NCBI GenBank assembly: GCA_041937175.2
Contig: CP166615.1
Coordinates: 672,001-736,000, forward strand
DNA: 64,000 nucleotides
Reading direction: 5' to 3'
Source of the DNA: Limnothrix sp. BL-A-16
GTDB taxonomy: Bacteria > Cyanobacteriota > Cyanobacteriia > CACIAM-69d
Part shown: one piece after another, positions 1-64,000 of the stretch
Numbering within the stretch: position 1 is the stretch's first letter
Layout of the letters: every line of letters starts with the position of its first letter
The notes under the pieces: generated by a model
Told to the model about the DNA's origin: nothing
Seen by the model: the letters and a program-made list of their open reading frames with translations, nothing else
Databases searched by the model: none
Program-made: the position numbers and the translations under genes

Positions 1-127
1 GCAGCCAGCGCCGTCGCCCAGTGGAATTAACGGGCGGTTGGGAAGATGTTTCAGAATCCATGGAATGACCAAAAGAAAAGGGTACAAGCCCCGCCCTTCT
101 AGGACGGCTTTTTCGATCAACGCTATT

Positions 128-133
128 TATAAT
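128..133 (+). promoter_or_regulatory. putative -10 box TATAAT for tnpB
   Basis: perfect TATAAT followed by 7 nt and then the ATG at 141. Confidence 0.45.
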
Positions 134-140
134 GTTAGTT

Positions 141-1349
141 ATGAAAGCACGATTTCGCTACCGAATCTATCCTAATCGCCTGCAAAGATTAATGTTGGCG
201 AAGACATTCGGTTGTGCTCGTGTGGTCTACAACGATGCAATTCGATTGCGTCAAGACCTCTATCAGCAAGGAGAGAAAGTTAGCGACACTGAAATTCAGA
301 AACGAGTCATCACCCAAGCCAAGCTAACCGTTGAGCGTGAATGGTTATCGGAAGTTGCATCTGTACCGTTAGTTCAATCATTGCAAGATGCTCATCTGGC
401 TTTTCGTAATTTCTTCAAAAGTCTGAAGGGTGAGCGTAAAGGACGAAAAGTTGGCTTCCCCAAGCTCAAAAAGAAACACTCAACTCAATCCATTCGCTTC
501 ACGACCAATGGCTTTTCAGTTAAACCCAACTCGGTTTACCTAGCCAAGATCGGTTGTGTGCGGGTCAAGTGGTCAAGAGAGCTGCCATCCGATCCATCAT
601 CGGTCACGATCATCAAGGATGCAGCCAACCGCTACTTTGCATCGTTTGTATGCGAAGTCGATCCAATCGCTCTGAAGGCGATTAATGATGGCGTGGGCAT
701 TGATCTAGGGTTGACTACTTTCGCCACCCTATCGACGGGTGAAAAGGTGCTGAGTCCCAAACCACTGGCTAAATCCCTCAAGCGGTTGCGTCGTGCTCAA
801 AAGCGATTCAGTCGCAAGGTCAAGGGCAGCAATCGCCGTGAGTTAGCCCGCCGCAAGGTGGCTCGGATTCATGCCCGCATCAAGGATCAACGAACTGACT
901 TCCTGCACAAATTATCAACCCGGATCGTTCGCGAGAACCAAGCGATCGTTTTGGAAGATTTGAACGTGTCAGGAATGATCAAAAATCGCAAGCTATCACG
1001 GGCGATTAGCGATGCTGGCTGGTACAGCTTCCGCCAAATGATCGAAGGGAAATCAATTCGCTACGGGCGGGATTTCCAAGTCATTAGCCGATGGGAGCCG
1101 ACTAGCCAGCGATGTTCATCTTGTGGACAATTGGGTGGCAAGAAACCCCTTGATGTGCGCGAGTGGACTTGTCTGCACTGCGGTGCGGTTCATGATCGCG
1201 ACATCAATGCCGCCATTAATATCCAAGTCGCGGGCGGGCAGTCCGAGACTCAAAACGGACGTGGAGGCAAGCGTAAATCCAGTTCGCTGGTAGCAGCCGA
1301 TGAAGCGTCAACCCGTGGTCTAGTCGAGCAGCTTCGGTTGTTCGGTTAG
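141..1349 (+). CDS. tnpB: RNA-guided endonuclease TnpB
   Basis: N-terminal RYRIYP...FGCARVVYN, RuvC motifs GIDLG / LEDL / DRDINAA, zinc finger CSSC...CLHC; ORF track starts at 132, ATG at 141 preferred. Confidence 0.95.
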   Translation: MKARFRYRIYPNRLQRLMLAKTFGCARVVYNDAIRLRQDLYQQGEKVSDTEIQKRVITQAKLTVEREWLSEVASVPLVQSLQDAHLAFRNFFKSLKGERKGRKVGFPKLKKKHSTQSIRFTTNGFSVKPNSVYLAKIGCVRVKWSRELPSDPSSVTIIKDAANRYFASFVCEVDPIALKAINDGVGIDLGLTTFATLSTGEKVLSPKPLAKSLKRLRRAQKRFSRKVKGSNRRELARRKVARIHARIKDQRTDFLHKLSTRIVRENQAIVLEDLNVSGMIKNRKLSRAISDAGWYSFRQMIEGKSIRYGRDFQVISRWEPTSQRCSSCGQLGGKKPLDVREWTCLHCGAVHDRDINAAINIQVAGGQSETQNGRGGKRKSSSLVAADEASTRGLVEQLRLFG

Positions 1350-1405
1350 GGCCGGAATCCCCACGCCTTTAGGCTGGGGAGGATGTCAACGATTAGATGA
1401 GCCAA
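1230..1405 (+). ncRNA. putative TnpB omega/reRNA (scaffold overlapping tnpB 3' end and right end, guide from flanking DNA after 1389)
   Basis: established for TnpB systems; right-end hairpin and TCAA boundary seen; 5' boundary is only a guess. Confidence 0.55.
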
Positions 1406-1460
1406 TTGGATTAAAGGTTAGACAATGAATGAATTCCCAACCAATGCTCCTGATCTAGCT

Positions 1461-2969
1461 TCAGGCTAACTGCATGGCAGCCGATCGCGGTAGATCCGGT
1501 AATTGTGGTTCCTGGGTAATGCGCAGAACAATGCCGGTCATATCGTCGGAGTTGCGATTTTCGGAGCCGATGAACTCCTGCACCCGATCGAACAAGTGAT
1601 TCAGAATTCCTTGGGCGTTGTCGTAGTTGTGGCAAGCCCAGTAAAACCCATCCCGCAGGCGATCTTCCTCAAACCGTTGGCCGCGGGGATCAGCCGCATC
1701 GGTGAATCCATCGGTGAAAAACATGATCGTGTCGCCCGGATAAAGCTGAATTTGGGCATCGTTGAATTCACTGTTGGCATCTAGGCCAATCAACATGCCT
1801 TCGGTGTCTAAGGCCACGATCTGATCCGATCGCGATTGCCAAAGCAGCGGTGGGTTATGGGCCGCGTTGCTGTAGGACAGAATGCGCGTTTTCGGGTCAT
1901 ATTCCGAATAGAACAGGGTGACGAACCGGTGGGAATTTTCCAAGTCCGCATACATCACCCGATTCAGATGGTGCAAAATTCGTGCGGGGGAATGGCCGTT
2001 CAACACCTCAGCCCGCAACATGCCCCGGGTCATGGTCATGATCAGGCCAGCGGGCACGCCTTTGCCCATCACATCCCCGATCGCGATGCTCCAGGGGGTG
2101 GTTTCCGTTCCGCCGAGTTTCGTTTGGGCGTTGCGGCCCAGGCTGGGGGATCCATTGCGACAAACGGGAATGAAGTCGTAATAGTCGCCACCCACCCGAT
2201 CGGCTGTTTCGCAACGGGCCGCCAAATCAACACCTTGGATTTTGGGATATTGGCGCGGCAGCAACCGCAGTTGAATTTCGGCCCCAATTTCCAACTCCCG
2301 ATCGAGCCGTTCCTTTTTCCGTAGCTCGACGGTTAAATCGGCATTGTCAATGGCCACGGCCGTTTGATCCGCCACCAATCGCACCAGTTTTTGGCGCTTG
2401 GAAGTCCAGGCAAAATCCGGCGCACAACAAAAGGCATAGAGCCGGCCCCGCTCCACCTCATTCACCAAAATGGATGCCCCAAAGACCCGCACACCGGTTC
2501 CCAAGGAATCGGCCACGGTTTGATCCAACAGGGCGATCGCCCCGGGATCAAATTCCACCTTGTGATCCTTCGCAGCATTGGCCGTCAGCACCCCCGTCAC
2601 CTTGCGCGTGGCCAACTCCAGGGCCCGTCGGATCGGCCGCACCTGGCAGCGGTGATCTCCTAACTCCTGACAGTGCAACTGTTCTAGGCGCACTTGCCCA
2701 TTGGGCCGAAACAACACCAAGGCCCCGCCATCCGCATCGGCCACTCGGGTGGCAATCAGGGGAATCAGCTCTAGGAACTGATTCAGATTTTTGAAGCTGC
2801 GGAGGGCAAACCCCAGGGAACTGAGCAGGTCTTGAACTTTGTATTGTTCGCGGTTGAGACGGGCAACCAGTTCCTTGAGGGCAAAAACAGGCGTATTGTC
2901 GCCCGCCGCTAACAGATCAGCCGGGTCAGGAGGTTGCGATGAGGTGTGAGGGGCAGGGGCAGCGGACAT
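1461..2969 (-). CDS. GAF-containing PP2C/SpoIIE (RsbU-like) Ser/Thr phosphatase
   Basis: VGGDYYDF, IGDVMGKG, FTDGFTD and DDMT motifs; lies downstream of nusB-ftsY as is usual in cyanobacteria. Confidence 0.9.
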   Translation of the reverse strand: MSAAPAPHTSSQPPDPADLLAAGDNTPVFALKELVARLNREQYKVQDLLSSLGFALRSFKNLNQFLELIPLIATRVADADGGALVLFRPNGQVRLEQLHCQELGDHRCQVRPIRRALELATRKVTGVLTANAAKDHKVEFDPGAIALLDQTVADSLGTGVRVFGASILVNEVERGRLYAFCCAPDFAWTSKRQKLVRLVADQTAVAIDNADLTVELRKKERLDRELEIGAEIQLRLLPRQYPKIQGVDLAARCETADRVGGDYYDFIPVCRNGSPSLGRNAQTKLGGTETTPWSIAIGDVMGKGVPAGLIMTMTRGMLRAEVLNGHSPARILHHLNRVMYADLENSHRFVTLFYSEYDPKTRILSYSNAAHNPPLLWQSRSDQIVALDTEGMLIGLDANSEFNDAQIQLYPGDTIMFFTDGFTDAADPRGQRFEEDRLRDGFYWACHNYDNAQGILNHLFDRVQEFIGSENRNSDDMTGIVLRITQEPQLPDLPRSAAMQLA

Positions 2970-3142
2970 TTCAAGGATCGATGAGCGATCGTGCCAGAGC
3001 GCCCAGTTTTGAGTTAGCTATGGTAGCGCCAAATCACTGGACTGCCAACAAAACAACAGAATTCAGGGAGGGCTTGCCAGTAGGGCTGTTCGATCGGGCG
3101 TTGGGTTTGGTTGGCCAATCCCAGTACCCCGATTGCCACTGC

Positions 3143-4873
3143 CTAACCGTTGAGCAGCGCCTCCACAAATTCGTAGCTAGAGAAGGGGCGCAGGGCTTCA
3201 ATGCTTTCCCCCGCGCCAATGAACCGAATGGGTAAGTTGAGCTGTTGGGCGATCGCCAGGGCAATCCCTCCCTTGGCGGTGCTGTCAAGCTTCGTGAGGA
3301 CTACGCCGCTCAGTTTAGCGGTTTCTGCAAAGACCTTAGCTTGCTGGAGGCCGTTTTGTCCTTGGGTGGCATCCAAAACCAACAGCGATTCCACGATCGC
3401 GCCGGGGGCTTGCTTGTCGATGATCCGGCGAATTTTCGCCAGCTCATCCATCAGGTTCTTTTTGTTTTGCAGACGGCCAGCGGTGTCCACCAACAGCAAT
3501 TCCGTTTCGCGGGCAGTCGCGGCGGTAATCGCATCGAAGACCACGGCGGCGGGATCGGTGTTTTTGCCGGGGTTGGCGATCGTTTCCACACCGGCTCGAT
3601 CGCCCCAAACTTTCACCTGCTCCACGGCGGCGGCCCGGAAGGTGTCCCCCGCTGCAATCAGACAGCGGTAACCGGACTTGCTGCCCAGGCGGGCCAACTT
3701 CCCGATCGTGGTGGTTTTGCCTGCGCCATTGACCCCCACAATCAGCCAAATATTCAGCCTGCCTTTTTCGGGAGCCAACAGGGGCAAGGTATCTTCGCCC
3801 GCCTCGCGGATGGGGCGATCGAGCAAATCTCGCAAAATCTGTTTCAAATAGGCGATCGCCGCCTCGGGGGGCAGGGCTTCTTCGCGCACCTTGTCTTGCA
3901 AAGCGCCAATGATCGCATCCGTGGCTTCCACGCCTGCATCGGCCTGGAGCAGCAGGGCTTCGATTTCCTCAACCGCATCCGCATTCAGCGGCCCCTGACC
4001 AACCAAGGACTTGAGCTGATTCACCAGGCCGCGGCGGGTTTTGTCTAGCCCTTGGCGCAAACGGGTAAGCCACTCAATTTCCTCAGCAGAAATATCTTCC
4101 GGGCGACGACCCTGGGCCGCCAAAATTTCCGCAGACCACAGGAAGTTTTCATCAAAAACAATTGCCCCCGGTGGCAGGGCTGCCGGTTCCGCTTCGGCCA
4201 AGGGTTCCGGCTCCGGTTCCGGTTCCACAATCGCCTCAGCCTTGACTCGTTCCAGCCGTTCCGCGCGATCGGCCTCGGCCCGCTCCAGCAATGAAGCCGA
4301 CTCTGAAAAAGTTGGGCTAGCTGCCGCGATCGGCTCCGTTGGCTCAGCGGGTTCCGGTTCCGGCTCCGGCGTAACCGGCGGTTGCTGAAGGTTTTGGTAA
4401 GCCGCTTTGGCCCACTGCAACAACTCATCCGCATTGGAAGGAGCCGTTATCACTGGTTCCGGCTCTGGGGCGGGTTCCGGCGCTTCAGCCACCAGCACAG
4501 GAGCAGCCACGGGAGCAACCGGTGCGGCAATCGGTTCCGGCTCCGGCGTTGGTTCTGGTTCGGTTGGTTCTGGTAATTCCGGTTCGGTTACTTCTGGCGC
4601 TGGGGCGATCGACTCCGGCTCCGGTGCTGGCTCCGGTTCCAAAGCAGCGATCGGCTCCGGTTCCGGCTCCGGGGTCAACTCCACCGTCAGTTCCTCAACC
4701 GCGGCCGGCTCCAATTCCGGTTCAGGCTGAGACTCAGGTTCAGGTTCCGCTTCTCCCTCTGGGGTCGTTTCCGGGGCTGTTTCCGTGGGCTGTTCATCCG
4801 TGGGTTTGTCGGAGTCAAACTCAACGTAAAACTTCTCTTGGGAAAACTGACGTTGGAACCAGTTAAAAACCAT
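3143..4873 (-). CDS. ftsY: SRP receptor FtsY with long acidic Pro/Glu-rich N-terminus
   Basis: GVNGAGKTTT, DTFRAAA, DTAGR, TKLDSTAKGG; start chosen at MVFNWF. Confidence 0.96.
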   Translation of the reverse strand: MVFNWFQRQFSQEKFYVEFDSDKPTDEQPTETAPETTPEGEAEPEPESQPEPELEPAAVEELTVELTPEPEPEPIAALEPEPAPEPESIAPAPEVTEPELPEPTEPEPTPEPEPIAAPVAPVAAPVLVAEAPEPAPEPEPVITAPSNADELLQWAKAAYQNLQQPPVTPEPEPEPAEPTEPIAAASPTFSESASLLERAEADRAERLERVKAEAIVEPEPEPEPLAEAEPAALPPGAIVFDENFLWSAEILAAQGRRPEDISAEEIEWLTRLRQGLDKTRRGLVNQLKSLVGQGPLNADAVEEIEALLLQADAGVEATDAIIGALQDKVREEALPPEAAIAYLKQILRDLLDRPIREAGEDTLPLLAPEKGRLNIWLIVGVNGAGKTTTIGKLARLGSKSGYRCLIAAGDTFRAAAVEQVKVWGDRAGVETIANPGKNTDPAAVVFDAITAATARETELLLVDTAGRLQNKKNLMDELAKIRRIIDKQAPGAIVESLLVLDATQGQNGLQQAKVFAETAKLSGVVLTKLDSTAKGGIALAIAQQLNLPIRFIGAGESIEALRPFSSYEFVEALLNG

Positions 4874-4948
4874 CGATCGCGACCTTAGCAGTGACAGGAA
4901 GGCAAAGGAGCCAAGAAACAAAACTTAAAGACAAGGGTAGCGCGGCCC

Positions 4949-5587
4949 CTAGGCTCGGGTGGCCTTCATTTGGTCGATCGCCCGGCGCAACACACCGTTA
5001 ATAAATCGGTAGCTGTCGGCCTCACTGTAGCGCTTGGCCAGCTCCACCGCTTCGTTCACTGCCACCTGCGGCGGTGTTTTCAGATAGCAAATTTCCGCGA
5101 TCGCCATGCGCAAAATGTCCCGATCGATCCGTGCCAATCGGCTTAATTGCCAATCCACCATGCTGTCCGTCAAGGTTTGGTCAATCTCCGCCTGGTAGCG
5201 AGCCACCTTCGTCACCAAATCCAAGGCGTAATCTTGCACGTTCAGTTGTCCCGCCGCTTGAAGCATTTCCGGCAGTTCAACAGCCATGCCCAAGCGATTG
5301 ATTGCTGACTGAGTAAACTCGATCGCCTCCTTCACCATGGCCACCGATCGCTGGGCATCGCTGGCCCGAATTTCCTCCCGCAACAGTTCCGTTTTCAGCA
5401 AACGCTCATTGCCCCGTTGCAATTCTGCGCTGGCCATCTCCAGGGTTTCTCGCACCTCAGCCATCAGGGTACGCACGGCCGCCTGCAACAGATCCTTTAG
5501 ATCTCGGTCTTGAAGTTTTTCAGGTTTATTGGGGAGCTGGCTAATGCTGAGGAGAGCCAGTTCACGGGCAATTCGGCGAGCTTGCAT
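4949..5587 (-). CDS. nusB: transcription antitermination factor NusB
   Basis: RRIARELAL N-terminus; WQLSRL..IDRDILR..VAVNEAVELAKRYS..FINGVL. Confidence 0.95.
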   Translation of the reverse strand: MQARRIARELALLSISQLPNKPEKLQDRDLKDLLQAAVRTLMAEVRETLEMASAELQRGNERLLKTELLREEIRASDAQRSVAMVKEAIEFTQSAINRLGMAVELPEMLQAAGQLNVQDYALDLVTKVARYQAEIDQTLTDSMVDWQLSRLARIDRDILRMAIAEICYLKTPPQVAVNEAVELAKRYSEADSYRFINGVLRRAIDQMKATRA

Positions 5588-5874
5588 GGGGTTGAAGGGA
5601 AAATGCAGGGTGAAAGAAGCGCGATCGCCCAGGATAGCGCTCTTTGCCGCACAGCGATCCGTCACGCGGCCAGCACCATCAAGGGCGGCTAATTGCCCTC
5701 AAGTGTTGCACCGGTCGGAACCGCCGACAAGGTGCGGAATTTACCCACCCAGCAATCACAAGCTCTAACGGGTTTTGGGGCTGCTCAGGTTGCCCATTCA
5801 GATCACTGGTTTCGATCGCCTGTTCAGGGGCCGTTTACCAAGTCTTTGAGAAATCCCAAAACGATATTTTCAGA

Positions 5875-6252
5875 TCAAAATTCTTCGTAGTCGCTATAGC
5901 CGCCGCCATTGCCGCCCCCTTCGCTGGTATCCCGCTTGGAACCCAAAAGCTGAAGATCTCGCACCACCACCACGGGACTGGTGCGTTGGGCCCCAGACTG
6001 GCGGTCGGTCCAGGTATCAATTTTGAGGCTACCTTGCACTGCAATTTCCTTGCCCTTGCGCACATAGTTGGCGGCTACCTCGGCGGTTTTGCCCCAAATT
6101 TCCAAATTGAACCAATCGGGCCCATCATCGCGATTGCGTGAAGGACGGTTCACCGCAAGGGTCAAGCGACATTTCACCGATCCAGACTCGAAATAACGCA
6201 CATCGGGATCACTGCCAGCACGCCCCACCAGATTGACGACATTGATGCTCAT
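5875..6252 (-). CDS. ssb: single-stranded DNA-binding protein
   Basis: INVVNLVGRAGSDPDVRYFESG, WGKTAE...KG, acidic C-terminal tail ending in F. Confidence 0.95.
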   Translation of the reverse strand: MSINVVNLVGRAGSDPDVRYFESGSVKCRLTLAVNRPSRNRDDGPDWFNLEIWGKTAEVAANYVRKGKEIAVQGSLKIDTWTDRQSGAQRTSPVVVVRDLQLLGSKRDTSEGGGNGGGYSDYEEF

Positions 6253-6494
6253 GGTAACTACCGATGATGAACTGAAATTGGTTAATCGACTAATTGATTA
6301 GTGGGCTAATTTGGACTAGCCCGACTCAAGCTGGGCCATTAGATTTAACCAGTTTGATGCAACTAAGTTAATGCAGCCAAATTTCAGTGGACTAACTTGA
6401 TTCAAGCAATCTCAAGCAACTTTATTCAAGCAACTTGCGGCAGCCAATTCAACTGAATACTCATGAATACTCAGCAAATGCTAGGCAAATCCTA

Positions 6495-6636
6495 GAGGTT
6501 GTCGTCATTTTTCGAGGTGAGACTGAAACGGTTGATCTTCCATGCCCCAATCGTCGTAACAAGATGCTCAAGCCCCTTGTCTCCCACGATCCGCTAACGG
6601 CAGATCTAGGGTTTTGTGCTCAATGACGACAGACCC
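6495..6636. mobile_element. MITE family B copy (142 bp)
   Basis: GAGGTTGTCGTCA...TGACGACAGACCC ends flanked by TA on both sides (CCTA|...|TAGG); degenerate central palindrome at 6560-6579. Confidence 0.8.
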
Positions 6637-6678
6637 TAGGCAATTTGTAGGGCTAACCGAGAAAGATTAATCGCAGGT

Positions 6679-7425
6679 TTAACTACCCAGTTGGAACCAA
6701 AACGATACCAAATCATGTTTACCCAAGGCGATCCGATCACCCGGCCGCAGCCGATGACGATTGCCCGGAGCCAAAAATAGCCCATTTACATAGGTTCCGT
6801 TGGCGCTGCCCGTGTCCTCCAAGTAATGGGCATCGCCCTCCACTCGAATGTCCGCATGGATTCGAGACACCACTTCCGCATGGGGAAATCCCGAAACATC
6901 AATGTCCGGCGGTACGCGATCGTTGGGTTTGCCCAAGTGAATGAGACTGATCTGCTCCGGCAACATCACAACCGCGCCGCTGTGGACATGCACCAATCGG
7001 GCGATCGTCCGTTGCAATTGCGTCACGGCTCCCGGGATGGGCGCTGCTTCTGGGGTGGTTCCCATCAAGGCCGTGGGCGGCTCGGCGGGATCGCCCAAAG
7101 ACCCGATCGGCTCCATCTCGGGACTGGCTGAAAACAGCGATGCCCCGATCGGCTGTGTGAGATCGGTGATCTCTTCATCACTGTCGGGGTGCGCTGGCGG
7201 CACAGGCAAGGGGGACGGCGCAGCGGCGGGGACGGGAGCCGGTAAAGGGGCGATCGAGGGGGCCGCCTGCAGGTTGTGGCCACATTGCCCGCAGAAGTTG
7301 GCATCACTCAGAACCGGCGCACCGCAACGGGGACAGCTTTGCAGGGTGGGAAGGGCCGTGAAGCAGGCTTCGCAAGTTACTGCATCATCGGGGTTGGCGT
7401 GATTGCAATTAGGACAATTAACCAT
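6679..7425 (-). CDS. double zinc-ribbon + FHA domain protein
   Basis: CPNC/CEAC/CPRC/CGQC N-terminus, Pro-rich linker, FHA motifs VSRIHA and GSANGT. Confidence 0.88.
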   Translation of the reverse strand: MVNCPNCNHANPDDAVTCEACFTALPTLQSCPRCGAPVLSDANFCGQCGHNLQAAPSIAPLPAPVPAAAPSPLPVPPAHPDSDEEITDLTQPIGASLFSASPEMEPIGSLGDPAEPPTALMGTTPEAAPIPGAVTQLQRTIARLVHVHSGAVVMLPEQISLIHLGKPNDRVPPDIDVSGFPHAEVVSRIHADIRVEGDAHYLEDTGSANGTYVNGLFLAPGNRHRLRPGDRIALGKHDLVSFWFQLGS

Positions 7426-7562
7426 GGAGCCGATCGCGCCTGGGCGCTTGCAAAGGAGCAAAGGAACCAAAATTCAGTCGTTCAGTCAATTTCGGACAAG
7501 TTCGGATGATTTCGGACTCCAGACCACCGGGCTTGAGCGCTGATGAACCGATCAGCCAGCGC

Positions 7563-8444
7563 CTAGAACTCCAGTCGCTCTCCGGCCGATTGGTCAAACA
7601 GCCACCACAATTCCCCCGACACCGGGCGCACCAAGCGGGCTGGATAGGTTTGGTCTAGCAAAGCCGCCAAGGTGGGATCGTCACAAGGTGCAAACACCTG
7701 GGCGATCGCGGGTTGCTTGCTTTCCCCCGAGACCAAGAAAATCGTACAGCTTGCCTGGTTCAACACCGGCACGGTCAGGGTAATCCGGGGATCGTCACCC
7801 CGATTGCCCACCGTCACCCATCGATCGCGCACGGCCAAGGCAGCGGTGTTGGGAAACAAGGAAGCCGTATGTCCATCATCTCCCAGACCCAGCAGCACCA
7901 GATCCAGGCTGGGAAAGTCCTCCTGTAGCCCCCACTGGTCGCAGAATAGGGCCCGTAACTGAGCCTCATACCGCGCCGCATCCTCCGCTGGGTTGGCCCC
8001 GTCGGTGGGCATGGGCCAACAGTTGGCAGCGGGAATCGGCACCCGATCGAGCCAAGCCTCGCGGGCCATCCGCTGGTTACTGTCTGGGCTGGTGGGCGGC
8101 ACATAGCGCTCATCTCCCCAAAAGATAAAGAGCTTTGACCAATCCAAATCCGCCTGAGCCAACTGTTCATAGAGTGGCTTAGGGGTGCTGCCGCCGGCCA
8201 GGGCCATGGTGCAACGGCCCGATCGTTTCAGGGCATGGTCAATTTGACTCAAAACCACTTCCACAGCCCGCTCAATTAGCTCAGGGCGATCGGGCCAAAT
8301 TTCCACCGTCGGCAGTTGGGAAGGAAGCGATTCAGCAGGAAATGGGAATGATGGACTAGACGAATTCACCGACTCCGATCGGGCATCGGCCCCGGAAGCC
8401 GCATCCGTTGCCCCGCTGGCAGGATCTGGGAACGCTGAGGTCAT
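7563..8444 (-). CDS. pgl: 6-phosphogluconolactonase
   Basis: ALAGGSTP, GDERYVP, LGLGDDGHTASLFP, RITLT; start uncertain. Confidence 0.93.
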   Translation of the reverse strand: MTSAFPDPASGATDAASGADARSESVNSSSPSFPFPAESLPSQLPTVEIWPDRPELIERAVEVVLSQIDHALKRSGRCTMALAGGSTPKPLYEQLAQADLDWSKLFIFWGDERYVPPTSPDSNQRMAREAWLDRVPIPAANCWPMPTDGANPAEDAARYEAQLRALFCDQWGLQEDFPSLDLVLLGLGDDGHTASLFPNTAALAVRDRWVTVGNRGDDPRITLTVPVLNQASCTIFLVSGESKQPAIAQVFAPCDDPTLAALLDQTYPARLVRPVSGELWWLFDQSAGERLEF

Positions 8445-8889
8445 GATCGAAAAAATGCTAAAGACCCGAGCCGCCACCCGGCCCGGTCAACTCCCCTAGC
8501 CTAACCGATGGATCGGAAATTCAATAACAGCTGAATCAAAAGACCCACCCAAGATCCACCAAAATTCAGATCCACCGAAGTTGAAAGCCAAAATTGGGAG
8601 CCAAAATTGGAAGTGTAAAATTTCATCGAAATCAGCGGGCGATTATCCTAAGTTGCTGAAACAATAGGGCACGGGAAAAGCCATGAAACGCTGACTTCAA
8701 ATTTTGACCGCAAACCTTGGCCGACCTTGGCTCAAAAACTTTGGCTGCAATTTTTGATCTCAATCGTGGCTCGCAACCCATTGCGATCGCCCGTTGTCCT
8801 GACGCAATGGTAGCCGGTTCGATCGCCTCCTGATTTGGCTGCCGGCCCTTGTAATCCCCTTCAGTAACAGCGCTTCCTAAGGACGCTCC

Positions 8890-9702
8890 ATGACGACTAG
8901 TACACATTCCTCCCAGACTTCCGCCCCCATAGCGGCCGTCGTGCTGCAAATCGGGGGCGCAGTGGCGATCACCCTTGGATTAATTGATTTCCTTGCTGTT
9001 GCCGTTCCGTTCGATTTTGCCAACCGAGGCTGGGTGATTGACACCACCCGCCAATTGATCGATCGGGGCATCGTGCCCGCCATGGGTGTCAGCCTGCTGT
9101 TTTGGGGCTTCTGGATTGAAATCAAATCCGGTGTCAGCCGGTCTTGGCGTAGGGGTGTGGGCGTTGCGACCCTGGCGTTTTCGGCGCTGATGGGACTGTT
9201 GTTTTTGGTGATGGCCCCCACGCACCTGCTGTCTGTGCGGGCCGAAGCCCAATCCACCCTCGCCGCCATTACCCGACAATCGCGGGAAGCCGAAAAACAA
9301 ATTGATACACCCGAATTTAAAAACAGTTTGCAGCGCCAGCAACAGGTTTTTCGGGAGCAGATGCAGTTTTTGCTGCAAGACGATGCTCGGTTTAATGAAT
9401 TTATTAACAGCCCACAATTTGATGAACGCCAGAAGGAGTTCATGCGGCGGCTGAAGGCGAATCCGGCTGACTTGGAAACGGTGATTCGCCAGCGGGTGAA
9501 TGATTTTCCCCTGCAATTGCTGGCCCGCATTCGATCGCGGCGGCAGGAGCTAGAAACCCGCGCCAGAACCACGGCCCTGCGGTTGGGCGTGCAAACAGGA
9601 ACCAGCGGCATTGCCCTCTCGGTGGCCTACCTGGCGATCGCTTGGCTCGGGTTGGGGGGATCGGGTGGTCGCCCTGCCCCGCGTCGCCGTCGATCGGCCT
9701 AA
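8890..9702 (+). CDS. HpsJ-family (hormogonium polysaccharide) membrane protein, paralog 1
   Basis: three N-terminal TM segments with P..W...QLIDRGIVP motif, helical soluble domain, C-terminal TM; next to a GT2 gene. Confidence 0.7.
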   Translation: MTTSTHSSQTSAPIAAVVLQIGGAVAITLGLIDFLAVAVPFDFANRGWVIDTTRQLIDRGIVPAMGVSLLFWGFWIEIKSGVSRSWRRGVGVATLAFSALMGLLFLVMAPTHLLSVRAEAQSTLAAITRQSREAEKQIDTPEFKNSLQRQQQVFREQMQFLLQDDARFNEFINSPQFDERQKEFMRRLKANPADLETVIRQRVNDFPLQLLARIRSRRQELETRARTTALRLGVQTGTSGIALSVAYLAIAWLGLGGSGGRPAPRRRRSA

Positions 9703-9834
9703 GTTCGACCTCAATTCGCCCCATGGTCGATGCCAATCCCAATATTTTGGCCATTGTTTTGACCCTTTTTAGCCCTTCTTGACCATTTCGATCCAGACGT
9801 TCTGAGCAACCCGAGAGTTTGAGAGTTTAAGACT

Positions 9835-10608
9835 ATGACGAAAGCTGGTAAACGCCCCTCGCCCCCCTTGGCCGCCCTGATCGCCATTGTGGTTGGCACC
9901 GTGTTGGTCATTTCCTCGTTGCTGGACTATTTAATCCTGATCTTCCCGCCGGATTTGCAAAATCCTCAATGGTTGCTCAACACCATTTCTGAAATTGTGG
10001 GTCGCGGCATTGTGCCCATGGTTGGCATTTGCTTCCTGTTTGCAGGGCTGTGGATGAATTCCCGATCGGGTTTGCCCTCCGCCAAGAAAACATCGTTGAT
10101 GAACCCTCGGCTTTGGGTTTTGATTTTGTCGAGTGCGTTGGGTGTGTTGTTCCTGGTGTTATCCCCGATCTATATCAACGGCGTGAACAAGGCCAGCGCC
10201 AAGGAAGTGGAAAACATCGAAGCCCAAGCCAAGGCGGCCATGGATCAATTGGGAGAACCGGCAGAGCAATTCCGCGATCGGCTCAAGACCCTGCTGAAAA
10301 ATCCCCAAGAACTCGATCGGTTGATTAAGAGCGGTCAAGTGCCGCCGCAAGTGGTGCAACAACTGGAACAGGCGCGATCAAACCCGGCCGTTCTGGACTC
10401 TCAATTCAATCAATTCAAGCAAGAGCGGCAACAGGAAATTGACAAGCGGAAGACCGAGCTTGTGCAGCGCACCAAAACCGGCTCCATGAAAACCACCCTC
10501 CGCACCGGTCTCAGCAGCCTGGTTTTGGGTGTGGGTTATTTGTTCATGAGCTGGATGGGCTACACGAAACGCGGCTCCCGCGCACGTTCGGCCAGCCGAG
10601 CCAGTTAG
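9835..10608 (+). CDS. HpsJ-family membrane protein, paralog 2
   Basis: same topology, FPP...W...IVGRGIVPMVG motif. Confidence 0.72.
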   Translation: MTKAGKRPSPPLAALIAIVVGTVLVISSLLDYLILIFPPDLQNPQWLLNTISEIVGRGIVPMVGICFLFAGLWMNSRSGLPSAKKTSLMNPRLWVLILSSALGVLFLVLSPIYINGVNKASAKEVENIEAQAKAAMDQLGEPAEQFRDRLKTLLKNPQELDRLIKSGQVPPQVVQQLEQARSNPAVLDSQFNQFKQERQQEIDKRKTELVQRTKTGSMKTTLRTGLSSLVLGVGYLFMSWMGYTKRGSRARSASRAS

Positions 10609-10918
10609 GGCAATCATTTGACCGGCTCAACCGGCTCTCATTGGATTCAGGTTGGATTCAGGTTGGGTTGATTTTGAATTGGAGATTAGGGATTGATCGC
10701 GATGTTCAAGTCGCGGTCAATCTTCTAAAAGCGGCCAGCCCGATCCTGATCCGCCCCAATTCCAGATGCAGCCGACTTCGCCACGACATAACAGGAAGCA
10801 TCCTGATCGCAGTACTCGTTAGCGAATTACAGCAATTGTTGGGAAAGTCATAACGGAATTAACGGTGCATCGACTCGATCGGCCGTCACCGCTCGATCGC
10901 CCACCGATTCAAATCACC

Positions 10919-11782
10919 ATGTTTTCGATCTATATCCTCACCCACAACGAAGAAATCGATATTGCAGATTGCATCGAGTCTGCATTGCTGTCCGACGACA
11001 TCATTGTCGTTGACTCCCTCAGCACCGATCGCACTGTGGAAATCGCGCAAGACTACGCCCAGCGATCGCCCGTGCGCTTGGTGCAACACGCCTTTGAAAG
11101 CCACGGCAAACAGCGCACCTGGATGTTAGATCACGTTCCCACGCGGCATGATTGGGTTTACATCCTGGAAGCCGATGAACGGATGACCCCCGAACTTTTT
11201 CAGGAATGTTGCCAAACCATCCAACGGGCCCAACATGAGGCCTACTACGTGGCTGAACGGGTGATGTTCATGGGGCAATGGATTCGCCGCAGCACCCAAT
11301 ATCCCCGCTACCAACTGCGACTTTTTCGGAAAGATGCCGTCCGGTTTGATGACTACGGCCACACGGAGCGGGAGGTGGTGCAGGGAACCACGGGTTTTTT
11401 GCAAGAAACCTATCCCCACTTCACTTGCAGCAAGGGTCTGAGCCGCTGGCTGGATAAACACAACCGCTACTCCACCGATGAGGCCCAGGAAACCTTGGCC
11501 CAACTGTCGCGGGGCAACGTGTCTTGGCGTGATTTATTTTTTGGCAAGACGGAGGTGGCGCGGCGGCGGGCCCTCAAAAATTTATCCCTGCGGTTGCCTT
11601 GTCGTCCCTTAGTGCGATTTGTCTATATGTATTTCGTGCTGGGGGGCTGTTTGGATGGCCGAGGGGGATTTGCCTGGTGTGTGCTCCAGAGCTTTTATGA
11701 GTACCTGATTGTGCTGAAGGCTTGGGAGATGCGCTATGGCACAACCACCTCCCGATCGACCCCGCGCCTACGCAAGAACTAG
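10919..11782 (+). CDS. glycosyltransferase family 2
   Basis: SIYILTHNEE, VVDSLSTDRT, ILEADER, KHNRYS. Confidence 0.92.
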   Translation: MFSIYILTHNEEIDIADCIESALLSDDIIVVDSLSTDRTVEIAQDYAQRSPVRLVQHAFESHGKQRTWMLDHVPTRHDWVYILEADERMTPELFQECCQTIQRAQHEAYYVAERVMFMGQWIRRSTQYPRYQLRLFRKDAVRFDDYGHTEREVVQGTTGFLQETYPHFTCSKGLSRWLDKHNRYSTDEAQETLAQLSRGNVSWRDLFFGKTEVARRRALKNLSLRLPCRPLVRFVYMYFVLGGCLDGRGGFAWCVLQSFYEYLIVLKAWEMRYGTTTSRSTPRLRKN

Positions 11783-11979
11783 GGTTTTCAGCGGCCTGTC
11801 ACTCCACATCCTGTGATTCAGCAGCGGACTTGGGGCCGATCGACTCCGAATCAGCACCCAACTGCTGCCGAATTCAATTCCCGGCAAATTCCCAAAAATC
11901 ACGAATCCAGCGCTCGGGCAATGGCAGAATGGTGAAACGGCGGTTGCGGCCCCCTTGCCCCTGCCCAAGTCCTAAAGCA

Positions 11980-14046
11980 ATGCCTGAAACGGATCGCATG
12001 GAAGGCGCTCCTCCTGTGGGTTCTTCAACCAATCGTGCCCGCCGTTCCAGATCCTCGAAGCGGGCGGGTGGGCCCCAGCGGTTGGCTGGGGTCAAAACCG
12101 CGTCAATTCTGGATCTGTTGTTGGGCCAATTGCCGCAACTGCGCACCCAAAGCTATTTCAAAGCGTCCCTGACGGCCCTTTCCCACGCGATCGAGGATTT
12201 GGTGTTGGCGGGGCCGGGCGATCGCCCCTTAGTGATTGCCAGCTTTCAACGAGAACGGTTCTATCGCCAAGAGGCCCGCCGCTACCATCGGATTGCGCAC
12301 CAGAGCGATCGGGTCTATGTGCTCTCGGCCCCGGAGGCGGAGTTTCGCAGTGCTTCGGGGGAATACGAAACGGTGGCCTTTGAACCCACCGATGCATTGG
12401 CCAACGAGTGGCACTTGGTGGTGCTGGGTGATCGGTATGCGGCCTGTTTGATCTGTGCGGAACGCCAGGGCGGTGAATCCCAGGCCGATCGGGCGGGCAG
12501 CTTTGGGGCAGACGATCGAGTACGGCGGTTTGAGGGGGTTTGGACGTTCGATCGCCAGGCCACCCAAATGGCCGCCAGCCTCTTGCTGGAGCGAATCCGC
12601 ACCTACCGCCCCGAGTTGGGCGACAAAATCGATCGCACTCTGGCCGAGTTCTCCGACGGGGGCGGCCCCACCCTGCCCGAAATTGACCCGGAACCCTTTG
12701 CCCATCGCCTTGTGACCTATTTGCAAGCGGGGCAATATAAGCTGCTGAAAGCCTACCGCTCCATTTCCACCCAAGAGCGCAAGGAGCGGCTGGTTAACCT
12801 GATTACCTCGGCCATCCGCCAATCGTTGGATCCTTCAGAGGTGATGGGGGTGGCCGTGCGCCAATTGGGGCAAGCCCTCCGCTCCTGTCGCTGCATTGCC
12901 TACCGTTGCAAGGACGGCGATGCCACGGCCACGGTGCAGTATGAAATGTTGGGAGCCGCCGTGCCCTCCCTGTTGGGACAATCCTGGACGCTGATTAGTC
13001 AAGACTGTTTTCAATCGGCCCTTCAGAACCATGGTGGGGTTTGCGTTCTGGATCTGAATGAGGAACCCCAACCGGGCTTGGTGCAGGCAATTGCAGAACA
13101 GTATGCGATCGCCTCTTGGTCGATCGTGCCCGTGTGCTATCGAGACAAGCTGTTAGGGGCGATCGAGCTGCATCACTGCGGGAGTTTACCGCGCCTTTGG
13201 TCTGCCGATGAAACGGGGTTGATGGATGCGGTGGCCACTCAGTTGGGTGCGGCCCTAATGCAGGCCCAAACCTATGCCGACCTTGAGGATCTCAATCAGC
13301 AACTGGAAGCGCTCGATCGCACCCGTAGCAACCTAATTGCGATCACCGGCCACGAACTGCGCACGCCCCTTTCCACCATCCAGGTCTGCCTTGAAAGCTT
13401 GGCCTCGGAACCGGATATGCCCCTGGAATTGCGCCAAGTGATGCTGGATACGGCCTTGGGCGATGCGGAACGAATGCGCGTGCTGGTGCAGGACTTTCTC
13501 ACTTTGTCTCACCTGGAAAGTGGGCGCGTTAATTGGAACCTGGAACCCTTGCCGCTCACGGAATGTGTGGAACTGGCCCTCAGCAGTGTTCGGGCCCGCG
13601 TGCCCCGCGATCGACTGCCCCACATTGCCTCGCAAGTATCCGAAGCGTTGCCCCCCGTGCGGGCCGATGGGGAATGGTTGGTGGAGGTGCTGTCCAAGCT
13701 GCTGGACAATGCCTGTAAGTTCACCCAGCCCGAAGGAGCCGTGACCATTGAGGCGGGCCCCACCCCGGACGGGGCGATCGAGGTGGTGATTACCGACACG
13801 GGCCGGGGCATTGAACCCAACCGTCTGGAAACCGTGTTCGATCGGTTCTATCAAGAGGAAGGATCCCTCCGGCGCACCGTGGGCGGAACTGGCCTGGGTT
13901 TGGCGATCTGTCGGCAAATTATCCTTGGTCTGGGCGGGCAAATTTGGGCCGAGTCAGACGGCAAGGATCGCGGCAGCCAATTCCACTTCACAATTCCGGT
14001 TTTTGAGGGCGATCGACCCAGTTCCCTCAGCGACTTGATCGGCTAA
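11980..14046 (+). CDS. DICT-GAF sensor histidine kinase
   Basis: YFKASLTALSHAIED and EWHLVV (DICT), GAF, HELRTPL, LDNACKFT, DTGRGI, GGTGLGL; start uncertain (11980/11998/12016). Confidence 0.88.
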   Translation: MPETDRMEGAPPVGSSTNRARRSRSSKRAGGPQRLAGVKTASILDLLLGQLPQLRTQSYFKASLTALSHAIEDLVLAGPGDRPLVIASFQRERFYRQEARRYHRIAHQSDRVYVLSAPEAEFRSASGEYETVAFEPTDALANEWHLVVLGDRYAACLICAERQGGESQADRAGSFGADDRVRRFEGVWTFDRQATQMAASLLLERIRTYRPELGDKIDRTLAEFSDGGGPTLPEIDPEPFAHRLVTYLQAGQYKLLKAYRSISTQERKERLVNLITSAIRQSLDPSEVMGVAVRQLGQALRSCRCIAYRCKDGDATATVQYEMLGAAVPSLLGQSWTLISQDCFQSALQNHGGVCVLDLNEEPQPGLVQAIAEQYAIASWSIVPVCYRDKLLGAIELHHCGSLPRLWSADETGLMDAVATQLGAALMQAQTYADLEDLNQQLEALDRTRSNLIAITGHELRTPLSTIQVCLESLASEPDMPLELRQVMLDTALGDAERMRVLVQDFLTLSHLESGRVNWNLEPLPLTECVELALSSVRARVPRDRLPHIASQVSEALPPVRADGEWLVEVLSKLLDNACKFTQPEGAVTIEAGPTPDGAIEVVITDTGRGIEPNRLETVFDRFYQEEGSLRRTVGGTGLGLAICRQIILGLGGQIWAESDGKDRGSQFHFTIPVFEGDRPSSLSDLIG

Positions 14047-14099
14047 ATCTTAGGACTTTGAAATTCTGAAACTCAAGAAACTTAAGTAATATCATTTTA

Positions 14100-14241
14100 A
14101 GGCGTTTCTTTATTTGGTTCAAAAACATAGATCTGCCGTTAGCGGATTGTGTGAGACAAGGGCCTTAAGCTCCTTGTTACGACGATTAGGGCATAGAAGA
14201 TCAACCGTTTCAGCATCACCTCGAAAAATGACGACACCCCC
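14100..14241. mobile_element. MITE family B copy, reverse orientation, one end decayed
   Basis: reverse complement of the 6495 copy; TGACGACACCCCC|TA right end; palindrome variant at 14157-14176. Confidence 0.75.
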
Positions 14242-14276
14242 TAAGCCCTTAAAAGTTTGAGCAATCTACTCCAACC

Positions 14277-15665
14277 TTAAGGCGCGGCATCACTGCCCAG
14301 GCGCACCGTGATATCGGAACCTAAATCGCCCGTCGCCGATCGATCCAAGGAACCGTAGCCTAGCCGCCGTTGCACCAACTCAGCCAGATCCAGATCGCCG
14401 CCCTGGACAATGATTTGGGTGTCCCTTTGTACTTGGGGCCAAGCATCGATCGCCCGCACTTGTTGGAACCCCGCCCGCCGCAATTGGGCGATCGCGGCCG
14501 CCAACCGGGCCGGATCGCCACTGGCGTTTTGCACAGAAATGCGGCTGAAGGTTTGGCCGTATTGATCACGGGCGCTGGCGCTGAGGAGTTTGGTGCGCCG
14601 ACCCACGCCGGGTCGATCGGGCGGAAAGTAGCTTTCCAACAGGCGGGCAACGGCCTTGGGATCGGGGTTCCAAAAGTTACTGGCATCCATCTGACCCGGC
14701 AACAGTAACAGACGCACCTGCTCCGGCTCCTGCTGAATCAACAGATGAACCAGCGCCAACACTTCTGGGCGAGCCAGATCCGTGCGCAGGTATTTGTGAA
14801 CCCGTTGGGCAATTTGGGGCAACTGGGGCAACACACTGGGACTGAGGGCCCGATCGCGCAGGGCCCGTAACAGCAATTGCAACCGCTGCACCCGATCGAG
14901 TTCGCCCCAAGCACTATCCACACGGTAGCGGGCGAACTGTTCAGCCGCACTGCCATCCAAGCTTTGCCAACCGCTATCTAGTTGAATTTTGAGCTGTCCC
15001 GCCCGATCGCGGTAGCGCATCGCCTGGGGTACAGAGAGTTCCACCCCGCCCAACAGATCGACCAGTTCTCGCAAGCCTTCGGGATTCAGCCGCACGGTGC
15101 GATCGATCCGCAACCCGCCCAGGGTGTTGCTTACGGACTGCTGCACCAGGGCCGTGCCGCCGATGGTGTCCGCTTCGTGCAATGCGCCCACAGCTCCGTT
15201 GGGGAACGCCACCCGTGTATCCCGAGGCAACGACATCACCGTCACAGTGCCATCGGTGGGATCAAACCGAGCCAACCAAATAGCATCCGCATGACCATTC
15301 AAGGCTTCCGGCGCACCCAGGGGAATTCCGGGGGAAGGTTCCACCCCCAAAACCAAAATCGTGAGCGGTTGCAGGAGGCGATATTGCAACCCGCTGCGCC
15401 ACAGTTGCTCTAGGGTTTCATGGCGCATGAGGGGCACAACGGCCGGATCCAGGGGCATAAACAGGGCGGCGGCGGCTCCCAAGGTGGCCGAAATGGTGCC
15501 AATCGCCACGCCGGCCATCCCCCAAAACAGCAGGCGGGCTAACCAACCCGATCGCGGTTGTTGCCAATCGGCAGCCACCCACCGGCCCACCCGATCGGGA
15601 TAGGGGGTGGCGGGCGGCTGGGCCGGTTGATCTGCGGGGGAGGAAAAGGGAGAAAACTGACTCAA
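14277..15665 (-). CDS. LCP (LytR-CpsA-Psr) family protein with C-terminal LytR_C domain
   Basis: TM helix, ILVLG, SLPRDT, QFARYR, RVQR; SVQNASG and DITVRLGSD at the C-terminus. Confidence 0.88.
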   Translation of the reverse strand: MSQFSPFSSPADQPAQPPATPYPDRVGRWVAADWQQPRSGWLARLLFWGMAGVAIGTISATLGAAAALFMPLDPAVVPLMRHETLEQLWRSGLQYRLLQPLTILVLGVEPSPGIPLGAPEALNGHADAIWLARFDPTDGTVTVMSLPRDTRVAFPNGAVGALHEADTIGGTALVQQSVSNTLGGLRIDRTVRLNPEGLRELVDLLGGVELSVPQAMRYRDRAGQLKIQLDSGWQSLDGSAAEQFARYRVDSAWGELDRVQRLQLLLRALRDRALSPSVLPQLPQIAQRVHKYLRTDLARPEVLALVHLLIQQEPEQVRLLLLPGQMDASNFWNPDPKAVARLLESYFPPDRPGVGRRTKLLSASARDQYGQTFSRISVQNASGDPARLAAAIAQLRRAGFQQVRAIDAWPQVQRDTQIIVQGGDLDLAELVQRRLGYGSLDRSATGDLGSDITVRLGSDAAP

Positions 15666-15713
15666 CGCTGACCTTAGACCTAATTACGAATTGAAATTTA
15701 CGAAATGGGATTA

Positions 15714-15856
15714 GGGCATGTCGTCAAATCGCCCGAAACCCTGATTTCACCGTTGGCAGATCGTGGGGGGCAAGGGGCTTAAGCCCCTTGTCTAGGGCGG
15801 CTAGGGGATTGAAGATCAACCGTTTTTACTGGATCCCAGGGCATGACGACAGGCCC
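15714..15856. mobile_element. MITE family B copy (143 bp)
   Basis: TA|GGGCATGTCGTCA...TGACGACAGGCCC|TA; perfect palindrome at 15771-15790. Confidence 0.88.
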
Positions 15857-15910
15857 TAATGAGAAAATGCGATTTCTTGTTGTTTGGATGAGTTCTCTAG
15901 CCGATCGCGC

Positions 15911-16954
15911 TCATACCTTGGGCGACAAGCGCATTGTAAGCCGTAAATAGATGGCGATCGGCTGACCTGTGGCAGTGAGGGCCGGCAAAAAGCGCAGTTG
16001 GGCGGCGCGGGCTTCGAGGGCCTGTTGGGTTGTCACACTTAAGCCCGGGGTCAGCAATCCCGCAAAGCCAACGGAGCCATCGGCCATCACGGCTAACCGC
16101 AAATCCACCGCCCGATCGGCCCAATTGGCTAACTCTGGATAGTCTCGCAAGTTCAAACTCGGTGGCGCGGATTGCAACTGGGGCAAGCGGCTCAGGTCGG
16201 CCGCTTGGACGATCGGGCTGCCATCGCCCGGTGTGGTTAGTTCTAACCCAACAATCGCCAGGCCGAATGCTTGGTTTCCCCCCTGGCCTGGGTTGGGGTT
16301 GGTGCTGGGGCCGCCGGAATTCCCGGTATTGGGAGCGGGCGGGCTATTGGGATTTGGCCCCGTGCCATTGGGAGCAGGATTCGGGGTGATCGGGCGATTT
16401 GGGGGCGCATTTTGCCAACCGGGAGCGGCATAGTCCGGGGGCAGGTTCGGATCGATCGGGTCGGGGTTGAAGGGTCGATCGGGAACCGGGGCCCCACCAG
16501 TCGGCTCACCGGGCCAGCGGGGTTGGCTGGCCGCGCCGGGCCCCGAGCCTTGCAGTTGCCCCGGATCCACTTGCCGCAACGGAGCCAGCGGCCGCAACGG
16601 TTGCCCCGCAGCGGGATTGGCCGGAGGAGCACCAGGAGCAGCCGGATTAGCCGCCGCACTCGCGGGATTGCCTGCAACAGGATTGGCGGGATTATTGGGG
16701 GAGTTCGGCCCCGTTGCGGTTGCTGAACTCCCCGCCGCTGGCAAGGTCACCCGCACCACCGGCAAGGGCCCCGCCGCCGGCCCCGCTTGGGCCCCCGATC
16801 GCCCCAAACTCCAGAGGGCCAACCCGTGAAGGGCGATCGCGCCCAAGACCGCTCCCCCCCAAAATCGGCGCGATCGGGTTGCCGGTTGGTAGTGAATGGG
16901 CAAGCCTTCCGGAGCAACGGCATGGGTCGATCGATCAACGGGGCGATCGGGCAT
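15911..16954 (-). CDS. Pro-rich TonB-like membrane-anchored protein
   Basis: N-terminal TM with His (AIALHGL), long Pro/Asn/Gly linker, C-terminal domain with V..DGSV and RFLPA...GQPI like TonB_C. Confidence 0.6.
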   Translation of the reverse strand: MPDRPVDRSTHAVAPEGLPIHYQPATRSRRFWGGAVLGAIALHGLALWSLGRSGAQAGPAAGPLPVVRVTLPAAGSSATATGPNSPNNPANPVAGNPASAAANPAAPGAPPANPAAGQPLRPLAPLRQVDPGQLQGSGPGAASQPRWPGEPTGGAPVPDRPFNPDPIDPNLPPDYAAPGWQNAPPNRPITPNPAPNGTGPNPNSPPAPNTGNSGGPSTNPNPGQGGNQAFGLAIVGLELTTPGDGSPIVQAADLSRLPQLQSAPPSLNLRDYPELANWADRAVDLRLAVMADGSVGFAGLLTPGLSVTTQQALEARAAQLRFLPALTATGQPIAIYLRLTMRLSPKV

Positions 16955-17259
16955 GGTCTTTCACTAAATGTCCAACTTGATTCCAAATTCGTCCGATGAT
17001 TCAGAAAACCATTCGGACAATCATCCCGAGATTCAGCCCAAGATTTCCCGCAAAATCCAAAGTGGGGTTTCCTGCTGGTCGCCACCTGTTTCAAAATTAA
17101 CGATTAATCAAACCATTCATCAGCCCATTCGCTAGCCGATTCATTCACCCGAAATTCTGCCACCGCGCTTTCGCGCCTTCAAGAATCCCACTTTGGCCCA
17201 CTGCCCAAGCGACTTCAAACCGGCCCCAACCTGTTAATTAACCTTTGCAAACCAATCCT

Positions 17260-17877
17260 ATGACCGCCACCAGCACCGCACCTCAGCTCACCAGCGCCCT
17301 CGACTATTTCCGCCAAAGCGCCGGCCAATGGCAATCCCAGCGAGTAACCCATCACTTGGCCTTTCGACGGGCCGAAGTGGGCGAGTCGGAAATTCAGGTG
17401 GAAATGCTAGAGGTCACCGATCCGCGTTTGGCCGAAATTTGCCAGATGTATGACATTGACCCTGCCGCTGCGGCCGGTGGGGCCCTGGTGACCTGGAAAA
17501 GCTTGATGGCTTGGGATGCTTCTGAGGAAGACAACCACGAGGGGCAAACGGTGATGGTGATTGTGCCGGATGCCACGGACGATCGCCGAGGCAAGCTGCT
17601 GCGGGAACGGGGCTATGCAGAAACGGCTCCCGTGGCCGGTGAATATCACCTGGACGAGGAAGGGGGCATGGTTTTAACCACGGAATACGAAACCATGAGT
17701 TCCGTGGAGCGCTTTTGGTTTCCCAATCCGGATTTGCGGATGCGCACCAGTGTGCTGAAGCGGTTTGGCGGTTTCAACACGGCCACGTTCTGCACGGAAG
17801 TACGGGTGGGCTGCAATCAATCGGCGGTGGCGGCCGGGGGCGATCGGGAGCAGGCGATCTCGGCCCTGGGTTGGTAA
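17260..17877 (+). CDS. cpcS: CpcS/CpeS-type phycobiliprotein lyase
   Basis: SAGQWQSQRVTHHLAFRRAE, LLRERGYAE, ERFWF..PDLRMR, ATFCTEVR. Confidence 0.9.
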   Translation: MTATSTAPQLTSALDYFRQSAGQWQSQRVTHHLAFRRAEVGESEIQVEMLEVTDPRLAEICQMYDIDPAAAAGGALVTWKSLMAWDASEEDNHEGQTVMVIVPDATDDRRGKLLRERGYAETAPVAGEYHLDEEGGMVLTTEYETMSSVERFWFPNPDLRMRTSVLKRFGGFNTATFCTEVRVGCNQSAVAAGGDREQAISALGW

Positions 17878-18345
17878 TGCCTGAGTGGGTAATGCCTGAG
17901 TGGGTCGCGATCGGGTTAGCAAATCCCGGGTTGGCCATCCAGGAGCGATCGACCGCCGAATTCCTCAGAATCCGACTTGGTTCGTGAAGAACCACCAGCG
18001 ACGCGAAACGCTTTGGTACAATTTGCGGTAGCTAGCAATGCTTTTAAACAGTGGAGTGCTTCGGCGCTTCTGCTGACCGGGCGATCAACGCCTGGCCCCA
18101 TCCGGCCAACACAGGCGCGATCGCACCATTCCCACAGCGAACCATGCGCGGCTCCCCGTGCATGTCAAGCTTTATTAAGCGTTTTTCAGGAACCGTGCTT
18201 GCCCTCACAGCAATCTCGTAACCTGAAAAATGGCAAATTTGGCAGCGTCACCTTGTTGGTTCCTGCCAGCCGATGTGCCTTTAACAAGCGCACGTTAACA
18301 AAGCCCGTGACTTTTTGAGACTACCGAGACTACGGAGATTCTGAC

Positions 18346-19107
18346 GTGGCTATTCCTGTATTGAGCTTCTCCCCTTCTTCGCAAAACCAACGTGTGGCTG
18401 GTTACGAAGTGGGCAGTGAAGAGCAACCGAAAATTTACGCAATCGAAAACGTCTTCTCTGGCGGTGACATGGACGAGCTGATCTGGGCGGCCTATCGCCA
18501 GGTCTTCAGCGAGCACCAAAACATCGCGAACAACCGCCAAACTTTCCTGGAATCGCAACTCCGCTACGGTCAAATCACCGTTAAGGATTTCATCCGGGGC
18601 TTGGCCACGTCGGACAGCTTCCGCCGCTTGAACCTGGATACCAACAGCAACTATCGCTTCGTGGAAATCTGCGTTCAGCGGATTTTGGGCCGCGACGTGT
18701 ATAGCGAGCGGGAAAAGATTGCTTGGTCGATCCTGCTGCCCACCAAGGGTCTGCAAGGTTTCATCGATGCGCTGGTGGATAGCGAAGAATACGCCGCCAA
18801 CTTCGGTGACAACACGGTTCCTTTCCAGCGTCGTCGTGTGCTGCCCCAGCGCACCGGAGGCGAAACCCCCTTCAACCTGAAGACTCCTCGCTACGAGGCT
18901 TACCACCGCAGCCAACTGGGCTTCCCGCAAGTGGTGTGGCAAAACTCGGTGCGTCGCTTCACTCCCCAAGAGAAGAAAATTGGCGCTGGCAGCCCCGCCG
19001 GTTTCCTTGGCATGGCTCGTTCGGTAACTCCCTCGCTGCCGGTGGTGTCCCGCACGCCTCTGGCCAACATCAACATCGCCACCGCCGTGCCCTATCGCAA
19101 GCGCTAA
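18346..19107 (+). CDS. cpcG: phycobilisome rod-core linker CpcG
   Basis: [51 protein letters not shown]; hydrophilic C-terminus (not CpcL). Confidence 0.95.
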
Positions 19108-19205
19108 GTGGGACGATCGGGCGATGACTGTCAGGGGCTTGGGCCCCGGTCATTGCTCGGTTTCTGGGTTTTGCAGGACGAAACTCAACAACTCATCACA
19201 ACGCA

Positions 19206-19247
19206 ACAGAGGGCCGGGATAATTCCTGGCCCTCTGTGTTTGCTTTT
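19206..19247. terminator. putative intrinsic terminator between convergent cpcG and groEL2
   Basis: ACAGAGGGCC...GGCCCTCTGT stem followed by a T-rich tract. Confidence 0.65.
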
Positions 19248-19386
19248 GCCTCAGTCGCTGATTCAGGTTTTGATTCAGGTTTTGAGCTGGGGCGCTGACA
19301 GGCTGTTGAGATGATGGGAGCTGCGGCGGGCCCGATGGGGGCCCAATCGCAGCTAGGCAAACTGGAGCGGGCGATCGATCCGGGAA

Positions 19387-21093
19387 TTACATCCCGAAGC
19401 CGCCCATACCCATACCACCCATGCCCATACCACCCATGCCCATACCGCCCATACCACCCATGCCGCCCATGCCACCCATGGGATCACCACCGGCGGGAGC
19501 TGCGGGTTTCGGTTCGGGTTTGTCAACCACGATCGCCTCGGTGGTCAGCACCAAACCGGCGATCGAGGCAGCATTTTGCAGGGCTGTCCGCAACACCTTA
19601 GCCGGGTCAATGATTCCCATCGCTTGGGTGTCTTCGTAGGTTCCGGTCAGCGCGTTGAAGCCGATGTTGTCGCCTTGGTTGCGTACCTTCTCAACCACCA
19701 CGGAGCCTTCATAACCGGCGTTTTCGGCAATTTGGCTGAGGGGGGCGGTCAAGGCTTTCGCCACAATGCTGGCCCCGATCGCCTCTTCCTCGTTCAGGGT
19801 GGTCTTGAAGCTTTCGGCCAGTTTGGCCAGGCGCATCAGAGTTGCTCCACCACCGGCCACCACCCCTTCCGCGATCGCGGACTTGGTGGCGTTCACGGCA
19901 TCTTCAATTCGCAGCTTCCGTTCCTTCAGTTCGGTTTCGGTGGCCGCGCCCACTTTAATCACAGCCACACCACCGATCAAGCGAGCGATCCGCTCTTGCA
20001 GCTTTTCGGTGTCGTAGTCGCTGTCAGTGGCAGCCAGTTCATCCTTGAGCTGTTGCACCCGGGCGGTAATGGCGGCCTGATCAGCCCGATCGCCCGCCAC
20101 GATCGTGGTCGAATCCTTGGTGATCGTCACCTTTTGGGCATATCCCAAAACGCTGGTATCACAGGATTCCAGCTTCGTGCCCGTCTCTTCGCTAACCACC
20201 TGGCCGCCAACCACGAGGGCAATATCTTCGAGCATGAACTTGCGGCGCTCGCCAAAGCCCGGAGCTTTCACAGCGGCCACGTTCAGCACGCCCCGCAGTT
20301 TGTTGATCACCAGGGTTGAAAGCGCATCGCCTTCAATATCTTGGGCAATGATCAACAGCGATTTGCCATCGCGCACCACCCCTTCCAGAATGCTCACAAT
20401 TTCCGTGAGGCTATTGATTTTGCCGTCCGTCAGCAGCACAGCCACATTGTGCAACTCCGTGATCATCCGTTCGGAATCGGTCACGAAGTAGGGAGAAGTG
20501 TAGCCGCGATCGAACTGCATCCCTTCCACCACGTCCATTTCGGTGGTCAAGGACTTCGACTCTTCCACGGTGATCACGCCGTTTTGGGTGACCCGATCGA
20601 AGGCATTGGCGATCGTGCTGCCGATTTCCGGGTCGCTACCGGCGGCCACAGCGGCAATTTGGGCGATCGCCTCGTTGCCGCTAATCGGTTGCGCCAGCTC
20701 GTTAATTTCCGCCACCAACCGGGCAACGGTCTTGTCAATCCCGCGCCGCAGGGCCACGGGGTTGGTACCGGCGGTCACATTTTTCATGCCCTCGCGCACT
20801 AGGGCTTGGGCCAATACGGTGGCTGTCGTGGTTCCGTCACCCGCAATATCTTTGGTCTTGATGGCCACTTCGCGCACCAAGCGAGCACCCGTATTCTCCA
20901 GGGGGCTTTCCAATTCAATTTCTTTCGCGATCGTGATGCCGTCATTCACGATGCTGGGAATACCAAATTTCTTTTCCAGCAAAACGTTTCGGCCTTTGGG
21001 GCCCAGCGTGACGCGCACGGCATCGGCCAAGGCGTTAACACCGTTTTCGAGGGCGCGGCGCGATTCGTCGCTGAAGGAGACGATCTTAACCAT
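19387..21093 (-). CDS. groEL2: chaperonin GroEL2 (monocistronic, no groES)
   Basis: [31 protein letters not shown], long GGM tail. Confidence 0.96.
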
Positions 21094-21153
21094 AGGGGTG
21101 TGGGGTCGCTATCCGTGATTTACCAATGGTTCACCCCAAGACTGTATGCAAAT

Positions 21154-21180
21154 TTGGCACTCTCGGAAAGGGAGTGCTAA
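21154..21180 (-). promoter_or_regulatory. CIRCE element (HrcA operator)
   Basis: minus strand TTAGCACTC-N9-GAGTGCCAA, one mismatch to consensus, 60 bp upstream of groEL2. Confidence 0.92.
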
Positions 21181-21221
21181 CCGAACCTATGGAATTTTCC
21201 CGGATTAATTTTCCCCGGTTA

Positions 21222-21359
21222 GGGCCTGTCGTCGTTGAGCACGAAACCCTAGATCTGTCGTTAGCGGATTGCGTGGGACAAGGGGCTTAAACCCTTGCCC
21301 CCACGACAATTGATGACTAATGCCTAGCCTGTACTGAAAGATACTTCTCAGACATCCTC
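21222..21359. mobile_element. chimeric MITE: family B arm joined to family A arm at the palindrome
   Basis: starts TA|GGGCCTGTCGTC (B TIR), palindrome variant at 21279-21297, ends CTTCTCAGACATCCTC|TAA (A TIR). Confidence 0.82.
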
Positions 21360-21533
21360 TAAGGGGTTGGAGATCGTGCCGATCTGTCGATCCGAAGATT
21401 GTGCTGGTCAGAAATTGCGCCGATCGGGAGATCAACCGCTGACCCGGCGATCGAACCGGGCTGTGCTAACCGCCAAGGGCCTAGACGGAGCAAGCTAGAC
21501 TAGAAACAGTCCACACCGCCAGCAGCTTTCAGC

Positions 21534-23639
21534 ATGATGCGCTTTTTTGGAATGGGATCTCCCTCGGAATCATCGCACCACACCGCTAACCGATCGCAGG
21601 CCGATCGAACCGGTGGGGGGCATCCCGGTTCATGGATCCTACCCACCCGATCGCGCCATCGTCGGCGACGGGCGATCGCCTCGGCCCTGCTGCTGTTTAA
21701 CCTGTTGACGGTGGCCGCGCCCGCCTTGGCCCAGAGTCAACCGAGCGATCGCTCTTCCTCGGAATCGACCCCCACAGTTGGCCAATCCGCTAACCAACCT
21801 GCCAATCAGCCTGCCAACCAACGCCGCGGCCGCACCCTCACCTACGGCGACCTGATGGAAAAGTTGGAGGCGGGCCAGGTCAAGCGAATTGATCTGTTTC
21901 CCGCAGAACAACTGGCCCGGGTCTTTTTGGATCAAAACGGTCGTGCCAGCTCGCCCTACGAAGTGACCCTGTTTGAGCGCAACCCGGAGCTGATCGAAAT
22001 TGCCCGGGCGAAGGGGGTGGAACTCTCGGTGCAAGAGTCGGTCGATCGCACCGCGGCCCTGAGCCTGATTGCCAATTTGTTGTTTGTGGGGTTGGTGATT
22101 GCCCTGCTGGTGAACATTGTGCGCCGCACGGCCAACGCTTCGGGCCAGGCCATGAACTTTGGCAAATCCCGCGCCAAGTTCCAGATGGAAGCCAAAACCG
22201 GCGTGACCTTTGATGATGTGGCCGGCGTGGAGGAAGCCAAGGAGGAGCTACAGGAAGTGGTGACCTTCCTGAAGCAGCCGGAACGCTTCACGGCCGTGGG
22301 GGCCAAGATTCCGCGCGGGGTGTTGCTGGTGGGGCCACCGGGAACGGGTAAAACCCTGTTGGCCAAGGCGATCGCCGGGGAAGCGGGCGTGCCCTTCTTC
22401 AGCATGTCCGGTTCGGAATTTGTGGAAATGTTTGTGGGGGTGGGCGCATCTCGGGTGCGAGACCTGTTCCGCAAGGCGAAGGAAAGCGCTCCCTGCATTG
22501 TGTTCATTGATGAAATTGATGCGGTGGGTCGCCAACGGGGCGCGGGCATTGGCGGCGGCAACGATGAACGGGAACAAACCCTCAACCAACTGCTGACCGA
22601 GATGGACGGGTTTGAGGGCAACTCCGGGGTGATTATTATTGCCGCCACGAACCGCCCCGATGTGCTGGACTCGGCCCTGATGCGACCGGGCCGGTTCGAT
22701 CGCCAAATTACCGTTGATTTGCCCAGTTACACGGGGCGGCTGGCGATTTTGCAAGTCCATGCCCGCACCAAAAAGATTGAAGAAGGCGTGTCGATCGAGG
22801 CGATCGCCCGGCGCACTCCCGGTTTTGCGGGGGCTGATTTGGCGAATTTGCTCAACGAGGCGGCGATTTTGACGGCCCGGCGACGGAAGCCGGCCATCAG
22901 CCTGGAGGAAATTGACGATGCGATCGACCGGATCACCATTGGCCTGAAGTTGGCTCCCCTGCTGGATAGCAAGAAAAAACGCCTGATTGCCTATCACGAG
23001 GTGGGCCATGCCCTGTTGATGACGCTGCTGAAGCATTCTGACCCGCTGAACAAGGTGACGATCGTGCCCCGATCGGGCGGTATTGGCGGGTTTGCCCAAC
23101 AGGTTTTCAATGAGGAAATGGTGGATAGCGGTCTCTATACCCGTGCTTGGATTCTCGATCGAATTGTGATGACCCTGGGGGGCCGGGCGGCCGAACAGGA
23201 AGTGTTTGGCGATTCCGAAATCACCGTCGGAGCCAGCAACGATCTGAAGGTAGTCAGCACCTTGGCCCGCGAAATGGTCACTCGCTATGGCATGTCGGAT
23301 CTGGGTACGTTGGCCCTGGAAAGCCAATCGGGTGAAGTGTTTTTGGGACGGGGTTGGATGTCTCAGCCGGAATATTCCGAAGAGGTGGCCGCCAAGATCG
23401 ATCGCACCGTGCGGGAAATTGCCGTCAACTGCTACGAAAAAGCCTGTCAGATCCTCCGTGAGCATCGAGAACTGGTCGATCGATTGGTCGATCAACTGCT
23501 CGATGAAGAAATGATCGAAGGGGATGAATTCCGCAAAATTGTGCGTTCCTACGTCCCAATTCCCGAGAAGGATTACCCCGAGGATCGACAAATGCGTCAA
23601 GCCAGCAACGCCGGTAGCCCGGCTGCGGCAAGGGTTTAG
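21534..23639 (+). CDS. ftsH: ATP-dependent zinc metalloprotease FtsH
   Basis: [31 protein letters not shown]; start uncertain. Confidence 0.96.
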
Positions 23640-23909
23640 GACTGCGATCGCCCGATCGCTCTGGATTGATCTCCCTGAATCGATCACCCTGAATTGATCT
23701 GGATTGCTTTGGGTCGATCGCTTTGGGTTGATTGCTTTGGATCGGTTCATCAAAATCGATTGCTTTGGGCCGATCGCTTTGGGTTGATCTCGATTAATCG
23801 TCCTGAATTGCTCAATTCAATTAGCCTGAATGGATTGATTGAAATCCAATCCGATCGCTGCCCAAGGTGATCGCCTCCCATCGCCCCCAATTCCCCATTG
23901 CCTGGAACC

Positions 23910-24224
23910 ATGCCGATCGAACAGCCCGCCCCGCCCCCGCAAACGTCCGTGCAAATTGGCCCCTACCAAGCCATCACCCAGCCAGGAGGGTTTCAACTGC
24001 AATCCTTTTCCACCGATCAGGTCTATCGATTTGCCGGAGCGGGAATGCCCACCAGCAGCATCAGTGAACCGATGGTGGATTTAGTGACCAGCTACATTGC
24101 CCAATGGGAACATCTTGTGTCGCCCAACGATCGATCGGGAGCCATGTCATTTCGGGAAGTGTGGCAAGAGGCCGCGGACTATTTTGAGGCGATCGAGGGC
24201 ATCGAAGAGGGGCGGCGCGGCTAA
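23910..24224 (+). CDS. hypothetical protein
   Basis: ATG ORF filling the gap with protein-like composition; no motif recognised. Confidence 0.45.
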   Translation: MPIEQPAPPPQTSVQIGPYQAITQPGGFQLQSFSTDQVYRFAGAGMPTSSISEPMVDLVTSYIAQWEHLVSPNDRSGAMSFREVWQEAADYFEAIEGIEEGRRG

Positions 24225-24251
24225 AGGCTCAACAACCGTTGAAGGAACCAC

Positions 24252-24758
24252 TCAATGGGTTTCCCCTGAGCGCCGCCGATCGGGGGGCGTAGGCGGTGGC
24301 GCGGGAGCGGTTTTTTGCTCCAGTCCCAACAGAATTTCCGCCCAGAGCGCGTTGGGGTCTGCGAGATCGGGTGTTTCGGCTGCTGGTTCCATCCCTTGAT
24401 CCAAGGGGCGATTGGGGTTGTTTGCCTCGCCCTGTGCCGCCTTGGAATTCTCGGAATTCTCGGAATTTCCGGGATCTTCAGGATTTGCGGGAGCCTGGGG
24501 GTCTTCATCCTCTTGATGCTGGCTGCCCATATAGCGCTCAATATCCTCGATCGCCGCTTCTAAATCTTCCAGGGTAATTTCCTGGCTGGCGGGAGGTGCG
24601 GTTTCGGTTGCGGCCTGGGGGCTGGGGGCTGCTTCGGTTTCCACCGTGTCAAGGGCGGCCGCATCTTCAGGATCGGTCAGATTTTCCCGTAGGCGTTCGA
24701 GGGCCTCTAAGAAGGCCTGTTGGGCCGCCTGCCTGGCCCCATGATGCCGCTCCATCAT
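24252..24758 (-). CDS. hypothetical acidic protein
   Basis: RQAAQQAFLEALERL...LEAAIEDIERYM pattern resembles small conserved cyanobacterial hypotheticals. Confidence 0.6.
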   Translation of the reverse strand: MMERHHGARQAAQQAFLEALERLRENLTDPEDAAALDTVETEAAPSPQAATETAPPASQEITLEDLEAAIEDIERYMGSQHQEDEDPQAPANPEDPGNSENSENSKAAQGEANNPNRPLDQGMEPAAETPDLADPNALWAEILLGLEQKTAPAPPPTPPDRRRSGETH

Positions 24759-25090
24759 TGTTAATTACGCTCCTAGTGGCTGTGCGATCGCGAATCCCCG
24801 CGCCCTGACCCTGGTGATTGAACTGGGCTGCCGCTGAGACGCTCCCGATCGATCGGCTGCCAAAACCAGTACCTCAGCCTTCGCTAGGACTTGCTTGGTT
24901 TCAGTTCAACAGGCTGAATACTTCAATCCTATGCAATTCAGGTCTGTGGTTGTTGGATTCATCAACAACTCAGGAAATTCGCCCGTTGATTTATGTATCC
25001 CGCGATGTGCCCCGCAACGCATCCCGCGATATATCTGGCGATACATCCCGCGATCGATCAGGGTACTTTACAGATTCAATACGAACAAAA

Positions 25091-25142
25091 AATAAGCAAA
25101 AGCAATAAACAGAAGCAATAAGCAAAAGCAATAAGCAAAAAA
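25091..25142. repeat. 13-bp tandem repeat x4 (AATAAGCAAAAGC)
   Basis: units start at 25091, 25104, 25117, 25130, directly 3' of ffs. Confidence 0.8.
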
Positions 25143-25240
25143 GAGACCCGGAGACCGCGCCTATCTCAAGCATCCCTTAGTGCTGCTGCCTTCCGGCTCT
25201 GACACGGTTCGGGCGTTGGGATTGCGCGGGTCCAGGTCGC
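25143..25240 (-). ncRNA. ffs: SRP RNA (4.5S)
   Basis: minus strand GTCAGAGCCGGAAGGCAGCAGC (domain IV, GGAA tetraloop) inside a long hairpin closed by GACCTGGACCCGCGC/GCGCGGTCTCCGGGTC. Confidence 0.92.
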
Positions 25241-25321
25241 CATAACCATACCATGAACAGCCCCCGTTAACGCAAGGGCGAGGAACCCGACTGTTTCTGA
25301 ACCCGATTGATCGATGGGGGG

Positions 25322-27109
25322 TTAGGGGCGCTTCCAGGTGGCAATGTTCCAGGTGTCGCTGTCCCAAGGGGTGAGATCCACGCCCTGCAATTGATCGCTG
25401 ACGGCTCCCACTTTGGCCCGGGCAATGAGGGGAATCAGGGCCACATCCTGAATCAGTTGGTCATTGAGGGCAATCATGGCCGCCTGTCGTTTGATGGGAT
25501 CCAATTCCTGGTCGGCTTTGGCCCAAGCTTGGTCATAGGCTGAGTTGCAATAGCGGGTGTAGTTATTGCGGTTCCAGTCGTTGGCTTTGCTGGCAATTTC
25601 GGCGCAAGTCCACCATTTCAGGTGTGCGCTGGGATCCGGGGAGGTGTTGCCGGTGGTGTAGAGCTGCAAATCGGCTTGGAAGCGGTTTACCGTGTCGGCG
25701 TTGGCTGGGTCGCCAGAGAAGAAGGCTCCAGCATCCACGGACTTCAGTTCCACGCCAATCCCGATCGACTCCCAAGCTTGCTTCACAATCTCCTGGGTTT
25801 TCTGGCGCAGGGGATTCACCGAAGTGACAAACAGCACCCGCATTTCCACACCGTTTTTGTCCCGAATTTGGTTGCCGTTGGTGTCTTTCCAACCCGCTTG
25901 ATCCAACAGTTGGGCTGCTTTTTGCAGGTTGAATTCCACTTGGTTGTTGGGTGAGGCAAACTGCTGGGGAGCGATGATCAGATTGGCCGTGGGATTGCCG
26001 GTGGGGCCATAGAGCTGCTGGGCGATGGTGGCGCGATCGACCGCGAGGGCAAAGGCCTGGCGCACAGTTTTATCCGTAAAGAAGGGGTGGGGAAACTGCA
26101 CGCTCGATCGCTCCCCGTCGGCGGTGGCCCGGTTGGGGTCAGTGAAGTTAAAGTGAATCCGCTCCGATTGGGCCCCGGTCACGGCCAACAGTTTGCCCTT
26201 GCCACCGCTTTCCAGTTGCCTCAAAATTGGCGCTTCCACCTGTGGATTGTAGGCGTAGTCCGCGTCGCCGGTCTGCAACACGGCCCGGGCGGCCGAGGTG
26301 GCATCGCCGCCGCCTTTGATTTCCACCTGCTCGAAGGCAAGGCTGGCCCGATCGCGGTAGTTGGGGTTGGGTTTGTAGACGATCGAATCACCCGGCTTAA
26401 AGGACTCCACCTGATAGGGACCCGTCCCGATCGGCTTCAGGTTGGCCGGTGCTTCCTTGGCCCTGGCTCCCACATAGTCCTTAAAAACGTGTTTCGGCAA
26501 AATCATGCCGTTGTAGCCAGTGAAGGGCTGAGACCAACTGGCCGTGGGCGCTGTGAATTCAATCCGCACCGTTTGCGGGTCGATCGCCCGCACCGATTTC
26601 ACCATGGCGTAGTCCGTGAGGGTGGCCGCGCCGGTTTTGGGATCGCTCAAAAACTCATAGGTAAAAACCACATCCTCGGCGGTGAAGGGGTTCCCGTCGG
26701 CCCACGTCACGCCGGATTTCAGCTTCCAAGTGACCGATCGCCCGTCCTTGGCCACGCCGCCATTGGCCAGGGTGGGTTCTTCCGCCGCCAAAAATAAAAC
26801 CAATTTGCCCGTTTTGTCGTAGCTGGCCAGGGGTTCATAGACCACCCGCGCCCCGTCAAAATCCTTATTTCCCGTGGCCAGGTGGGGATTCAAAATGGTG
26901 GGGGCTTGCCAATAGAGCAACTTCAAGGTTTTATCCGCCGGGCCACTGGCGCTGGAACGGTTGGCGGAGTTGGTGGATGCGCCGCCGCCACAGCCCCCCA
27001 CCAGCAAACTGGCCACCAGCCCGATCGCCCCTAACGACTGACGCAACTGGGGCGATCGAGCCGGAGCGATCGTTCTTGTCCATTTCCGAGGCCAAAACAG
27101 GTTAGGCAT
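25322..27109 (-). CDS. peptide/nickel ABC transporter substrate-binding lipoprotein (family 5)
   Basis: lipobox LVGGC, WQAPTILNPH, WADGNPFTAEDVVFT, PIGTGPY. Confidence 0.92.
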   Translation of the reverse strand: MPNLFWPRKWTRTIAPARSPQLRQSLGAIGLVASLLVGGCGGGASTNSANRSSASGPADKTLKLLYWQAPTILNPHLATGNKDFDGARVVYEPLASYDKTGKLVLFLAAEEPTLANGGVAKDGRSVTWKLKSGVTWADGNPFTAEDVVFTYEFLSDPKTGAATLTDYAMVKSVRAIDPQTVRIEFTAPTASWSQPFTGYNGMILPKHVFKDYVGARAKEAPANLKPIGTGPYQVESFKPGDSIVYKPNPNYRDRASLAFEQVEIKGGGDATSAARAVLQTGDADYAYNPQVEAPILRQLESGGKGKLLAVTGAQSERIHFNFTDPNRATADGERSSVQFPHPFFTDKTVRQAFALAVDRATIAQQLYGPTGNPTANLIIAPQQFASPNNQVEFNLQKAAQLLDQAGWKDTNGNQIRDKNGVEMRVLFVTSVNPLRQKTQEIVKQAWESIGIGVELKSVDAGAFFSGDPANADTVNRFQADLQLYTTGNTSPDPSAHLKWWTCAEIASKANDWNRNNYTRYCNSAYDQAWAKADQELDPIKRQAAMIALNDQLIQDVALIPLIARAKVGAVSDQLQGVDLTPWDSDTWNIATWKRP

Positions 27110-27629
27110 GAATCGCCACCAGACACCACAACATCAATCGAAAACCACAATAACAGCCAACAATAATCCGTCTGCCTTGGTCTGTCTCGTGCGATCGATC
27201 AATGTTCCTGCAACGTTCCCGCAACGCCCCCACAGTTCTCCCGCAACACTCCCACTGCTCCCATCGCTCCATGGCCGGCAGCCGCTGCCGACCCAATCAA
27301 TTCCTGAAATCACTTATAGAATGAGATTAGGGAAATAAAATTCAGCGAAAACCAATCCTAATCAACAGCATTTGTATCGCGAGATTTTTTAACCAAGCTC
27401 TTGATCACCGTGGACTGACCCGGAACAATGAAGGATTCGGGATCCACCAGGGATCGACCTTGAACGCTGTTTGTCGTTGCAGGGTGCGGCGGAAAACACC
27501 ATGAATGCCCAGTCATCCGAGAGGGTGTCTGAAGATTCAACAGCGCTGTTGGATGTTTCTGAATGTTTGGCCGGATGGCAAACCACAAACCAATCAGAGG
27601 ACGCGTCAGATCCTGAAGCTTGGAGGCTT

Positions 27630-29648
27630 ATGGAAAATCAAGCGAGTCCAGGGTTATTGCCGGTGACCCTGGAGTTGTATGAACGGGCGATGGCTTCGGC
27701 CAGTTGCGGCATCGCGATCGCCGATATGAGCCGGCCCGATCGCCCCCTGATCTATTGCAATGAAGCCTTCGAGACCATGACAGGCTACCGCTGGGAAGAG
27801 GTGTTGGGGCGTAACTGTCGGTTTATGCAGGGGCCGGACACGGATCCGGTGGCGGTGGAGCAACTCAGCCAGGCCATTCGCCGGGGTGAGGCCTGTGAGG
27901 TGGTGCTGCTCAATTACCGCAAGGATGGCCGGCCCTTTTGGAATCGCCTTTCGATCGGCCCCGTGCATGATGCGGCGGGCCATTTGACCCACTACATTGG
28001 CGTACAAACGGACGTGACCGAAGCGGTGGAAGCCCGCAAGCGCCAAAACCGGCAATTGCAAGAGGAACAACTCCTGAGCGGTGTGACCCAGCGCATTCGC
28101 CAGGACTTGGACTTGACGGCGGTGTTGAGCACGGCGGTGAATGAGGTGCGCCAACTGCTGCAGACCGATCGGGTGGTGGTCTATCGCTTTAATTCCGACT
28201 GGAGCGGCATGGTGGTGGCCGAATCCGTGGGCGAGGATTGGGATGCGTCGTTGGATGTGACGATTGAGGACACCTGTTTTCAGGTCAGCCGCGCCCAGGA
28301 TTACCAACAGGGACGCATTAGCGCCATCAGTGACATTGAAACGGCCCCCCTGAGCGAGTGCCATCGCAATTTGCTGCGTCGGTTCCAAGTGCAGGCTAAT
28401 TTGGTGTTGCCCATCTCTGACCATGGCCGGCTCTGGGGTCTGTTAATCGCTCACCACTGCCAAAGTCCGCGCCAGTGGCATCCTAACGAAATTCATTTGC
28501 TGGAGCGGTTGTCCCATCAATTGGCCGTGGCCGTGTTGCAGGCGGAACTGTATGAACAGGCCCAAGCGGAAATTCGGCGGCGACAGGCGGTGGAGGCCAA
28601 GCTCGCGGACAAGGCGGCTCAGTTGGAGGCGGCGTTGCAGGCCCTGAAGTGGCAGCAGGCCCAGTTGGTGCAGGCGGAACGGCTGGCGGGGCTGGAGCAG
28701 TTGGTGGCAGGGGTGGCCCATGAGGTGAACAATCCGGTGGCCTTCATTGCGGGCAATTTGGCCCACGCGGGTCACTATATCCAGGATTTGTTGGACTTGG
28801 TAAATGTCTACCAAGCGGAGTGGGCGCGATCGGGGATGGCTCCTTCGGCCGAGCTGGAAGCGTTGGTGGAGGAGGTGGATCCCGCTTATATTGCAGAAGA
28901 TTGGCCAAGAATGCTGCAATCGATGCGATCGGGCGTGGAGCGCATCCAAAAGATTGTTCGATCGCTGCGGGCTTTCTCGCGGTTGGATGAGGCGATTGTG
29001 AAGAGCATTAACCTCAACGAGAGTTTAGATAGCGCCTTGGTGTTGTTTCAAGGGCGGCTAAATGCCTTGCGCAGCGGGGATCAGCTCCATTCGATTCAGC
29101 TCATTCATGAGTGGGGGGCACTGCCGGCCATCACTTGCTATCCGGGCCCGCTGAATCAGGCCTTGGCGGCGTTGATTGAAAATGCGATCGATGCGTTGAC
29201 GGTGGCGATCGAGTCGCCCCAATGGTTAGCTAAAGAAGAACGCCCCACCATTTGGCTGGCCACGGCCCTGGATGCGACCAGCGGGCGGGCGGTGATTCGG
29301 ATTCGAGACAATGCCCTCGGCATTCCGGAGGCGGTGCACGATCGCATTTTGGATCCTTTCTTTAGTACGAAGCCGATCGGACAGGGGACGGGGTTGGGCC
29401 TGTCGATCGCCTATCAAACCATTGTGGAGCAGCATGGGGGCCGGCTTTGGTTTGAGTCGGAACCCAATCAGGGCACGACTTTCGTGGTGGAGCTGCCCCC
29501 TGCGCCGCCTACTTTGGCGGAGGCGGAATCGGCGGAGGACTTGCCCGATCGGTTTCTGAGGCGGGGAAATTTGGGCGATCGACCCTTGCCGCCCATGCTG
29601 CCCAACGGTGGCGGGCGATCGATGCCGTCTCTGTTGCTGTCTAGCTAG
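27630..29648 (+). CDS. LOV + cyanobacteriochrome GAF histidine kinase
   Basis: GGAGG before ATG 27630; LOV GRNCRFMQG, NYRKDG, GVQ; GAF with DTCF and CH; HEVNNP; GTGLGLS. Confidence 0.92.
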   Translation: MENQASPGLLPVTLELYERAMASASCGIAIADMSRPDRPLIYCNEAFETMTGYRWEEVLGRNCRFMQGPDTDPVAVEQLSQAIRRGEACEVVLLNYRKDGRPFWNRLSIGPVHDAAGHLTHYIGVQTDVTEAVEARKRQNRQLQEEQLLSGVTQRIRQDLDLTAVLSTAVNEVRQLLQTDRVVVYRFNSDWSGMVVAESVGEDWDASLDVTIEDTCFQVSRAQDYQQGRISAISDIETAPLSECHRNLLRRFQVQANLVLPISDHGRLWGLLIAHHCQSPRQWHPNEIHLLERLSHQLAVAVLQAELYEQAQAEIRRRQAVEAKLADKAAQLEAALQALKWQQAQLVQAERLAGLEQLVAGVAHEVNNPVAFIAGNLAHAGHYIQDLLDLVNVYQAEWARSGMAPSAELEALVEEVDPAYIAEDWPRMLQSMRSGVERIQKIVRSLRAFSRLDEAIVKSINLNESLDSALVLFQGRLNALRSGDQLHSIQLIHEWGALPAITCYPGPLNQALAALIENAIDALTVAIESPQWLAKEERPTIWLATALDATSGRAVIRIRDNALGIPEAVHDRILDPFFSTKPIGQGTGLGLSIAYQTIVEQHGGRLWFESEPNQGTTFVVELPPAPPTLAEAESAEDLPDRFLRRGNLGDRPLPPMLPNGGGRSMPSLLLSS

Positions 29649-29651
29649 GGG

Positions 29652-29691
29652 CTGGCTCCTGGGCTGAAGCACCCGTCAGCCCAGGAGCCAG
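29652..29691. terminator. 16-bp perfect stem-loop between convergent genes
   Basis: CTGGCTCCTGGGCTGA-N8-TCAGCCCAGGAGCCAG. Confidence 0.6.
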
Positions 29692-29727
29692 ACTTGAGGC
29701 TAACTTTTGAACCCCCTAAGCACCCCG

Positions 29728-31113
29728 CTAAGCACCAGTGATCAGCGCGCAAATTTGGTCAGGATCCGTGGGTAAATCGGCCGTGAGCACCTCCGGCTCC
29801 GTCGCCGTGACCAGCACGTCATCCTCAATCCGAATGCCGCGCACATCGGCAAATTGGGCCAACCGTTCCCAATCAATACAGTCGCCATAGCGATCGAGCC
29901 GCGCCGGGTCTTGCAGCAGGCCCGGCACTTGGTAAAAACCGGGTTCGATCGTCACCACCATGCCCACCTCCAAGGGGCGATCGAGCCGCAGAAAACACCA
30001 GCCAAACCGCTCACTGCGCTGGCGGCCGGGCCCATAACCTGCCCGATCGCCCAGATCCTCCATGTCATGCACATCCAGCCCCAACAGGTGGCCCACACCA
30101 TGGGGAAAAAACAGCGTATGGGCATCCCGATCGACCAATTGCGCCGGTTGTCCCCGCAAAATGCCCAAGTCCACCAGGCCTTCCACCAAAACCCAAGCCG
30201 CCTTGTGGTGGATGTCGCGGTATTCCACCCCCGGCCGCACTGCCGCCACCGCCGCATCATGGGCCGCCAACACCACCTCATAAATCGCCCGCTGTGGGGC
30301 GGAAAACTGCCCCGATACGGGCCAAGTGCGGGTAATGTCGGAGGCCCAACCGCTGGACACCTCGGCCCCCGCATCCACCAGCAGCAAATCCCCCGGCGTG
30401 AGGGGGTGATGGTAGCGCTCATTGTGGAGCACTTCGCCCCGGGTGGTGACAATACTGTTGTAGGCGGGGCAAGCCTCTTGGGCGATCAAAGTGGCTTCGA
30501 TCGCCGCCCGCACGGCCGCTTCCGTGGGGGCTTGGCTTGTGGCTGCGAGGCCGGCCCGGTGGGCCGCCACCGCGATCACCGCCGATCGCCGCAACTCCCC
30601 TAGGGCCATGGGATCTTGGGTCGATCGCACCGCCACGATCGCATCCACCAGCGCCCCATCGGGGCCGTTTGCCTGGGCCGGTTGGGGGAGCGATCGCCCC
30701 AGCAGGGCTTCCTGATGGGCCCGGGCCGCAGGCGACTGCACCGCAATGGTCGCCACCTCCGCCAAGCGATCGCCCAAATAGCTCGCCAGTTCCGCCAAGG
30801 GATAGGCATCCTCCACCCCCATTTGCGCCGCCAATTCCGCCCGCGAGGGTTCTGGCCCATGCCACAGCGCATCATCAACCGTCGGTTGATCCCAAAACAG
30901 AATCGATTGCCCGTCCAGGATCAGCAGCACGGCCCGCTCAAGGGACAGGCCCGCAAAATACAAAAAATGGCTACTGGCCCGAAAGGGATAGCGATTGGCG
31001 GGAAAATTCCGCGCCGCCCCTTGCCCAGACCAGAGGGCCACCGGAAACGACACCCGATCGCTTAACCGGCGACGACGATCGCGCAACCCATCGGCAAAAC
31101 TGCAATCACTCAT
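29728..31113 (-). CDS. pepP: Xaa-Pro aminopeptidase (M24B)
   Basis: LLVDAG, SDITRTWP, HGVGHLLGLDVHD, TIEPGFY, GIRIEDDVLVT. Confidence 0.93.
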   Translation of the reverse strand: MSDCSFADGLRDRRRRLSDRVSFPVALWSGQGAARNFPANRYPFRASSHFLYFAGLSLERAVLLILDGQSILFWDQPTVDDALWHGPEPSRAELAAQMGVEDAYPLAELASYLGDRLAEVATIAVQSPAARAHQEALLGRSLPQPAQANGPDGALVDAIVAVRSTQDPMALGELRRSAVIAVAAHRAGLAATSQAPTEAAVRAAIEATLIAQEACPAYNSIVTTRGEVLHNERYHHPLTPGDLLLVDAGAEVSSGWASDITRTWPVSGQFSAPQRAIYEVVLAAHDAAVAAVRPGVEYRDIHHKAAWVLVEGLVDLGILRGQPAQLVDRDAHTLFFPHGVGHLLGLDVHDMEDLGDRAGYGPGRQRSERFGWCFLRLDRPLEVGMVVTIEPGFYQVPGLLQDPARLDRYGDCIDWERLAQFADVRGIRIEDDVLVTATEPEVLTADLPTDPDQICALITGA

Positions 31114-31247
31114 GTTCCGACCTCTGCCCGCTGAGTAACATCTAACTCCAGGCTATGGGTTCCCGGCAATTAGCTCCAGGCTAGGGGTTCTAGGCGATGA
31201 ATTTCAGATGGTCTGTGATCGAAATCCCCAGCCATTCTGCAAGCAGG

Positions 31248-34200
31248 TCAGGAACCACGAATGGGCAAACTCATTAAAAACTGCGACCCCTGGCCCAATT
31301 CCGATCGCACCGTTAAGCTGCCGCCATGTTTTTCCACCACAATTTGGCGAGCGATCGCTAAGCCCAATCCGGTGCCTTTGCCAACGGCCTTAGTAGTGAA
31401 TGTGGGATCAAAAATCTTGGCTTGTAACGCCTCATTCATGCCCTTGCCATTGTCTTGAATCGTTATTTGCACATGATCATCGACTTGTCGAGTACAAATC
31501 GTAATGACTTGCGGATGGGCAGTTAATTCTTCAAATGACTGTCCCTGAGCCAGCTCATCGAACATATCGATCGCATTGGCCAAAAGATTCATGAACACCT
31601 GATTAAGCTGTCCCGGAAAGCAATCGATTGCTGGAATGTCCCCATAGTCTTGAATGACTTCAATGGCAGGGCGATGCTCATTGGCTTTTAGTCGATACTT
31701 CAGAATCAGTAATGTGCTGTCAATTCCTTCATGTAAATTGGCTTGAATTTTATATTCCGTATCCGCCCGTGAAAAAGTGCGCAGACTGTTGCTAATACCC
31801 TTGATGCGATCGGTTGCTAACTGCATCGATTTCAATAGTGCTGGCAAATCTTCACTCAAAAAATCTAAATCAATCTCTTCTGCATTATCAGTGATGCTGG
31901 ATTCAGGGTTGGGATAATGTTGTTGATAGAGTTCTAAATGACCAATGAGATCCTGAAAAGAATCTTGCAAATTTTGAATGCTGCCGTTTAAAAAGCCGAT
32001 CGGATTATTAATTTCGTGAGCAACCCCAGCCACCAAGTTTCCTAAGGATGCCATTTTTTCGCTTTGAACGATCTGTAGCTGGGATTGTTCAAGTTGTTGA
32101 GCGTAGGTGCGTGCTTGCTGATAGAGACGAGCATTTTCCAGTGAAATAGCTGCTTGGGCACAGAGAAAATTTAGAACCAAGAGCCGATCGCTCGTAAACA
32201 CATTTTTCGCAGCTTGGTTGCTGAGATACAAAATGCCCACCAATTGCGATTGGTTGAGAATGGGTAAGCACAATATACTTTGGGGCATCGGGCGATCAAG
32301 AAAAGCATCCCCGATCGGCAAGTGGGTTTGACCTTCATTAATCACCACCGATTCTCTGGTATTTTTCACCCATTGAATGAGGGGTAAAGGCAGGGAATTT
32401 TCGTTCTGAAGGGGGATGGTGCAAAGCTTGGTTATTTCGGTGGAGGCGATCGCCCGCACTAACCATTCACCATCATGATCAGGAACCATCAAAATGCATT
32501 GGTCACCACCAGAATATTGCAAAATAATTTGCGTTAATTGTTGCAGTAATTCATCCAGTTGAATGGTGCTGGCGATACTTTGGGATGCTCGAATGATGGC
32601 TGCCAAATCGAGCATGACATTGAGATTTTGGCTGCTGGAATTTTGTGTGGCAGTGGAGCTGTAGGTTGCAGTCGCAATGGAAACAAATGTTTCCAGAGGA
32701 TTCAACTTCTCAGAAACCGATTCCAAAATCGGCGAGAGCAATTTTGGATAATGTTGTTCAAGGTCGCTTACCTTTGCCTTCGCGCCCCAGCGGGCATAGC
32801 AGTAATAGGCTTCCTGCATATAGCTGGCGGCGAATTTTTCCTTGTTCCAATCCAAGTAGAACTTAGCAGCCAGTTCATTCGCTAAAGCTTCTTCTTGTAA
32901 AAATCCCTGTGCCTTGGCTCCATCAATGGCGCGATCGTACAAAATACCGGCTTCGTAAAACTTTTCTAGTACGCGGCACTTTTCCGCTTCTAGCAGATCT
33001 GCCTTATGCTGATGGTTAATAGGCGATTGCCTGGCCCAAGGCGCTAAAGCTGTTTGTTGCTGTTCTCCAAGAGACAATGCTCGCGATCTCCCTAAGCTGG
33101 ACTGAGTAGTGGCAGCCCGAAAATAGGTTAACCCTGCATAGAAATGGAAAACTGAAATATGAATATGTCCCGTGATGATATACATGCAAGGAGAGCCTGC
33201 ATTGATATAATCAATAGCCCGCTCATAGTGATCAAAAAGATAAGCTAAAATCAATTTATAAATATAAGCAAATGCCAAGCCGGACGATTCATTTTTTTGT
33301 ACATACTGAGGGAACATCACCGTTTCATCATAGCTCTGACCAATTAGCCGATCGGGATAATCAGTGTTGGTCACAAAGCCTTGAAAAGCCTGTTGCTGCA
33401 TGCGCAGATAACTTACAGGATTTTCTCGCTTCATTTGGCTCAAAATGATGCAATATTGCTCCATATCCGGTTCTATGTCGGTTAGACAAAAGCCAGAGAA
33501 AAATTGATTAAAAAAGTAATTATTAATGCTATAGACTGCGTAGAGTAAATTGCCAGTTTCCATTCCCAACAGATAGCTTTCCTTGAGCATGGGAATAGTC
33601 GATCGCAAGGAGTTATGACGATGTTGAATAAAAATACTAAATAGAAAAAGAGTCATGGCCCGATATTCAGGAGCACTGAAGCGATCAAGTAGCTCCAAGG
33701 ACACCTTGCCAAACTGATATCCCTTTTCAAATTCATTGTAAAAATTGGTCAAAATCAGACCATAGCCACTGTAACCAATCATGGAAACAGAACTGTTACC
33801 AAATTCCAAAGACAAGCTCACCATCCGCGCACAAACCAATGGAAAGAGTTCTATCTTCACCATGTAGATCGGTGCAAAGAGTGCCGCCATTAACTTCATG
33901 GCTGCCATGATCCGAGGATTGGTCATGGGAGAAAGATGTCCCAGATCCTCAATGACATAATCTTCAAGTTGCTGAGCTAACGCTTCAAGCACTTGATGAT
34001 TCATGGTGGAGTTGGTTTGAGTGGGCAACGCCACACCCAATTCTGAAAGCGCATCAGACCCGATCGCGATCGCCTCTGACATTTGGTTGCGAGTAGCGAG
34101 AGCATTAATTTGAATTTTGTAGATTTCCACCTTGTCTAATGGGGTCTGAGCTGCCGTTAAAACCTGTTGACAATGATTGTCCATCTCGGCAATATCGCCC

Positions 34201-36662
34201 ATGAGACATGCCACTTCAGCCGCTAAGATATGTAGCTCTAAACTCAGGTGGTATTGTTTCTGCCAGCGATCATTGGACAGGAGCGATAACCCCGTGTTAA
34301 CAAAATTGCTGGCAGCCGCATAGGCCGTTGCTATTTTGGCTTTTTGGGCGGCTTCCAAATTACTTTGAGCCAAGGAAACCCGCTCTGCGTCGGTGGTGAG
34401 TAAGTCTTGGCCTAAATTTAGATGGTTAATAATATCAAATCGTCTATTTTCTAACTCTGAACCAGAGAGCTGAGTCTGCAAAAGTTGACCGATCGTCAGA
34501 TGGGTCATCGGTTTCTGAGCCGGATCAATCAGGGAATAGGCAGCCTGTTGGACGCGATCGTGTAAAAAACGATAGGTTGGATTAACCTGCGGTTCCTGCA
34601 CCTCCCGATCGGCTGGGGTTAGTACCTCCGGCTGAAAAAATTTATAGACCTGACTGTTGGGTAAAACCAATCCCTCTTGCAACGCTTTCCAAAGAGCATG
34701 GGCTGTTTCTGCGGCAGATTGTTGAGCAATGATCGAGAGGGTTACTAAGTCGAATTGGTTACCCAAGCAAGCCGCTAGCTTCAAGACCGATCGCGTGGAC
34801 TCAGGCAGCCTTTGAAGCCGCGCTGCCATAAACTCCACCACATCGTCAGTTGTGGTTAGGGTGTAGATACTGGAAATATCACATTCCCAATAGCAGGCTT
34901 CTCGGTTGAATGTAATCCAGCCTTCCTCGTGGAGCGACTTTAAAAATTGCGTTGTGAAGAAGGGATTACCCTGGGTTTTGCGATCGATTGATTGGGTCAG
35001 GGGTAATGCCCGATCGGGTGGGCAACGCAATGTATCAGCCACTAAGTCATTGGTATGCTCCAGGCTCAGCGGATTTAGCGTAATAGTATTAATGACTGCC
35101 TGTTCCTTTGCCAATTCCTCCAGGGTGACCATGAGGGGGTGAATGGGGGAAACCTCATTATCGCGATAGGCTCCCAACATGAGTAAATGGGCACTATCTC
35201 CCATCAACACTTTCAGAAGTTGCAAAGAGGCTAGATCTGCCCACTGTAAGTCATCTAAAAAAATGACAAGGGGATGATCGGGCCTTGTAAAAACCTGAAT
35301 AAACTTCTGAAACAGAAAATTAAACCGATTTTGGGCGGCTGTTCCGGACAATTCGGGCACGGCCGCCTGAGACCCAATGATCGTCTCCAGTTCGGGAATG
35401 ACTTCAATCAGAACTTGCCCACTTTCTCCCAATGCTTCCAGAATTTTGGTTCGCCACTGGCTTAATTGACTATCCGGCTCAGAGAGCAAATAGCTCATTA
35501 AGTCGCGGAACGCTTGCACAAAAGCCGACAAAGGAATATTGCGATTGAATTGGTCAAATTTTCCCTTGATGAAATAGCCTTTTTGGCGAGTGATGGGCTT
35601 GTGAATTTCATGAATAACGGCGGTTTTGCCAATTCCAGAAAATCCCGCCACCAGCATCAATTCTGTGCTTCCTTGGGCAACACGTTCAAAGGCCGCTAAT
35701 AAGCAAGCCACTTCCCGATCGCGCCCGTAGAGTTTGTCAGAAATCAGGAATCGATCGCTCAAATCGCGAGTTCCCAACTCAAAAGGCTGAATTTGTTGAG
35801 TGGCCTCCCACTGTGTCCAACATTGCTCCAGGTCGTGCTTTAACCCCTTCGCGGTTTGATAGCGATGTTCTGCATTTTTTGCCATTAATTTAGAAACAAT
35901 GGCCGCCACTATGGGGGGAATCGCGGGATTCACCTGATCAAGCGCTGTGGGTGTTTTGGCAATGTGACAGTGAATGAGCTTGAGGGGATCAGTCGCTTCA
36001 AAGGGAAGCCGACCACTCAGTAATTGATAAAACGTGACTCCAAGGGCATAAAAGTCTGTGCGATAATCGATGCCGCGATTCATACGGCCAGTTTGTTCAG
36101 GGGCTAAATAGGCAATGGTTCCCTCAAGAATATTCGGGTTCTGAATTTCCTGAGTTTCTTTGGGCAACACGGAAGCAATACTAAAGTCAATAATTTTGAT
36201 TACTTTGGTGCTGGGTTGAATCAAAATATTGGCGGGTTTAATATCTCGATGAATAACCCGACTTTGGTGCAAGTCATGGAGAATTTCGGATACCTGTAAG
36301 GCAATAGACAGAAAATCAGTCAACGAAATCGAGCATTGTTTTCGATAATCTTCTAGGGAGATAGCGCTGAAATCTTCCATCACCAAGGCATAACTGTTGC
36401 CATAGGCTTCTAGACTGTAGGGATGTACAATACCCGTAATATTCAAAGACTTAGCGATGCTATATTGATTGCGAAATTGTGTCAGCTCGTTAAAGCTGGG
36501 ATACTCATGGCAAAGGATTTTGATGACAACTGATCGCCCTGTATTGGTCTGAACTGCCCGGTAAACGGCTGTGCGCGATCCTGAGTAAAGTTGCTCAGTA
36601 ATTTCGTAACCATCAAGGCTGGGCCACAAAGTGGGCGAAGTTTGTTGCAGTGGGCTAGTCAT
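31248..36662 (-). CDS. Ser/Thr kinase-AAA ATPase-GAF-histidine kinase (HstK-like)
   Basis: HRDIKPAN, APEQTGRMNR, GFSGIGKT, FLDDLQWAD, FLHDRVQQAAY, GAF, HEINNP, GTGLGL. Confidence 0.93.
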   Translation of the reverse strand: MTSPLQQTSPTLWPSLDGYEITEQLYSGSRTAVYRAVQTNTGRSVVIKILCHEYPSFNELTQFRNQYSIAKSLNITGIVHPYSLEAYGNSYALVMEDFSAISLEDYRKQCSISLTDFLSIALQVSEILHDLHQSRVIHRDIKPANILIQPSTKVIKIIDFSIASVLPKETQEIQNPNILEGTIAYLAPEQTGRMNRGIDYRTDFYALGVTFYQLLSGRLPFEATDPLKLIHCHIAKTPTALDQVNPAIPPIVAAIVSKLMAKNAEHRYQTAKGLKHDLEQCWTQWEATQQIQPFELGTRDLSDRFLISDKLYGRDREVACLLAAFERVAQGSTELMLVAGFSGIGKTAVIHEIHKPITRQKGYFIKGKFDQFNRNIPLSAFVQAFRDLMSYLLSEPDSQLSQWRTKILEALGESGQVLIEVIPELETIIGSQAAVPELSGTAAQNRFNFLFQKFIQVFTRPDHPLVIFLDDLQWADLASLQLLKVLMGDSAHLLMLGAYRDNEVSPIHPLMVTLEELAKEQAVINTITLNPLSLEHTNDLVADTLRCPPDRALPLTQSIDRKTQGNPFFTTQFLKSLHEEGWITFNREACYWECDISSIYTLTTTDDVVEFMAARLQRLPESTRSVLKLAACLGNQFDLVTLSIIAQQSAAETAHALWKALQEGLVLPNSQVYKFFQPEVLTPADREVQEPQVNPTYRFLHDRVQQAAYSLIDPAQKPMTHLTIGQLLQTQLSGSELENRRFDIINHLNLGQDLLTTDAERVSLAQSNLEAAQKAKIATAYAAASNFVNTGLSLLSNDRWQKQYHLSLELHILAAEVACLMGDIAEMDNHCQQVLTAAQTPLDKVEIYKIQINALATRNQMSEAIAIGSDALSELGVALPTQTNSTMNHQVLEALAQQLEDYVIEDLGHLSPMTNPRIMAAMKLMAALFAPIYMVKIELFPLVCARMVSLSLEFGNSSVSMIGYSGYGLILTNFYNEFEKGYQFGKVSLELLDRFSAPEYRAMTLFLFSIFIQHRHNSLRSTIPMLKESYLLGMETGNLLYAVYSINNYFFNQFFSGFCLTDIEPDMEQYCIILSQMKRENPVSYLRMQQQAFQGFVTNTDYPDRLIGQSYDETVMFPQYVQKNESSGLAFAYIYKLILAYLFDHYERAIDYINAGSPCMYIITGHIHISVFHFYAGLTYFRAATTQSSLGRSRALSLGEQQQTALAPWARQSPINHQHKADLLEAEKCRVLEKFYEAGILYDRAIDGAKAQGFLQEEALANELAAKFYLDWNKEKFAASYMQEAYYCYARWGAKAKVSDLEQHYPKLLSPILESVSEKLNPLETFVSIATATYSSTATQNSSSQNLNVMLDLAAIIRASQSIASTIQLDELLQQLTQIILQYSGGDQCILMVPDHDGEWLVRAIASTEITKLCTIPLQNENSLPLPLIQWVKNTRESVVINEGQTHLPIGDAFLDRPMPQSILCLPILNQSQLVGILYLSNQAAKNVFTSDRLLVLNFLCAQAAISLENARLYQQARTYAQQLEQSQLQIVQSEKMASLGNLVAGVAHEINNPIGFLNGSIQNLQDSFQDLIGHLELYQQHYPNPESSITDNAEEIDLDFLSEDLPALLKSMQLATDRIKGISNSLRTFSRADTEYKIQANLHEGIDSTLLILKYRLKANEHRPAIEVIQDYGDIPAIDCFPGQLNQVFMNLLANAIDMFDELAQGQSFEELTAHPQVITICTRQVDDHVQITIQDNGKGMNEALQAKIFDPTFTTKAVGKGTGLGLAIARQIVVEKHGGSLTVRSELGQGSQFLMSLPIRGS

Positions 36663-37244
36663 GGGCCACGATCATGCAGTTGAGGGGTGGATTCAGCGCC
36701 TTAGTCCTGACCCAAGCCTTGATCAAGGCTGATCAGGCCATGGTCTTAAGTGTGGTTTGAAGAGTTTTGGGGCTTAACTTGACGACTGCTTGAGATCACG
36801 TTAGCTCGGCTCTGATCATAGCAATTGCAATCACAAGTTGCTAGATTAATGGGCAAAACATCGAATTAAGACCAGTAATAATCAAGCGAAGCTGTGTTAG
36901 AAGAATGCTCTAGAGTAGATTATCGAATGCTTTATAACTAAATAGTTATTTTTGAAATTATTGAACGATTTTCCCTGAAATTGACTTAAAAACGCGATTA
37001 AAAGTTTATTGAGAAATTAATTTCAAAAGATCTAGGCAGAAATTATACTGAAAATCTATAATAAGAATAGCATTTTCAAAATTTTTTGTTTTAAGAGCAT
37101 GATCAGGAGTGTTTTCAGTGATCACAAAAATTCATCGGTCGCGTAAACTAAAAATTTAGGCCCATTTGGTGCGTTGACTGATGAAATAAATTAGGTATTG
37201 GCTTTGATGCTGCAAATATTCCCTACATCAGTATTGAAAATCAA

Positions 37245-37655
37245 ATGAATAGACAGATGAACATAGAATCAATTGTCGAAATTTTGAAGGCAGACTATCA
37301 GAAATTTCCTAAAGATCAAACATTTGAAGTTTACGATCGGGAGGTTTATTTCAAAGATCCAACGAGCGAATTTCGAGGGGTCGATCGCTACCGAAAAACG
37401 ATCGCCTTTATTGACCAATGGTTTCAGGAGCCTCGCCTTACGCTGCATGAAATTGCCGTGACGACCGATCGCACGATTCGCACAGACTGGACTCTGACCT
37501 GGACAACACCACTCCCCTGGAAACCGCGAATTTCGATCACGGGTTGGAGCGAGCTGGGGTTGAATTCCCAAGGCTTAATCAACTCCCACATTGACTATTG
37601 GCAATGTTCGATCTGGGATGTGCTGAAACAGCATTTTGCTCGCGCAAACGATTGA
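37245..37655 (+). CDS. DUF2358/SnoaL-like protein
   Basis: [31 protein letters not shown]. Confidence 0.8.
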
Positions 37656-37761
37656 CAGATCACGCAACCTACCTGAGACAGGCTTCAAAAAGCTTTACAA
37701 AAAACGCCATAATGGAGGCGCACTGGGCGATCGTCTCCTCCGAAACAAAGGCAATTCCATC

Positions 37762-38952
37762 ATGCGCGTAATTTTGATGACCGGCAAAGGCGGAGTCGGT
37801 AAAACCTCCGTCGCCGCAGCTACCGGCCTGCGCTGTGCCGAGCTGGGCTACAAAACCCTCGTCCTCAGTACCGATCCGGCCCATTCCTTAGCCGATAGCC
37901 TGGACTTAGAGTTGGGTCATGACCCGATCGCGGTGCGGCCGAACCTGTGGGCAGCGGAGTTGGATGCCCTGGCAGAATTAGAAGGAAATTGGGGCGCAGT
38001 GAAGCGCTACATTACGCAAGTCCTGCAAGCGCGTGGCCTAGAAGGTGTGCAAGCGGAAGAGTTGGCGATTTTGCCGGGAATGGACGAAATTTTTGCCCTG
38101 GTGCGCATGAAGCGGCACTACGACGAGGGTGAATATGAAGTCTTGATCATTGACTCAGCCCCTACGGGCACGGCTTTGCGGCTCTTGAGCCTGCCGGAGG
38201 TGGGCGGTTGGTACATGCGCCGCTTCTACAAACCGCTGCAAAGCATGTCTGTTGCCCTGCGTCCGTTGGTGGAGCCGATTTTTCGCCCGATCGCCGGTTT
38301 TTCATTGCCGGATAAGGAAGTGATGGACGCGCCCTACGAGTTCTATGAACAAATTGAGGCGTTGGAAAAAGTCTTAACCGACAGTTCCCAAACTTCGGTG
38401 CGGCTGGTGACCAATCCAGAAAAAATGGTGATTAAAGAATCGCTGCGGGCCCATGCCTACCTGAGTTTGTATAACGTGGCGACCGATATGGTGGTGGCCA
38501 ATCGGGTGATTCCGGCGGAGGTGAGCGATCCCTTTTTCGATCGCTGGAAAGCCGATCAACAGAAATATAAGGATGAAATTCATGAAAATTTCCGCCCCTT
38601 GCCGGTGAAAGAAGTGCCGCTCTTCTCTGAAGAACTGTGCGGATTGGCAGCGCTCGATCGCCTGAAGGAAACCCTTTATCCCAATAACGAAGATCCTGCC
38701 CAGGTCTATTACAAAGAAACAACCTTGCGTGTGGTGCAGGTGGACAACACCTACAGTCTGGAAATGTACTTGCCGGGCATTCCCAAGAGCCAGATTGAAC
38801 TGAGCAAAACCGGTGATGAACTGAATGTTCGGATCGGTAACCATCGCCGTAATTTGGTGTTGCCCCAAGCCCTGGCAGCCTTGCAACCCACGGGCGCTAA
38901 AATGGAAGAAGATTACCTGAAAATTCGCTTTTCCGAACCCGCTAAGGTCTAG
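37762..38952 (+). CDS. ArsA/GET3-family ATPase with C-terminal HSP20-like domain
   Basis: [22 protein letters not shown]. Confidence 0.93.
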
Positions 38953-38982
38953 CGTTGATTATTTGGTTCCCGTCACCTCAAA

Positions 38983-39256
38983 TCCTGAAAGCTTAAAAGA
39001 TCACGAACCTAGAAAGTAATTCCCCTGGAAGATCGTGATTTTACGAAGGTGCAGGCAAGGGGCTTAAGCCCCTTGTCTTCTGGGGAACTGGGTTAGGATA
39101 ATTTGGGCTAAGCCTGAAGGCTTAACAGTCACGAACCTGGAAAATAATTCTCCTAAAAGATCGTGATCTTGGAAGATCATGATTTTACAAAGGTGCAGGC
39201 AAGGGGCTTAAGCCCCTTGTCTTCTGGGGAACTGGGTTAAGATAATTTGGGCTAAG
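38983..39256. repeat. imperfect tandem duplication, each unit carrying the 20-bp palindrome
   Basis: perfect palindromes at 39056 and 39200 with near-identical flanks. Confidence 0.88.
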
Positions 39257-39375
39257 TGGGTGCTGAATTCAGATCAAACCGGTGTGTTCAGTATGAGTGA
39301 CAGCAGCATCAGAGCTGGCCAAAATTGGGTAGGTAATGATTTGGTTTTATAAAACTTCCTTGGTTCACAAGAATC

Positions 39376-41766
39376 ATGAAAAAAACAATATTTTCGGTGG
39401 CGCTCTTTGGTAGCGCTTTTTTACTATTTTGGGTGCAATTTATTGTTGCCAAAAGCTTGCTACCTCTGTTGGGAGGAACCCCGGCCGTTTGGAATGTTTG
39501 CCAGGCTTTCTTTCAAATTATGCTGTTGGCCGGCTATGGCTATGCGGCCTGGTTGGGCGATCGCCCGTCGTTGCGCTCTCAGTTTTGGATTCATGGAGTT
39601 GTGGCGATCGGGGGCGGTTTGGCGCTTTGGGGTCAGTTCAACCAAGTCTTTAGTCAATCAACCATGACTGTCGATCGCCCCTTAATGGCGCTGCTCCAAA
39701 TTTTGTTTTTAGGGGTGGCTTTGCCGTTTTTTGCCCTCTCAGCAACGGCTCCCTTGTTGCAACGGTGGGTATCGCAAACTCGCTTAGATTTGGGCAAAGA
39801 TCCCTATGTGCTTTATGCAGCGAGTAATGCGGGCAGCTTGTTAGGGGTTTTGGGATATCCAGGGGCTATTGAGCCGCTATTTTCCCTGATGGAGCAGCGA
39901 CAATTTTGGCAACTGGGCTATGGGGTTGAGCTGCTCCTAATTGGGGCCTGTGTGCTGATCACCTGGCGCGATCGCAATTGGAATTCTTTGAGCGATGCAA
40001 ATAATTTAGAACAATTTTCGCAATCGAAACAACCACCAGGATCAGAAAACTTTGAAAGCTTAGGAGACTTTAAAAAACTCGAAAAACTCGAAAATTTAGA
40101 AGAATTGACAATATTACAAGAACAATTAACCACCCTCGGTAATGCACCAGCCAGTTCAAAAAATGGCGCAGTGGTCAACCGCTTGGCGTTTGCTTCCGAG
40201 CCTGACAGCTCGCCAAACAAACCCTTGCAACCCACTTGGCGCGATCGCCTCCAATGGGCCCTATTTGCCTTCTTGCCTGCCAGCTTATCCCTGGGTGTCA
40301 CCACCTATGTCACCACGGATTTGGCGGCAATTCCCCTCTTTTGGGCAATTCCCCTCAGCCTCTATCTACTAACCTATATTGTCGCTTTTTCCAATTGGCG
40401 ATGGAGTGCGATCGCTTACCCATTGGCGATCGCTAGTTTGCCATTATTGGTGACTCCATTGGTGTTTTGGTCGCGGTTGGATGGGGCCCAAAATCTGTGG
40501 GTCATGTTGCCATTTCACTGGCTGGGGTTTGCGATCGCGGCCTTTGTTTGCCATCAAACCCTGGCGCTCATTAAGCCATCCGTAACCTACCTGACGCAGT
40601 TTTATTTCTGGATTGCTTTGGGGGGAGCCTTGGGCGGATCGTTTAACGCGATCGCTGCGCCCTACCTATTTCCCACAACCCAGGAATATCCCTTGGTGTT
40701 AATTTTGACACTGCTATCGGTCATTAATTCCCACCGCTTGCCCAAGTGGAGTTGGATCGCGATCGGGCTGGGATTTGGGGCGTTGCTAGCAGGCATTAAT
40801 TTCAATCATTTAGCTGATTATTGGGCCGCTTACTGCGTTGCCTTTGGTTTGCTGGCAGCGATTGGCTGGGCGCTGCAATTGCGGAAAACAAAGCTCATTT
40901 CTGCCGGTCTTGCAATTATTTTAATGATGCAATTTTCCGTGGGCTTACGGGGCGAGGTGCTGTTAATTGATCGCAGCTTTTTTGGGGTGAATCGGGTGGT
41001 GCGCGATCGCTCACGACAGGTCATGTCCTTGCTTCACGGCTCCACACTCCACGGCCAACAAAGCTTGCTGCCCCAACGGCGCGATCGACCGCTCACCTAC
41101 TTCACAGAAACGGGCCCGATCGGGGAATTTTTTGCGGGGTTTAATCAATTTCGGCGCGATCGGGTGGCGGTTTTGGGCTTGGGCATTGGTACGTTGGCCA
41201 GCTATGCCCAACCTAATCAGCAATGGACATTTTATGAAATTGATCCTACGGTGAAATTCATTGCCCAAAATCCCGCCTATTTCAGTTTTTTGGAATTGTC
41301 CAAGGGCAAGGTGGCAGTGGAAATTGGGGATGGCCGTTTAAAAATGCAAACGGTGGGCGATCACTCCCTAGATTTGGTGATTATGGATGCCTTTAGCTCC
41401 GACTCCATTCCTGTGCATTTAATTACCCGTGAAGCCATTGCCAGCTACCTGAATAAACTAGCTGATCGGGGCTTGATCTTAGTCAATATCACCAATCGCT
41501 ATCTTGACCTGTTGCCCGTCTTGGGAGCCATTAGCCAAGATTTGCGTTTAACGGCGATTCATCGCTGGGATTTGCGAATTTTGGAATCAGAAAAAGCAAT
41601 CGGTAAAACCCCTTCCCATTGGGTGGCGATCGCCCGCGCTCCTCAGGATTTGAATTGGTTAATCGATCGGCCCCAAACCCAATGGCAACCGGTTCCGCCC
41701 CAACCACCCAGCCAACTTTGGACAGACGATCGCTCCAGTTTGCTATCGGTGATTCGATCGCGCTAA
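39376..41766 (+). CDS. fused membrane domain/spermidine synthase-like SAM-dependent protein
   Basis: many TM helices, LLHGSTLHG, LGLGIGTL, YEIDP, GDGR, MDAFSSDSIPVHL, WTDD. Confidence 0.88.
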   Translation: MKKTIFSVALFGSAFLLFWVQFIVAKSLLPLLGGTPAVWNVCQAFFQIMLLAGYGYAAWLGDRPSLRSQFWIHGVVAIGGGLALWGQFNQVFSQSTMTVDRPLMALLQILFLGVALPFFALSATAPLLQRWVSQTRLDLGKDPYVLYAASNAGSLLGVLGYPGAIEPLFSLMEQRQFWQLGYGVELLLIGACVLITWRDRNWNSLSDANNLEQFSQSKQPPGSENFESLGDFKKLEKLENLEELTILQEQLTTLGNAPASSKNGAVVNRLAFASEPDSSPNKPLQPTWRDRLQWALFAFLPASLSLGVTTYVTTDLAAIPLFWAIPLSLYLLTYIVAFSNWRWSAIAYPLAIASLPLLVTPLVFWSRLDGAQNLWVMLPFHWLGFAIAAFVCHQTLALIKPSVTYLTQFYFWIALGGALGGSFNAIAAPYLFPTTQEYPLVLILTLLSVINSHRLPKWSWIAIGLGFGALLAGINFNHLADYWAAYCVAFGLLAAIGWALQLRKTKLISAGLAIILMMQFSVGLRGEVLLIDRSFFGVNRVVRDRSRQVMSLLHGSTLHGQQSLLPQRRDRPLTYFTETGPIGEFFAGFNQFRRDRVAVLGLGIGTLASYAQPNQQWTFYEIDPTVKFIAQNPAYFSFLELSKGKVAVEIGDGRLKMQTVGDHSLDLVIMDAFSSDSIPVHLITREAIASYLNKLADRGLILVNITNRYLDLLPVLGAISQDLRLTAIHRWDLRILESEKAIGKTPSHWVAIARAPQDLNWLIDRPQTQWQPVPPQPPSQLWTDDRSSLLSVIRSR

Positions 41767-41815
41767 ATCCGTTCCCTATTGGTGGGCAACTTGAGCGAAC
41801 TTGATCCCTGAAAAC

Positions 41816-43825
41816 CTATTGGGGTGGTAATCCATCGAGCGTAATAATCGATTCCAAAATCGGCTTAGCCGCCGGAGCCGCCACCACCCCACCGGAACCA
41901 CCCGGAGGTTCATCAAAAATCGTCATCACCACATATCGAGGATTTTCAACGGGAAAAATGCTGACAAAACTAGCAATCACAGCCCCGCGCCGATAGCCGC
42001 CCCGTTCATCTTGTTTTTGGGAAGTGCCGGTTTTGCCCGCAATCCGATAACCCGGAATTTGGGCCCGTTTGCCCGTGCCCTGAGACACCACGGTTTCCAT
42101 CATTTTCAGCACCTCGCGGGTGGTGGCAGCAGAAAAAACGGGAATCGGTTCCGGGTGGGCCGGTTCCCAATAGGGTTGCCCCTCAACAGTGCTGAGGCTG
42201 TCCACAATGTGGGGCGTGACGAGCTTTCCCCCATTGGCCAGGGCCGCGATCGCCCGCACCAGTTGTAGCGGTGTGATGGCAACCCCTTGGCCAAATGAGG
42301 TGGTGGCGCGGTCAATTTTGGAGGCTAAAAAAGTTTGACGATCTTTAATTTGTCCAGAAGTTTCAAAGGGCAAATCAACCCCGCTGGTTTGATTAAAACC
42401 CAGGCGCTGTAAGTATTGATAAAACACGCCTGGATCCAAGCGCAAACCAATCCGCACGGTGGCAACATTGCTCGAAGTTTGAATCACTTTGCTCAGATTT
42501 AACTTCCCTAACCTGGCAAAGTTGAAATTGCGAATGATTCGATCGCCCACTTGCACCGAACCATTGTCATCAAAGGTGTCATCCAGACTCAACACCCCCG
42601 AATCCAGCCCCATGGCCATCACCAGCGGCTTGAAGGTTGACCCCGGTTCGTATAAATCCGAAACCACCCAATTTCGGAACCGGGCAACATCTGCCTCTGA
42701 GTAGCGATTGGGATTGTAGTTGGGTTCACAAACCAGGGCCCGAATGGCTCCCGTTTGCGCATCCAGGACGATCGCAGCTCCCTTCTTGGCGCGGCTAGCG
42801 GTCATTTGAGCCTGCACGGCGGCCCGGGCGGCCCGTTGCAATCGCAAGTCAAGGGTTAATTTGAGCTGTAAATCGTCTAAATAGGTCAACTGGTTCAGCC
42901 GATCGTTTTCCAGGCTGCCCAAGCGCGGCAGGGCATAGCCACCGGGGGCCCGCTCCAGGGTCACGGGACTGACCGATCGCGCCAACAGTCGCCCCATGGA
43001 ATATTCCAAACCGGTCTTGCCTTGGCCGTCGAACAGGTTCACATAACCCACAATCTCCGCCGCCATCTCGTTTTGGGGATAGACTCGGCCGGGCCGCTCA
43101 TGCAGTTCCAGCCCATCCAAGGCCGTGCGCCGAATCCGTTGGGCCTGGTCTTCCGTCAGGGACTCATGGAGCCGAATGCCGCTGCGGCCCCGCTCCAATT
43201 TTTGGGCCACCTCCGTCACCGGTTCCTGCAAAATCGAAGCCACCAGGGCCGCCACCACGGATTTGGGCTTGTTGAATAGCTTGGGGTGGGCGTAAAGGGT
43301 GTAGGTGACCCGATCGAGCGCCAGCGCCACCCCGCGCCGATCGACAATGGAGCGGCGAGGCGCAAAGGGTTTGACCGTTACCCGTTGTTGGGCGCGGGCC
43401 CGGCTGGTGAGGGTTTCGCCCTGAACGCCCTGCAACCACACCAACCGCAACAGCAACCCCGCCACGGCCGCCAGCAAAACGCCGCCCACAACCGTCACCC
43501 GTTGGCGGGACGGGTTCACCTGGCGTGGGTCGGGTAACCGGGCGCGAATTTGTCGCCAGGTTTGCTCCCATTTTTGGGTCAGTGAGTCATCCCGATCGGG
43601 CGTTGGCCCTAACCAAGATCGAGGGCGCGATCGAGGGCGCGATCGGGTGCTGGGGCCCGGTTCACCGGAGCGATCGCCCCGTTGCCGAAATGCTTTGACG
43701 TTGAACGCTTCCAAGGGCCAATCGTCTTCTGCCCCTTGCCAATCGGCCGCCGATCCAAAGCTGTGGCGCGATCGCGCATCCCGATCGCCCGAGGCAGCAT
43801 CTTCAGCGGGGTCAAACCGACTCAT
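41816..43825 (-). CDS. class B penicillin-binding protein (FtsI/PBP2 family)
   Basis: single TM, RRSIVDR, EPGSTFK, SSN, KTGT. Confidence 0.92.
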   Translation of the reverse strand: MSRFDPAEDAASGDRDARSRHSFGSAADWQGAEDDWPLEAFNVKAFRQRGDRSGEPGPSTRSRPRSRPRSWLGPTPDRDDSLTQKWEQTWRQIRARLPDPRQVNPSRQRVTVVGGVLLAAVAGLLLRLVWLQGVQGETLTSRARAQQRVTVKPFAPRRSIVDRRGVALALDRVTYTLYAHPKLFNKPKSVVAALVASILQEPVTEVAQKLERGRSGIRLHESLTEDQAQRIRRTALDGLELHERPGRVYPQNEMAAEIVGYVNLFDGQGKTGLEYSMGRLLARSVSPVTLERAPGGYALPRLGSLENDRLNQLTYLDDLQLKLTLDLRLQRAARAAVQAQMTASRAKKGAAIVLDAQTGAIRALVCEPNYNPNRYSEADVARFRNWVVSDLYEPGSTFKPLVMAMGLDSGVLSLDDTFDDNGSVQVGDRIIRNFNFARLGKLNLSKVIQTSSNVATVRIGLRLDPGVFYQYLQRLGFNQTSGVDLPFETSGQIKDRQTFLASKIDRATTSFGQGVAITPLQLVRAIAALANGGKLVTPHIVDSLSTVEGQPYWEPAHPEPIPVFSAATTREVLKMMETVVSQGTGKRAQIPGYRIAGKTGTSQKQDERGGYRRGAVIASFVSIFPVENPRYVVMTIFDEPPGGSGGVVAAPAAKPILESIITLDGLPPQ

Positions 43826-44010
43826 GGGCAGGCACAATCAATCGCAAGCGGTAACAGATCAAATCTTAAGGGGCGGTGGAGCGTTTGTGTGGGGAATAAA
43901 TCGATAAAATAGCCTCGTCCCTGTGGTCTCAAAGCTTCTGGGCTGTTTCTTTCCCCAATTTCGTTCCCCAAGCGATCAATACTTCATTTTTTGAAAGGTG
44001 CAAGGTGTTT

Positions 44011-44949
44011 ATGCGTGTTTTAGTGATGGGTGGAACGCGGTTTATTGGCGTTTATTTGACCCGATTATTGGTGGAAAAAGGTCATGAAGTCACCCTATTG
44101 AATCGTGGTCGTAAGCCCTCACCCGTGGAAGGTCTGGAAGTCATTCAGTGCGATCGCACCCAAGGCGATGAATTGAAATCGAAACTAGCCCATCGGCACT
44201 TTGAATGGGTGTTTGATAATAACGGTCGTGAACTCAGCGACACGCAACCGCTGGTGGAAGTGTTGCGCGGCAAAACCGAGCATTTTCTTTACATGAGTTC
44301 GGCTGGTGTTTACCTGAAAACTGACCAATTGCCCCACTGCGAAGCAGACCCCGTTGATCCCAAAAGTCGCCACAAGGGCAAACATGAAACGGAAAGTTAT
44401 TTAGCCCACCACGACGAACCCTTCACATCGTTTCGACCAACCTATATCTACGGGCCCCTGAATTACAATCCGTTGGAATCTTGGTTTTTTGATCGGATTG
44501 TGCGCGATCGCCCCATTCCCATTCCCGGCAACGGATTACACATCACCCAACTGGGCCATGTGGCTGATTTGGCCAGCGCCATGGTGGCGGCGGCGGGTAA
44601 CTCCAAAACCATCGGCAAAATCTACAACATTTCGGGCGATCGCTACGTCACCTTCGATGGTTTGGCGCGAGCCTGTGCGTTGGCGGCCGGTAAAGATCCG
44701 GAGCAATTGCAACTGATTCATTACGATCCCAAGCAATTTGATTTCGGTAAGCGGAAAGCTTTCCCGATGCGCGTTCAGCATTTCTTTGCCAGCAATCAAC
44801 AAGCAAAACAGGATTTGGGTTGGCAACCTGCCTACGATTTGGTTTCTGGGTTGCGAGATGCGTTTGAAAATGATTACTTACTGTCGGGAGCCGATCGCGC
44901 GGAAGTGGACTTTTCAACGGATGAAGAAATCCTGACAGCCTTGGCTTAA
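44011..44949 (+). CDS. NAD-dependent epimerase family, CSP41-like RNA-binding protein
   Basis: MGGTRFIG, YMSSAGVY, DPKSRHKGK, RPTYIYGP, KAFPMR. Confidence 0.88.
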   Translation: MRVLVMGGTRFIGVYLTRLLVEKGHEVTLLNRGRKPSPVEGLEVIQCDRTQGDELKSKLAHRHFEWVFDNNGRELSDTQPLVEVLRGKTEHFLYMSSAGVYLKTDQLPHCEADPVDPKSRHKGKHETESYLAHHDEPFTSFRPTYIYGPLNYNPLESWFFDRIVRDRPIPIPGNGLHITQLGHVADLASAMVAAAGNSKTIGKIYNISGDRYVTFDGLARACALAAGKDPEQLQLIHYDPKQFDFGKRKAFPMRVQHFFASNQQAKQDLGWQPAYDLVSGLRDAFENDYLLSGADRAEVDFSTDEEILTALA

Positions 44950-45131
44950 ATCTGTCGAAAACTCTTGCGAAATCGTGAGGGGCAAGGGGCTTAAGCCCCT
45001 TGTCTGGTTGTGTTGAGAATGTCCACTAATGAAGAAATCCTGACAGCCTTGGCTTAAATCTGTCGAAAACTCTCGCGAAATCGTGAGGGGCAAGGGGCTT
45101 AAGCCCCTTGTCTGGTTGTGTTGAGAATGTC
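44921..45131. repeat. 108-bp-period tandem duplication of a gene 3' end plus palindrome
   Basis: 44921-45023 and 45029-45131 differ at one position as read. Confidence 0.93.
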
Positions 45132-45143
45132 TATGAATTTTGA

Positions 45144-46631
45144 TTAGGGTCGAGAGCGACCTGTGAGCAAAAATCCGAGGCGAATGATGCAGGTGACGAT
45201 GACGCAAACCAGCCCGATCGCCCCGGCCAACATAATCAATTCCAACAGGGCTAACCCGTTTCGCAACAGAGGAATCAGGCTGACCACCCCGATCGTAATC
45301 ACCGGCAACAGCAACAAATCCCACCGCTCGATCGTCCGTGACTGTTGCAGCGCCACCAAAATAATCAGCAACCACAGGCCCGGCACGGCCGCCTCAATGC
45401 CGAACAATTGCCCCAAACTTTGCCCAAAGTTCCAAATTAACGTGCCCTGAACACCGGTAAACAGGCTGTGGCTGATCCACTCGCGCGTGCTGAAGGGTGT
45501 GCCCGATCGGGCCTTGCCCTTGCTGGGTTTTGGGGAGGTGGCGGGTTGCGGTTGGGCTGAAGCTGGCGGATGGGGCGCAAGGGGGGCGGGGCCGGCGGCC
45601 ACGGGCTGAGAGGTGCTGAGTTTGGGGGGTGCGCTCAAAATTTGCAAACTGGGCTGGCCCGCGCCGGGATTCACCAACGGCAAAATGGTCACCTGATCAA
45701 GCCGCGCCAGCACCTCTTGGGCCGAGCTGAACCGTTGATTGGGCGTGAGCTGCACCAGCCGATCGAGCACCACGGCCAACTCATCGCTCACCGTCACCCC
45801 CGATCGCCAGCGCCATTGGCCCTGAAACGAGTCATAAAGGGTTTCAGGGGCTTGCCCCGTTAACAACACCAGGCAAGTAACCCCCAGGCTATAGAGATCC
45901 GTGGATGGAAATACCATCCCGCCGGTTACCTGTTCTGGCGGCGCGAACCCCGTGGAATAGATGCTGGTGGATTGGTTGCTGGATGCTTGGGCCGCCAACC
46001 GCACGGAACCAAAATCTAACAAAAACAGCCGCCCATCCCGCCGCCGCATCAGATTTGAGGGTTTGATGTCTCGATGAATGGCTCCCCGATCGTGAATGAA
46101 ATGCAGCACCTTCAGCACTTCTCGCAACACGATTCGCGTTTCCGCTTCTGAGAAAGGGCCCCGATCCGCTAGCTCTTCTTCCAGATTTTGCCCGTCAATG
46201 AATTCCTGAACAATGTAGAAATAATCCTGCGTGCGATCGCCCGTCGAAGTGGGAACCGTGAGCGGAAAAAAAGCAAACAGATCCGGAATTTGGGGATGTT
46301 CATGGCCCAAAGATTCCAGCACTGCCGCTTCCTTAACAAACAAAGATTGGGCCAGGGCCAGGCGATCGCCCTGAAGATCGGCCGGTGGCAAAAACTGCTT
46401 CACCACACATTTACGGGCTGCGGGGGTATAGCGATCGATAGCCAAATAAGCCGCCCCGAAGCCACCCTGCCCCAACAGGCGAATTGGTAAATAGCGACCC
46501 CCCAAAATTTGCGGCATCCCACAGCGCGAACAAAACTTTTGCCCCACAGACACCAAGGTCTGGGGGTGATCCAAATCAGGAAACTCGTTCCGGGGGCGAT
46601 CGCACCCCGGCCTTGTGCAGTAAACCTCCAT
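45144..46631 (-). CDS. Pkn2-type Ser/Thr protein kinase with 4-Cys prefix and C-terminal TMs
   Basis: YCTRPGC...CSRCG, LGQGGFG, HRDIKPSN, DFG, APPEQ. Confidence 0.93.
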   Translation of the reverse strand: MEVYCTRPGCDRPRNEFPDLDHPQTLVSVGQKFCSRCGMPQILGGRYLPIRLLGQGGFGAAYLAIDRYTPAARKCVVKQFLPPADLQGDRLALAQSLFVKEAAVLESLGHEHPQIPDLFAFFPLTVPTSTGDRTQDYFYIVQEFIDGQNLEEELADRGPFSEAETRIVLREVLKVLHFIHDRGAIHRDIKPSNLMRRRDGRLFLLDFGSVRLAAQASSNQSTSIYSTGFAPPEQVTGGMVFPSTDLYSLGVTCLVLLTGQAPETLYDSFQGQWRWRSGVTVSDELAVVLDRLVQLTPNQRFSSAQEVLARLDQVTILPLVNPGAGQPSLQILSAPPKLSTSQPVAAGPAPLAPHPPASAQPQPATSPKPSKGKARSGTPFSTREWISHSLFTGVQGTLIWNFGQSLGQLFGIEAAVPGLWLLIILVALQQSRTIERWDLLLLPVITIGVVSLIPLLRNGLALLELIMLAGAIGLVCVIVTCIIRLGFLLTGRSRP

Positions 46632-46750
46632 GGGGATTGCCTTCGGTCGCTGCCTCCAGTCTAAGCCAGGGCCCGCGACGGCTGGCAATTATTCCCCAGA
46701 AGGTCGATGGTTTTGATTTCTGATCAACTTTCTGATCAACCGGTTTCTGA

Positions 46751-46881
46751 GAGGTTGTTTGAAAAGCCAAAATTGCTACTCTCTACGCCCTAGCAATCAA
46801 TGTAGACAAGGGGCTTAAGCCCCTTGCCCCCAAGACCATTAGTGCTTGGCCCATGCCAAAAGATACTTTTCAAACATCCTC
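46751..46881. mobile_element. MITE family A copy (131 bp), uninterrupted
   Basis: TGA|GAGGTTGTTTGAAAAG...CTTTTCAAACATCCTC|TGA (3-bp TSD); perfect palindrome at 46807-46826. Confidence 0.9.
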
Positions 46882-46954
46882 TGATCAAAATTTTGAAATT
46901 GGTTTCCGATTGGGTTGCCTATTGTTTTTTGATCACTTGTTTTCTAAAAATCGG

Positions 46955-47089
46955 TTAATCCAAGATTGATTAGTTTGAGATGAATTAATGCCAAATTGCT
47001 TAATCCAAGATTAATTAACCCAAGATTGCTTAATCTAAGATTAATTAGTTTGAGAAGGATTAATGCCAGATTGCTTAATCCAAACTAAT
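46955..47089. repeat. 15-bp tandem repeat x9 (TTAATCCAAGATTRN) with a 75-bp higher-order repeat
   Basis: units in phase from 46955; units 1-4 resemble units 6-9. Confidence 0.8.
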
Positions 47090-48064
47090 CAGCATTTCCG
47101 GTTCCGGAGAGCTAGGAGCGCTCGGGGGCGGTGGATATAAATCGGCCGAGGCAAAATGGGGCAAAATGTCGCGAGTAAAAGCCTCTGCGGCCTTAGAGCG
47201 ATAGCGATTGGGGTTGGTGATCACCTTCAGGATTCGTTCAACCCGAAAGTTTTCAATTTGGCTGCGGTGGAGGTGGCCTAATTGCAGTTCTTTTTCGATC
47301 GCCGCTACGGAGACAAAGGCCGCGCCGAGACCTGCTTGAACTGCGTTTTTAATGGCTTCGATCGAGTTCAATTCCATATCCACCTTGAGGCGGCGGGTGT
47401 CAATTCCCGACTGACTCAAAACCGTATCAATCACTTTGCGGATGGTGGATTGGGAATCAAGCGCAATGAAAGACAACCCGTAGAGGTGTTCCCGATCGAT
47501 CAGGTCGATTTGGGCTAAGGGATGTTGAGGCGGCAAAATCAGCGCCAACTCATCGCGGGCATAGGCCAACACTTCCAAAGACTCTTGCAGCTCGGCCGGC
47601 ACTTCGCCGCCAATGATGGCTAGGTCGATTTGGCCATTCGACACGCTCCAGGAGGTGCGGCGGGTGGAATGCACATGCAACTGCACCCCCACCTCGGGAT
47701 ATTTGTCGTGGAACATGCCAATCATCCGAGGCAGCAGATAAGTCCCGGTGGTTTGGCTGGCCCCCACAATCAGGGTTCCACCTTGGAGGTTTTGCAAATC
47801 TTTGATCGCCCGGCAGGTTTCCTGGCAAAGGGTCAGAATCTTTTCGCCGTAGCTCAGCAGCATGTGGCCTGCTTCGGTTAGTTGGGCCCGGCGACCACCG
47901 CGATCGAACAGGGGCACATCCAATTGGCGCTCTAGGTTTTGTACCTGCAAGCTCACCGCAGGTTGCGAAACATAGAGGCTGTCGGCGGCCCGCTTAAAGC
48001 TACCCTCGGCGGCGATCGCCTTGAGGATGCGGAGTTGGTCAAGCGTGAATGGCAAATCGGACAT
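47075..48064 (-). CDS. rbcR: LysR-family regulator RbcR/Ycf30
   Basis: [47 protein letters not shown]. Confidence 0.88.
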
Positions 48065-48796
48065 AGACAGTACTACAGCCTGGAGAAAGCCATCGAGTGG
48101 AATGGGATGGACATCGATCGGGAGTTGGCAAAGAAAGCCGTTGCTCCAAGATGTCGTGGCGCGATCGGGCGAAACAGCACAGGGCGAAATAACACGAGGC
48201 GCAACAACACAGGGCGAAACAGCCTTTTGGCGCAAGGTAGCACTGGGAGAGGCCCCCAACGACAACCATCAGGGCCGGCCCAAGTTCACCGACCCAAATT
48301 CACCAACCCACCATCCCAGAGAAAGGGGGCGTGAATTGGGAGGTCACTGGGCGATTGAACCGTCAGCGGTGAACCGAAGGCGATCGAACGGTGACAAATG
48401 ATCATCAACCTAGGATCTCATCTCGACCTAGCCGCACGATCGCCCGTTCTTCATTATTCTGAAGCAGACCCCCACCATTTGATTAAAAACATTTATGAGA
48501 AAATTTCGGTTCCCTGATAGACACAGAATCAATCCCTACGGCGCACCGACCAAAAACCGGTAAATTCCTATCCTGGAGTGCTGAAGCTGGTTACTGTCGT
48601 CTTCAGCTATTTTCGGTTGTCTTCGGCTATTTTTGGCGATTTCCAGCGATTCCTGGCCGCCTCTGGCCATCTTCGGTCGTTTCTAGTTTTGCCCGTTTGG
48701 ATTAACGATCCTCCCTCTGCCCTTACCGCCGATTGCGTGATTGATTGCACCATGATTTCCATTTTCTCCCTTGGATCTATCGGCTCGATCGGGGCA

Positions 48797-49540
48797 ATGA
48801 GTTCCCTTCTGGGTTTGGCCCCTTGGCTCACTCCCGCCTGGTTTCCCGCCAGCCATTGGATCATGCTGGGTCTGTTGGTGGGGTTTGCGGTTTTGCACAG
48901 CGGCCTGGCGGCCCTGCGGATCAAAGGCGAAGCCCTAATTGGTGCGCGGGCTTACCGGGTTTTGTTTGCCTTGGTCAGTTTGCCGGCTGCGGGATTGTTG
49001 ATTACCTACTTTTTCAACCATCGCTACGATGGGATCCAACTTTGGCAACTGCAAGGGGAAACCTGGGTGCAGCCGGTGGTTTGGATTTTGTCGGCCATTT
49101 CGTTTTTGTTCCTTTATCCGGCCACCTTTAACCTGTTGGAAGTGGCCGCTGTGGCCAAGCCTCAGGTTCACCTGTACGAAACGGGCATTATTCGGATCAC
49201 TCGCCATCCCCAGGCGATCGGGCAAATTATTTGGTGTGTGGGCCATGCCCTTTGGTTGGGAACCAGTTTCATGATGGTGACCTGTGCCGGTTTGATTGCC
49301 CATCACCTGTTTGCAATTTGGCACGGGGATCGGCGCTTGTATGGCCGATATGGGGATGCATTCTTAAAAGTCAAGGAACGCACATCAATCATTCCTTTTC
49401 GGGCAGTTTTTGACGGCCGCCAAACCCTTCAGCTTACGGAATTTTTGCGCCCGGCCTATGTGGGGGTCACGGCCTTTGTGTTGGGATTTTGGTGGGCCCA
49501 TCCGACGCTCATTCGGCTAACGGCTAGCGTAAACTGGTAG
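48797..49540 (+). CDS. NnrU-family membrane protein (15-cis-zeta-carotene isomerase-like)
   Basis: HSGLAALR, NHRYDG, YPATFNLLE, ITRHPQ, HGDRRL; start uncertain. Confidence 0.85.
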   Translation: MSSLLGLAPWLTPAWFPASHWIMLGLLVGFAVLHSGLAALRIKGEALIGARAYRVLFALVSLPAAGLLITYFFNHRYDGIQLWQLQGETWVQPVVWILSAISFLFLYPATFNLLEVAAVAKPQVHLYETGIIRITRHPQAIGQIIWCVGHALWLGTSFMMVTCAGLIAHHLFAIWHGDRRLYGRYGDAFLKVKERTSIIPFRAVFDGRQTLQLTEFLRPAYVGVTAFVLGFWWAHPTLIRLTASVNW

Positions 49541-49683
49541 GTATCGATCGCCGGGGACAGAAGACATTTCTAGATTGGTTTGCGTGATTAGCCTTCCTGA
49601 AATGTGCCAAATTCCCGGCGATTTTTGATTATTTTCGTTTATTTCTCGTCCAGCGTTTTTTAATATTTCTTTGCCGGTTCATA

Positions 49684-50034
49684 ATGCTAGATACCATGGA
49701 TGACTCCAGCTTCGATCGGGAAGTGCTACAAACGCCCGGTTTGGTGTTGGTGAACTTTTGGGCCCCTTGGTGTGGATTGTGTCGTTTGATTGATCCCCTC
49801 CTGAATAAGCTGCGATCGGACTGGGGTGAGTCGGTCAAGTTGGTTAATGTCAATGCAGACAGCAATCTGAGATTAGCCAATTCCTATCGCCTCACCACCC
49901 TGCCGACGGTGATTTTATTTCAGGATGGAAAACCAATTTTTCGGCTCGATCGCTTTGAAGGCAAAGAAGAGTTTTTGCGCCACCTAAACCGTGCTGTGAA
50001 TCAAGTGGAATTGTCTCGATCGCTTACGTCCTGA
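49684..50034 (+). CDS. trxC: atypical thioredoxin (WCGLC, TrxC-type)
   Basis: VLVNFWAPWCGLC active site, TLPT cis-Pro loop. Confidence 0.8.
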   Translation: MLDTMDDSSFDREVLQTPGLVLVNFWAPWCGLCRLIDPLLNKLRSDWGESVKLVNVNADSNLRLANSYRLTTLPTVILFQDGKPIFRLDRFEGKEEFLRHLNRAVNQVELSRSLTS

Positions 50035-50071
50035 GCAGTTTCCAAGCCGCCGTCGGTTCAAAGCCCCCTAA

Positions 50072-50347
50072 GAGGATGTCTGAAAAGCCAAAATCGATAC
50101 TCTGCACGCCTCATCGATCGACGGAGACAAGGGGCTTAGGGCCTGTCGTCATTATTTCGAGGTGATGCTGAAACAGTTGATCTTCCATGCCCTAGTCGTC
50201 GCAACAAGGGGCTTAAGCCCCTTGTCCCCCACGATCCGCTAACGGCAGAATCAGGGTTTCAGGCGATTTGACGACAGGCCCTAAGTCCCTTGCCCCCACG
50301 ACTATTGGTGCATTGCCCGTGCCAAAAGACACTTTTCAGACATCCTC
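50072..50347. mobile_element. MITE family A copy interrupted by a family B copy
   Basis: TAA|GAGGATGTCTGAAAAG...CTTTTCAGACATCCTC|TAA; 276 bp = 131 + 143 + 2. Confidence 0.92.
50139..50281. mobile_element. MITE family B copy (143 bp) nested in the palindrome of A
   Basis: CAAGGGGCTTA|GGGCCTGTCGTCA...TGACGACAGGCCC|TAAGTCCCTTG; own perfect palindrome at 50205-50224. Confidence 0.93.
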
Positions 50348-50458
50348 TAAAATCGCCGATTGTGCCCTGGCCGACTTGATTGGCGACTTGCGCGATCGGG
50401 GTGGGTCTGCTTTGCTGTTGGCGAACTCAATCCCGCATCAGTCTTTTACTGCCATTTT

Positions 50459-51604
50459 ATGGATTGGTATCGCGTCCTTCGTCCGTTGGTATTTTCGCCC
50501 TTGGCTCCTAGCCCCGAACGGGCCCACGACCAGGCCATGGAGTTGTTGCAGGGGTTGGCTCAGTTGCGGCGATCGGCCACGGGGCGATCGATGCTGGCCA
50601 ACCTGCGCCATTGGTTCACTGTCCAAACACCGGAACTGAGTCAAACCCTCTGGGGCTTGAAGTTCGAGAACCCCGTGGGTCTGGCGGCTGGCTTTGACAA
50701 AGATGGGGTAGCCGCCGGGGCTTGGGAGCAATTGGGGTTTGGTTTTGCGGAGTTGGGCACGGTGACGCTCCATTCCCAGCCGGGCAACCCGCAGCCTCGG
50801 CTATTTCGCCTGCTGCCCGATCGCGCCGTCCTGAACCGGATGGGATTCAATAACCAAGGGGCTGCGGCGCTGGCTGAACGGCTGGCCGCCCTTCGTCCTT
50901 CCCCCTGGGAAAATCCCAACATCCCGATCGGGGTCAACCTGGGTAAGTCCAAAATCACCGAATTGGAAGGGGCCGCCGCCGACTATTTGGGCAGCTTCCG
51001 GCTACTGAAGAACTGGGGCGATTATTTTGTGGTGAATGTGTCTTCGCCCAACACACCCGGCCTGCGATCGCTCCAGGATGCCGATCGACTTGGGGAAATT
51101 TTGGACAGCCTTCAGCAAGACAACCAAGGCCAGAAGCCCCTGTTGGTGAAAATTGCGCCGGATTTGGAATGGAGCGCGATCGATGACGTAGTTGGCCTGG
51201 CCCAGCGCTTTGGCCTAGCGGGGGTGATTGCCACCAACACCACCATCCGCCGCGACCAACTCCAAACCAAAACCCTGAAGCAGACGGGCAACCCGGTCAC
51301 CGCCGAAGCCGGGGGCATTAGTGGCCAACCCCTGCGCGATCGAGCCACGGAAGTCATTCACCATATCTATCGTCAAACCGCCGGCCAACTGCCCATCATT
51401 GGCGTGGGGGGAATTTTCAGCGCCGAGGATGCCTGGGACAAAATTGCCGCCGGGGCCAGCCTCGTGCAGGTCTACACCGGCTTTGTCTACGAGGGGCCAG
51501 GATTGCCCCGCCGCATTGCTGAGGGCTTGGCGGCCAAGCTGGCGGAGCGTGGCTGGTCATCCATTACCCAGGCGATCGGCTGTCACCATGGCTCCTTGGA
51601 TTGA
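50459..51604 (+). CDS. pyrD: quinone-dependent dihydroorotate dehydrogenase
   Basis: NPVGLAAGFDK, NRMGFNN, VNVSSPNTPGLR, VKIAPD, GGISG. Confidence 0.96.
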   Translation: MDWYRVLRPLVFSPLAPSPERAHDQAMELLQGLAQLRRSATGRSMLANLRHWFTVQTPELSQTLWGLKFENPVGLAAGFDKDGVAAGAWEQLGFGFAELGTVTLHSQPGNPQPRLFRLLPDRAVLNRMGFNNQGAAALAERLAALRPSPWENPNIPIGVNLGKSKITELEGAAADYLGSFRLLKNWGDYFVVNVSSPNTPGLRSLQDADRLGEILDSLQQDNQGQKPLLVKIAPDLEWSAIDDVVGLAQRFGLAGVIATNTTIRRDQLQTKTLKQTGNPVTAEAGGISGQPLRDRATEVIHHIYRQTAGQLPIIGVGGIFSAEDAWDKIAAGASLVQVYTGFVYEGPGLPRRIAEGLAAKLAERGWSSITQAIGCHHGSLD

Positions 51605-51751
51605 TCGGCTCGATCGATTTGATCGAATCGATCGATTCAATCAATTTGGTCAGATCGAATCGGGCAAAGGAAATTGGTCAAAACCATCACCGTTGCTACG
51701 GGAGAGCGATAGAATTCAACCTGTAAAACCCCTTTCATGAGTTTTTGACCA

Positions 51752-52144
51752 ATGAAAGCTTGGATGAAATCGATCGCCCGTCGCGCTAGCCTGCTGGTGG
51801 CTGCCGTCGTTCTGTTTGCCGGTGTGTTGTTCGCCGTGGCCCCCAGCGCCCTGGCCGAAACCCGCAGCGTGGAAATGACCAACCTGTTGAAGTTCTCCCC
51901 CGAAACCGTGACCGCCAAGGCTGGCGACACGATCGTCTGGTCGAACCCCGCTGGTTTGCCCCACAACGTGGTGTTGGAAGATGCCTCGAAGTTTGACGCG
52001 GCTGAAGTGAAGAAACTGGGCCAACTGCTGGGCAAAGGCGAAGCTGGCTTCACCCTGCCGAGCGACCTGCCTGCTGGCACCTACAACTACTACTGCGCAC
52101 CTCACCGGGGCGCTGGCATGGCTGGCAAGATTGTGGTTCAGTAA
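51752..52144 (+). CDS. petE: plastocyanin precursor
   Basis: signal peptide ending in ALA, PHNVV and YYCAPHRGAGM copper ligands. Confidence 0.9.
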   Translation: MKAWMKSIARRASLLVAAVVLFAGVLFAVAPSALAETRSVEMTNLLKFSPETVTAKAGDTIVWSNPAGLPHNVVLEDASKFDAAEVKKLGQLLGKGEAGFTLPSDLPAGTYNYYCAPHRGAGMAGKIVVQ

Positions 52145-52525
52145 CCACCGGCTCATTCATGAGGCTCACGACATTGGCTGACTACAGGTTGTGGCAAGCC
52201 GGGTAGACCAAAAAATTGCGATCGAGCGATCGTGGAAAACGCGATCACTGGCATAGCTCCTCAAGGGCTAATACCACGCTCAAAATCGCTAAAACTGACA
52301 GGATGATTGGGATCTAGGCTGATGGACTAGGAGCGACCTGGCTCCATCACTTGACAGGCTTTCGGTTGACAAGTTCTTGATTGATAGGTTTTTAATTCAC
52401 GAGGTTTCGGTTTTTTAGATCAGCTTAAGTTGGCTTCAGTCGGCTTTAGGTCAGCTTTAAATCAGCATTGTTTTTCCTTGCTTGAGACCAGTATTAATGC
52501 ATTTGAAGATCGGCGCGCAAATCAA

Positions 52526-53107
52526 ATGGCGAACGGAACGCTAACGGTATTAACAGGCCCCAGCGGCGTGGGCAAGGGCACATTGGTGAAGCTGTTACGC
52601 GAACGCCATCCCGATTTGTATTTATCCGTTTCTGCCACCACTCGATCGCCCCGTGATGGCGAAGTGGACGGGCAGGATTATTTTTTTGTGTCGCGCGATC
52701 GGTTCATGGCCATGGCCGAAGCCGGTGACCTGCTGGAGTGGGCCGAGTTTGCTGGGAACTGCTATGGAACCCCGCGCCAACCGATCGTGGAGCGTCTGGA
52801 TCGGGGCGAGCAGGTGTTGTTGGAAATTGAGTTAGAGGGAGCACGCCAGGTCAAGACCACGTTTCCCGAGGCGTTGCGGGTGTTTGTGTTGCCGCCGTCG
52901 CTGGATGAGTTGGAACGACGGTTGCGATCGCGTGGCCAAGATGCTGAAGCGGCGATCGAGCGGCGTTTGGCCCGGGCCCGCGAAGAGGTGGCCGCCGCCG
53001 ATGAATTTGATCAACAGGTGGTGAACGACGACCTAGACAAGGCGCTGATTCAACTGGAAGCGATTATGTTCTCCCCGATCGCAACCCCTGCGGCTGACGA
53101 AAGCTGA
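52526..53107 (+). CDS. gmk: guanylate kinase
   Basis: [30 protein letters not shown]. Confidence 0.96.
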
Positions 53108-53207
53108 TTAAACCCGGCCAAAGCCAGTTCCCAGACTTTTCGCGAACCGAAATCATGGGTTTTTGGGGCCTGTTTTCATTGCCCCAATCGTCGTAGCAAG
53201 GGGCTTG

Positions 53208-53385
53208 GGGCCTGTCGTCATTTCCATCTCCGTAGGGGTTGGGTCTCCCAACCCTAACCCGGGCGATCGCCACAACCCTGGCCAACACCAAGGATCACGG
53301 GAACTGGGTGGGGAAACCCCGCCCCTACGACTGATTGGTTTGAAGAACGAGGTCATCAGGGTTTGGGTGATTTGACGACGGGCCC
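53208..53385. mobile_element. family B-ended MITE (178 bp) with REPIN-like cargo
   Basis: GGGCCTGTCGTCA...TGACGACGGGCCC|TA; follows half-palindrome CAAGGGGCTT at 53197. Confidence 0.8.
53231..53329. repeat. REPIN-like inverted pair of GTAG-type REP sequences
   Basis: CGTAGGGGTTGGGTCTCCCAACCC ... GGGTGGGGAAACCCCGCCCCTACG. Confidence 0.75.
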
Positions 53386-54776
53386 TAATCTTCCGGGAGG
53401 TCATCCCGTTCCAGGTCATAGAGCACCTTCTCCAAATACCAATCCTCATCCATGTTGGGATAATGTTCGCGGGCCCGATCGAGCAGGGTTTGCGCGATCG
53501 CTTCCTGGCCGCCAACCCGCCCCAACAGCCGCTGCCAAAGGGGATTTTGGGCTTTTTGGGGCAACCCCGGAGACAAGTTCACCGGCTGTTGCAACATCTT
53601 GAGCTGTTCCAAGGTGGTGCGATAGCGTTCCCAGTCGTTGCGATCGCAAAACAAGCTGGCGGCGGTTTGGTAGTCCTCGATCGCCTGCTTCAGGTTTTCT
53701 TGGCGAACGGCCGCTTGGGCCCGCAACAGCAAAATGGCGGGTCGATCGCCCCCCAACTCCAACGCTCGGTCATAGTCCCCGATCGCCGCGCTGTAATTTC
53801 CCAGTGCCTGTTGGGCATCGCCCCGAGCCATCCACAGCAGCGGATTTTGGTCATCTTGGGCCAAAGCTTGGTCTAAATCTGCCAACGCCCCCGCCCGATC
53901 GCCCATTTCCAGCCTGGCCCTGGCTCGGTAACGGTAGAGCGTGGCATCAGCCCCACCCCCTTGAATCGCCCGGTTGCAATCCGCGATCGCCCCTTGCCAG
54001 TTGCCTTGCTTAATGCGCACCGCTGCCCGACAAGCCAGCGCCTTTGGATCCTGTGGATCCAACTTCAGGGCCCAATCTAACTCCGCGATCGCCCCCTGCA
54101 CATCTCCCGACTCCGCCCGGTTCAAAGCCTGGGCATAAAAGGCTTCTGGGCGCATCATTGCGCCCACGGGTGCGCCCGCATTGGGTGTACCTGTATTGGA
54201 CGTGCCCGTACTGGACGTGCCCGTGGTGGTGGCCTGCAAACTGGCCAACGTGGGCGGTGCATTAAATGGTGGCAACGGTTCCGTCAGCACGGGCGGACTG
54301 GCGTTGGGTTGTAGCTGTTTCAGTAAATCCAAACATTGCCGGGCCCCCACGGGATCCCGGCGATCGAGATAAAGCTCCGTTGCCTTGCGTAGGCTGACGA
54401 TCGCGGCGGCCAGATCTCCTCGTTTGCGCAGGGCCGTTGCCTTCAGTTGGTGGGCCGCTGGATTTTGAGGATTGAGCTGAAGCAGGCTGGCTAAATCATC
54501 CAACGCCCCATCAAAGTGATCCAAAACCACACGAACCAAGGCTCGGCCATAGAGAGCCGGTTGATAATCGTTGGCCAGTTCGATCGCCCGTGAATAGTCA
54601 AAGGCGGCCTGTTGCAACCGGCCCATATCAAAATAGGCCAAACCCCGCCGGTAATAGGCTTCAGCCCAATGGGGATCCGCCGCAATGGCTTGGTCAAAGC
54701 AAGCGATCGCCGCTGCTTGGTCGCCTTGCTTTGCCTGCTCGATGCCCTCCCAAAAGGCCGCATTATCAGTCATCAC
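53385..54776 (-). CDS. tetratricopeptide repeat protein
   Basis: repeated AYYRRG / A..DY.RAL TPR motifs in two clusters. Confidence 0.9.
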   Translation of the reverse strand: MMTDNAAFWEGIEQAKQGDQAAAIACFDQAIAADPHWAEAYYRRGLAYFDMGRLQQAAFDYSRAIELANDYQPALYGRALVRVVLDHFDGALDDLASLLQLNPQNPAAHQLKATALRKRGDLAAAIVSLRKATELYLDRRDPVGARQCLDLLKQLQPNASPPVLTEPLPPFNAPPTLASLQATTTGTSSTGTSNTGTPNAGAPVGAMMRPEAFYAQALNRAESGDVQGAIAELDWALKLDPQDPKALACRAAVRIKQGNWQGAIADCNRAIQGGGADATLYRYRARARLEMGDRAGALADLDQALAQDDQNPLLWMARGDAQQALGNYSAAIGDYDRALELGGDRPAILLLRAQAAVRQENLKQAIEDYQTAASLFCDRNDWERYRTTLEQLKMLQQPVNLSPGLPQKAQNPLWQRLLGRVGGQEAIAQTLLDRAREHYPNMDEDWYLEKVLYDLERDDLPED

Positions 54777-55492
54777 GCCGCCTCGCTGATCACATACCGA
54801 CCGCCATCATTAGGGCAATCCTAGCAATTGGTAGAGAGCTTGCGGTGATTTGTATCAATCCATACGGATTTTGAAGCAAACTTCCTCGAATTTCCGCCTC
54901 CAATTCCTCATCAATAGGGCTAATCATCGACAGCCCTTGATGAAGACCGGGCCAACTCACTCATAATGAATGCGGAGCTGTGGATTGCTGGTTAATCCTG
55001 CCGCGCTGCGCCTGGCCACTCGGCTTGGTGGTTGCTGCAAGCTGTCTACCGCTCGATTCATCCGACAGTTGATCCAGCAGTCCATCCGGTAATCCAGTTG
55101 GCGATTCAATTCGGCGATTCAATGGGGATTCAATAACGAGCACCTCAGTTCGTGCCTCTAGTCGGAGATCTGGAGATCTAGTACATCGGGAAATGCATCA
55201 GGCAACCCATCAGGGTCTTGGGATGAATGGGTTAGGATCAGGTGATCGCGCGGCTCTGTGCGGCGATAAACAGCCCTAGCACTGTTTGAGTACTGATTTT
55301 GGATATTAATTTGGATATTAGATTTGGATATTAGTCATGATCAACTAGCCCCAAGCTGCCCGCCTACTCCTTAGCGATCGCTGGGGACGTTGCTCATGAC
55401 CAGCCAGCCCCATCGGCCCAAACACTGCATCACGGCTGCCGAAAACGATTCAAACGATTTCACTGATTCAGGCGTTTGCTTTTTCCTATCCT

Positions 55493-57823
55493 GTGCTTGA
55501 TTCTCACCAAATTATTCCCGCTGTCCGTTCCCTGTCCCTGGGCGAAGCTGGCTACCTGGCGGCAACGCAAGCGCTGGTGATTTCAGCGGACAAAACTATC
55601 GCAGACATGGTGCAGCATCTTCAGGGAATTCACCCATCGCAGATTGCTGAATCACAATTGATTGTGCTGGTGTTGCCGACGGCCCAGGGCGAGAAGCCGA
55701 TCGGGGTGCTGACGGTGAGCGAGCTGGCCTGGGCCGTGGCGACCCAGCGGGAATTGGCCACCTCTGCCCTCATGAGCCTGGCTAGACCGCCCGTGACCTT
55801 GCCCGCTCAGACCAATTTGCAAACCGCTTGGGACACGTTTCAGGCTCAAAAATGCTCCTGGTTAGTGTTGCTAGAGGAGCAGGGAGTTTTTGCGGGGGTC
55901 ATTTCCCGCACTGCCTTGTTGGAAGCGGTGGTGGAACGGGGCGGCCTGGCTGGTCAGTCGTCAGAATCAACCCCAGAATCAGACTATTCCCCGCTAATTT
56001 GTTCGCAGCCGGTGCATGGCTACTGGTCCGCTGGTTTGACTCATTTCCTGGGACAAGTGGGCGATGGGGTTGCCCAAGTGGTGAACGATGGGGTTTGGGA
56101 ATGGAACCTAACGACCGATCGCCTGGTGTTGTCGCCTCGGTGGAAGGCCCTGTTGGGCTATGGCCCCTCGGAGTTGGCCGATGAGTGGGCCACTTGGGAA
56201 CAGCGGTTGATCGAGGAAGATCGATCGACCCTGAGCAATTTGCGGCAGGCGGTGCAGGTGAACCAGGCCAACTGCATTCAACTGATTCAGCGGTTTGAGC
56301 ACCGCAACCAAAATATTGTTCATGGCCTGGTGCGGGCGGTGCGCCACAGCGCGGTCAATGGGGATGATGTCCTTTGGGGAGTTCTGACGGACATTAGCGA
56401 GTTGGCCCGTACCCAACAGGAACTGGCGGATATTCTCGACAGCTCGATCGATGGGATTGCTGCCCTACGCACGATCCGCAACGGAGCCGGGCAAATTGTG
56501 GATTTTTTGTGGACGGCGGTGAACTCCTCCGCAGAAATGGTGCTGGGGCGATCGCGCAATCAACTGCTGAACCGACAACTGCTCGATCAAGTACCCCTTG
56601 TGCGCCAAGACGGCCTCTTTGAAGCCTATGTGCGGGTGGTGGAAACGGGCCAGGCCTTCAGTCGATCGCTCCGAGTCACCCAATCGGATGGCCGCGATGC
56701 TTGGTTGCAACTCACGGCGGTGAAATTAGGCGATGGTCTGACCCTGACTTTTCGGGATGTGACCCAAACCAAGCAGGCCGAACAGGTGCTTCAGGAAACC
56801 AATCAACAGCTAGAGCGTCGCATTGAAGAACTGAAGTTTCGCAACCGCGAAATGGCCCTGCTGAGTGAAATGATTGATTTTCTTCAGGTTTGCGTGACCG
56901 TGGAGGAAGCCTACACGGCCGTGGCCGATCTGGTGCAAGCGCTGTTTCCCGGCTGTTCCGGGGCCCTGTTTACCCTGGAATCGACCCGCGTGGCCCTGGA
57001 GGCGGTGGCCACCTGGGGCCCTGACCCGATCGGGGAAACCCTGTTCTATCCCGATGATTGCTGGGCCCTGAGTCGTGGCCGCATCCATTGGGCCGAACAC
57101 AAACACACGGGGTTGCTCTGTCGCCATGCCCACCCCCTGGGCCCCCAAGCGGAATCCCTTTGTTTGCCGATGATGGCCCAAAGCGAAACCCTGGGACTGC
57201 TGTATCTTTGCACCCCGCAACACGATTCCCTTTCGGCTCCAAAACAACAGCTCGCCCGCACCGTGGCGGAGCAGGTGGCCTTGGCCATTTCCAACCTGCG
57301 ATTGCGGGAAACCCTGCAACAACAAAGCATCCGCGACCCGCTCACCGGCCTCTATAACCGACGCTATTTGGAGGAAGCCCTGGAGCAAGCGGTTTGTCGG
57401 GCCCGGCGCGATCGCTCCCCGATCGGGGCGATCATTTTGGACATTGACCATTTCAAACAATTCAACGACACCTTTGGCCACGATGCCGGAGACTTGGTGT
57501 TGCAGGAAGTGGCGCAATTTCTGCAAAGTCGCATCCGAGGCTCCGATATTGCCTGTCGCTATGGTGGCGAAGAAATGACGCTGATTTTGCCCGGAGCCAC
57601 CCTCGAAGAAACGGTGCAACGGGCGGAGGTGATGTGCCAAGAGCTGAAGTATTTGTCCTTGCGTCACGGAGGGCAAACCCTGGGCGCAATCACGGCCTCC
57701 TTTGGAGTGGCCAGTTTTCCGCAACATGCGGTTACTGTGGCGACCCTTTTGCAAGCGGCCGATGCCGCTCTCTATCAAGCGAAATGGGCCGGGCGAGATC
57801 GAGTGGTGGTTGCCCAAAGCTAA
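55493..57823 (+). CDS. diguanylate cyclase (CBS-like, PAS, PAS, GAF, GGDEF)
   Basis: DPLTGLYNRR, DIDHFKQFND, RGSD I-site, GGEEM, ADAALY. Confidence 0.92.
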   Translation: MLDSHQIIPAVRSLSLGEAGYLAATQALVISADKTIADMVQHLQGIHPSQIAESQLIVLVLPTAQGEKPIGVLTVSELAWAVATQRELATSALMSLARPPVTLPAQTNLQTAWDTFQAQKCSWLVLLEEQGVFAGVISRTALLEAVVERGGLAGQSSESTPESDYSPLICSQPVHGYWSAGLTHFLGQVGDGVAQVVNDGVWEWNLTTDRLVLSPRWKALLGYGPSELADEWATWEQRLIEEDRSTLSNLRQAVQVNQANCIQLIQRFEHRNQNIVHGLVRAVRHSAVNGDDVLWGVLTDISELARTQQELADILDSSIDGIAALRTIRNGAGQIVDFLWTAVNSSAEMVLGRSRNQLLNRQLLDQVPLVRQDGLFEAYVRVVETGQAFSRSLRVTQSDGRDAWLQLTAVKLGDGLTLTFRDVTQTKQAEQVLQETNQQLERRIEELKFRNREMALLSEMIDFLQVCVTVEEAYTAVADLVQALFPGCSGALFTLESTRVALEAVATWGPDPIGETLFYPDDCWALSRGRIHWAEHKHTGLLCRHAHPLGPQAESLCLPMMAQSETLGLLYLCTPQHDSLSAPKQQLARTVAEQVALAISNLRLRETLQQQSIRDPLTGLYNRRYLEEALEQAVCRARRDRSPIGAIILDIDHFKQFNDTFGHDAGDLVLQEVAQFLQSRIRGSDIACRYGGEEMTLILPGATLEETVQRAEVMCQELKYLSLRHGGQTLGAITASFGVASFPQHAVTVATLLQAADAALYQAKWAGRDRVVVAQS

Positions 57824-57859
57824 AAGCTGCAACTCAAAACTCTCATCGGATCGCAAATT

Positions 57860-58180
57860 TCAATAGAAAATTGCCAGCCAAATGGTTTCCACATCCGGGT
57901 CAGTCCAAGCAACCCGGTGTTTCTGGTGAGCGGGAATATTGAAATAGTCACCAGGCTTTAGCTCAACTACGCCCTCCGGTAGTTCCAAATGGGCATGACC
58001 TTGCAGCACCAAAACCCACTCGGATTGCGCTTGGTCATACCAAAAGTCGGGATCCGATCGATGTCCTTTCGATAAAATTCGCTCAATTTTGATCTCGGGC
58101 GTTTGCAAAATCGTTTCAAAGATTTCCTCGGGCAGCTCGATCGGGAGATTTTGGAAGAGGTTATTGGTAAAGGAGGTCAT
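57860..58180 (-). CDS. cupin domain protein
   Basis: IERILSKGH, WYDQ...EWVLVLQG, IPAHQKHRV. Confidence 0.85.
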   Translation of the reverse strand: MTSFTNNLFQNLPIELPEEIFETILQTPEIKIERILSKGHRSDPDFWYDQAQSEWVLVLQGHAHLELPEGVVELKPGDYFNIPAHQKHRVAWTDPDVETIWLAIFY

Positions 58181-58315
58181 TTTGAGATCTGCTATATTTT
58201 TCAATGTTCAGAATTGAGAAATTTCGTTCAGTTCAAGAACTCGATCTGAAATCTGAAATAAATCTCTAAAAATCTGAAATGAATCTCTAAATTTATGAGA
58301 ATTGATGAATCGCGG

Positions 58316-59335
58316 CTACATTAAAAACTCAGCTAGGGTTTTCAGATGGTCACTGGCGGCCGATACTGCGATCGGCAATCGATATCCTCCACCATGACAA
58401 GACAGCACTGGACAATGAAAACGATGCGCAGCTTTTAAGGTGATCTTCGTTAGTTGCACAAAGTCTTCATTCGTCCAATCGGTTGTATCTTCTCCGCAAT
58501 CCTTTCGATGTGCGTCATATCCCGAGAAGATAGCGATTAAATCGGGTTTCCAAGGTAAATGATTTAACTTGTCCCGGAATACTTCAATGCTGCTCTGTCC
58601 TTCATAAAATTCACCACCCAAGCCATCTTCTGCAAGAGCAGCGCGTGGAAAATTCTTAGGAATAACTGGAATATTGCAATGACCCACGCGATCGGCTTGT
58701 TCCGTAGTTCCCCACTGAAGGCCAGAAGCCTTGGCCATGTAAATATCTACAGTACTATGAATACTAATACAATAAACAGATGAGTCATGGCTGAAAATTT
58801 CTTGAGTGCCATCACCATGATGAATGTCCCAGTCAATGACAACGACTTTGGCAAAACCATTCAGTTGGGCATAGCGTACTGCTGCCGCTAAAGGATTAAG
58901 TAAACAATATCCATGACCCCATTCACGATGGGCATGGTGACCAACCATACTAAAGCAATAAGCTCGCTGAAGAATGCCCTGTTTCATCCGATCAATGGCC
59001 TCTAACATACCGCCCAAACCATATAGATAGCCTGGAATTGCATACTCAAGTCCTTGACAGTCAGAACCAATGGCTGGTAACGAAAGACTGGTCTGATCCA
59101 ATGGGCGATCGAGCGCTTTCAGAATTAGCTTTTTCAGATAGGCCTGACTATGAACACTGGCATAGTCTGTTAACTGAGCTTTCCTAAGGGGCAAGGACTG
59201 ATATTGTGAACAGATTTGAGCAAGGGCTTGGCAAACTTGCCGATAATAAGGTAATGAATATCTGCCGAATGTAATATCTTCGAGTGGCTTGGACAGGTTG
59301 AACGATTGAAGATGAAGATAGGTTGCGAAGCTCAT
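58316..59335 (-). CDS. histone deacetylase-family amidohydrolase
   Basis: GHHAH, GYCLLN, DWDIHHGDGTQ, SGYDAH, GGGY. Confidence 0.88.
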   Translation of the reverse strand: MSFATYLHLQSFNLSKPLEDITFGRYSLPYYRQVCQALAQICSQYQSLPLRKAQLTDYASVHSQAYLKKLILKALDRPLDQTSLSLPAIGSDCQGLEYAIPGYLYGLGGMLEAIDRMKQGILQRAYCFSMVGHHAHREWGHGYCLLNPLAAAVRYAQLNGFAKVVVIDWDIHHGDGTQEIFSHDSSVYCISIHSTVDIYMAKASGLQWGTTEQADRVGHCNIPVIPKNFPRAALAEDGLGGEFYEGQSSIEVFRDKLNHLPWKPDLIAIFSGYDAHRKDCGEDTTDWTNEDFVQLTKITLKAAHRFHCPVLSCHGGGYRLPIAVSAASDHLKTLAEFLM

Positions 59336-59799
59336 CTTTGTTTATGATTGATGAACGTGGTTAACGAATAATGTAAGCCAATAAAATAAATTGAATAAAT
59401 TTTGAATTTGAAATTAAGATTAAAAAATAAAATTAGTCTAAAATTTGAAGAGTCAATATTAAACAGAGTCAATATTAAACATTGATTGACTTCTACTAAA
59501 TCAAAAAAGCTAAATCATGATCCTGATAGATCACTTGGTCTAACCTGATTACCCTTGTGATTTAACAGCAGACTATAGAGATGGTAGCCTACTTGCCTTG
59601 AGCTTTGGGCAAATATTACGGGCTTCTAGGGATTAAACGCAGTCATTGCTCGATGGTTATGTTAAAAATAACTACGGCGAGTCTGGGATGAGCCAATGAT
59701 TTTTGTGCCCAAGACCATCAATAATTTGCCAAGCTGGCTCAAATTGTTCAATTTGTCAGCAATTTTTCGCTAGTCCATCGTAGTTAGGGGCAATCCACC

Positions 59800-62460
59800 A
59801 TGTCGCGGAACCGGTTTTTGGAAGCATTTTGGGGTTTGAGTGCAGATGAAGCGCGATCGTTTCAACTTCCCGGAGCCAAGCCCCACTATCTTCCCGATCG
59901 CCCGGTGCGGACACAACATGTGGCCCTTGATTTGGTGTTGGACATTCCCAATTGTCGGGTAGCGGGAACCTGCTCGATCGACCTGTTGCCCGTGCAAGAT
60001 GGGGTCGATCGCCTGGAATTAGATGCGGTGGCTATGCAAATTCAAGGGGTTCGGGTGGGCGAAGCTGCCCAGCAATTTGAATATGATGGCGAGCAGTTAG
60101 CGATCACTCTGTCGGAGCCAACCCAGCGCGATCGTGCCTTCAAATTAGTCATTGACTATCAATTAGATCGTCCCCAACGCGGCATTTACTTTGTGCAGCC
60201 CACGGCGGACTATCCCAATAAAAATGTGCAGGTTTGGACCCAGGGAGAGGATGAAGATTCTCGCTTCTGGTTCCCCTGTTTTGATTTTCCAGGACAACTC
60301 TGCACCTCGGAAATGCAGGTGCAAGTGCCCAATGGTTTGCTCGTACTCTCGAATGGAGAGCTGATTAATCAGACAACCAAGGGCAAAACCACCACTTACC
60401 ATTGGCATCAAAAACAGCCTCATCCCATTTATCTGTTTACTCTGGCCGTGGGAGATTTTGCAGAGATTAAAGATGAGTGGCGCGGCCGACCTGTGAGCTA
60501 TTACACCGCTCAGAATCGGGCTTCGGAAGCCCAGCGCACCATGGGCAAAACGCCCGCGATGATGGATTTTCTCAGCGAAAAATTTGACTATGACTATCCC
60601 TATAGCAAGTATGGGCAAGCTTGCATGGAGGATTTCATTTTTGGAGGCATGGAAAATACCTCCATGACCCTGTTAACCGATCGTTGCTTGTTAGATGAAC
60701 GAGCCGCGATCGATAATCGCAATTCTGAAGCTTTGGTGGTTCATGAGCTGACGCACCAGTGGTTTGGTGATTTGCTGGTCATTAAGCATTGGTCCCATGC
60801 TTGGCTGAAAGAAGGCATGGCCACCTATTCCGAAACCCTCTGGACTGAGCATGAATATGGATCGGAGGAAGCAGCCTATTATCGCTTGGGTGATCAGCGG
60901 GCCTATTTAGGGGAAGATCGGCGGCGCTACCGACGGCCCATGGTGACCCATGTTTATCGCGAGCCGATCGAACTCTACGATTGCCATACCTATGAAAAGG
61001 GCGGCTGTGTTTATCACATGCTGCATCAGGAATTGGGCGATGATTTGTTTTGGAAATCGATTCAAACATTTGTCAAAAATCACGCCTTTGGTGCTATCGA
61101 AACGATCGACCTCTTGCGAGCGATCGAACAGGCAACGGGTCGAAATTTGTTGTTTCTGTTTGATCAGTACGTGTTTCGGGGAGGTCATCCTGATTTCAAA
61201 GTTGCCTATAGCTGGGATGGAGAAAATAAGATTGCAAAATTGACCGTGACCCAAACCCAAGCCAAGGAAGGGGATTTGGAGACGCTGTTTAATTTGAAAA
61301 TTCCAGTGTCCTTTGCGACCCTCAGCAGTGAAGCAGCCAGCCCTGCTCCGAAATCGAAGAAGTCGAAAAAAGTAGCGGCTCCCGCCCCTAAGGTCACGTT
61401 CAAAACCGTGAAGCTGGCCATTCACGATCGGGAACAAACCTTCTACTTACCCTTGGAGCAAAAACCAGATTTCGTCAGTTTTGATCCGGGGAATCATTGG
61501 CTGAAAACGGTGGAGCTAGATTATCCGCTGCCGGAATTGAAAGCCCAATTGCAGTTTGATCCTGACCCGATCGCCCGAGTATTTGCGGCGAAAGCGATCG
61601 CCCAGAAAGGCACGCTGGAGGCCTTGAATGCTTTGGCCCAATCCCTGACGAGCGATCGCTTTTGGGGGGTGCGTGCCGAGGTGGCAGAAAATCTGGCCAC
61701 CATCGGTTTAGATGGGGTGTTGGCTGCCCTGAAGCCGGGGTTGAAGGATTCGGATCCCCAAGTGCGTCGATCGGTGATTCAGGCCATTGCCTCCCTCAAA
61801 ACCGAAGCAGCTTATTCAGCGCTGGAGTCGATCGCCAAGAAGGGCGATGCCAGTTACTACACCGAGTCGGCGGCCTTGGCGGCCATCGGGTCGATCGCGG
61901 CGGCCCAGCCGGCCTTGGTCGATCGGGCGATTGCGTTGCTCAAATCGGCCCTGAAAAAGCGATCGGGCTGGAATGAAGTCGTTCGTTCCGGGGCCGTCAG
62001 CGGCCTAAGCGCCCTCAAGACCTCTGCCGCCGCCCTGGATTTGGTGCTGGAAACCAGCCAACCGGGCATTCCCCAGGCCCTACGCTTAGCGGCGATTCGG
62101 GCCCTGGGCGCGGTGGCTAACGGCCAAGAAGCCCCAGCGGTCGATCGGGTGTTGAATGCACTGCAAACCTATGCCCGCGAGAGCTTTTTCCTCACCCAAG
62201 TGGCGGTGGTGGTTGCCCTAGGACAAATGGAAACTACCAAGGCGATCGGGATTTTGCAAGGGTTGGCCAGCCAGTCGCCCGATGGCCGCGTGCGCCGGAT
62301 GGCGGAAGAGGCCGTGAAGCGAGTGCAGCACAATGCGGGTTCCGATCGCGCCTTGGATCAGGTGCGCCAAGAGCTAGATCAACTGAAAAAAGACAACCAA
62401 ACCCTGCGATCGCGCCTGGAAGACTTGGAGGCAAAATCAAAACCGCAACCCGCGAGCTAG
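59800..62460 (+). CDS. pepN: M1 aminopeptidase with HEAT repeats and C-terminal coiled coil
   Basis: GGMEN, HELTHQWFG...WLKEG, YEKG. Confidence 0.92.
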   Translation: MSRNRFLEAFWGLSADEARSFQLPGAKPHYLPDRPVRTQHVALDLVLDIPNCRVAGTCSIDLLPVQDGVDRLELDAVAMQIQGVRVGEAAQQFEYDGEQLAITLSEPTQRDRAFKLVIDYQLDRPQRGIYFVQPTADYPNKNVQVWTQGEDEDSRFWFPCFDFPGQLCTSEMQVQVPNGLLVLSNGELINQTTKGKTTTYHWHQKQPHPIYLFTLAVGDFAEIKDEWRGRPVSYYTAQNRASEAQRTMGKTPAMMDFLSEKFDYDYPYSKYGQACMEDFIFGGMENTSMTLLTDRCLLDERAAIDNRNSEALVVHELTHQWFGDLLVIKHWSHAWLKEGMATYSETLWTEHEYGSEEAAYYRLGDQRAYLGEDRRRYRRPMVTHVYREPIELYDCHTYEKGGCVYHMLHQELGDDLFWKSIQTFVKNHAFGAIETIDLLRAIEQATGRNLLFLFDQYVFRGGHPDFKVAYSWDGENKIAKLTVTQTQAKEGDLETLFNLKIPVSFATLSSEAASPAPKSKKSKKVAAPAPKVTFKTVKLAIHDREQTFYLPLEQKPDFVSFDPGNHWLKTVELDYPLPELKAQLQFDPDPIARVFAAKAIAQKGTLEALNALAQSLTSDRFWGVRAEVAENLATIGLDGVLAALKPGLKDSDPQVRRSVIQAIASLKTEAAYSALESIAKKGDASYYTESAALAAIGSIAAAQPALVDRAIALLKSALKKRSGWNEVVRSGAVSGLSALKTSAAALDLVLETSQPGIPQALRLAAIRALGAVANGQEAPAVDRVLNALQTYARESFFLTQVAVVVALGQMETTKAIGILQGLASQSPDGRVRRMAEEAVKRVQHNAGSDRALDQVRQELDQLKKDNQTLRSRLEDLEAKSKPQPAS

Positions 62461-62768
62461 GGCCCGTCGTCATTTCCTGGGATTCAATGAGAACGGTTGA
62501 TCTTCCATCCCCTAACCGCCCTAAACAAGGGGCTTAAGCCCCTTGTCCCCCACGATCTGCTAACGGCAGATCATGGGTTGCGGGTTAAACGATGACCAGT
62601 CCTCAGCCCCTTGTCCCCCACGATCTGCTAACGGCAGATCATGGGTTGCGGGTTAAACGATGACCAGTCCTCAGCCCCTTGTCCTCCACGATCTGCTAAC
62701 GGCAGATCATGGGTTGCGGGTTAAACGATGACAAGCCCTAAGCCTCTTGCCCCCACGATCTGCCAACA
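62460..62768. mobile_element. MITE family B copy followed by reiterated right arms
   Basis: TA|GGGCCCGTCGTCA start; palindrome at 62526-62545; 68-bp units at 62537, 62605, 62673, partial unit at 62741. Confidence 0.85.
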
Positions 62769-62831
62769 CCCCCCACGATCCGCCAACAGGGGAATCAGGG
62801 TTGCAGTCCCGTTGCAGGGCCTTCAGACCGC

Positions 62832-63998
62832 CTAGCGAGCCGCCACCACAAAATCATCCGTGAGGGTCAGGTTCAGATTCGTTTCCGGTTGCACCACCAG
62901 CACATCAATGCTATTGCGACCCAAGAACCGTTCGATCAGGCTCAGGAGCGCACCGCCACCCGCACCGATCAGCAACTCTTCCGTGGCGATCGCCCGATCG
63001 CCCGTCACCGCCGAGATGGCCGCCGCCGCCGCCGTTCCGATCGCCGTGTTCTTCAGCAACCGGCCCAGGTCAGCCCCCTTGCGTACCGTTTCCGTTGTTG
63101 TAATCACACTGGACGTAGCCTTCAGGGATCGCGTTGAACCATCGGGCATCACAATTTCCTGCGCCACAAACTGCGTTGCCTTGTCGCCGGCCGGCCGCAG
63201 ATTGCCCTTCACTTGGCTGCCCGCCGGAATCAACACCTGACCCGTAGTGGTGGTGATGTTATTGCGCACATTAAAAGTCACCGGCAGGGTTTCATCCGGC
63301 ATCAGCAGAATTTTTTCCTTCATGTAGCTCACAGGAAGGGATGTGCCCGCCGCAATCCGATAGTTGGTGGCCACGGTTTGGGCATTGGCAATATAAGGCG
63401 AACTCAGAGCCGCCACTCGCCCTTCACTGGTCAAGGCTTGGTAGAGAAAAGCCGCCACTTCCGCTCGGGTGGCATTGCGCCCAGGGTTCAAATAGCTGAC
63501 GTTGGGATAGTTCACCACCATCCGTTTTTCAGTGGCGGCCGCGATCGGGCTGCGGGCAAAGTTGGAAATGGCCCCACTATCCGCAAAATTGCCTAAAACC
63601 TGTTCCGTGGGAGCCGCTGCTTGATAGTTCAAACCATTAGCCAGCGCAACCAAAACTTGTTCGCGCGGAATGTTTTGTTCCGGCAAGAAAATGCCATCGG
63701 GATAACCGGAAACAAAGCCCATCTCATAGGCGCGGCGAATGGCATCATAGGCCCAATGGCTGCTGGGCACATCCACAAAATTGATCGCGCTACGGATGCT
63801 GCCCCGTTGATAAACCTTGCGCAACATGGCTGAAAATTCTGCCCGAGTGACCGGTGCATCGGGGCGGAAAGTGCCATCGGGAAAACCCGCCAAAATGTTT
63901 TGAGAAACCAGCGCGCGAATGTAATCACTGGCCCAATGATTGGCAGGTACATCGGGGAATGAAATACTTTGAGCCACGGCCGGAGCAGGGGCAGCCAA
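62832..63998 (-). CDS. S-layer homology (SLH) domain protein, 5'-truncated by the window edge
   Basis: FPDVPANHWA, GFPDGTFRP..VTRAEF, ATRAEVAA. Confidence 0.9.
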   Translation of the reverse strand: MAAPAPAVAQSISFPDVPANHWASDYIRALVSQNILAGFPDGTFRPDAPVTRAEFSAMLRKVYQRGSIRSAINFVDVPSSHWAYDAIRRAYEMGFVSGYPDGIFLPEQNIPREQVLVALANGLNYQAAAPTEQVLGNFADSGAISNFARSPIAAATEKRMVVNYPNVSYLNPGRNATRAEVAAFLYQALTSEGRVAALSSPYIANAQTVATNYRIAAGTSLPVSYMKEKILLMPDETLPVTFNVRNNITTTTGQVLIPAGSQVKGNLRPAGDKATQFVAQEIVMPDGSTRSLKATSSVITTTETVRKGADLGRLLKNTAIGTAAAAAISAVTGDRAIATEELLIGAGGGALLSLIERFLGRNSIDVLVVQPETNLNLTLTDDFVVAAR

Positions 63999-64000
63999 AG

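Follow-up and report, generated by a model that had tools for sequence, protein, structure and literature searches.

The palindromes of REP/REPIN-RAYT systems are short, extragenic and present at high copy number, with enrichment between convergent genes, and the mechanism of REP dispersal is there termed unresolved (Bertels and Rainey, 2011, PMC3116915). Several insertion sequences (ISs), namely IS1397, ISKpn1, IS621, ISPsy8, ISRm22 and ISNm1106, target REPs; they insert at the symmetry axis of the extragenic palindrome with a short duplication, and their specificity has been ascribed to the transposase (Tobes and Pareja, 2006, PMC1525189; Delihas, 2011, PMC3184786). The IS5 family is already represented among them by ISNm1106, with a looser association (PMC1525189; PMC3184786). 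In Coxiella burnetii, QMITE2 is a 150-190-bp MITE containing a REP that is an insertion hot spot, accounting for 20 of 21 IS1111 copies, and short TIR-less copies of QMITE2 resemble REPs (Wachter et al., 2018, PMC5896051). GTAG-15 dimers of Anabaena variabilis lie inside a long TATAGGA...TCCTATA palindrome that was never found without the REP (Di Nocera et al., 2013, PMC3733652); we read this flanking palindrome as a REP-carrying MITE comparable to families D and E here. Lastly, described cyanobacterial MITEs include Nezha and the MaeMITEs (via Delihas, 2011, PMC3184786; Minnick, 2024, PMC10969869).

We analysed a 64-kb stretch of the Limnothrix sp. BL-A-16 genome (the window), in which a perfect 20-base palindrome, P, recurs within and outside MITEs. 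Like REP and REPIN sequences, P is a short, extragenic, high-copy palindrome with enrichment between convergent genes; unlike them, it is perfectly palindromic, occurs as a singlet and lacks both a constant GTAG tag and an adjoining RAYT gene, and the observed gains of P come within DDE MITEs. As with REP-targeting ISs, insertion occurs at the palindrome axis with a duplication, but those ISs do not carry their target, whereas here a non-autonomous derivative both carries and spreads it. The resemblance to QMITE2 is that a REP inside a MITE serves as an IS target; the differences are that unrelated IS1111 inserts into QMITE2, whereas here the MITE's own ends and a cognate IS5 target the cargo, and that one palindrome is common to three unrelated TIR families. 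The Anabaena case is also cyanobacterial and likewise places REP cargo within a pair of inverted repeats, but it is a passing mention of another REP, not termed a MITE and with no transposase link or self-targeting. Like Nezha and the MaeMITEs, the elements described here are bounded by TIRs, fall in the 130-170-bp range, have empty counterparts in relatives and are matched by a cognate IS in another species, whereas the excerpted accounts of PMC3184786 and PMC10969869 include no shared central palindrome or self-targeting. Each ingredient is known, and the combination seems undescribed. The original prediction did not recognise the arrangement as described, which stands for the full combination but not for its parts, since a REP within a MITE as an IS target and the Anabaena REP dimers are both in print. 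Judged from titles and abstract openings, the literature we searched contains no self-targeting MITE with a shared palindrome. The exact 20-mer was unreported in that search; the family lists of Di Nocera 2013 and Elhai 2008 may already include P.

Copies of P in the window and the genome

P has 326 perfect copies in the whole genome. All eight perfect copies predicted in the window were confirmed, where 0.00 copies are expected by chance (100 shuffles). The elements containing P, or associated with it, are as follows, with their state in a 93%-identical relative (G002) that shows empty sites.

6495..6636, plus strand: family B MITE, 142 bp, TA duplication, variant allele P2 at 6560-6579 (three mismatches to P); clean empty site in G002
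14100..14241, minus strand: family B MITE, one TIR decayed, P variant at 14157-14176 (two mismatches); missing from G002
15714..15856, minus strand: family B MITE whose P (15771-15790) is perfect; the orthologous G002 site holds a B too, but its P allele and arm subtype differ
21222..21359, unstranded: chimera of B arm, imperfect P (a 19-nt variant at 21279) and A arm, located at the right-hand breakpoint of a 74.5-kb inversion identified by synteny with G002
39056..39075, unstranded: solo P, copy 1 of a 144-bp tandem duplication; single copy in G002
39200..39219, unstranded: solo P, copy 2 of the 144-bp tandem duplication
44983..45002, unstranded: solo P with B-like core flanks in a 108-bp tandem duplication (44914-45129); single copy in G002
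45091..45110, unstranded: solo P, copy 2 of the 108-bp duplication
46751..46881, plus strand: family A MITE, 131 bp, 16-bp TIR, TGA duplication, P exactly central (46807-46826); common to G002
50072..50347, plus strand: family A MITE, TAA duplication, P split by a nested B into halves at 50128-50138 and 50282-50292, with TA duplicated; nest missing in G002, which has one TAA
50139..50281, plus strand: the nested family B MITE, in the central TA of the A element's P; own P at 50205-50224
53165..53207, plus strand: remnant B-like arm, then the left half of P (53197-53207)
53208..53385, plus strand: family D MITE with B-type TIRs and a GTAG REP doublet, inserted at the P half-site
62460..62806, plus strand: family B MITE carrying P (62526-62545) and interrupting the TAG stop codon of the upstream gene at its TA; downstream part made of 68-bp tandem repeats, each a half-P plus one arm; absent in G002

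The copies at 39 kb and 45 kb, predicted to lack TIRs, are indeed solo copies, and lie within tandem duplications. All 13 copies in the window are, as proposed, intergenic, in that they lie between Pfam-supported or longest ORFs and are overlapped by shadow ORFs alone; the rule is not strict genome-wide, where, with ORFs called crudely, 385 of 424 copies are outside ORFs and 39 inside, many of the latter in short ORFs or at ORF ends. Similarly, the claim that P is much better conserved than the arms around it is true of the inner arms but not of the TIRs, to which P is about equal: among elements chosen by their arms alone, identity to consensus is 0.92-0.95 for P, 0.78-0.89 for inner arms and 0.84-0.95 for TIRs. 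Between orthologues in this genome and G002, 24 of 540 bases in P differ, compared with 202 of 1409 in the adjoining 30 nt and with a mean of 71 differences in P under a truncated null.

P has the form of a REP, that is, a 20-40-bp extragenic high-copy palindrome. It is mostly a singlet in this genome, with 129 single-P clusters, four P-P clusters and one P per MITE in the remainder, such that singlets dominate over the inverted doublets that are the main form of REPINs. The tag next to P is GTAA or GTAG in B and C arms and GNAGA in A; overall, purines alone are shared at positions -1 to -3. The P2 allele occurs in A, B and C and is confined to this genus (3 of 41 genomes); its perfect-palindrome partner has no copies. 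Cyanobacteria reportedly also have SDR repeats, the description of which is credited to Elhai 2008. We ruled out a classical terminator, as only 17 of the 326 copies of P have a T-run. An Rfam scan of the window matched SRP RNA only, with no match on the repeats, and no recurrent gene family beyond common housekeeping families adjoins P at 95 foreign loci.

MITE families centred on P and their cognate transposases

As predicted, P lies at the centre of two MITE families with different TIRs and target duplications, A (TNA) and B (TA). A third P-centred family, C, has no copy in the window and was missed in the original prediction, as was family D, which has B-type TIRs and, instead of P, a GTAG-tagged REP doublet (10 copies in this genome). 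That the 21.2-kb copy is an A/B chimera at an inversion breakpoint likewise went unnoticed there. Families A, B and C are short, non-coding, TIR-bounded and multi-copy, with consensus lengths of 131, 142 and 142 bp; arms define 96 A, 104 B and 26 C elements centred on P, which is near the middle of each (flanks of 56/55, 57/65 and 68/54 bp). This placement supports the proposal that P is cargo of DDE-mobilised MITEs.

A search for transposases bounded by A or B TIRs, suggested with that proposal, found IS5 elements in other genomes. One genome, G003, has a complete, single-copy, 861-bp IS5 element with B-type TIRs, itself centred in a P, and in metagenomes A-type TIRs bound 858-916-bp IS5 elements with TNA flanks. 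The A cognate scores 232.6 bits against NF033580 in the one ORF tested, and the B cognate 136.6 and 139.7 in two frames (cut-off 110); the domains matched in these transposases are DUF4096 and DDE_Tnp_1. From their TNA/single-ORF and TA/two-ORF traits, the elements may belong to the IS1031 and IS427 subgroups, respectively. Given that tblastn of the Limnothrix sp. BL-A-16 genome with both cognate proteins detected no intact transposase bounded by A- or B-type ends, we infer the mover of both families from other genomes; a B-type IS remnant is present at C1:1.151 Mb. Among resident candidates, a long A TIR pair proved to be two separate MITEs, two long B TIR pairs were set aside on the tblastn result, and the IS5 at C1:3.867 Mb, a 904-bp IS and a 1-kb IS630-type element have different TIRs. 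A DNA search of 301 genomes with the G003 IS matched itself alone. In other cyanobacteria, about nine loci of related IS5 elements have ends that can be resolved, and none of them is in P. For C, no cognate element was found in 151 genomes or viral contigs; one exact C TIR pattern occurs in this genome and G002 only, among the 151 genomes, and its single viral match is inside an unrelated ORF. Viral contigs contained few matches to P or to the ends of A, B and C, with no cognate element among those checked.

IS ends bearing REP-like hairpins are general in cyanobacteria. P itself lies between matched inverted words, of several TIR types, at 18 of 128 foreign loci, compared with 1.5% in flank-swapped controls; the other 110 lack strong flanking inverted words.

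Insertion and recombination at P

The prediction that P acts as an insertion target applies to B-type ends, but not to A and C. Among 105 complete B elements, 25 interrupt a P at the TA in its centre, as opposed to none of 103 A elements and none of 27 C elements; in 21 of the 25 nests, the TIR is joined at that TA and the TA is duplicated. With 27 one-sided and 16 no-duplication cases excluded, 25 of 62 B insertions (40%; 37 are at clean non-P sites) are in P, against 1.2% (TA) or 2.8% (YTAR) expected (p<1e-22), so B insertions are far more frequent in P than at YTAR sites at large, the comparison that had been proposed. A half-P flanks 142 of 382 B ends, 3 of 312 A ends and none of 81 C ends, and is found beside one B end more often than the other (104/231 vs 38/151). 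Five orthologous pairs (C1:756785, 817634, 1649053, 1744682 and 1631754) have P intact in one genome and split in the other when this genome is compared with G002. B thus shows the fixed-point palindrome insertion, duplication and enrichment over background that characterise REP-targeting ISs. Each new copy of P seeds a new landing site, as proposed, for B-type ends, but not for insertion of A or C.

Of the 10 family D copies in this genome, about six, judged by eye, sit within or next to P halves, as do most of the seven in G002 tiles; together with the G003 element, family D points to the transposase as the source of target specificity. A matrix built from the 37 non-P B sites is P-like and predicts 67% of insertions in P, compared with the 40% observed; decayed P copies may be among those sites, and the matrix over-predicts. 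The targeting of P therefore appears to fit a plain sequence preference of the transposase, and since this matrix predicts insertions in P and D targets P while lacking it, no special recognition of a hairpin would be needed.

Comparison with G002 bears out the expected presence/absence polymorphism: of 13 elements compared and read by eye, nine have a clean empty site with one target copy, two more have one with a single substitution, and two are unresolved. None of the outcomes named beforehand as refuting the prediction occurred. The suggestion that P is a recombination point is supported by reciprocal A/B chimeras joined at P at the ends of the 74.5-kb inversion in this genome relative to G002 (21222..21359 in the window, and C1:618671-618807), in which the TA and TAA duplications are swapped and whose sites are both empty in G002. 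Through crossovers at P, arms from different families become joined and the chromosome can be inverted; this was shown once, for an inversion whose P junctions are imperfect.

Proposed capture and spread of P

We propose that P is a REP-like hairpin captured inside several unrelated ISs, between their ends, and that DDE transposases, of the IS5 family for A and B, would move the resulting 130-145-bp A, B and C MITEs in trans, spreading P. The IS5 transposase acting on B ends would duplicate TA in a symmetric 14-bp target, roughly RRGGCY-TA-RGCCYY. Given that the centre of P matches this target perfectly, any P, whether solo or within an A, B or C element, would be a preferred site for B, D and the autonomous element; the counts and orthologous pairs establish P as such a site. 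Nests would then shrink or expand via repeated P halves, or form by one-ended transfer, generating arm arrays, and either process would pass P alleles between families. These processes may underlie the arm arrays and allele sharing, although nest collapse alone does not account for the half-P bias toward one B end. Solo copies are probably eroded MITEs with the hairpin retained, plausibly as a 3' RNA stem-loop. As for how P came to lie between IS ends, our guess would be template switching at hairpins during excision-gap repair. Capture, spread by DDE MITEs, self-targeting by B and proneness to recombination together make up what we regard as the best explanation of the whole, and a probable one.

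An unlikely alternative is that P is an independently mobile REP that owes its spread to an HUH nuclease, be it a RAYT or another, and that MITEs are just some of its hosts. The exact 20-mer is indeed found in 14 of 41 cyanobacterial genomes, and at no fewer than 116 loci in unrelated contexts, non-cyanobacterial records among them; the 129 solo clusters, the REP-like look of loop and compensatory stem variants, the GTAA or GTAG ahead of P in some arms, and the 53.2-kb locus, where in both this genome and G002 the same arm position precedes P and another GTAG REP, all fit such mobility. However, the Y1 or RAYT gene flanked by P that was to be sought with the original prediction was not found in this genome or at the surveyed Y1 and P loci: no copy of P lies closer than 1.5 kb to the sole Y1 gene of the genome, whose score of 56 bits falls short of the RAYT cut-off of 80, one of 30 Y1 loci in genomes with P has a copy of it, with three mismatches, several RAYT-like loci bear other REPs, and a 14-seed Y1 profile has no match in P loci. 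Moreover, P is a singlet rather than a doublet, and 71 compared loci include no precise solo-P indel.

Somewhat less probable still is that targeting by the B transposase is structure-specific, through recognition of an extruded P hairpin or of a host protein bound to P, with a central hairpin helping the ends of short MITEs to meet. This would fit the position of P near the centre of A, B and C, the stable folding of P-bearing elements (z ~ -4 to -5.5) and the hairpins in 38 of 60 A-ended MITEs in other genomes, often ~55 nt from one end. However, linear sequence preference already covers the enrichment, part of the folding score follows from the TIRs and P themselves, eight A, two B and four C clusters have no recognisable P, and 22 of the 60 foreign A-ended MITEs lack a perfect 7-bp hairpin; a fixed 55-nt offset is weak as a rule, since many examples are related copies. 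It is very improbable that nests arise by homologous recombination between carried and resident P with no transposase targeting, as about seven chimeras joined at P and P alleles common to several families might suggest, because the TA is duplicated at the TIR in most nests, A and C bear P yet never nest in it, and D and the autonomous IS5, which lack P, do so, largely refuting the idea.

This genome offers a testable alternative to RAYT-driven REP spread, in which REP-like hairpins travel inside DDE-mobilised MITEs, and it harbours a small parasite whose cargo is the site most favoured by its own transposase, such that insertions fall in already-tolerated intergenic sites that are also recombination points. 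The G003 IS5 transposase and its 14-bp symmetric target would be a reagent for testing both REP hitch-hiking and self-targeting. More tentatively, and with some doubt, capture of REP hairpins could be a general, RAYT-independent route of spread, with P as an adopted functional module and a feedback loop wherever P matches the target. If so, the P hairpin would have been adopted by many IS-end types in cyanobacteria and beyond, either as a host-selected RNA or DNA hairpin or as an aid to end synapsis; the element would seed its own safe landing sites, with nesting and one-ended transfer homogenising the hairpin across families; and the loop would also sustain an additional parasite, an IS110 directed to where a MITE end meets P.

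At a practical level, these repeats interrupt short-read contigs and produce shadow ORFs. Contigs from four public runs, when placed on 44001-63500, break off at the repeats.

Palindrome P and its three MITE families

The window carries the 20-bp perfect palindrome P (CAAGGGGCTTAAGCCCCTTG) at 13 sites, each where the original prediction had placed it: eight perfect and two near copies, a 19-nt variant at 21279, a split copy at 50128 and a half copy at 53197. None is expected by chance, and all 13 lie between genes, as predicted. The host, a HIP1-rich cyanobacterium (4.56 Mb, 55% G+C), has 326 perfect and 424 near-perfect copies genome-wide, with none on its small contig. The exact 20-mer is found in 14 of 41 related genomes and at 116 or more loci in the species collection, mostly, among the matches listed, in cyanobacteria, with some in Anaerolineae and others; we estimate ~0.5 chance matches in the 596 Gb. 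Clustering the 848 flanks of 424 P copies gave three arm pairs, confirming that P is the centre of MITE families with differing terminal inverted repeats (TIRs) and target duplications, and adding a third family, C, to the two predicted.

MITE families centred on P
Family A: 131 bp; 16-bp TIR beginning GAGGATG; TNA duplication; P at 56/55
Family B: 142 bp; TIR beginning GGGCCTGTCGTCA; TA duplication; P at 57/65
Family C: ~142 bp; TIR beginning GTAGCG; TA duplicated within CTAG; zero copies in the window

The genome's 557 repeat clusters comprise 88 clean A, 58 clean B, 28 clean C and 129 lone P, the remainder being partial, nested or tandem. By crude ORF calls, convergent spacers hold clusters more often than divergent ones do, both for MITE-type clusters (in 14.1% vs 5.7% of spacers) and for solo P, copies without MITE ends (5.9% vs 2.8%).

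P was predicted to be better conserved than the arms around it. In elements picked by their arms (96 A, 104 B, 26 C), this is so for the inner arms (identity to consensus 0.92-0.95 for P vs 0.78-0.89) but not for the TIRs (0.84-0.95). Orthologous P copies differ at 24/540 bases vs 202/1409 in adjacent sequence, a flank figure possibly inflated by arm replacement; a null incorporating the mismatch cut-offs gives a mean of 71 differences. The few differences between orthologous copies argue that P is kept, probably by selection or homogenisation. A role as a classical terminator was rejected, since a T-run accompanies just 17/326 copies.

Recent mobility and the targeting of P by B-type ends

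We conclude that the system is real, has recently been mobile between species, and targets itself where the ends are of B type. We compared ~0.68 Mb (15% of the genome) of a syntenic, ~93%-identical relative, G002. Both flanks of 71 clusters could be mapped there, and 34 of these sites, counted by eye, are without any modelled element, bearing out the predicted presence/absence polymorphism; one of the 34 carries family D, which has B-type ends without P. Thirteen elements were checked against G002, of which nine had a clean single target, two were off by one base and two were unresolved. Of the window's elements, G002 lacks four (6.5, 14.1, 50.1 and 62.5 kb) and shares two (15.7 and 46.8 kb); the solo P at 39 kb and that at 45 kb each occur once in G002 and as a tandem duplication in the host. 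At two orthologous spacers (positions 1525264 and 1806472 of the main contig, C1), different MITE families lie within a few tens of bases in the two genomes, which suggests insertion hot spots.

When an insertion splits P at its central TA, half of P is left on either side. Such halves flank 142/382 B ends, 3/312 A ends and 0/81 C ends. Of the 105 B elements that are complete, P halves border 25 on both sides (TA being exactly duplicated in 21) and 27 on one side; the other 53 have none, and 37 of these show a TA duplication. B insertions were predicted to be enriched in P over other potential sites; indeed, 25/62 clean B insertions (40%) are in P, which makes up 1.2% of the TA sites in non-coding DNA and 2.8% of the YTAR sites (p<1e-22). 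For A and C the corresponding counts are 0/103 and 0/27. At five loci P is intact in one of the two genomes and split in the other (two B-in-A nests, a solo P entered by B and, in G002, two insertions of D), giving the order of events directly.

A symmetric matrix (~RRGGCY-TA-RGCCYY) built from 37 non-P B sites, a small training set that may include decayed P copies, predicted 67% of insertions to fall in P; a linear sequence preference suffices to explain the targeting. Family D carries a GTAG REP doublet in place of P, and ~6 of its 10 host copies, by eye, adjoin P halves, including one in the window:

53208-53385: family D element, adjoining a P half

In another genome, G003, the centre of a P is occupied by an IS5 element that is complete (861 bp, two frames) and has B-type ends. 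In other cyanobacteria, ~9 related IS5 loci whose ends could be resolved lie outside P, with TA duplicated in CTAG-like sites. The targeting thus resides in the ends and transposase, for which P is a perfect fit.

At window 62458-62460 a B element has split a TAG stop codon at its TA; the gene ending there is unharmed because the element's first G restores the stop. A variant allele, P2, has three changes in one arm and is missing the central TA, and is predicted to be immune to B insertion. Some B-end/TA junctions are occupied by a 1.34-kb IS110 (342 aa, NF033542 over cut-off; at least four host copies), whose 5' non-coding part contains short words matching both sides of the junction, read by eye as putative bridge-RNA guides:

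C1:438.7k: IS110 at B-end/TA junction
C1:2154.2k (locus L060:398-1721): IS110 at B-end/TA junction
C1:3000.1k: IS110 at B-end/TA junction
C1:3394.4k: IS110 at B-end/TA junction

Cognate elements and recombination at P

The predicted cognate transposases exist outside the host: for B, the IS5 element of G003, with only a remnant left in the host; for A, 858-916-bp metagenome elements bounded by the A-type TIR, of which five retain a 267-288-residue frame intact; the single ORF tested belongs to the IS5 family. They may fall in the IS1031 (A) and IS427 (B) subgroups, and elements of this kind were presumably the mover in the host. A search of 151 genomes and viral contigs found no cognate element for family C.

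P was also predicted to act as a recombination point. The host differs from G002 by a 74.5-kb inversion with reciprocal chimeras at its breakpoints:

window 21222-21359: breakpoint chimera, B arm-P-A arm
C1:618671-618807: reciprocal breakpoint chimera

The TA and TAA duplications are swapped between them, G002 is empty at both sites, and P is imperfect at each of the two junctions. TIR-mismatched chimeras number ~7 genome-wide, rearrangement having been checked for the inversion pair only.

Arm arrays like the 68-bp repeat at window 62.5 kb are common, and could arise by nest collapse or one-ended transfer. They are lopsided, with half-P at 104/231 ends of one B arm vs 38/151 of the other, an asymmetry that favours an end-specific step. 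P2 (68 copies, confined to this genus) is found in all three families, and A and B carry it in either orientation; P has therefore moved between families, plausibly by nesting followed by collapse.

REP-like cargo between IS ends

P is REP-like in size, place and variation, yet a Y1/RAYT gene flanked by P was sought and not found: the only Y1 gene of the host lacks a neighbouring P and scores under the RAYT cut-off, 1/30 other Y1 loci has P (a weak copy 0.8 kb away), and a small Y1 profile gave zero matches in P loci. No precise solo-P gain was seen between the host and G002. This Y1 gene of the host ends, on its 3' side, in several tandem copies of a ~0.5-kb unit that extend into the downstream DNA (L001:2160-3342; C1:1.722-1.724 Mb), and a RAYT-like gene in genome G021 is interrupted by an A-ended MITE with another hairpin pair (L009:1733-1966).

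Matched inverted 12-mers bracket P at 18/128 loci in foreign genomes, vs 1.5% of flank-swapped pairs; by eye, eight or more TIR types are represented. Sixty distinct A-ended metagenome MITEs have other cargo, including a perfect hairpin of at least 7 bp in 38 and P in none, and host families D and E have IS ends with hairpins other than P. IS ends with REP-like cargo are thus a recurring design, and with P in B the cargo is at the same time the target; we infer that P was itself first captured between IS ends. Family E (14 copies, 165-173 bp, e.g. C1:369480 and 1763181) has a different hairpin doublet and the TIRs of a resident 904-bp IS (nine full-length TIR pairs), to which its homology is, by eye, apparently confined.

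The original prediction held the arrangement to be undescribed. A literature search, with supplements and Elhai 2008 outside it, matched neither the exact 20-mer nor the combination, and shared cores are absent from the examined text of a MITE census (PMC11602168). The components, by contrast, are in print: REPs are described as targets of insertion sequences, with insertions at the symmetry axis among the cases (PMC1525189; PMC3184786), and a REP-holding MITE is like the P MITEs in its cargo, although there a different IS does the targeting (PMC5896051; PMC10969869). REP dimers within a longer palindrome, described in Anabaena (PMC3733652), rank among known relatives, and the dispersal of REPINs has been termed unresolved (PMC3116915).

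The window also contains:

132-1349: TnpB-like gene (OrfB_IS605, Cas12f1-like TNB, HTH) of an IS605-family element
25142-25238 (-): bacterial small SRP RNA
46947-47083: 15-bp AT-rich tandem repeat where a LysR gene ends, next to the 46.8-kb A element

Follow-up and report, generated by a model that had tools for sequence, protein, structure and literature searches.

Repeated insertion of a MITE into the centre of a dispersed palindrome, a likely orphan REP, in Limnothrix sp. BL-A-16

Results

Organization of the locus

The window analysed here is a stretch of 64,000 nucleotides from the complete, HIP1-rich 4.56-Mb assembly of the cyanobacterium Limnothrix sp. BL-A-16 (genome G000; positions without a prefix are those of the window). 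Between a thioredoxin gene, presumably TrxC, and pyrD, the start of which was placed from its ortholog in G001, lies a composite of two MITEs, in which MITE B occupies the exact middle (the central TA) of the 20-bp palindrome, here called P, of MITE A (Table 1). A has perfect 16-bp terminal inverted repeats (TIRs) and a TAA on each side, and B has perfect 13-bp TIRs, a TA on each side and an intact P of its own. A first-pass annotation had proposed that removal of B and one TA would restore an A of the same length as the uninterrupted copy 3 kb upstream, and this holds: the two parts of A (67 and 64 nt) rejoin to 131 nt and align with that copy collinearly and without gaps, at 109 of 131 positions. 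The simple A copy at C1:124917 is a better comparator, with 129 of 131 bases the same, again ungapped; the right half-palindrome of A has one C>T change (TAAGTCCC).

The congener G002 lacks exactly 279 bp (276+3) at this position and keeps one TAA between flanks that are 94-95% identical, which fixes the ends of A and confirms its 3-bp TAA duplication. The search for related alleles suggested by the annotation thus yielded an empty allele; an A-only allele was seen neither in G002, which is empty for both elements, nor in contigs from four near-identical public samples, which enter the ends of A from both flanks, so that A is present, and then break inside the repeats.

The B copy at this locus is a mosaic of two subfamilies. 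Over the first 111 nt it cannot be told from the B copies at C1:3331424 and 3511754, the last 32 nt of which differ from those here at 10-11 positions, and its own last 32 nt are identical to B at C1:1898120 and 2511949; the junction lies about 25 nt beyond P, away from P itself. The composite region is predicted to form a long nested RNA hairpin (z = -7.75), as expected because of the inverted repeats. A promoter scan returned one weak sigma-70-like site (50326-50353) across the right end of A and the duplicated TAA, facing pyrD, which is at chance level (1 versus 0.9 expected), and no terminator-like site was found. The effect of the insert on the host is probably close to neutral; it adds a predicted long hairpin between the thioredoxin gene and pyrD.

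Table 1. Features of the composite and its surroundings (window positions)
Feature	Position	Strand	Remarks
Uninterrupted A copy	46751-46881	+	131 bp; TGA flanks; P at 46807-46826; also present in G002
Upstream thioredoxin gene	49684-50034	+	PF00085; WCGLC motif; stop 37 nt ahead of A
Left TAA, 3-bp target duplication of A	50069-50071	+	Single TAA at G002 empty site; 279-bp indel
Left part of MITE A	50072-50138	+	TIR 50072-50087 (16 bp); left half-P 50128-50138, ending in target TA (50137-50138)
MITE B	50139-50281	+	143 bp; 13-bp TIRs; ends match IS5-family elements with two frameshifted ORFs
Intact 20-bp palindrome P in B	50205-50224	.	Likely orphan REP of a RAYT-like clade
Last 32 nt of B	50250-50281	+	Match another B subfamily; copy looks recombinant or gene-converted
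Second TA (putative 2-bp duplication of B)	50282-50283	+	Opens right half-palindrome of A (50282-50292), with one C>T
Right part of MITE A	50284-50347	+	16-bp TIR at 50332-50347
Right TAA, target duplication of A	50348-50350	+	Identical to left TAA; G002 empty site
Downstream dihydroorotate dehydrogenase gene pyrD	50462-51604	+	PF01180; likely start 114 nt past A

P is shared by three MITE families with unrelated ends

The P 20-mer has 326 exact copies in the genome and 424 when up to two mismatches are allowed, and reversed-pattern controls gave 0 occurrences. Clustering of the flanks of the 424 copies resolved three MITE families (A, B and C), the ends of which are unrelated, and 128 copies without a family arm on either side. 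By a crude gene mask, intergenic DNA holds 373 of the 389 P centres and 91 of the 93 B copies. A has the properties of a MITE, being 131 bp long with a 16-bp TIR and high copy number, and it accounts for indels of 131+3 relative to G002 with TNA flanks; 71 of the 91 simple copies have identical 3-bp flanks, 69 of these being TNA. B likewise is a high-copy 143-bp element with a 13-bp TIR, and 68 of its 93 full-length copies have TA on both sides. Its indels are of the element plus 2 at TA, in which a duplication and an element-borne TA are not separable. Family C comprises elements of about 142 bp at CTAG sites, with TIRs unrelated to those of A and B and with P in the centre (for example, G000:C1 1830812-1831111 and 3776648-3776941).

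Half-palindromes of P adjoin B on both sides in 23 of 93 copies, on one side in 22 and on neither in 48. In many of the 22 one-sided copies a repeated arm or another B comes directly after B, and these 22 were excluded from the enrichment count given below. P is hit by B in lone copies, in A and in B, and by a variant of B (B', described below) in a third MITE. Thus, the description of B as seated in the palindrome of A is accurate for this locus and not as a relation specific to A, and the proposal that B regenerates its own target is borne out by loci at which B lies inside the palindrome of another B.

Several other arrangements accompany these repeats. At 62460-62749, B is followed by a tandem array of 68-bp units (right arm plus half-P), and similar arrays occur genome-wide; they probably arise by slippage between P and half-P. 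A chimera at 21222-21359, composed of one B arm, a degenerate P and the right arm of A, is likely the deletion product of a B-in-A composite. Lone P copies lie within local duplications of 144 and 108 bp (39001-39256 and 44914-45129) that are single copies in G002, and P may promote or mark tandem duplication at these places. AT-rich 15-bp tandem repeats (46947-47083) directly follow a simple A copy, upstream of a gene that we take to be LysR-like.

Insertion of B into P is repeated and independent

The A shell at this locus shares 98% identity with A copies that lack B and no more than 85% with eight of the nine other shells that contain it; no other B-bearing shell is its sister. Because the shell is closest to B-less copies, B would have entered a pre-existing A; the order proposed by the annotation (A first, then B) is therefore well supported in general and, at this locus, by inference. 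The 10 B-bearing A shells are scattered among the 91 simple A copies, needing 10 changes in the A tree against a mean of 9.7 after shuffling, and B lies in them in either orientation (5:5). The P-nested B copies are dispersed over the B tree in the same way, with 18 changes against 19.7 after shuffling. Although the two trees are built from few columns and leave many forks open, pairwise identities agree with them.

Filled and empty alleles were compared with G002 over 1.58 Mb, about a third of the genome, in which 157 orthologous repeat loci were paired. Eighteen alleles were filled, and 8 of these rejoin cleanly (81-92%, ungapped) onto a P that is intact in the other genome. Two of the 8 lie in A shells, where one genome has an undivided A and the other has the orthologous A interrupted by B. 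Four further alleles pair with an intact P plus local indels, and in the remaining 6, this locus included, the other genome is without an intact P. Insertion of B is the simpler reading of these pairs, although precise excision would look identical. In the G000/G002 pairs, the filled allele equals the empty allele plus the element plus TA. Since all clean B sites are TA, duplication of TA and insertion of a 145-bp element without duplication are formally equivalent, and the first-pass annotation overstated the case in presenting the locus as proof of a 2-bp target duplication. IS5-family elements of this type duplicate their target, and the reading of the TA as a duplication leans on that.

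Transposition of an A-B composite as a unit was considered and rejected, the shells being scattered among simple A copies. A related explanation is that the composite formed once and was then copied, or that B was brought in through homology of its P with the P of the host. Three near-complete composites do carry the same B subfamily in the same orientation, and the mosaic B shows that copies recombine; however, identity among the three shells is only 84-85%, and each of them resembles a different simple A at 94-98%. Entry by homology would neither add a TA nor split P centrally, and P is also split by P-less B' elements and by a P-less full-length IS (see below). This explanation is largely refuted, and we consider it extremely improbable. 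B lands in P repeatedly and independently, as seen in 23 of 93 copies and in the 8 clean filled/empty pairs. Repeated independent insertion at one position of a palindrome is what defines REP-targeting elements; the type 1 association, in which all or nearly all copies lie in REPs, does not apply to B, with 48 of 93 copies outside P.

A short target preference would explain most of the enrichment at P

B' is a 178-200-bp variant with the ends of B and, as cargo, a GTAG-type REP pair in place of P. It adjoins half-P in 5 of 8 copies in this genome and in 5 of the 7 found in the available G002 sequence, two shorter TIR pairs without P being set aside. Since P-less B' and a P-less IS of genome G003 also split P, the P carried by B is not needed for targeting: it is cargo, a passenger and not a guide. 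One such B', of 178 bp, lies at 53166-53388 beside the half-P of a B remnant, just past the stop of a minus-strand TPR gene.

We modelled the target from 36 non-P sites with TA on both sides, minus 7 that resemble P or a B end, leaving 29 sites; the model also relies on the crude gene mask. Outward from the TA, these sites prefer R (93%), G (57%), C (47%) and C/T (69%), and P reads A, G, C, C outward from its central TA. With a matrix of 3-5 positions, the range in which the leave-one-out gain plateaus, the model predicts that 14-28% of intergenic insertions fall at P centres (bootstrap 10-38% at four positions), compared with 1.0% under a flat expectation. The observed share is 23 of 71 (32%), near the top of the model range, and the true share could exceed this because the 22 one-sided copies were excluded. 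A short sequence preference learned from non-P sites would therefore, under this model, account for most of the enrichment at P.

An alternative is that B inserts at TA with little preference and that the excess at P reflects survival in tolerant intergenic or MITE DNA, where P centres and B copies indeed nearly all lie by the crude mask. The 1.0% baseline, however, is already limited to intergenic TA, and A, under the same selection, adjoins half-P in only 3 of 332 end motifs, although its TNA target also occurs in the centre of P, which argues against survival bias alone; we regard this alternative as very unlikely. It is also conceivable, though we judge it unlikely, that the transposase of B recognizes P as a hairpin or cruciform, or recognizes a host protein bound to P, and that sequence preference is secondary. 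The observed share, possibly an underestimate, lies at the upper end of the sequence-only prediction; one B lies at a TA within an unrelated GTAG-type REP (C1:3807085), and strong REP selectivity is described for five IS families by Tobes and Pareja (PMC1525189). Against this stand the B copies outside P, about half of the total, unlike the fully selective elements listed in Table 2 of that paper, which have every copy in REPs, and the fact that a matrix without any P-like training site already predicts 14-28%. The position of B at the centre of P inside A is thus probably the work of a cut-and-paste transposase acting in trans, with a short target preference that P fits best.

Full-length relatives of A and B encode IS5-family transposases

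Full-length elements with matching ends were found in other genomes. In G081, an IS5-family element of 915 bp has 16-bp TIRs of A type, lies between TTA flanks and contains a single 266-aa ORF (NF033580, 222 bits, above the cut-off), and G022 contains an 834-bp element with B-like TIRs at a CTAG site and two frameshifted IS5-family ORFs, both above the NF033580 cut-off. G003, which belongs to the same family as the present genome, contains an 862-bp element with B-type TIRs and two open frameshifted ORFs (DUF4096 and DDE_Tnp_1), the first of which is 63% identical to that of the G022 element. This element (G003:C10:100407-101455, L219) is itself without P and lies exactly at the TA of a split P, within a B-like MITE with a duplicated arm; its ends match B over about 16 nt, beyond which there is no clear match. 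It is the best candidate for the source of the transposase of B. We take the parents of B to belong to the IS427 group (two frameshifted ORFs, TA target) and that of A to the IS1031 group (one ORF, 3-bp TNA target).

In the complete genome G000, a TIR-pair scan, tblastn and a family search found no transposase cognate to the ends of A or B, and a B-type transposase query had no match in G001 or G002 either. The IS5-family gene at C1:3867261 of G000 has no adjoining A- or B-type ends, and plasmid searches returned only matches of palindrome or TIR length and no annotated transposase. The enzyme that would mobilize A and B is thus deduced from other genomes. Shells of A and B type elsewhere in cyanobacteria have different interiors, which suggests that the cargo of these MITE shells may be exchangeable. 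MITEs with A-type ends in other cyanobacteria (L172-L197 and L216-L217) have unrelated interiors, several of them palindromic, and none among those read contains P.

P is a likely orphan REP of a RAYT-like clade

In size (20 bp), copy number and largely intergenic placement, P resembles a REP. The canonical GTAG/GTGG foot is absent, its feet being NAGA or G-rich, which sets P apart from the canonical GTAG REPs. Of 128 lone copies, 108 have NAGA on one side, and the form of this foot met most often is CAGA (52 of 256 sides). Between G000 and G002, P is nearly always gained or lost with a whole MITE or a larger indel, and movement of P alone between these congeners was not seen, bar two indels of 30-32 bp. 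These two cover P alone inside B copies (G000:C1:327229 and 1782718 regions) and could reflect either loss of the hairpin or insertion of P.

An exact 21-mer with P occurs in 42 of 201 genomes of the class, and in the loci read from other families P often lies inside MITE-like shells with other ends. In G081, P copies cluster around a Y1_Tnp domain that lies in frame in a Type ISP restriction-modification gene, and all exact copies counted in that genome are at this Y1 locus. Among 40 genome loci retrieved with this domain, P or a compensatory variant was present at 12 of 13 close ones (at least 47% identity) and at 0 of 27 distant ones; among 58 metagenome loci, the counts were 37 of 40 and 1 of 18. 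Together, 49 of the 53 close clade members from genomes and metagenomes have P or a compensatory variant beside them; some of these loci are near-duplicates, so that not all are independent. The variants keep stem pairing while the central four bases vary, they change with the protein clade, and some copies lie within the gene.

The clade has HuH, W and Y motifs (DHVH / WAQ / YVxNNH) and a conserved N-terminal motif. It passes the Pfam Y1_Tnp cut-off, and the NCBIfam RAYT model NF047646, the best family match, gives 53-60 bits for three clade members, below its cut-off of 80. At 11 of 13 close genome loci the open frame is far longer than the Y1 domain (298-1144 aa), and 6 of 7 clade frames scanned contain restriction-modification domains. 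The Y1 domain is read in frame in Type ISP and Eco57I-like proteins (L095-L107 and L300-L340; for example, G081:C218:21765-22412), the flanking P being read through as peptide. One member (L106) is a free-standing 199-aa protein between two variant palindromes. The P-linked clade is present in 3 of 201 class genomes, all three P-positive.

The clade was not found in genomes G000 to G007, and in five other P-bearing genomes P was near 0 of 23 Y1 loci. The sole Y1_Tnp gene of the present genome (G000:C1:1721486-1722283, L001, 265 aa) has no P within about 1.5 kb; the 3' end of this gene is duplicated about 500 bp downstream. At another locus (L080, G014:C1:2030200), a P doublet lies at the overlap of two methyltransferase-like gene pieces, with no Y1 ORF in the ORF list, and is possibly the footprint of a lost cassette.

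These associations suggest that P is likely an orphan REP spread as MITE cargo, the recognition hairpin of a RAYT-like HUH tyrosine-transposase. A different interpretation, which we think unlikely, is that P is not a RAYT substrate and is instead a palindrome, either mobile in its own right or convergent, that simply builds up in the flexible linkers of restriction-modification genes next to a Y1 domain that hops. The long frames with restriction-modification domains would suit it, as would the far wider distribution of P than of the clade among class genomes; on the other hand, the variants track the protein clade and keep their pairing, the free-standing member is flanked by two variant palindromes, the exact copies in G081 are all at the Y1 locus, and every clade-bearing genome has P. 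We give about even credence to the fuller proposal that P serves as the recognition hairpin for a hitherto undescribed clade, RAYT-like and residing in frame in restriction-modification enzymes, and that the escaped hairpin rides unrelated cut-and-paste MITEs, for one of which it is the best landing site, thereby seeding further copies of itself.

Discussion

Nested MITEs and insertion into REPs are already known, and nesting alone is ordinary. QMITE2 of Coxiella burnetii carries a REP that is a hot spot for IS1111 (20 of 21 copies; PMC5896051). In the account given there, as here, a REP-bearing MITE is hit by another element; the incoming element is the autonomous IS1111 and the REP is GTAG-tagged, whereas at our locus the element that enters is an IS5-type MITE, which brings its own copy of the palindrome and so also nests in itself, selectivity is partial and three unrelated shells carry the same cargo. 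REP-targeting insertion sequences include IS1397, ISKpn1, IS621, ISPpu9/10, ISRm22 and ISNm1106, the last being an IS5-family case, with about half of its copies in REPs (PMC1525189, PMC3184786). As these are described, they share with B repeated insertion at one position of an abundant palindrome; in contrast, B is non-autonomous, its target is non-GTAG and a short sequence preference would explain most of the bias. The closest parallel to the MITEs themselves may be the Nezha-like elements of cyanobacteria (PMC3184786), which are 130-170 bp long, have TIRs matching IS elements from other species only and show filled and empty orthologous sites, as here. Compared by description only, they differ in that the account of them mentions no shared palindromic cargo or self-targeting.

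The REP/REPIN/RAYT (TnpA-REP) systems surveyed by Quentin et al. 2018 (PMC6006769) offer the nearest relatives of the P-linked clade, by description class 3 and subclass 2.4. The likeness lies in the HuH...W...Y core and in a gene flanked by dispersed high-copy hairpins, with in-gene copies as in subclass 2.4. Class 3 TnpA-Y1 proteins are described as having a CnGA foot, W[TA] and YV..EQ motifs and extended N-terminal conservation. The CnGA foot resembles the NAGA of P, and our clade has WA, YV and an N-terminal motif, although its Y motif ends in NNH and not in EQ; the set DHVH / WAQ / YVxNNH matches no row of Table 1 of that survey exactly. As far as that survey describes these systems, ours differs in that the domain often lies in frame inside Type ISP and Eco57I-like enzymes and in that the REP is, in the present genome, orphan and MITE-borne. 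The core string of P was not found in two supplements of that paper. A search for the exact strings of P, its variants and their peptide readings, with most subscription papers outside its coverage, retrieved nothing relevant, and a topic search of titles and abstracts found no description of this palindrome.

Our data suggest a model in four steps. A occupies a TAA site that is empty in the congener G002. B-type ends choose Y-TA-R, leaning to G and then C further out, a pattern seen at the insertion sites themselves; the centre of P would be the most abundant good match to this pattern in intergenic DNA. P would have originated as the REP hairpin of a RAYT-like HUH tyrosine-transposase clade that is absent from this genome, and would have become cargo in at least three MITE families. 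Each jump of A, B or C would thereby seed a new target for B and so give rise to nested stacks, while slippage or recombination between the repeated half-palindromes may generate the arm arrays and chimeras.

What this locus adds is a traceable chain that includes a likely cognate enzyme for the palindrome, full-length parents of both MITEs, a parent lying in the same target and P itself as cargo. In addition, the 150-aa Y1 domain and the 20-bp non-GTAG hairpin provide a simple pair for testing. The model would offer REP families a specific way to persist and to grow in number without a RAYT gene, in keeping with the presence of P in 42 and of the clade in 3 of the 201 class genomes. If true, the self-seeding loop could explain how hundreds of copies of an orphan REP are present in a genome without its transposase.
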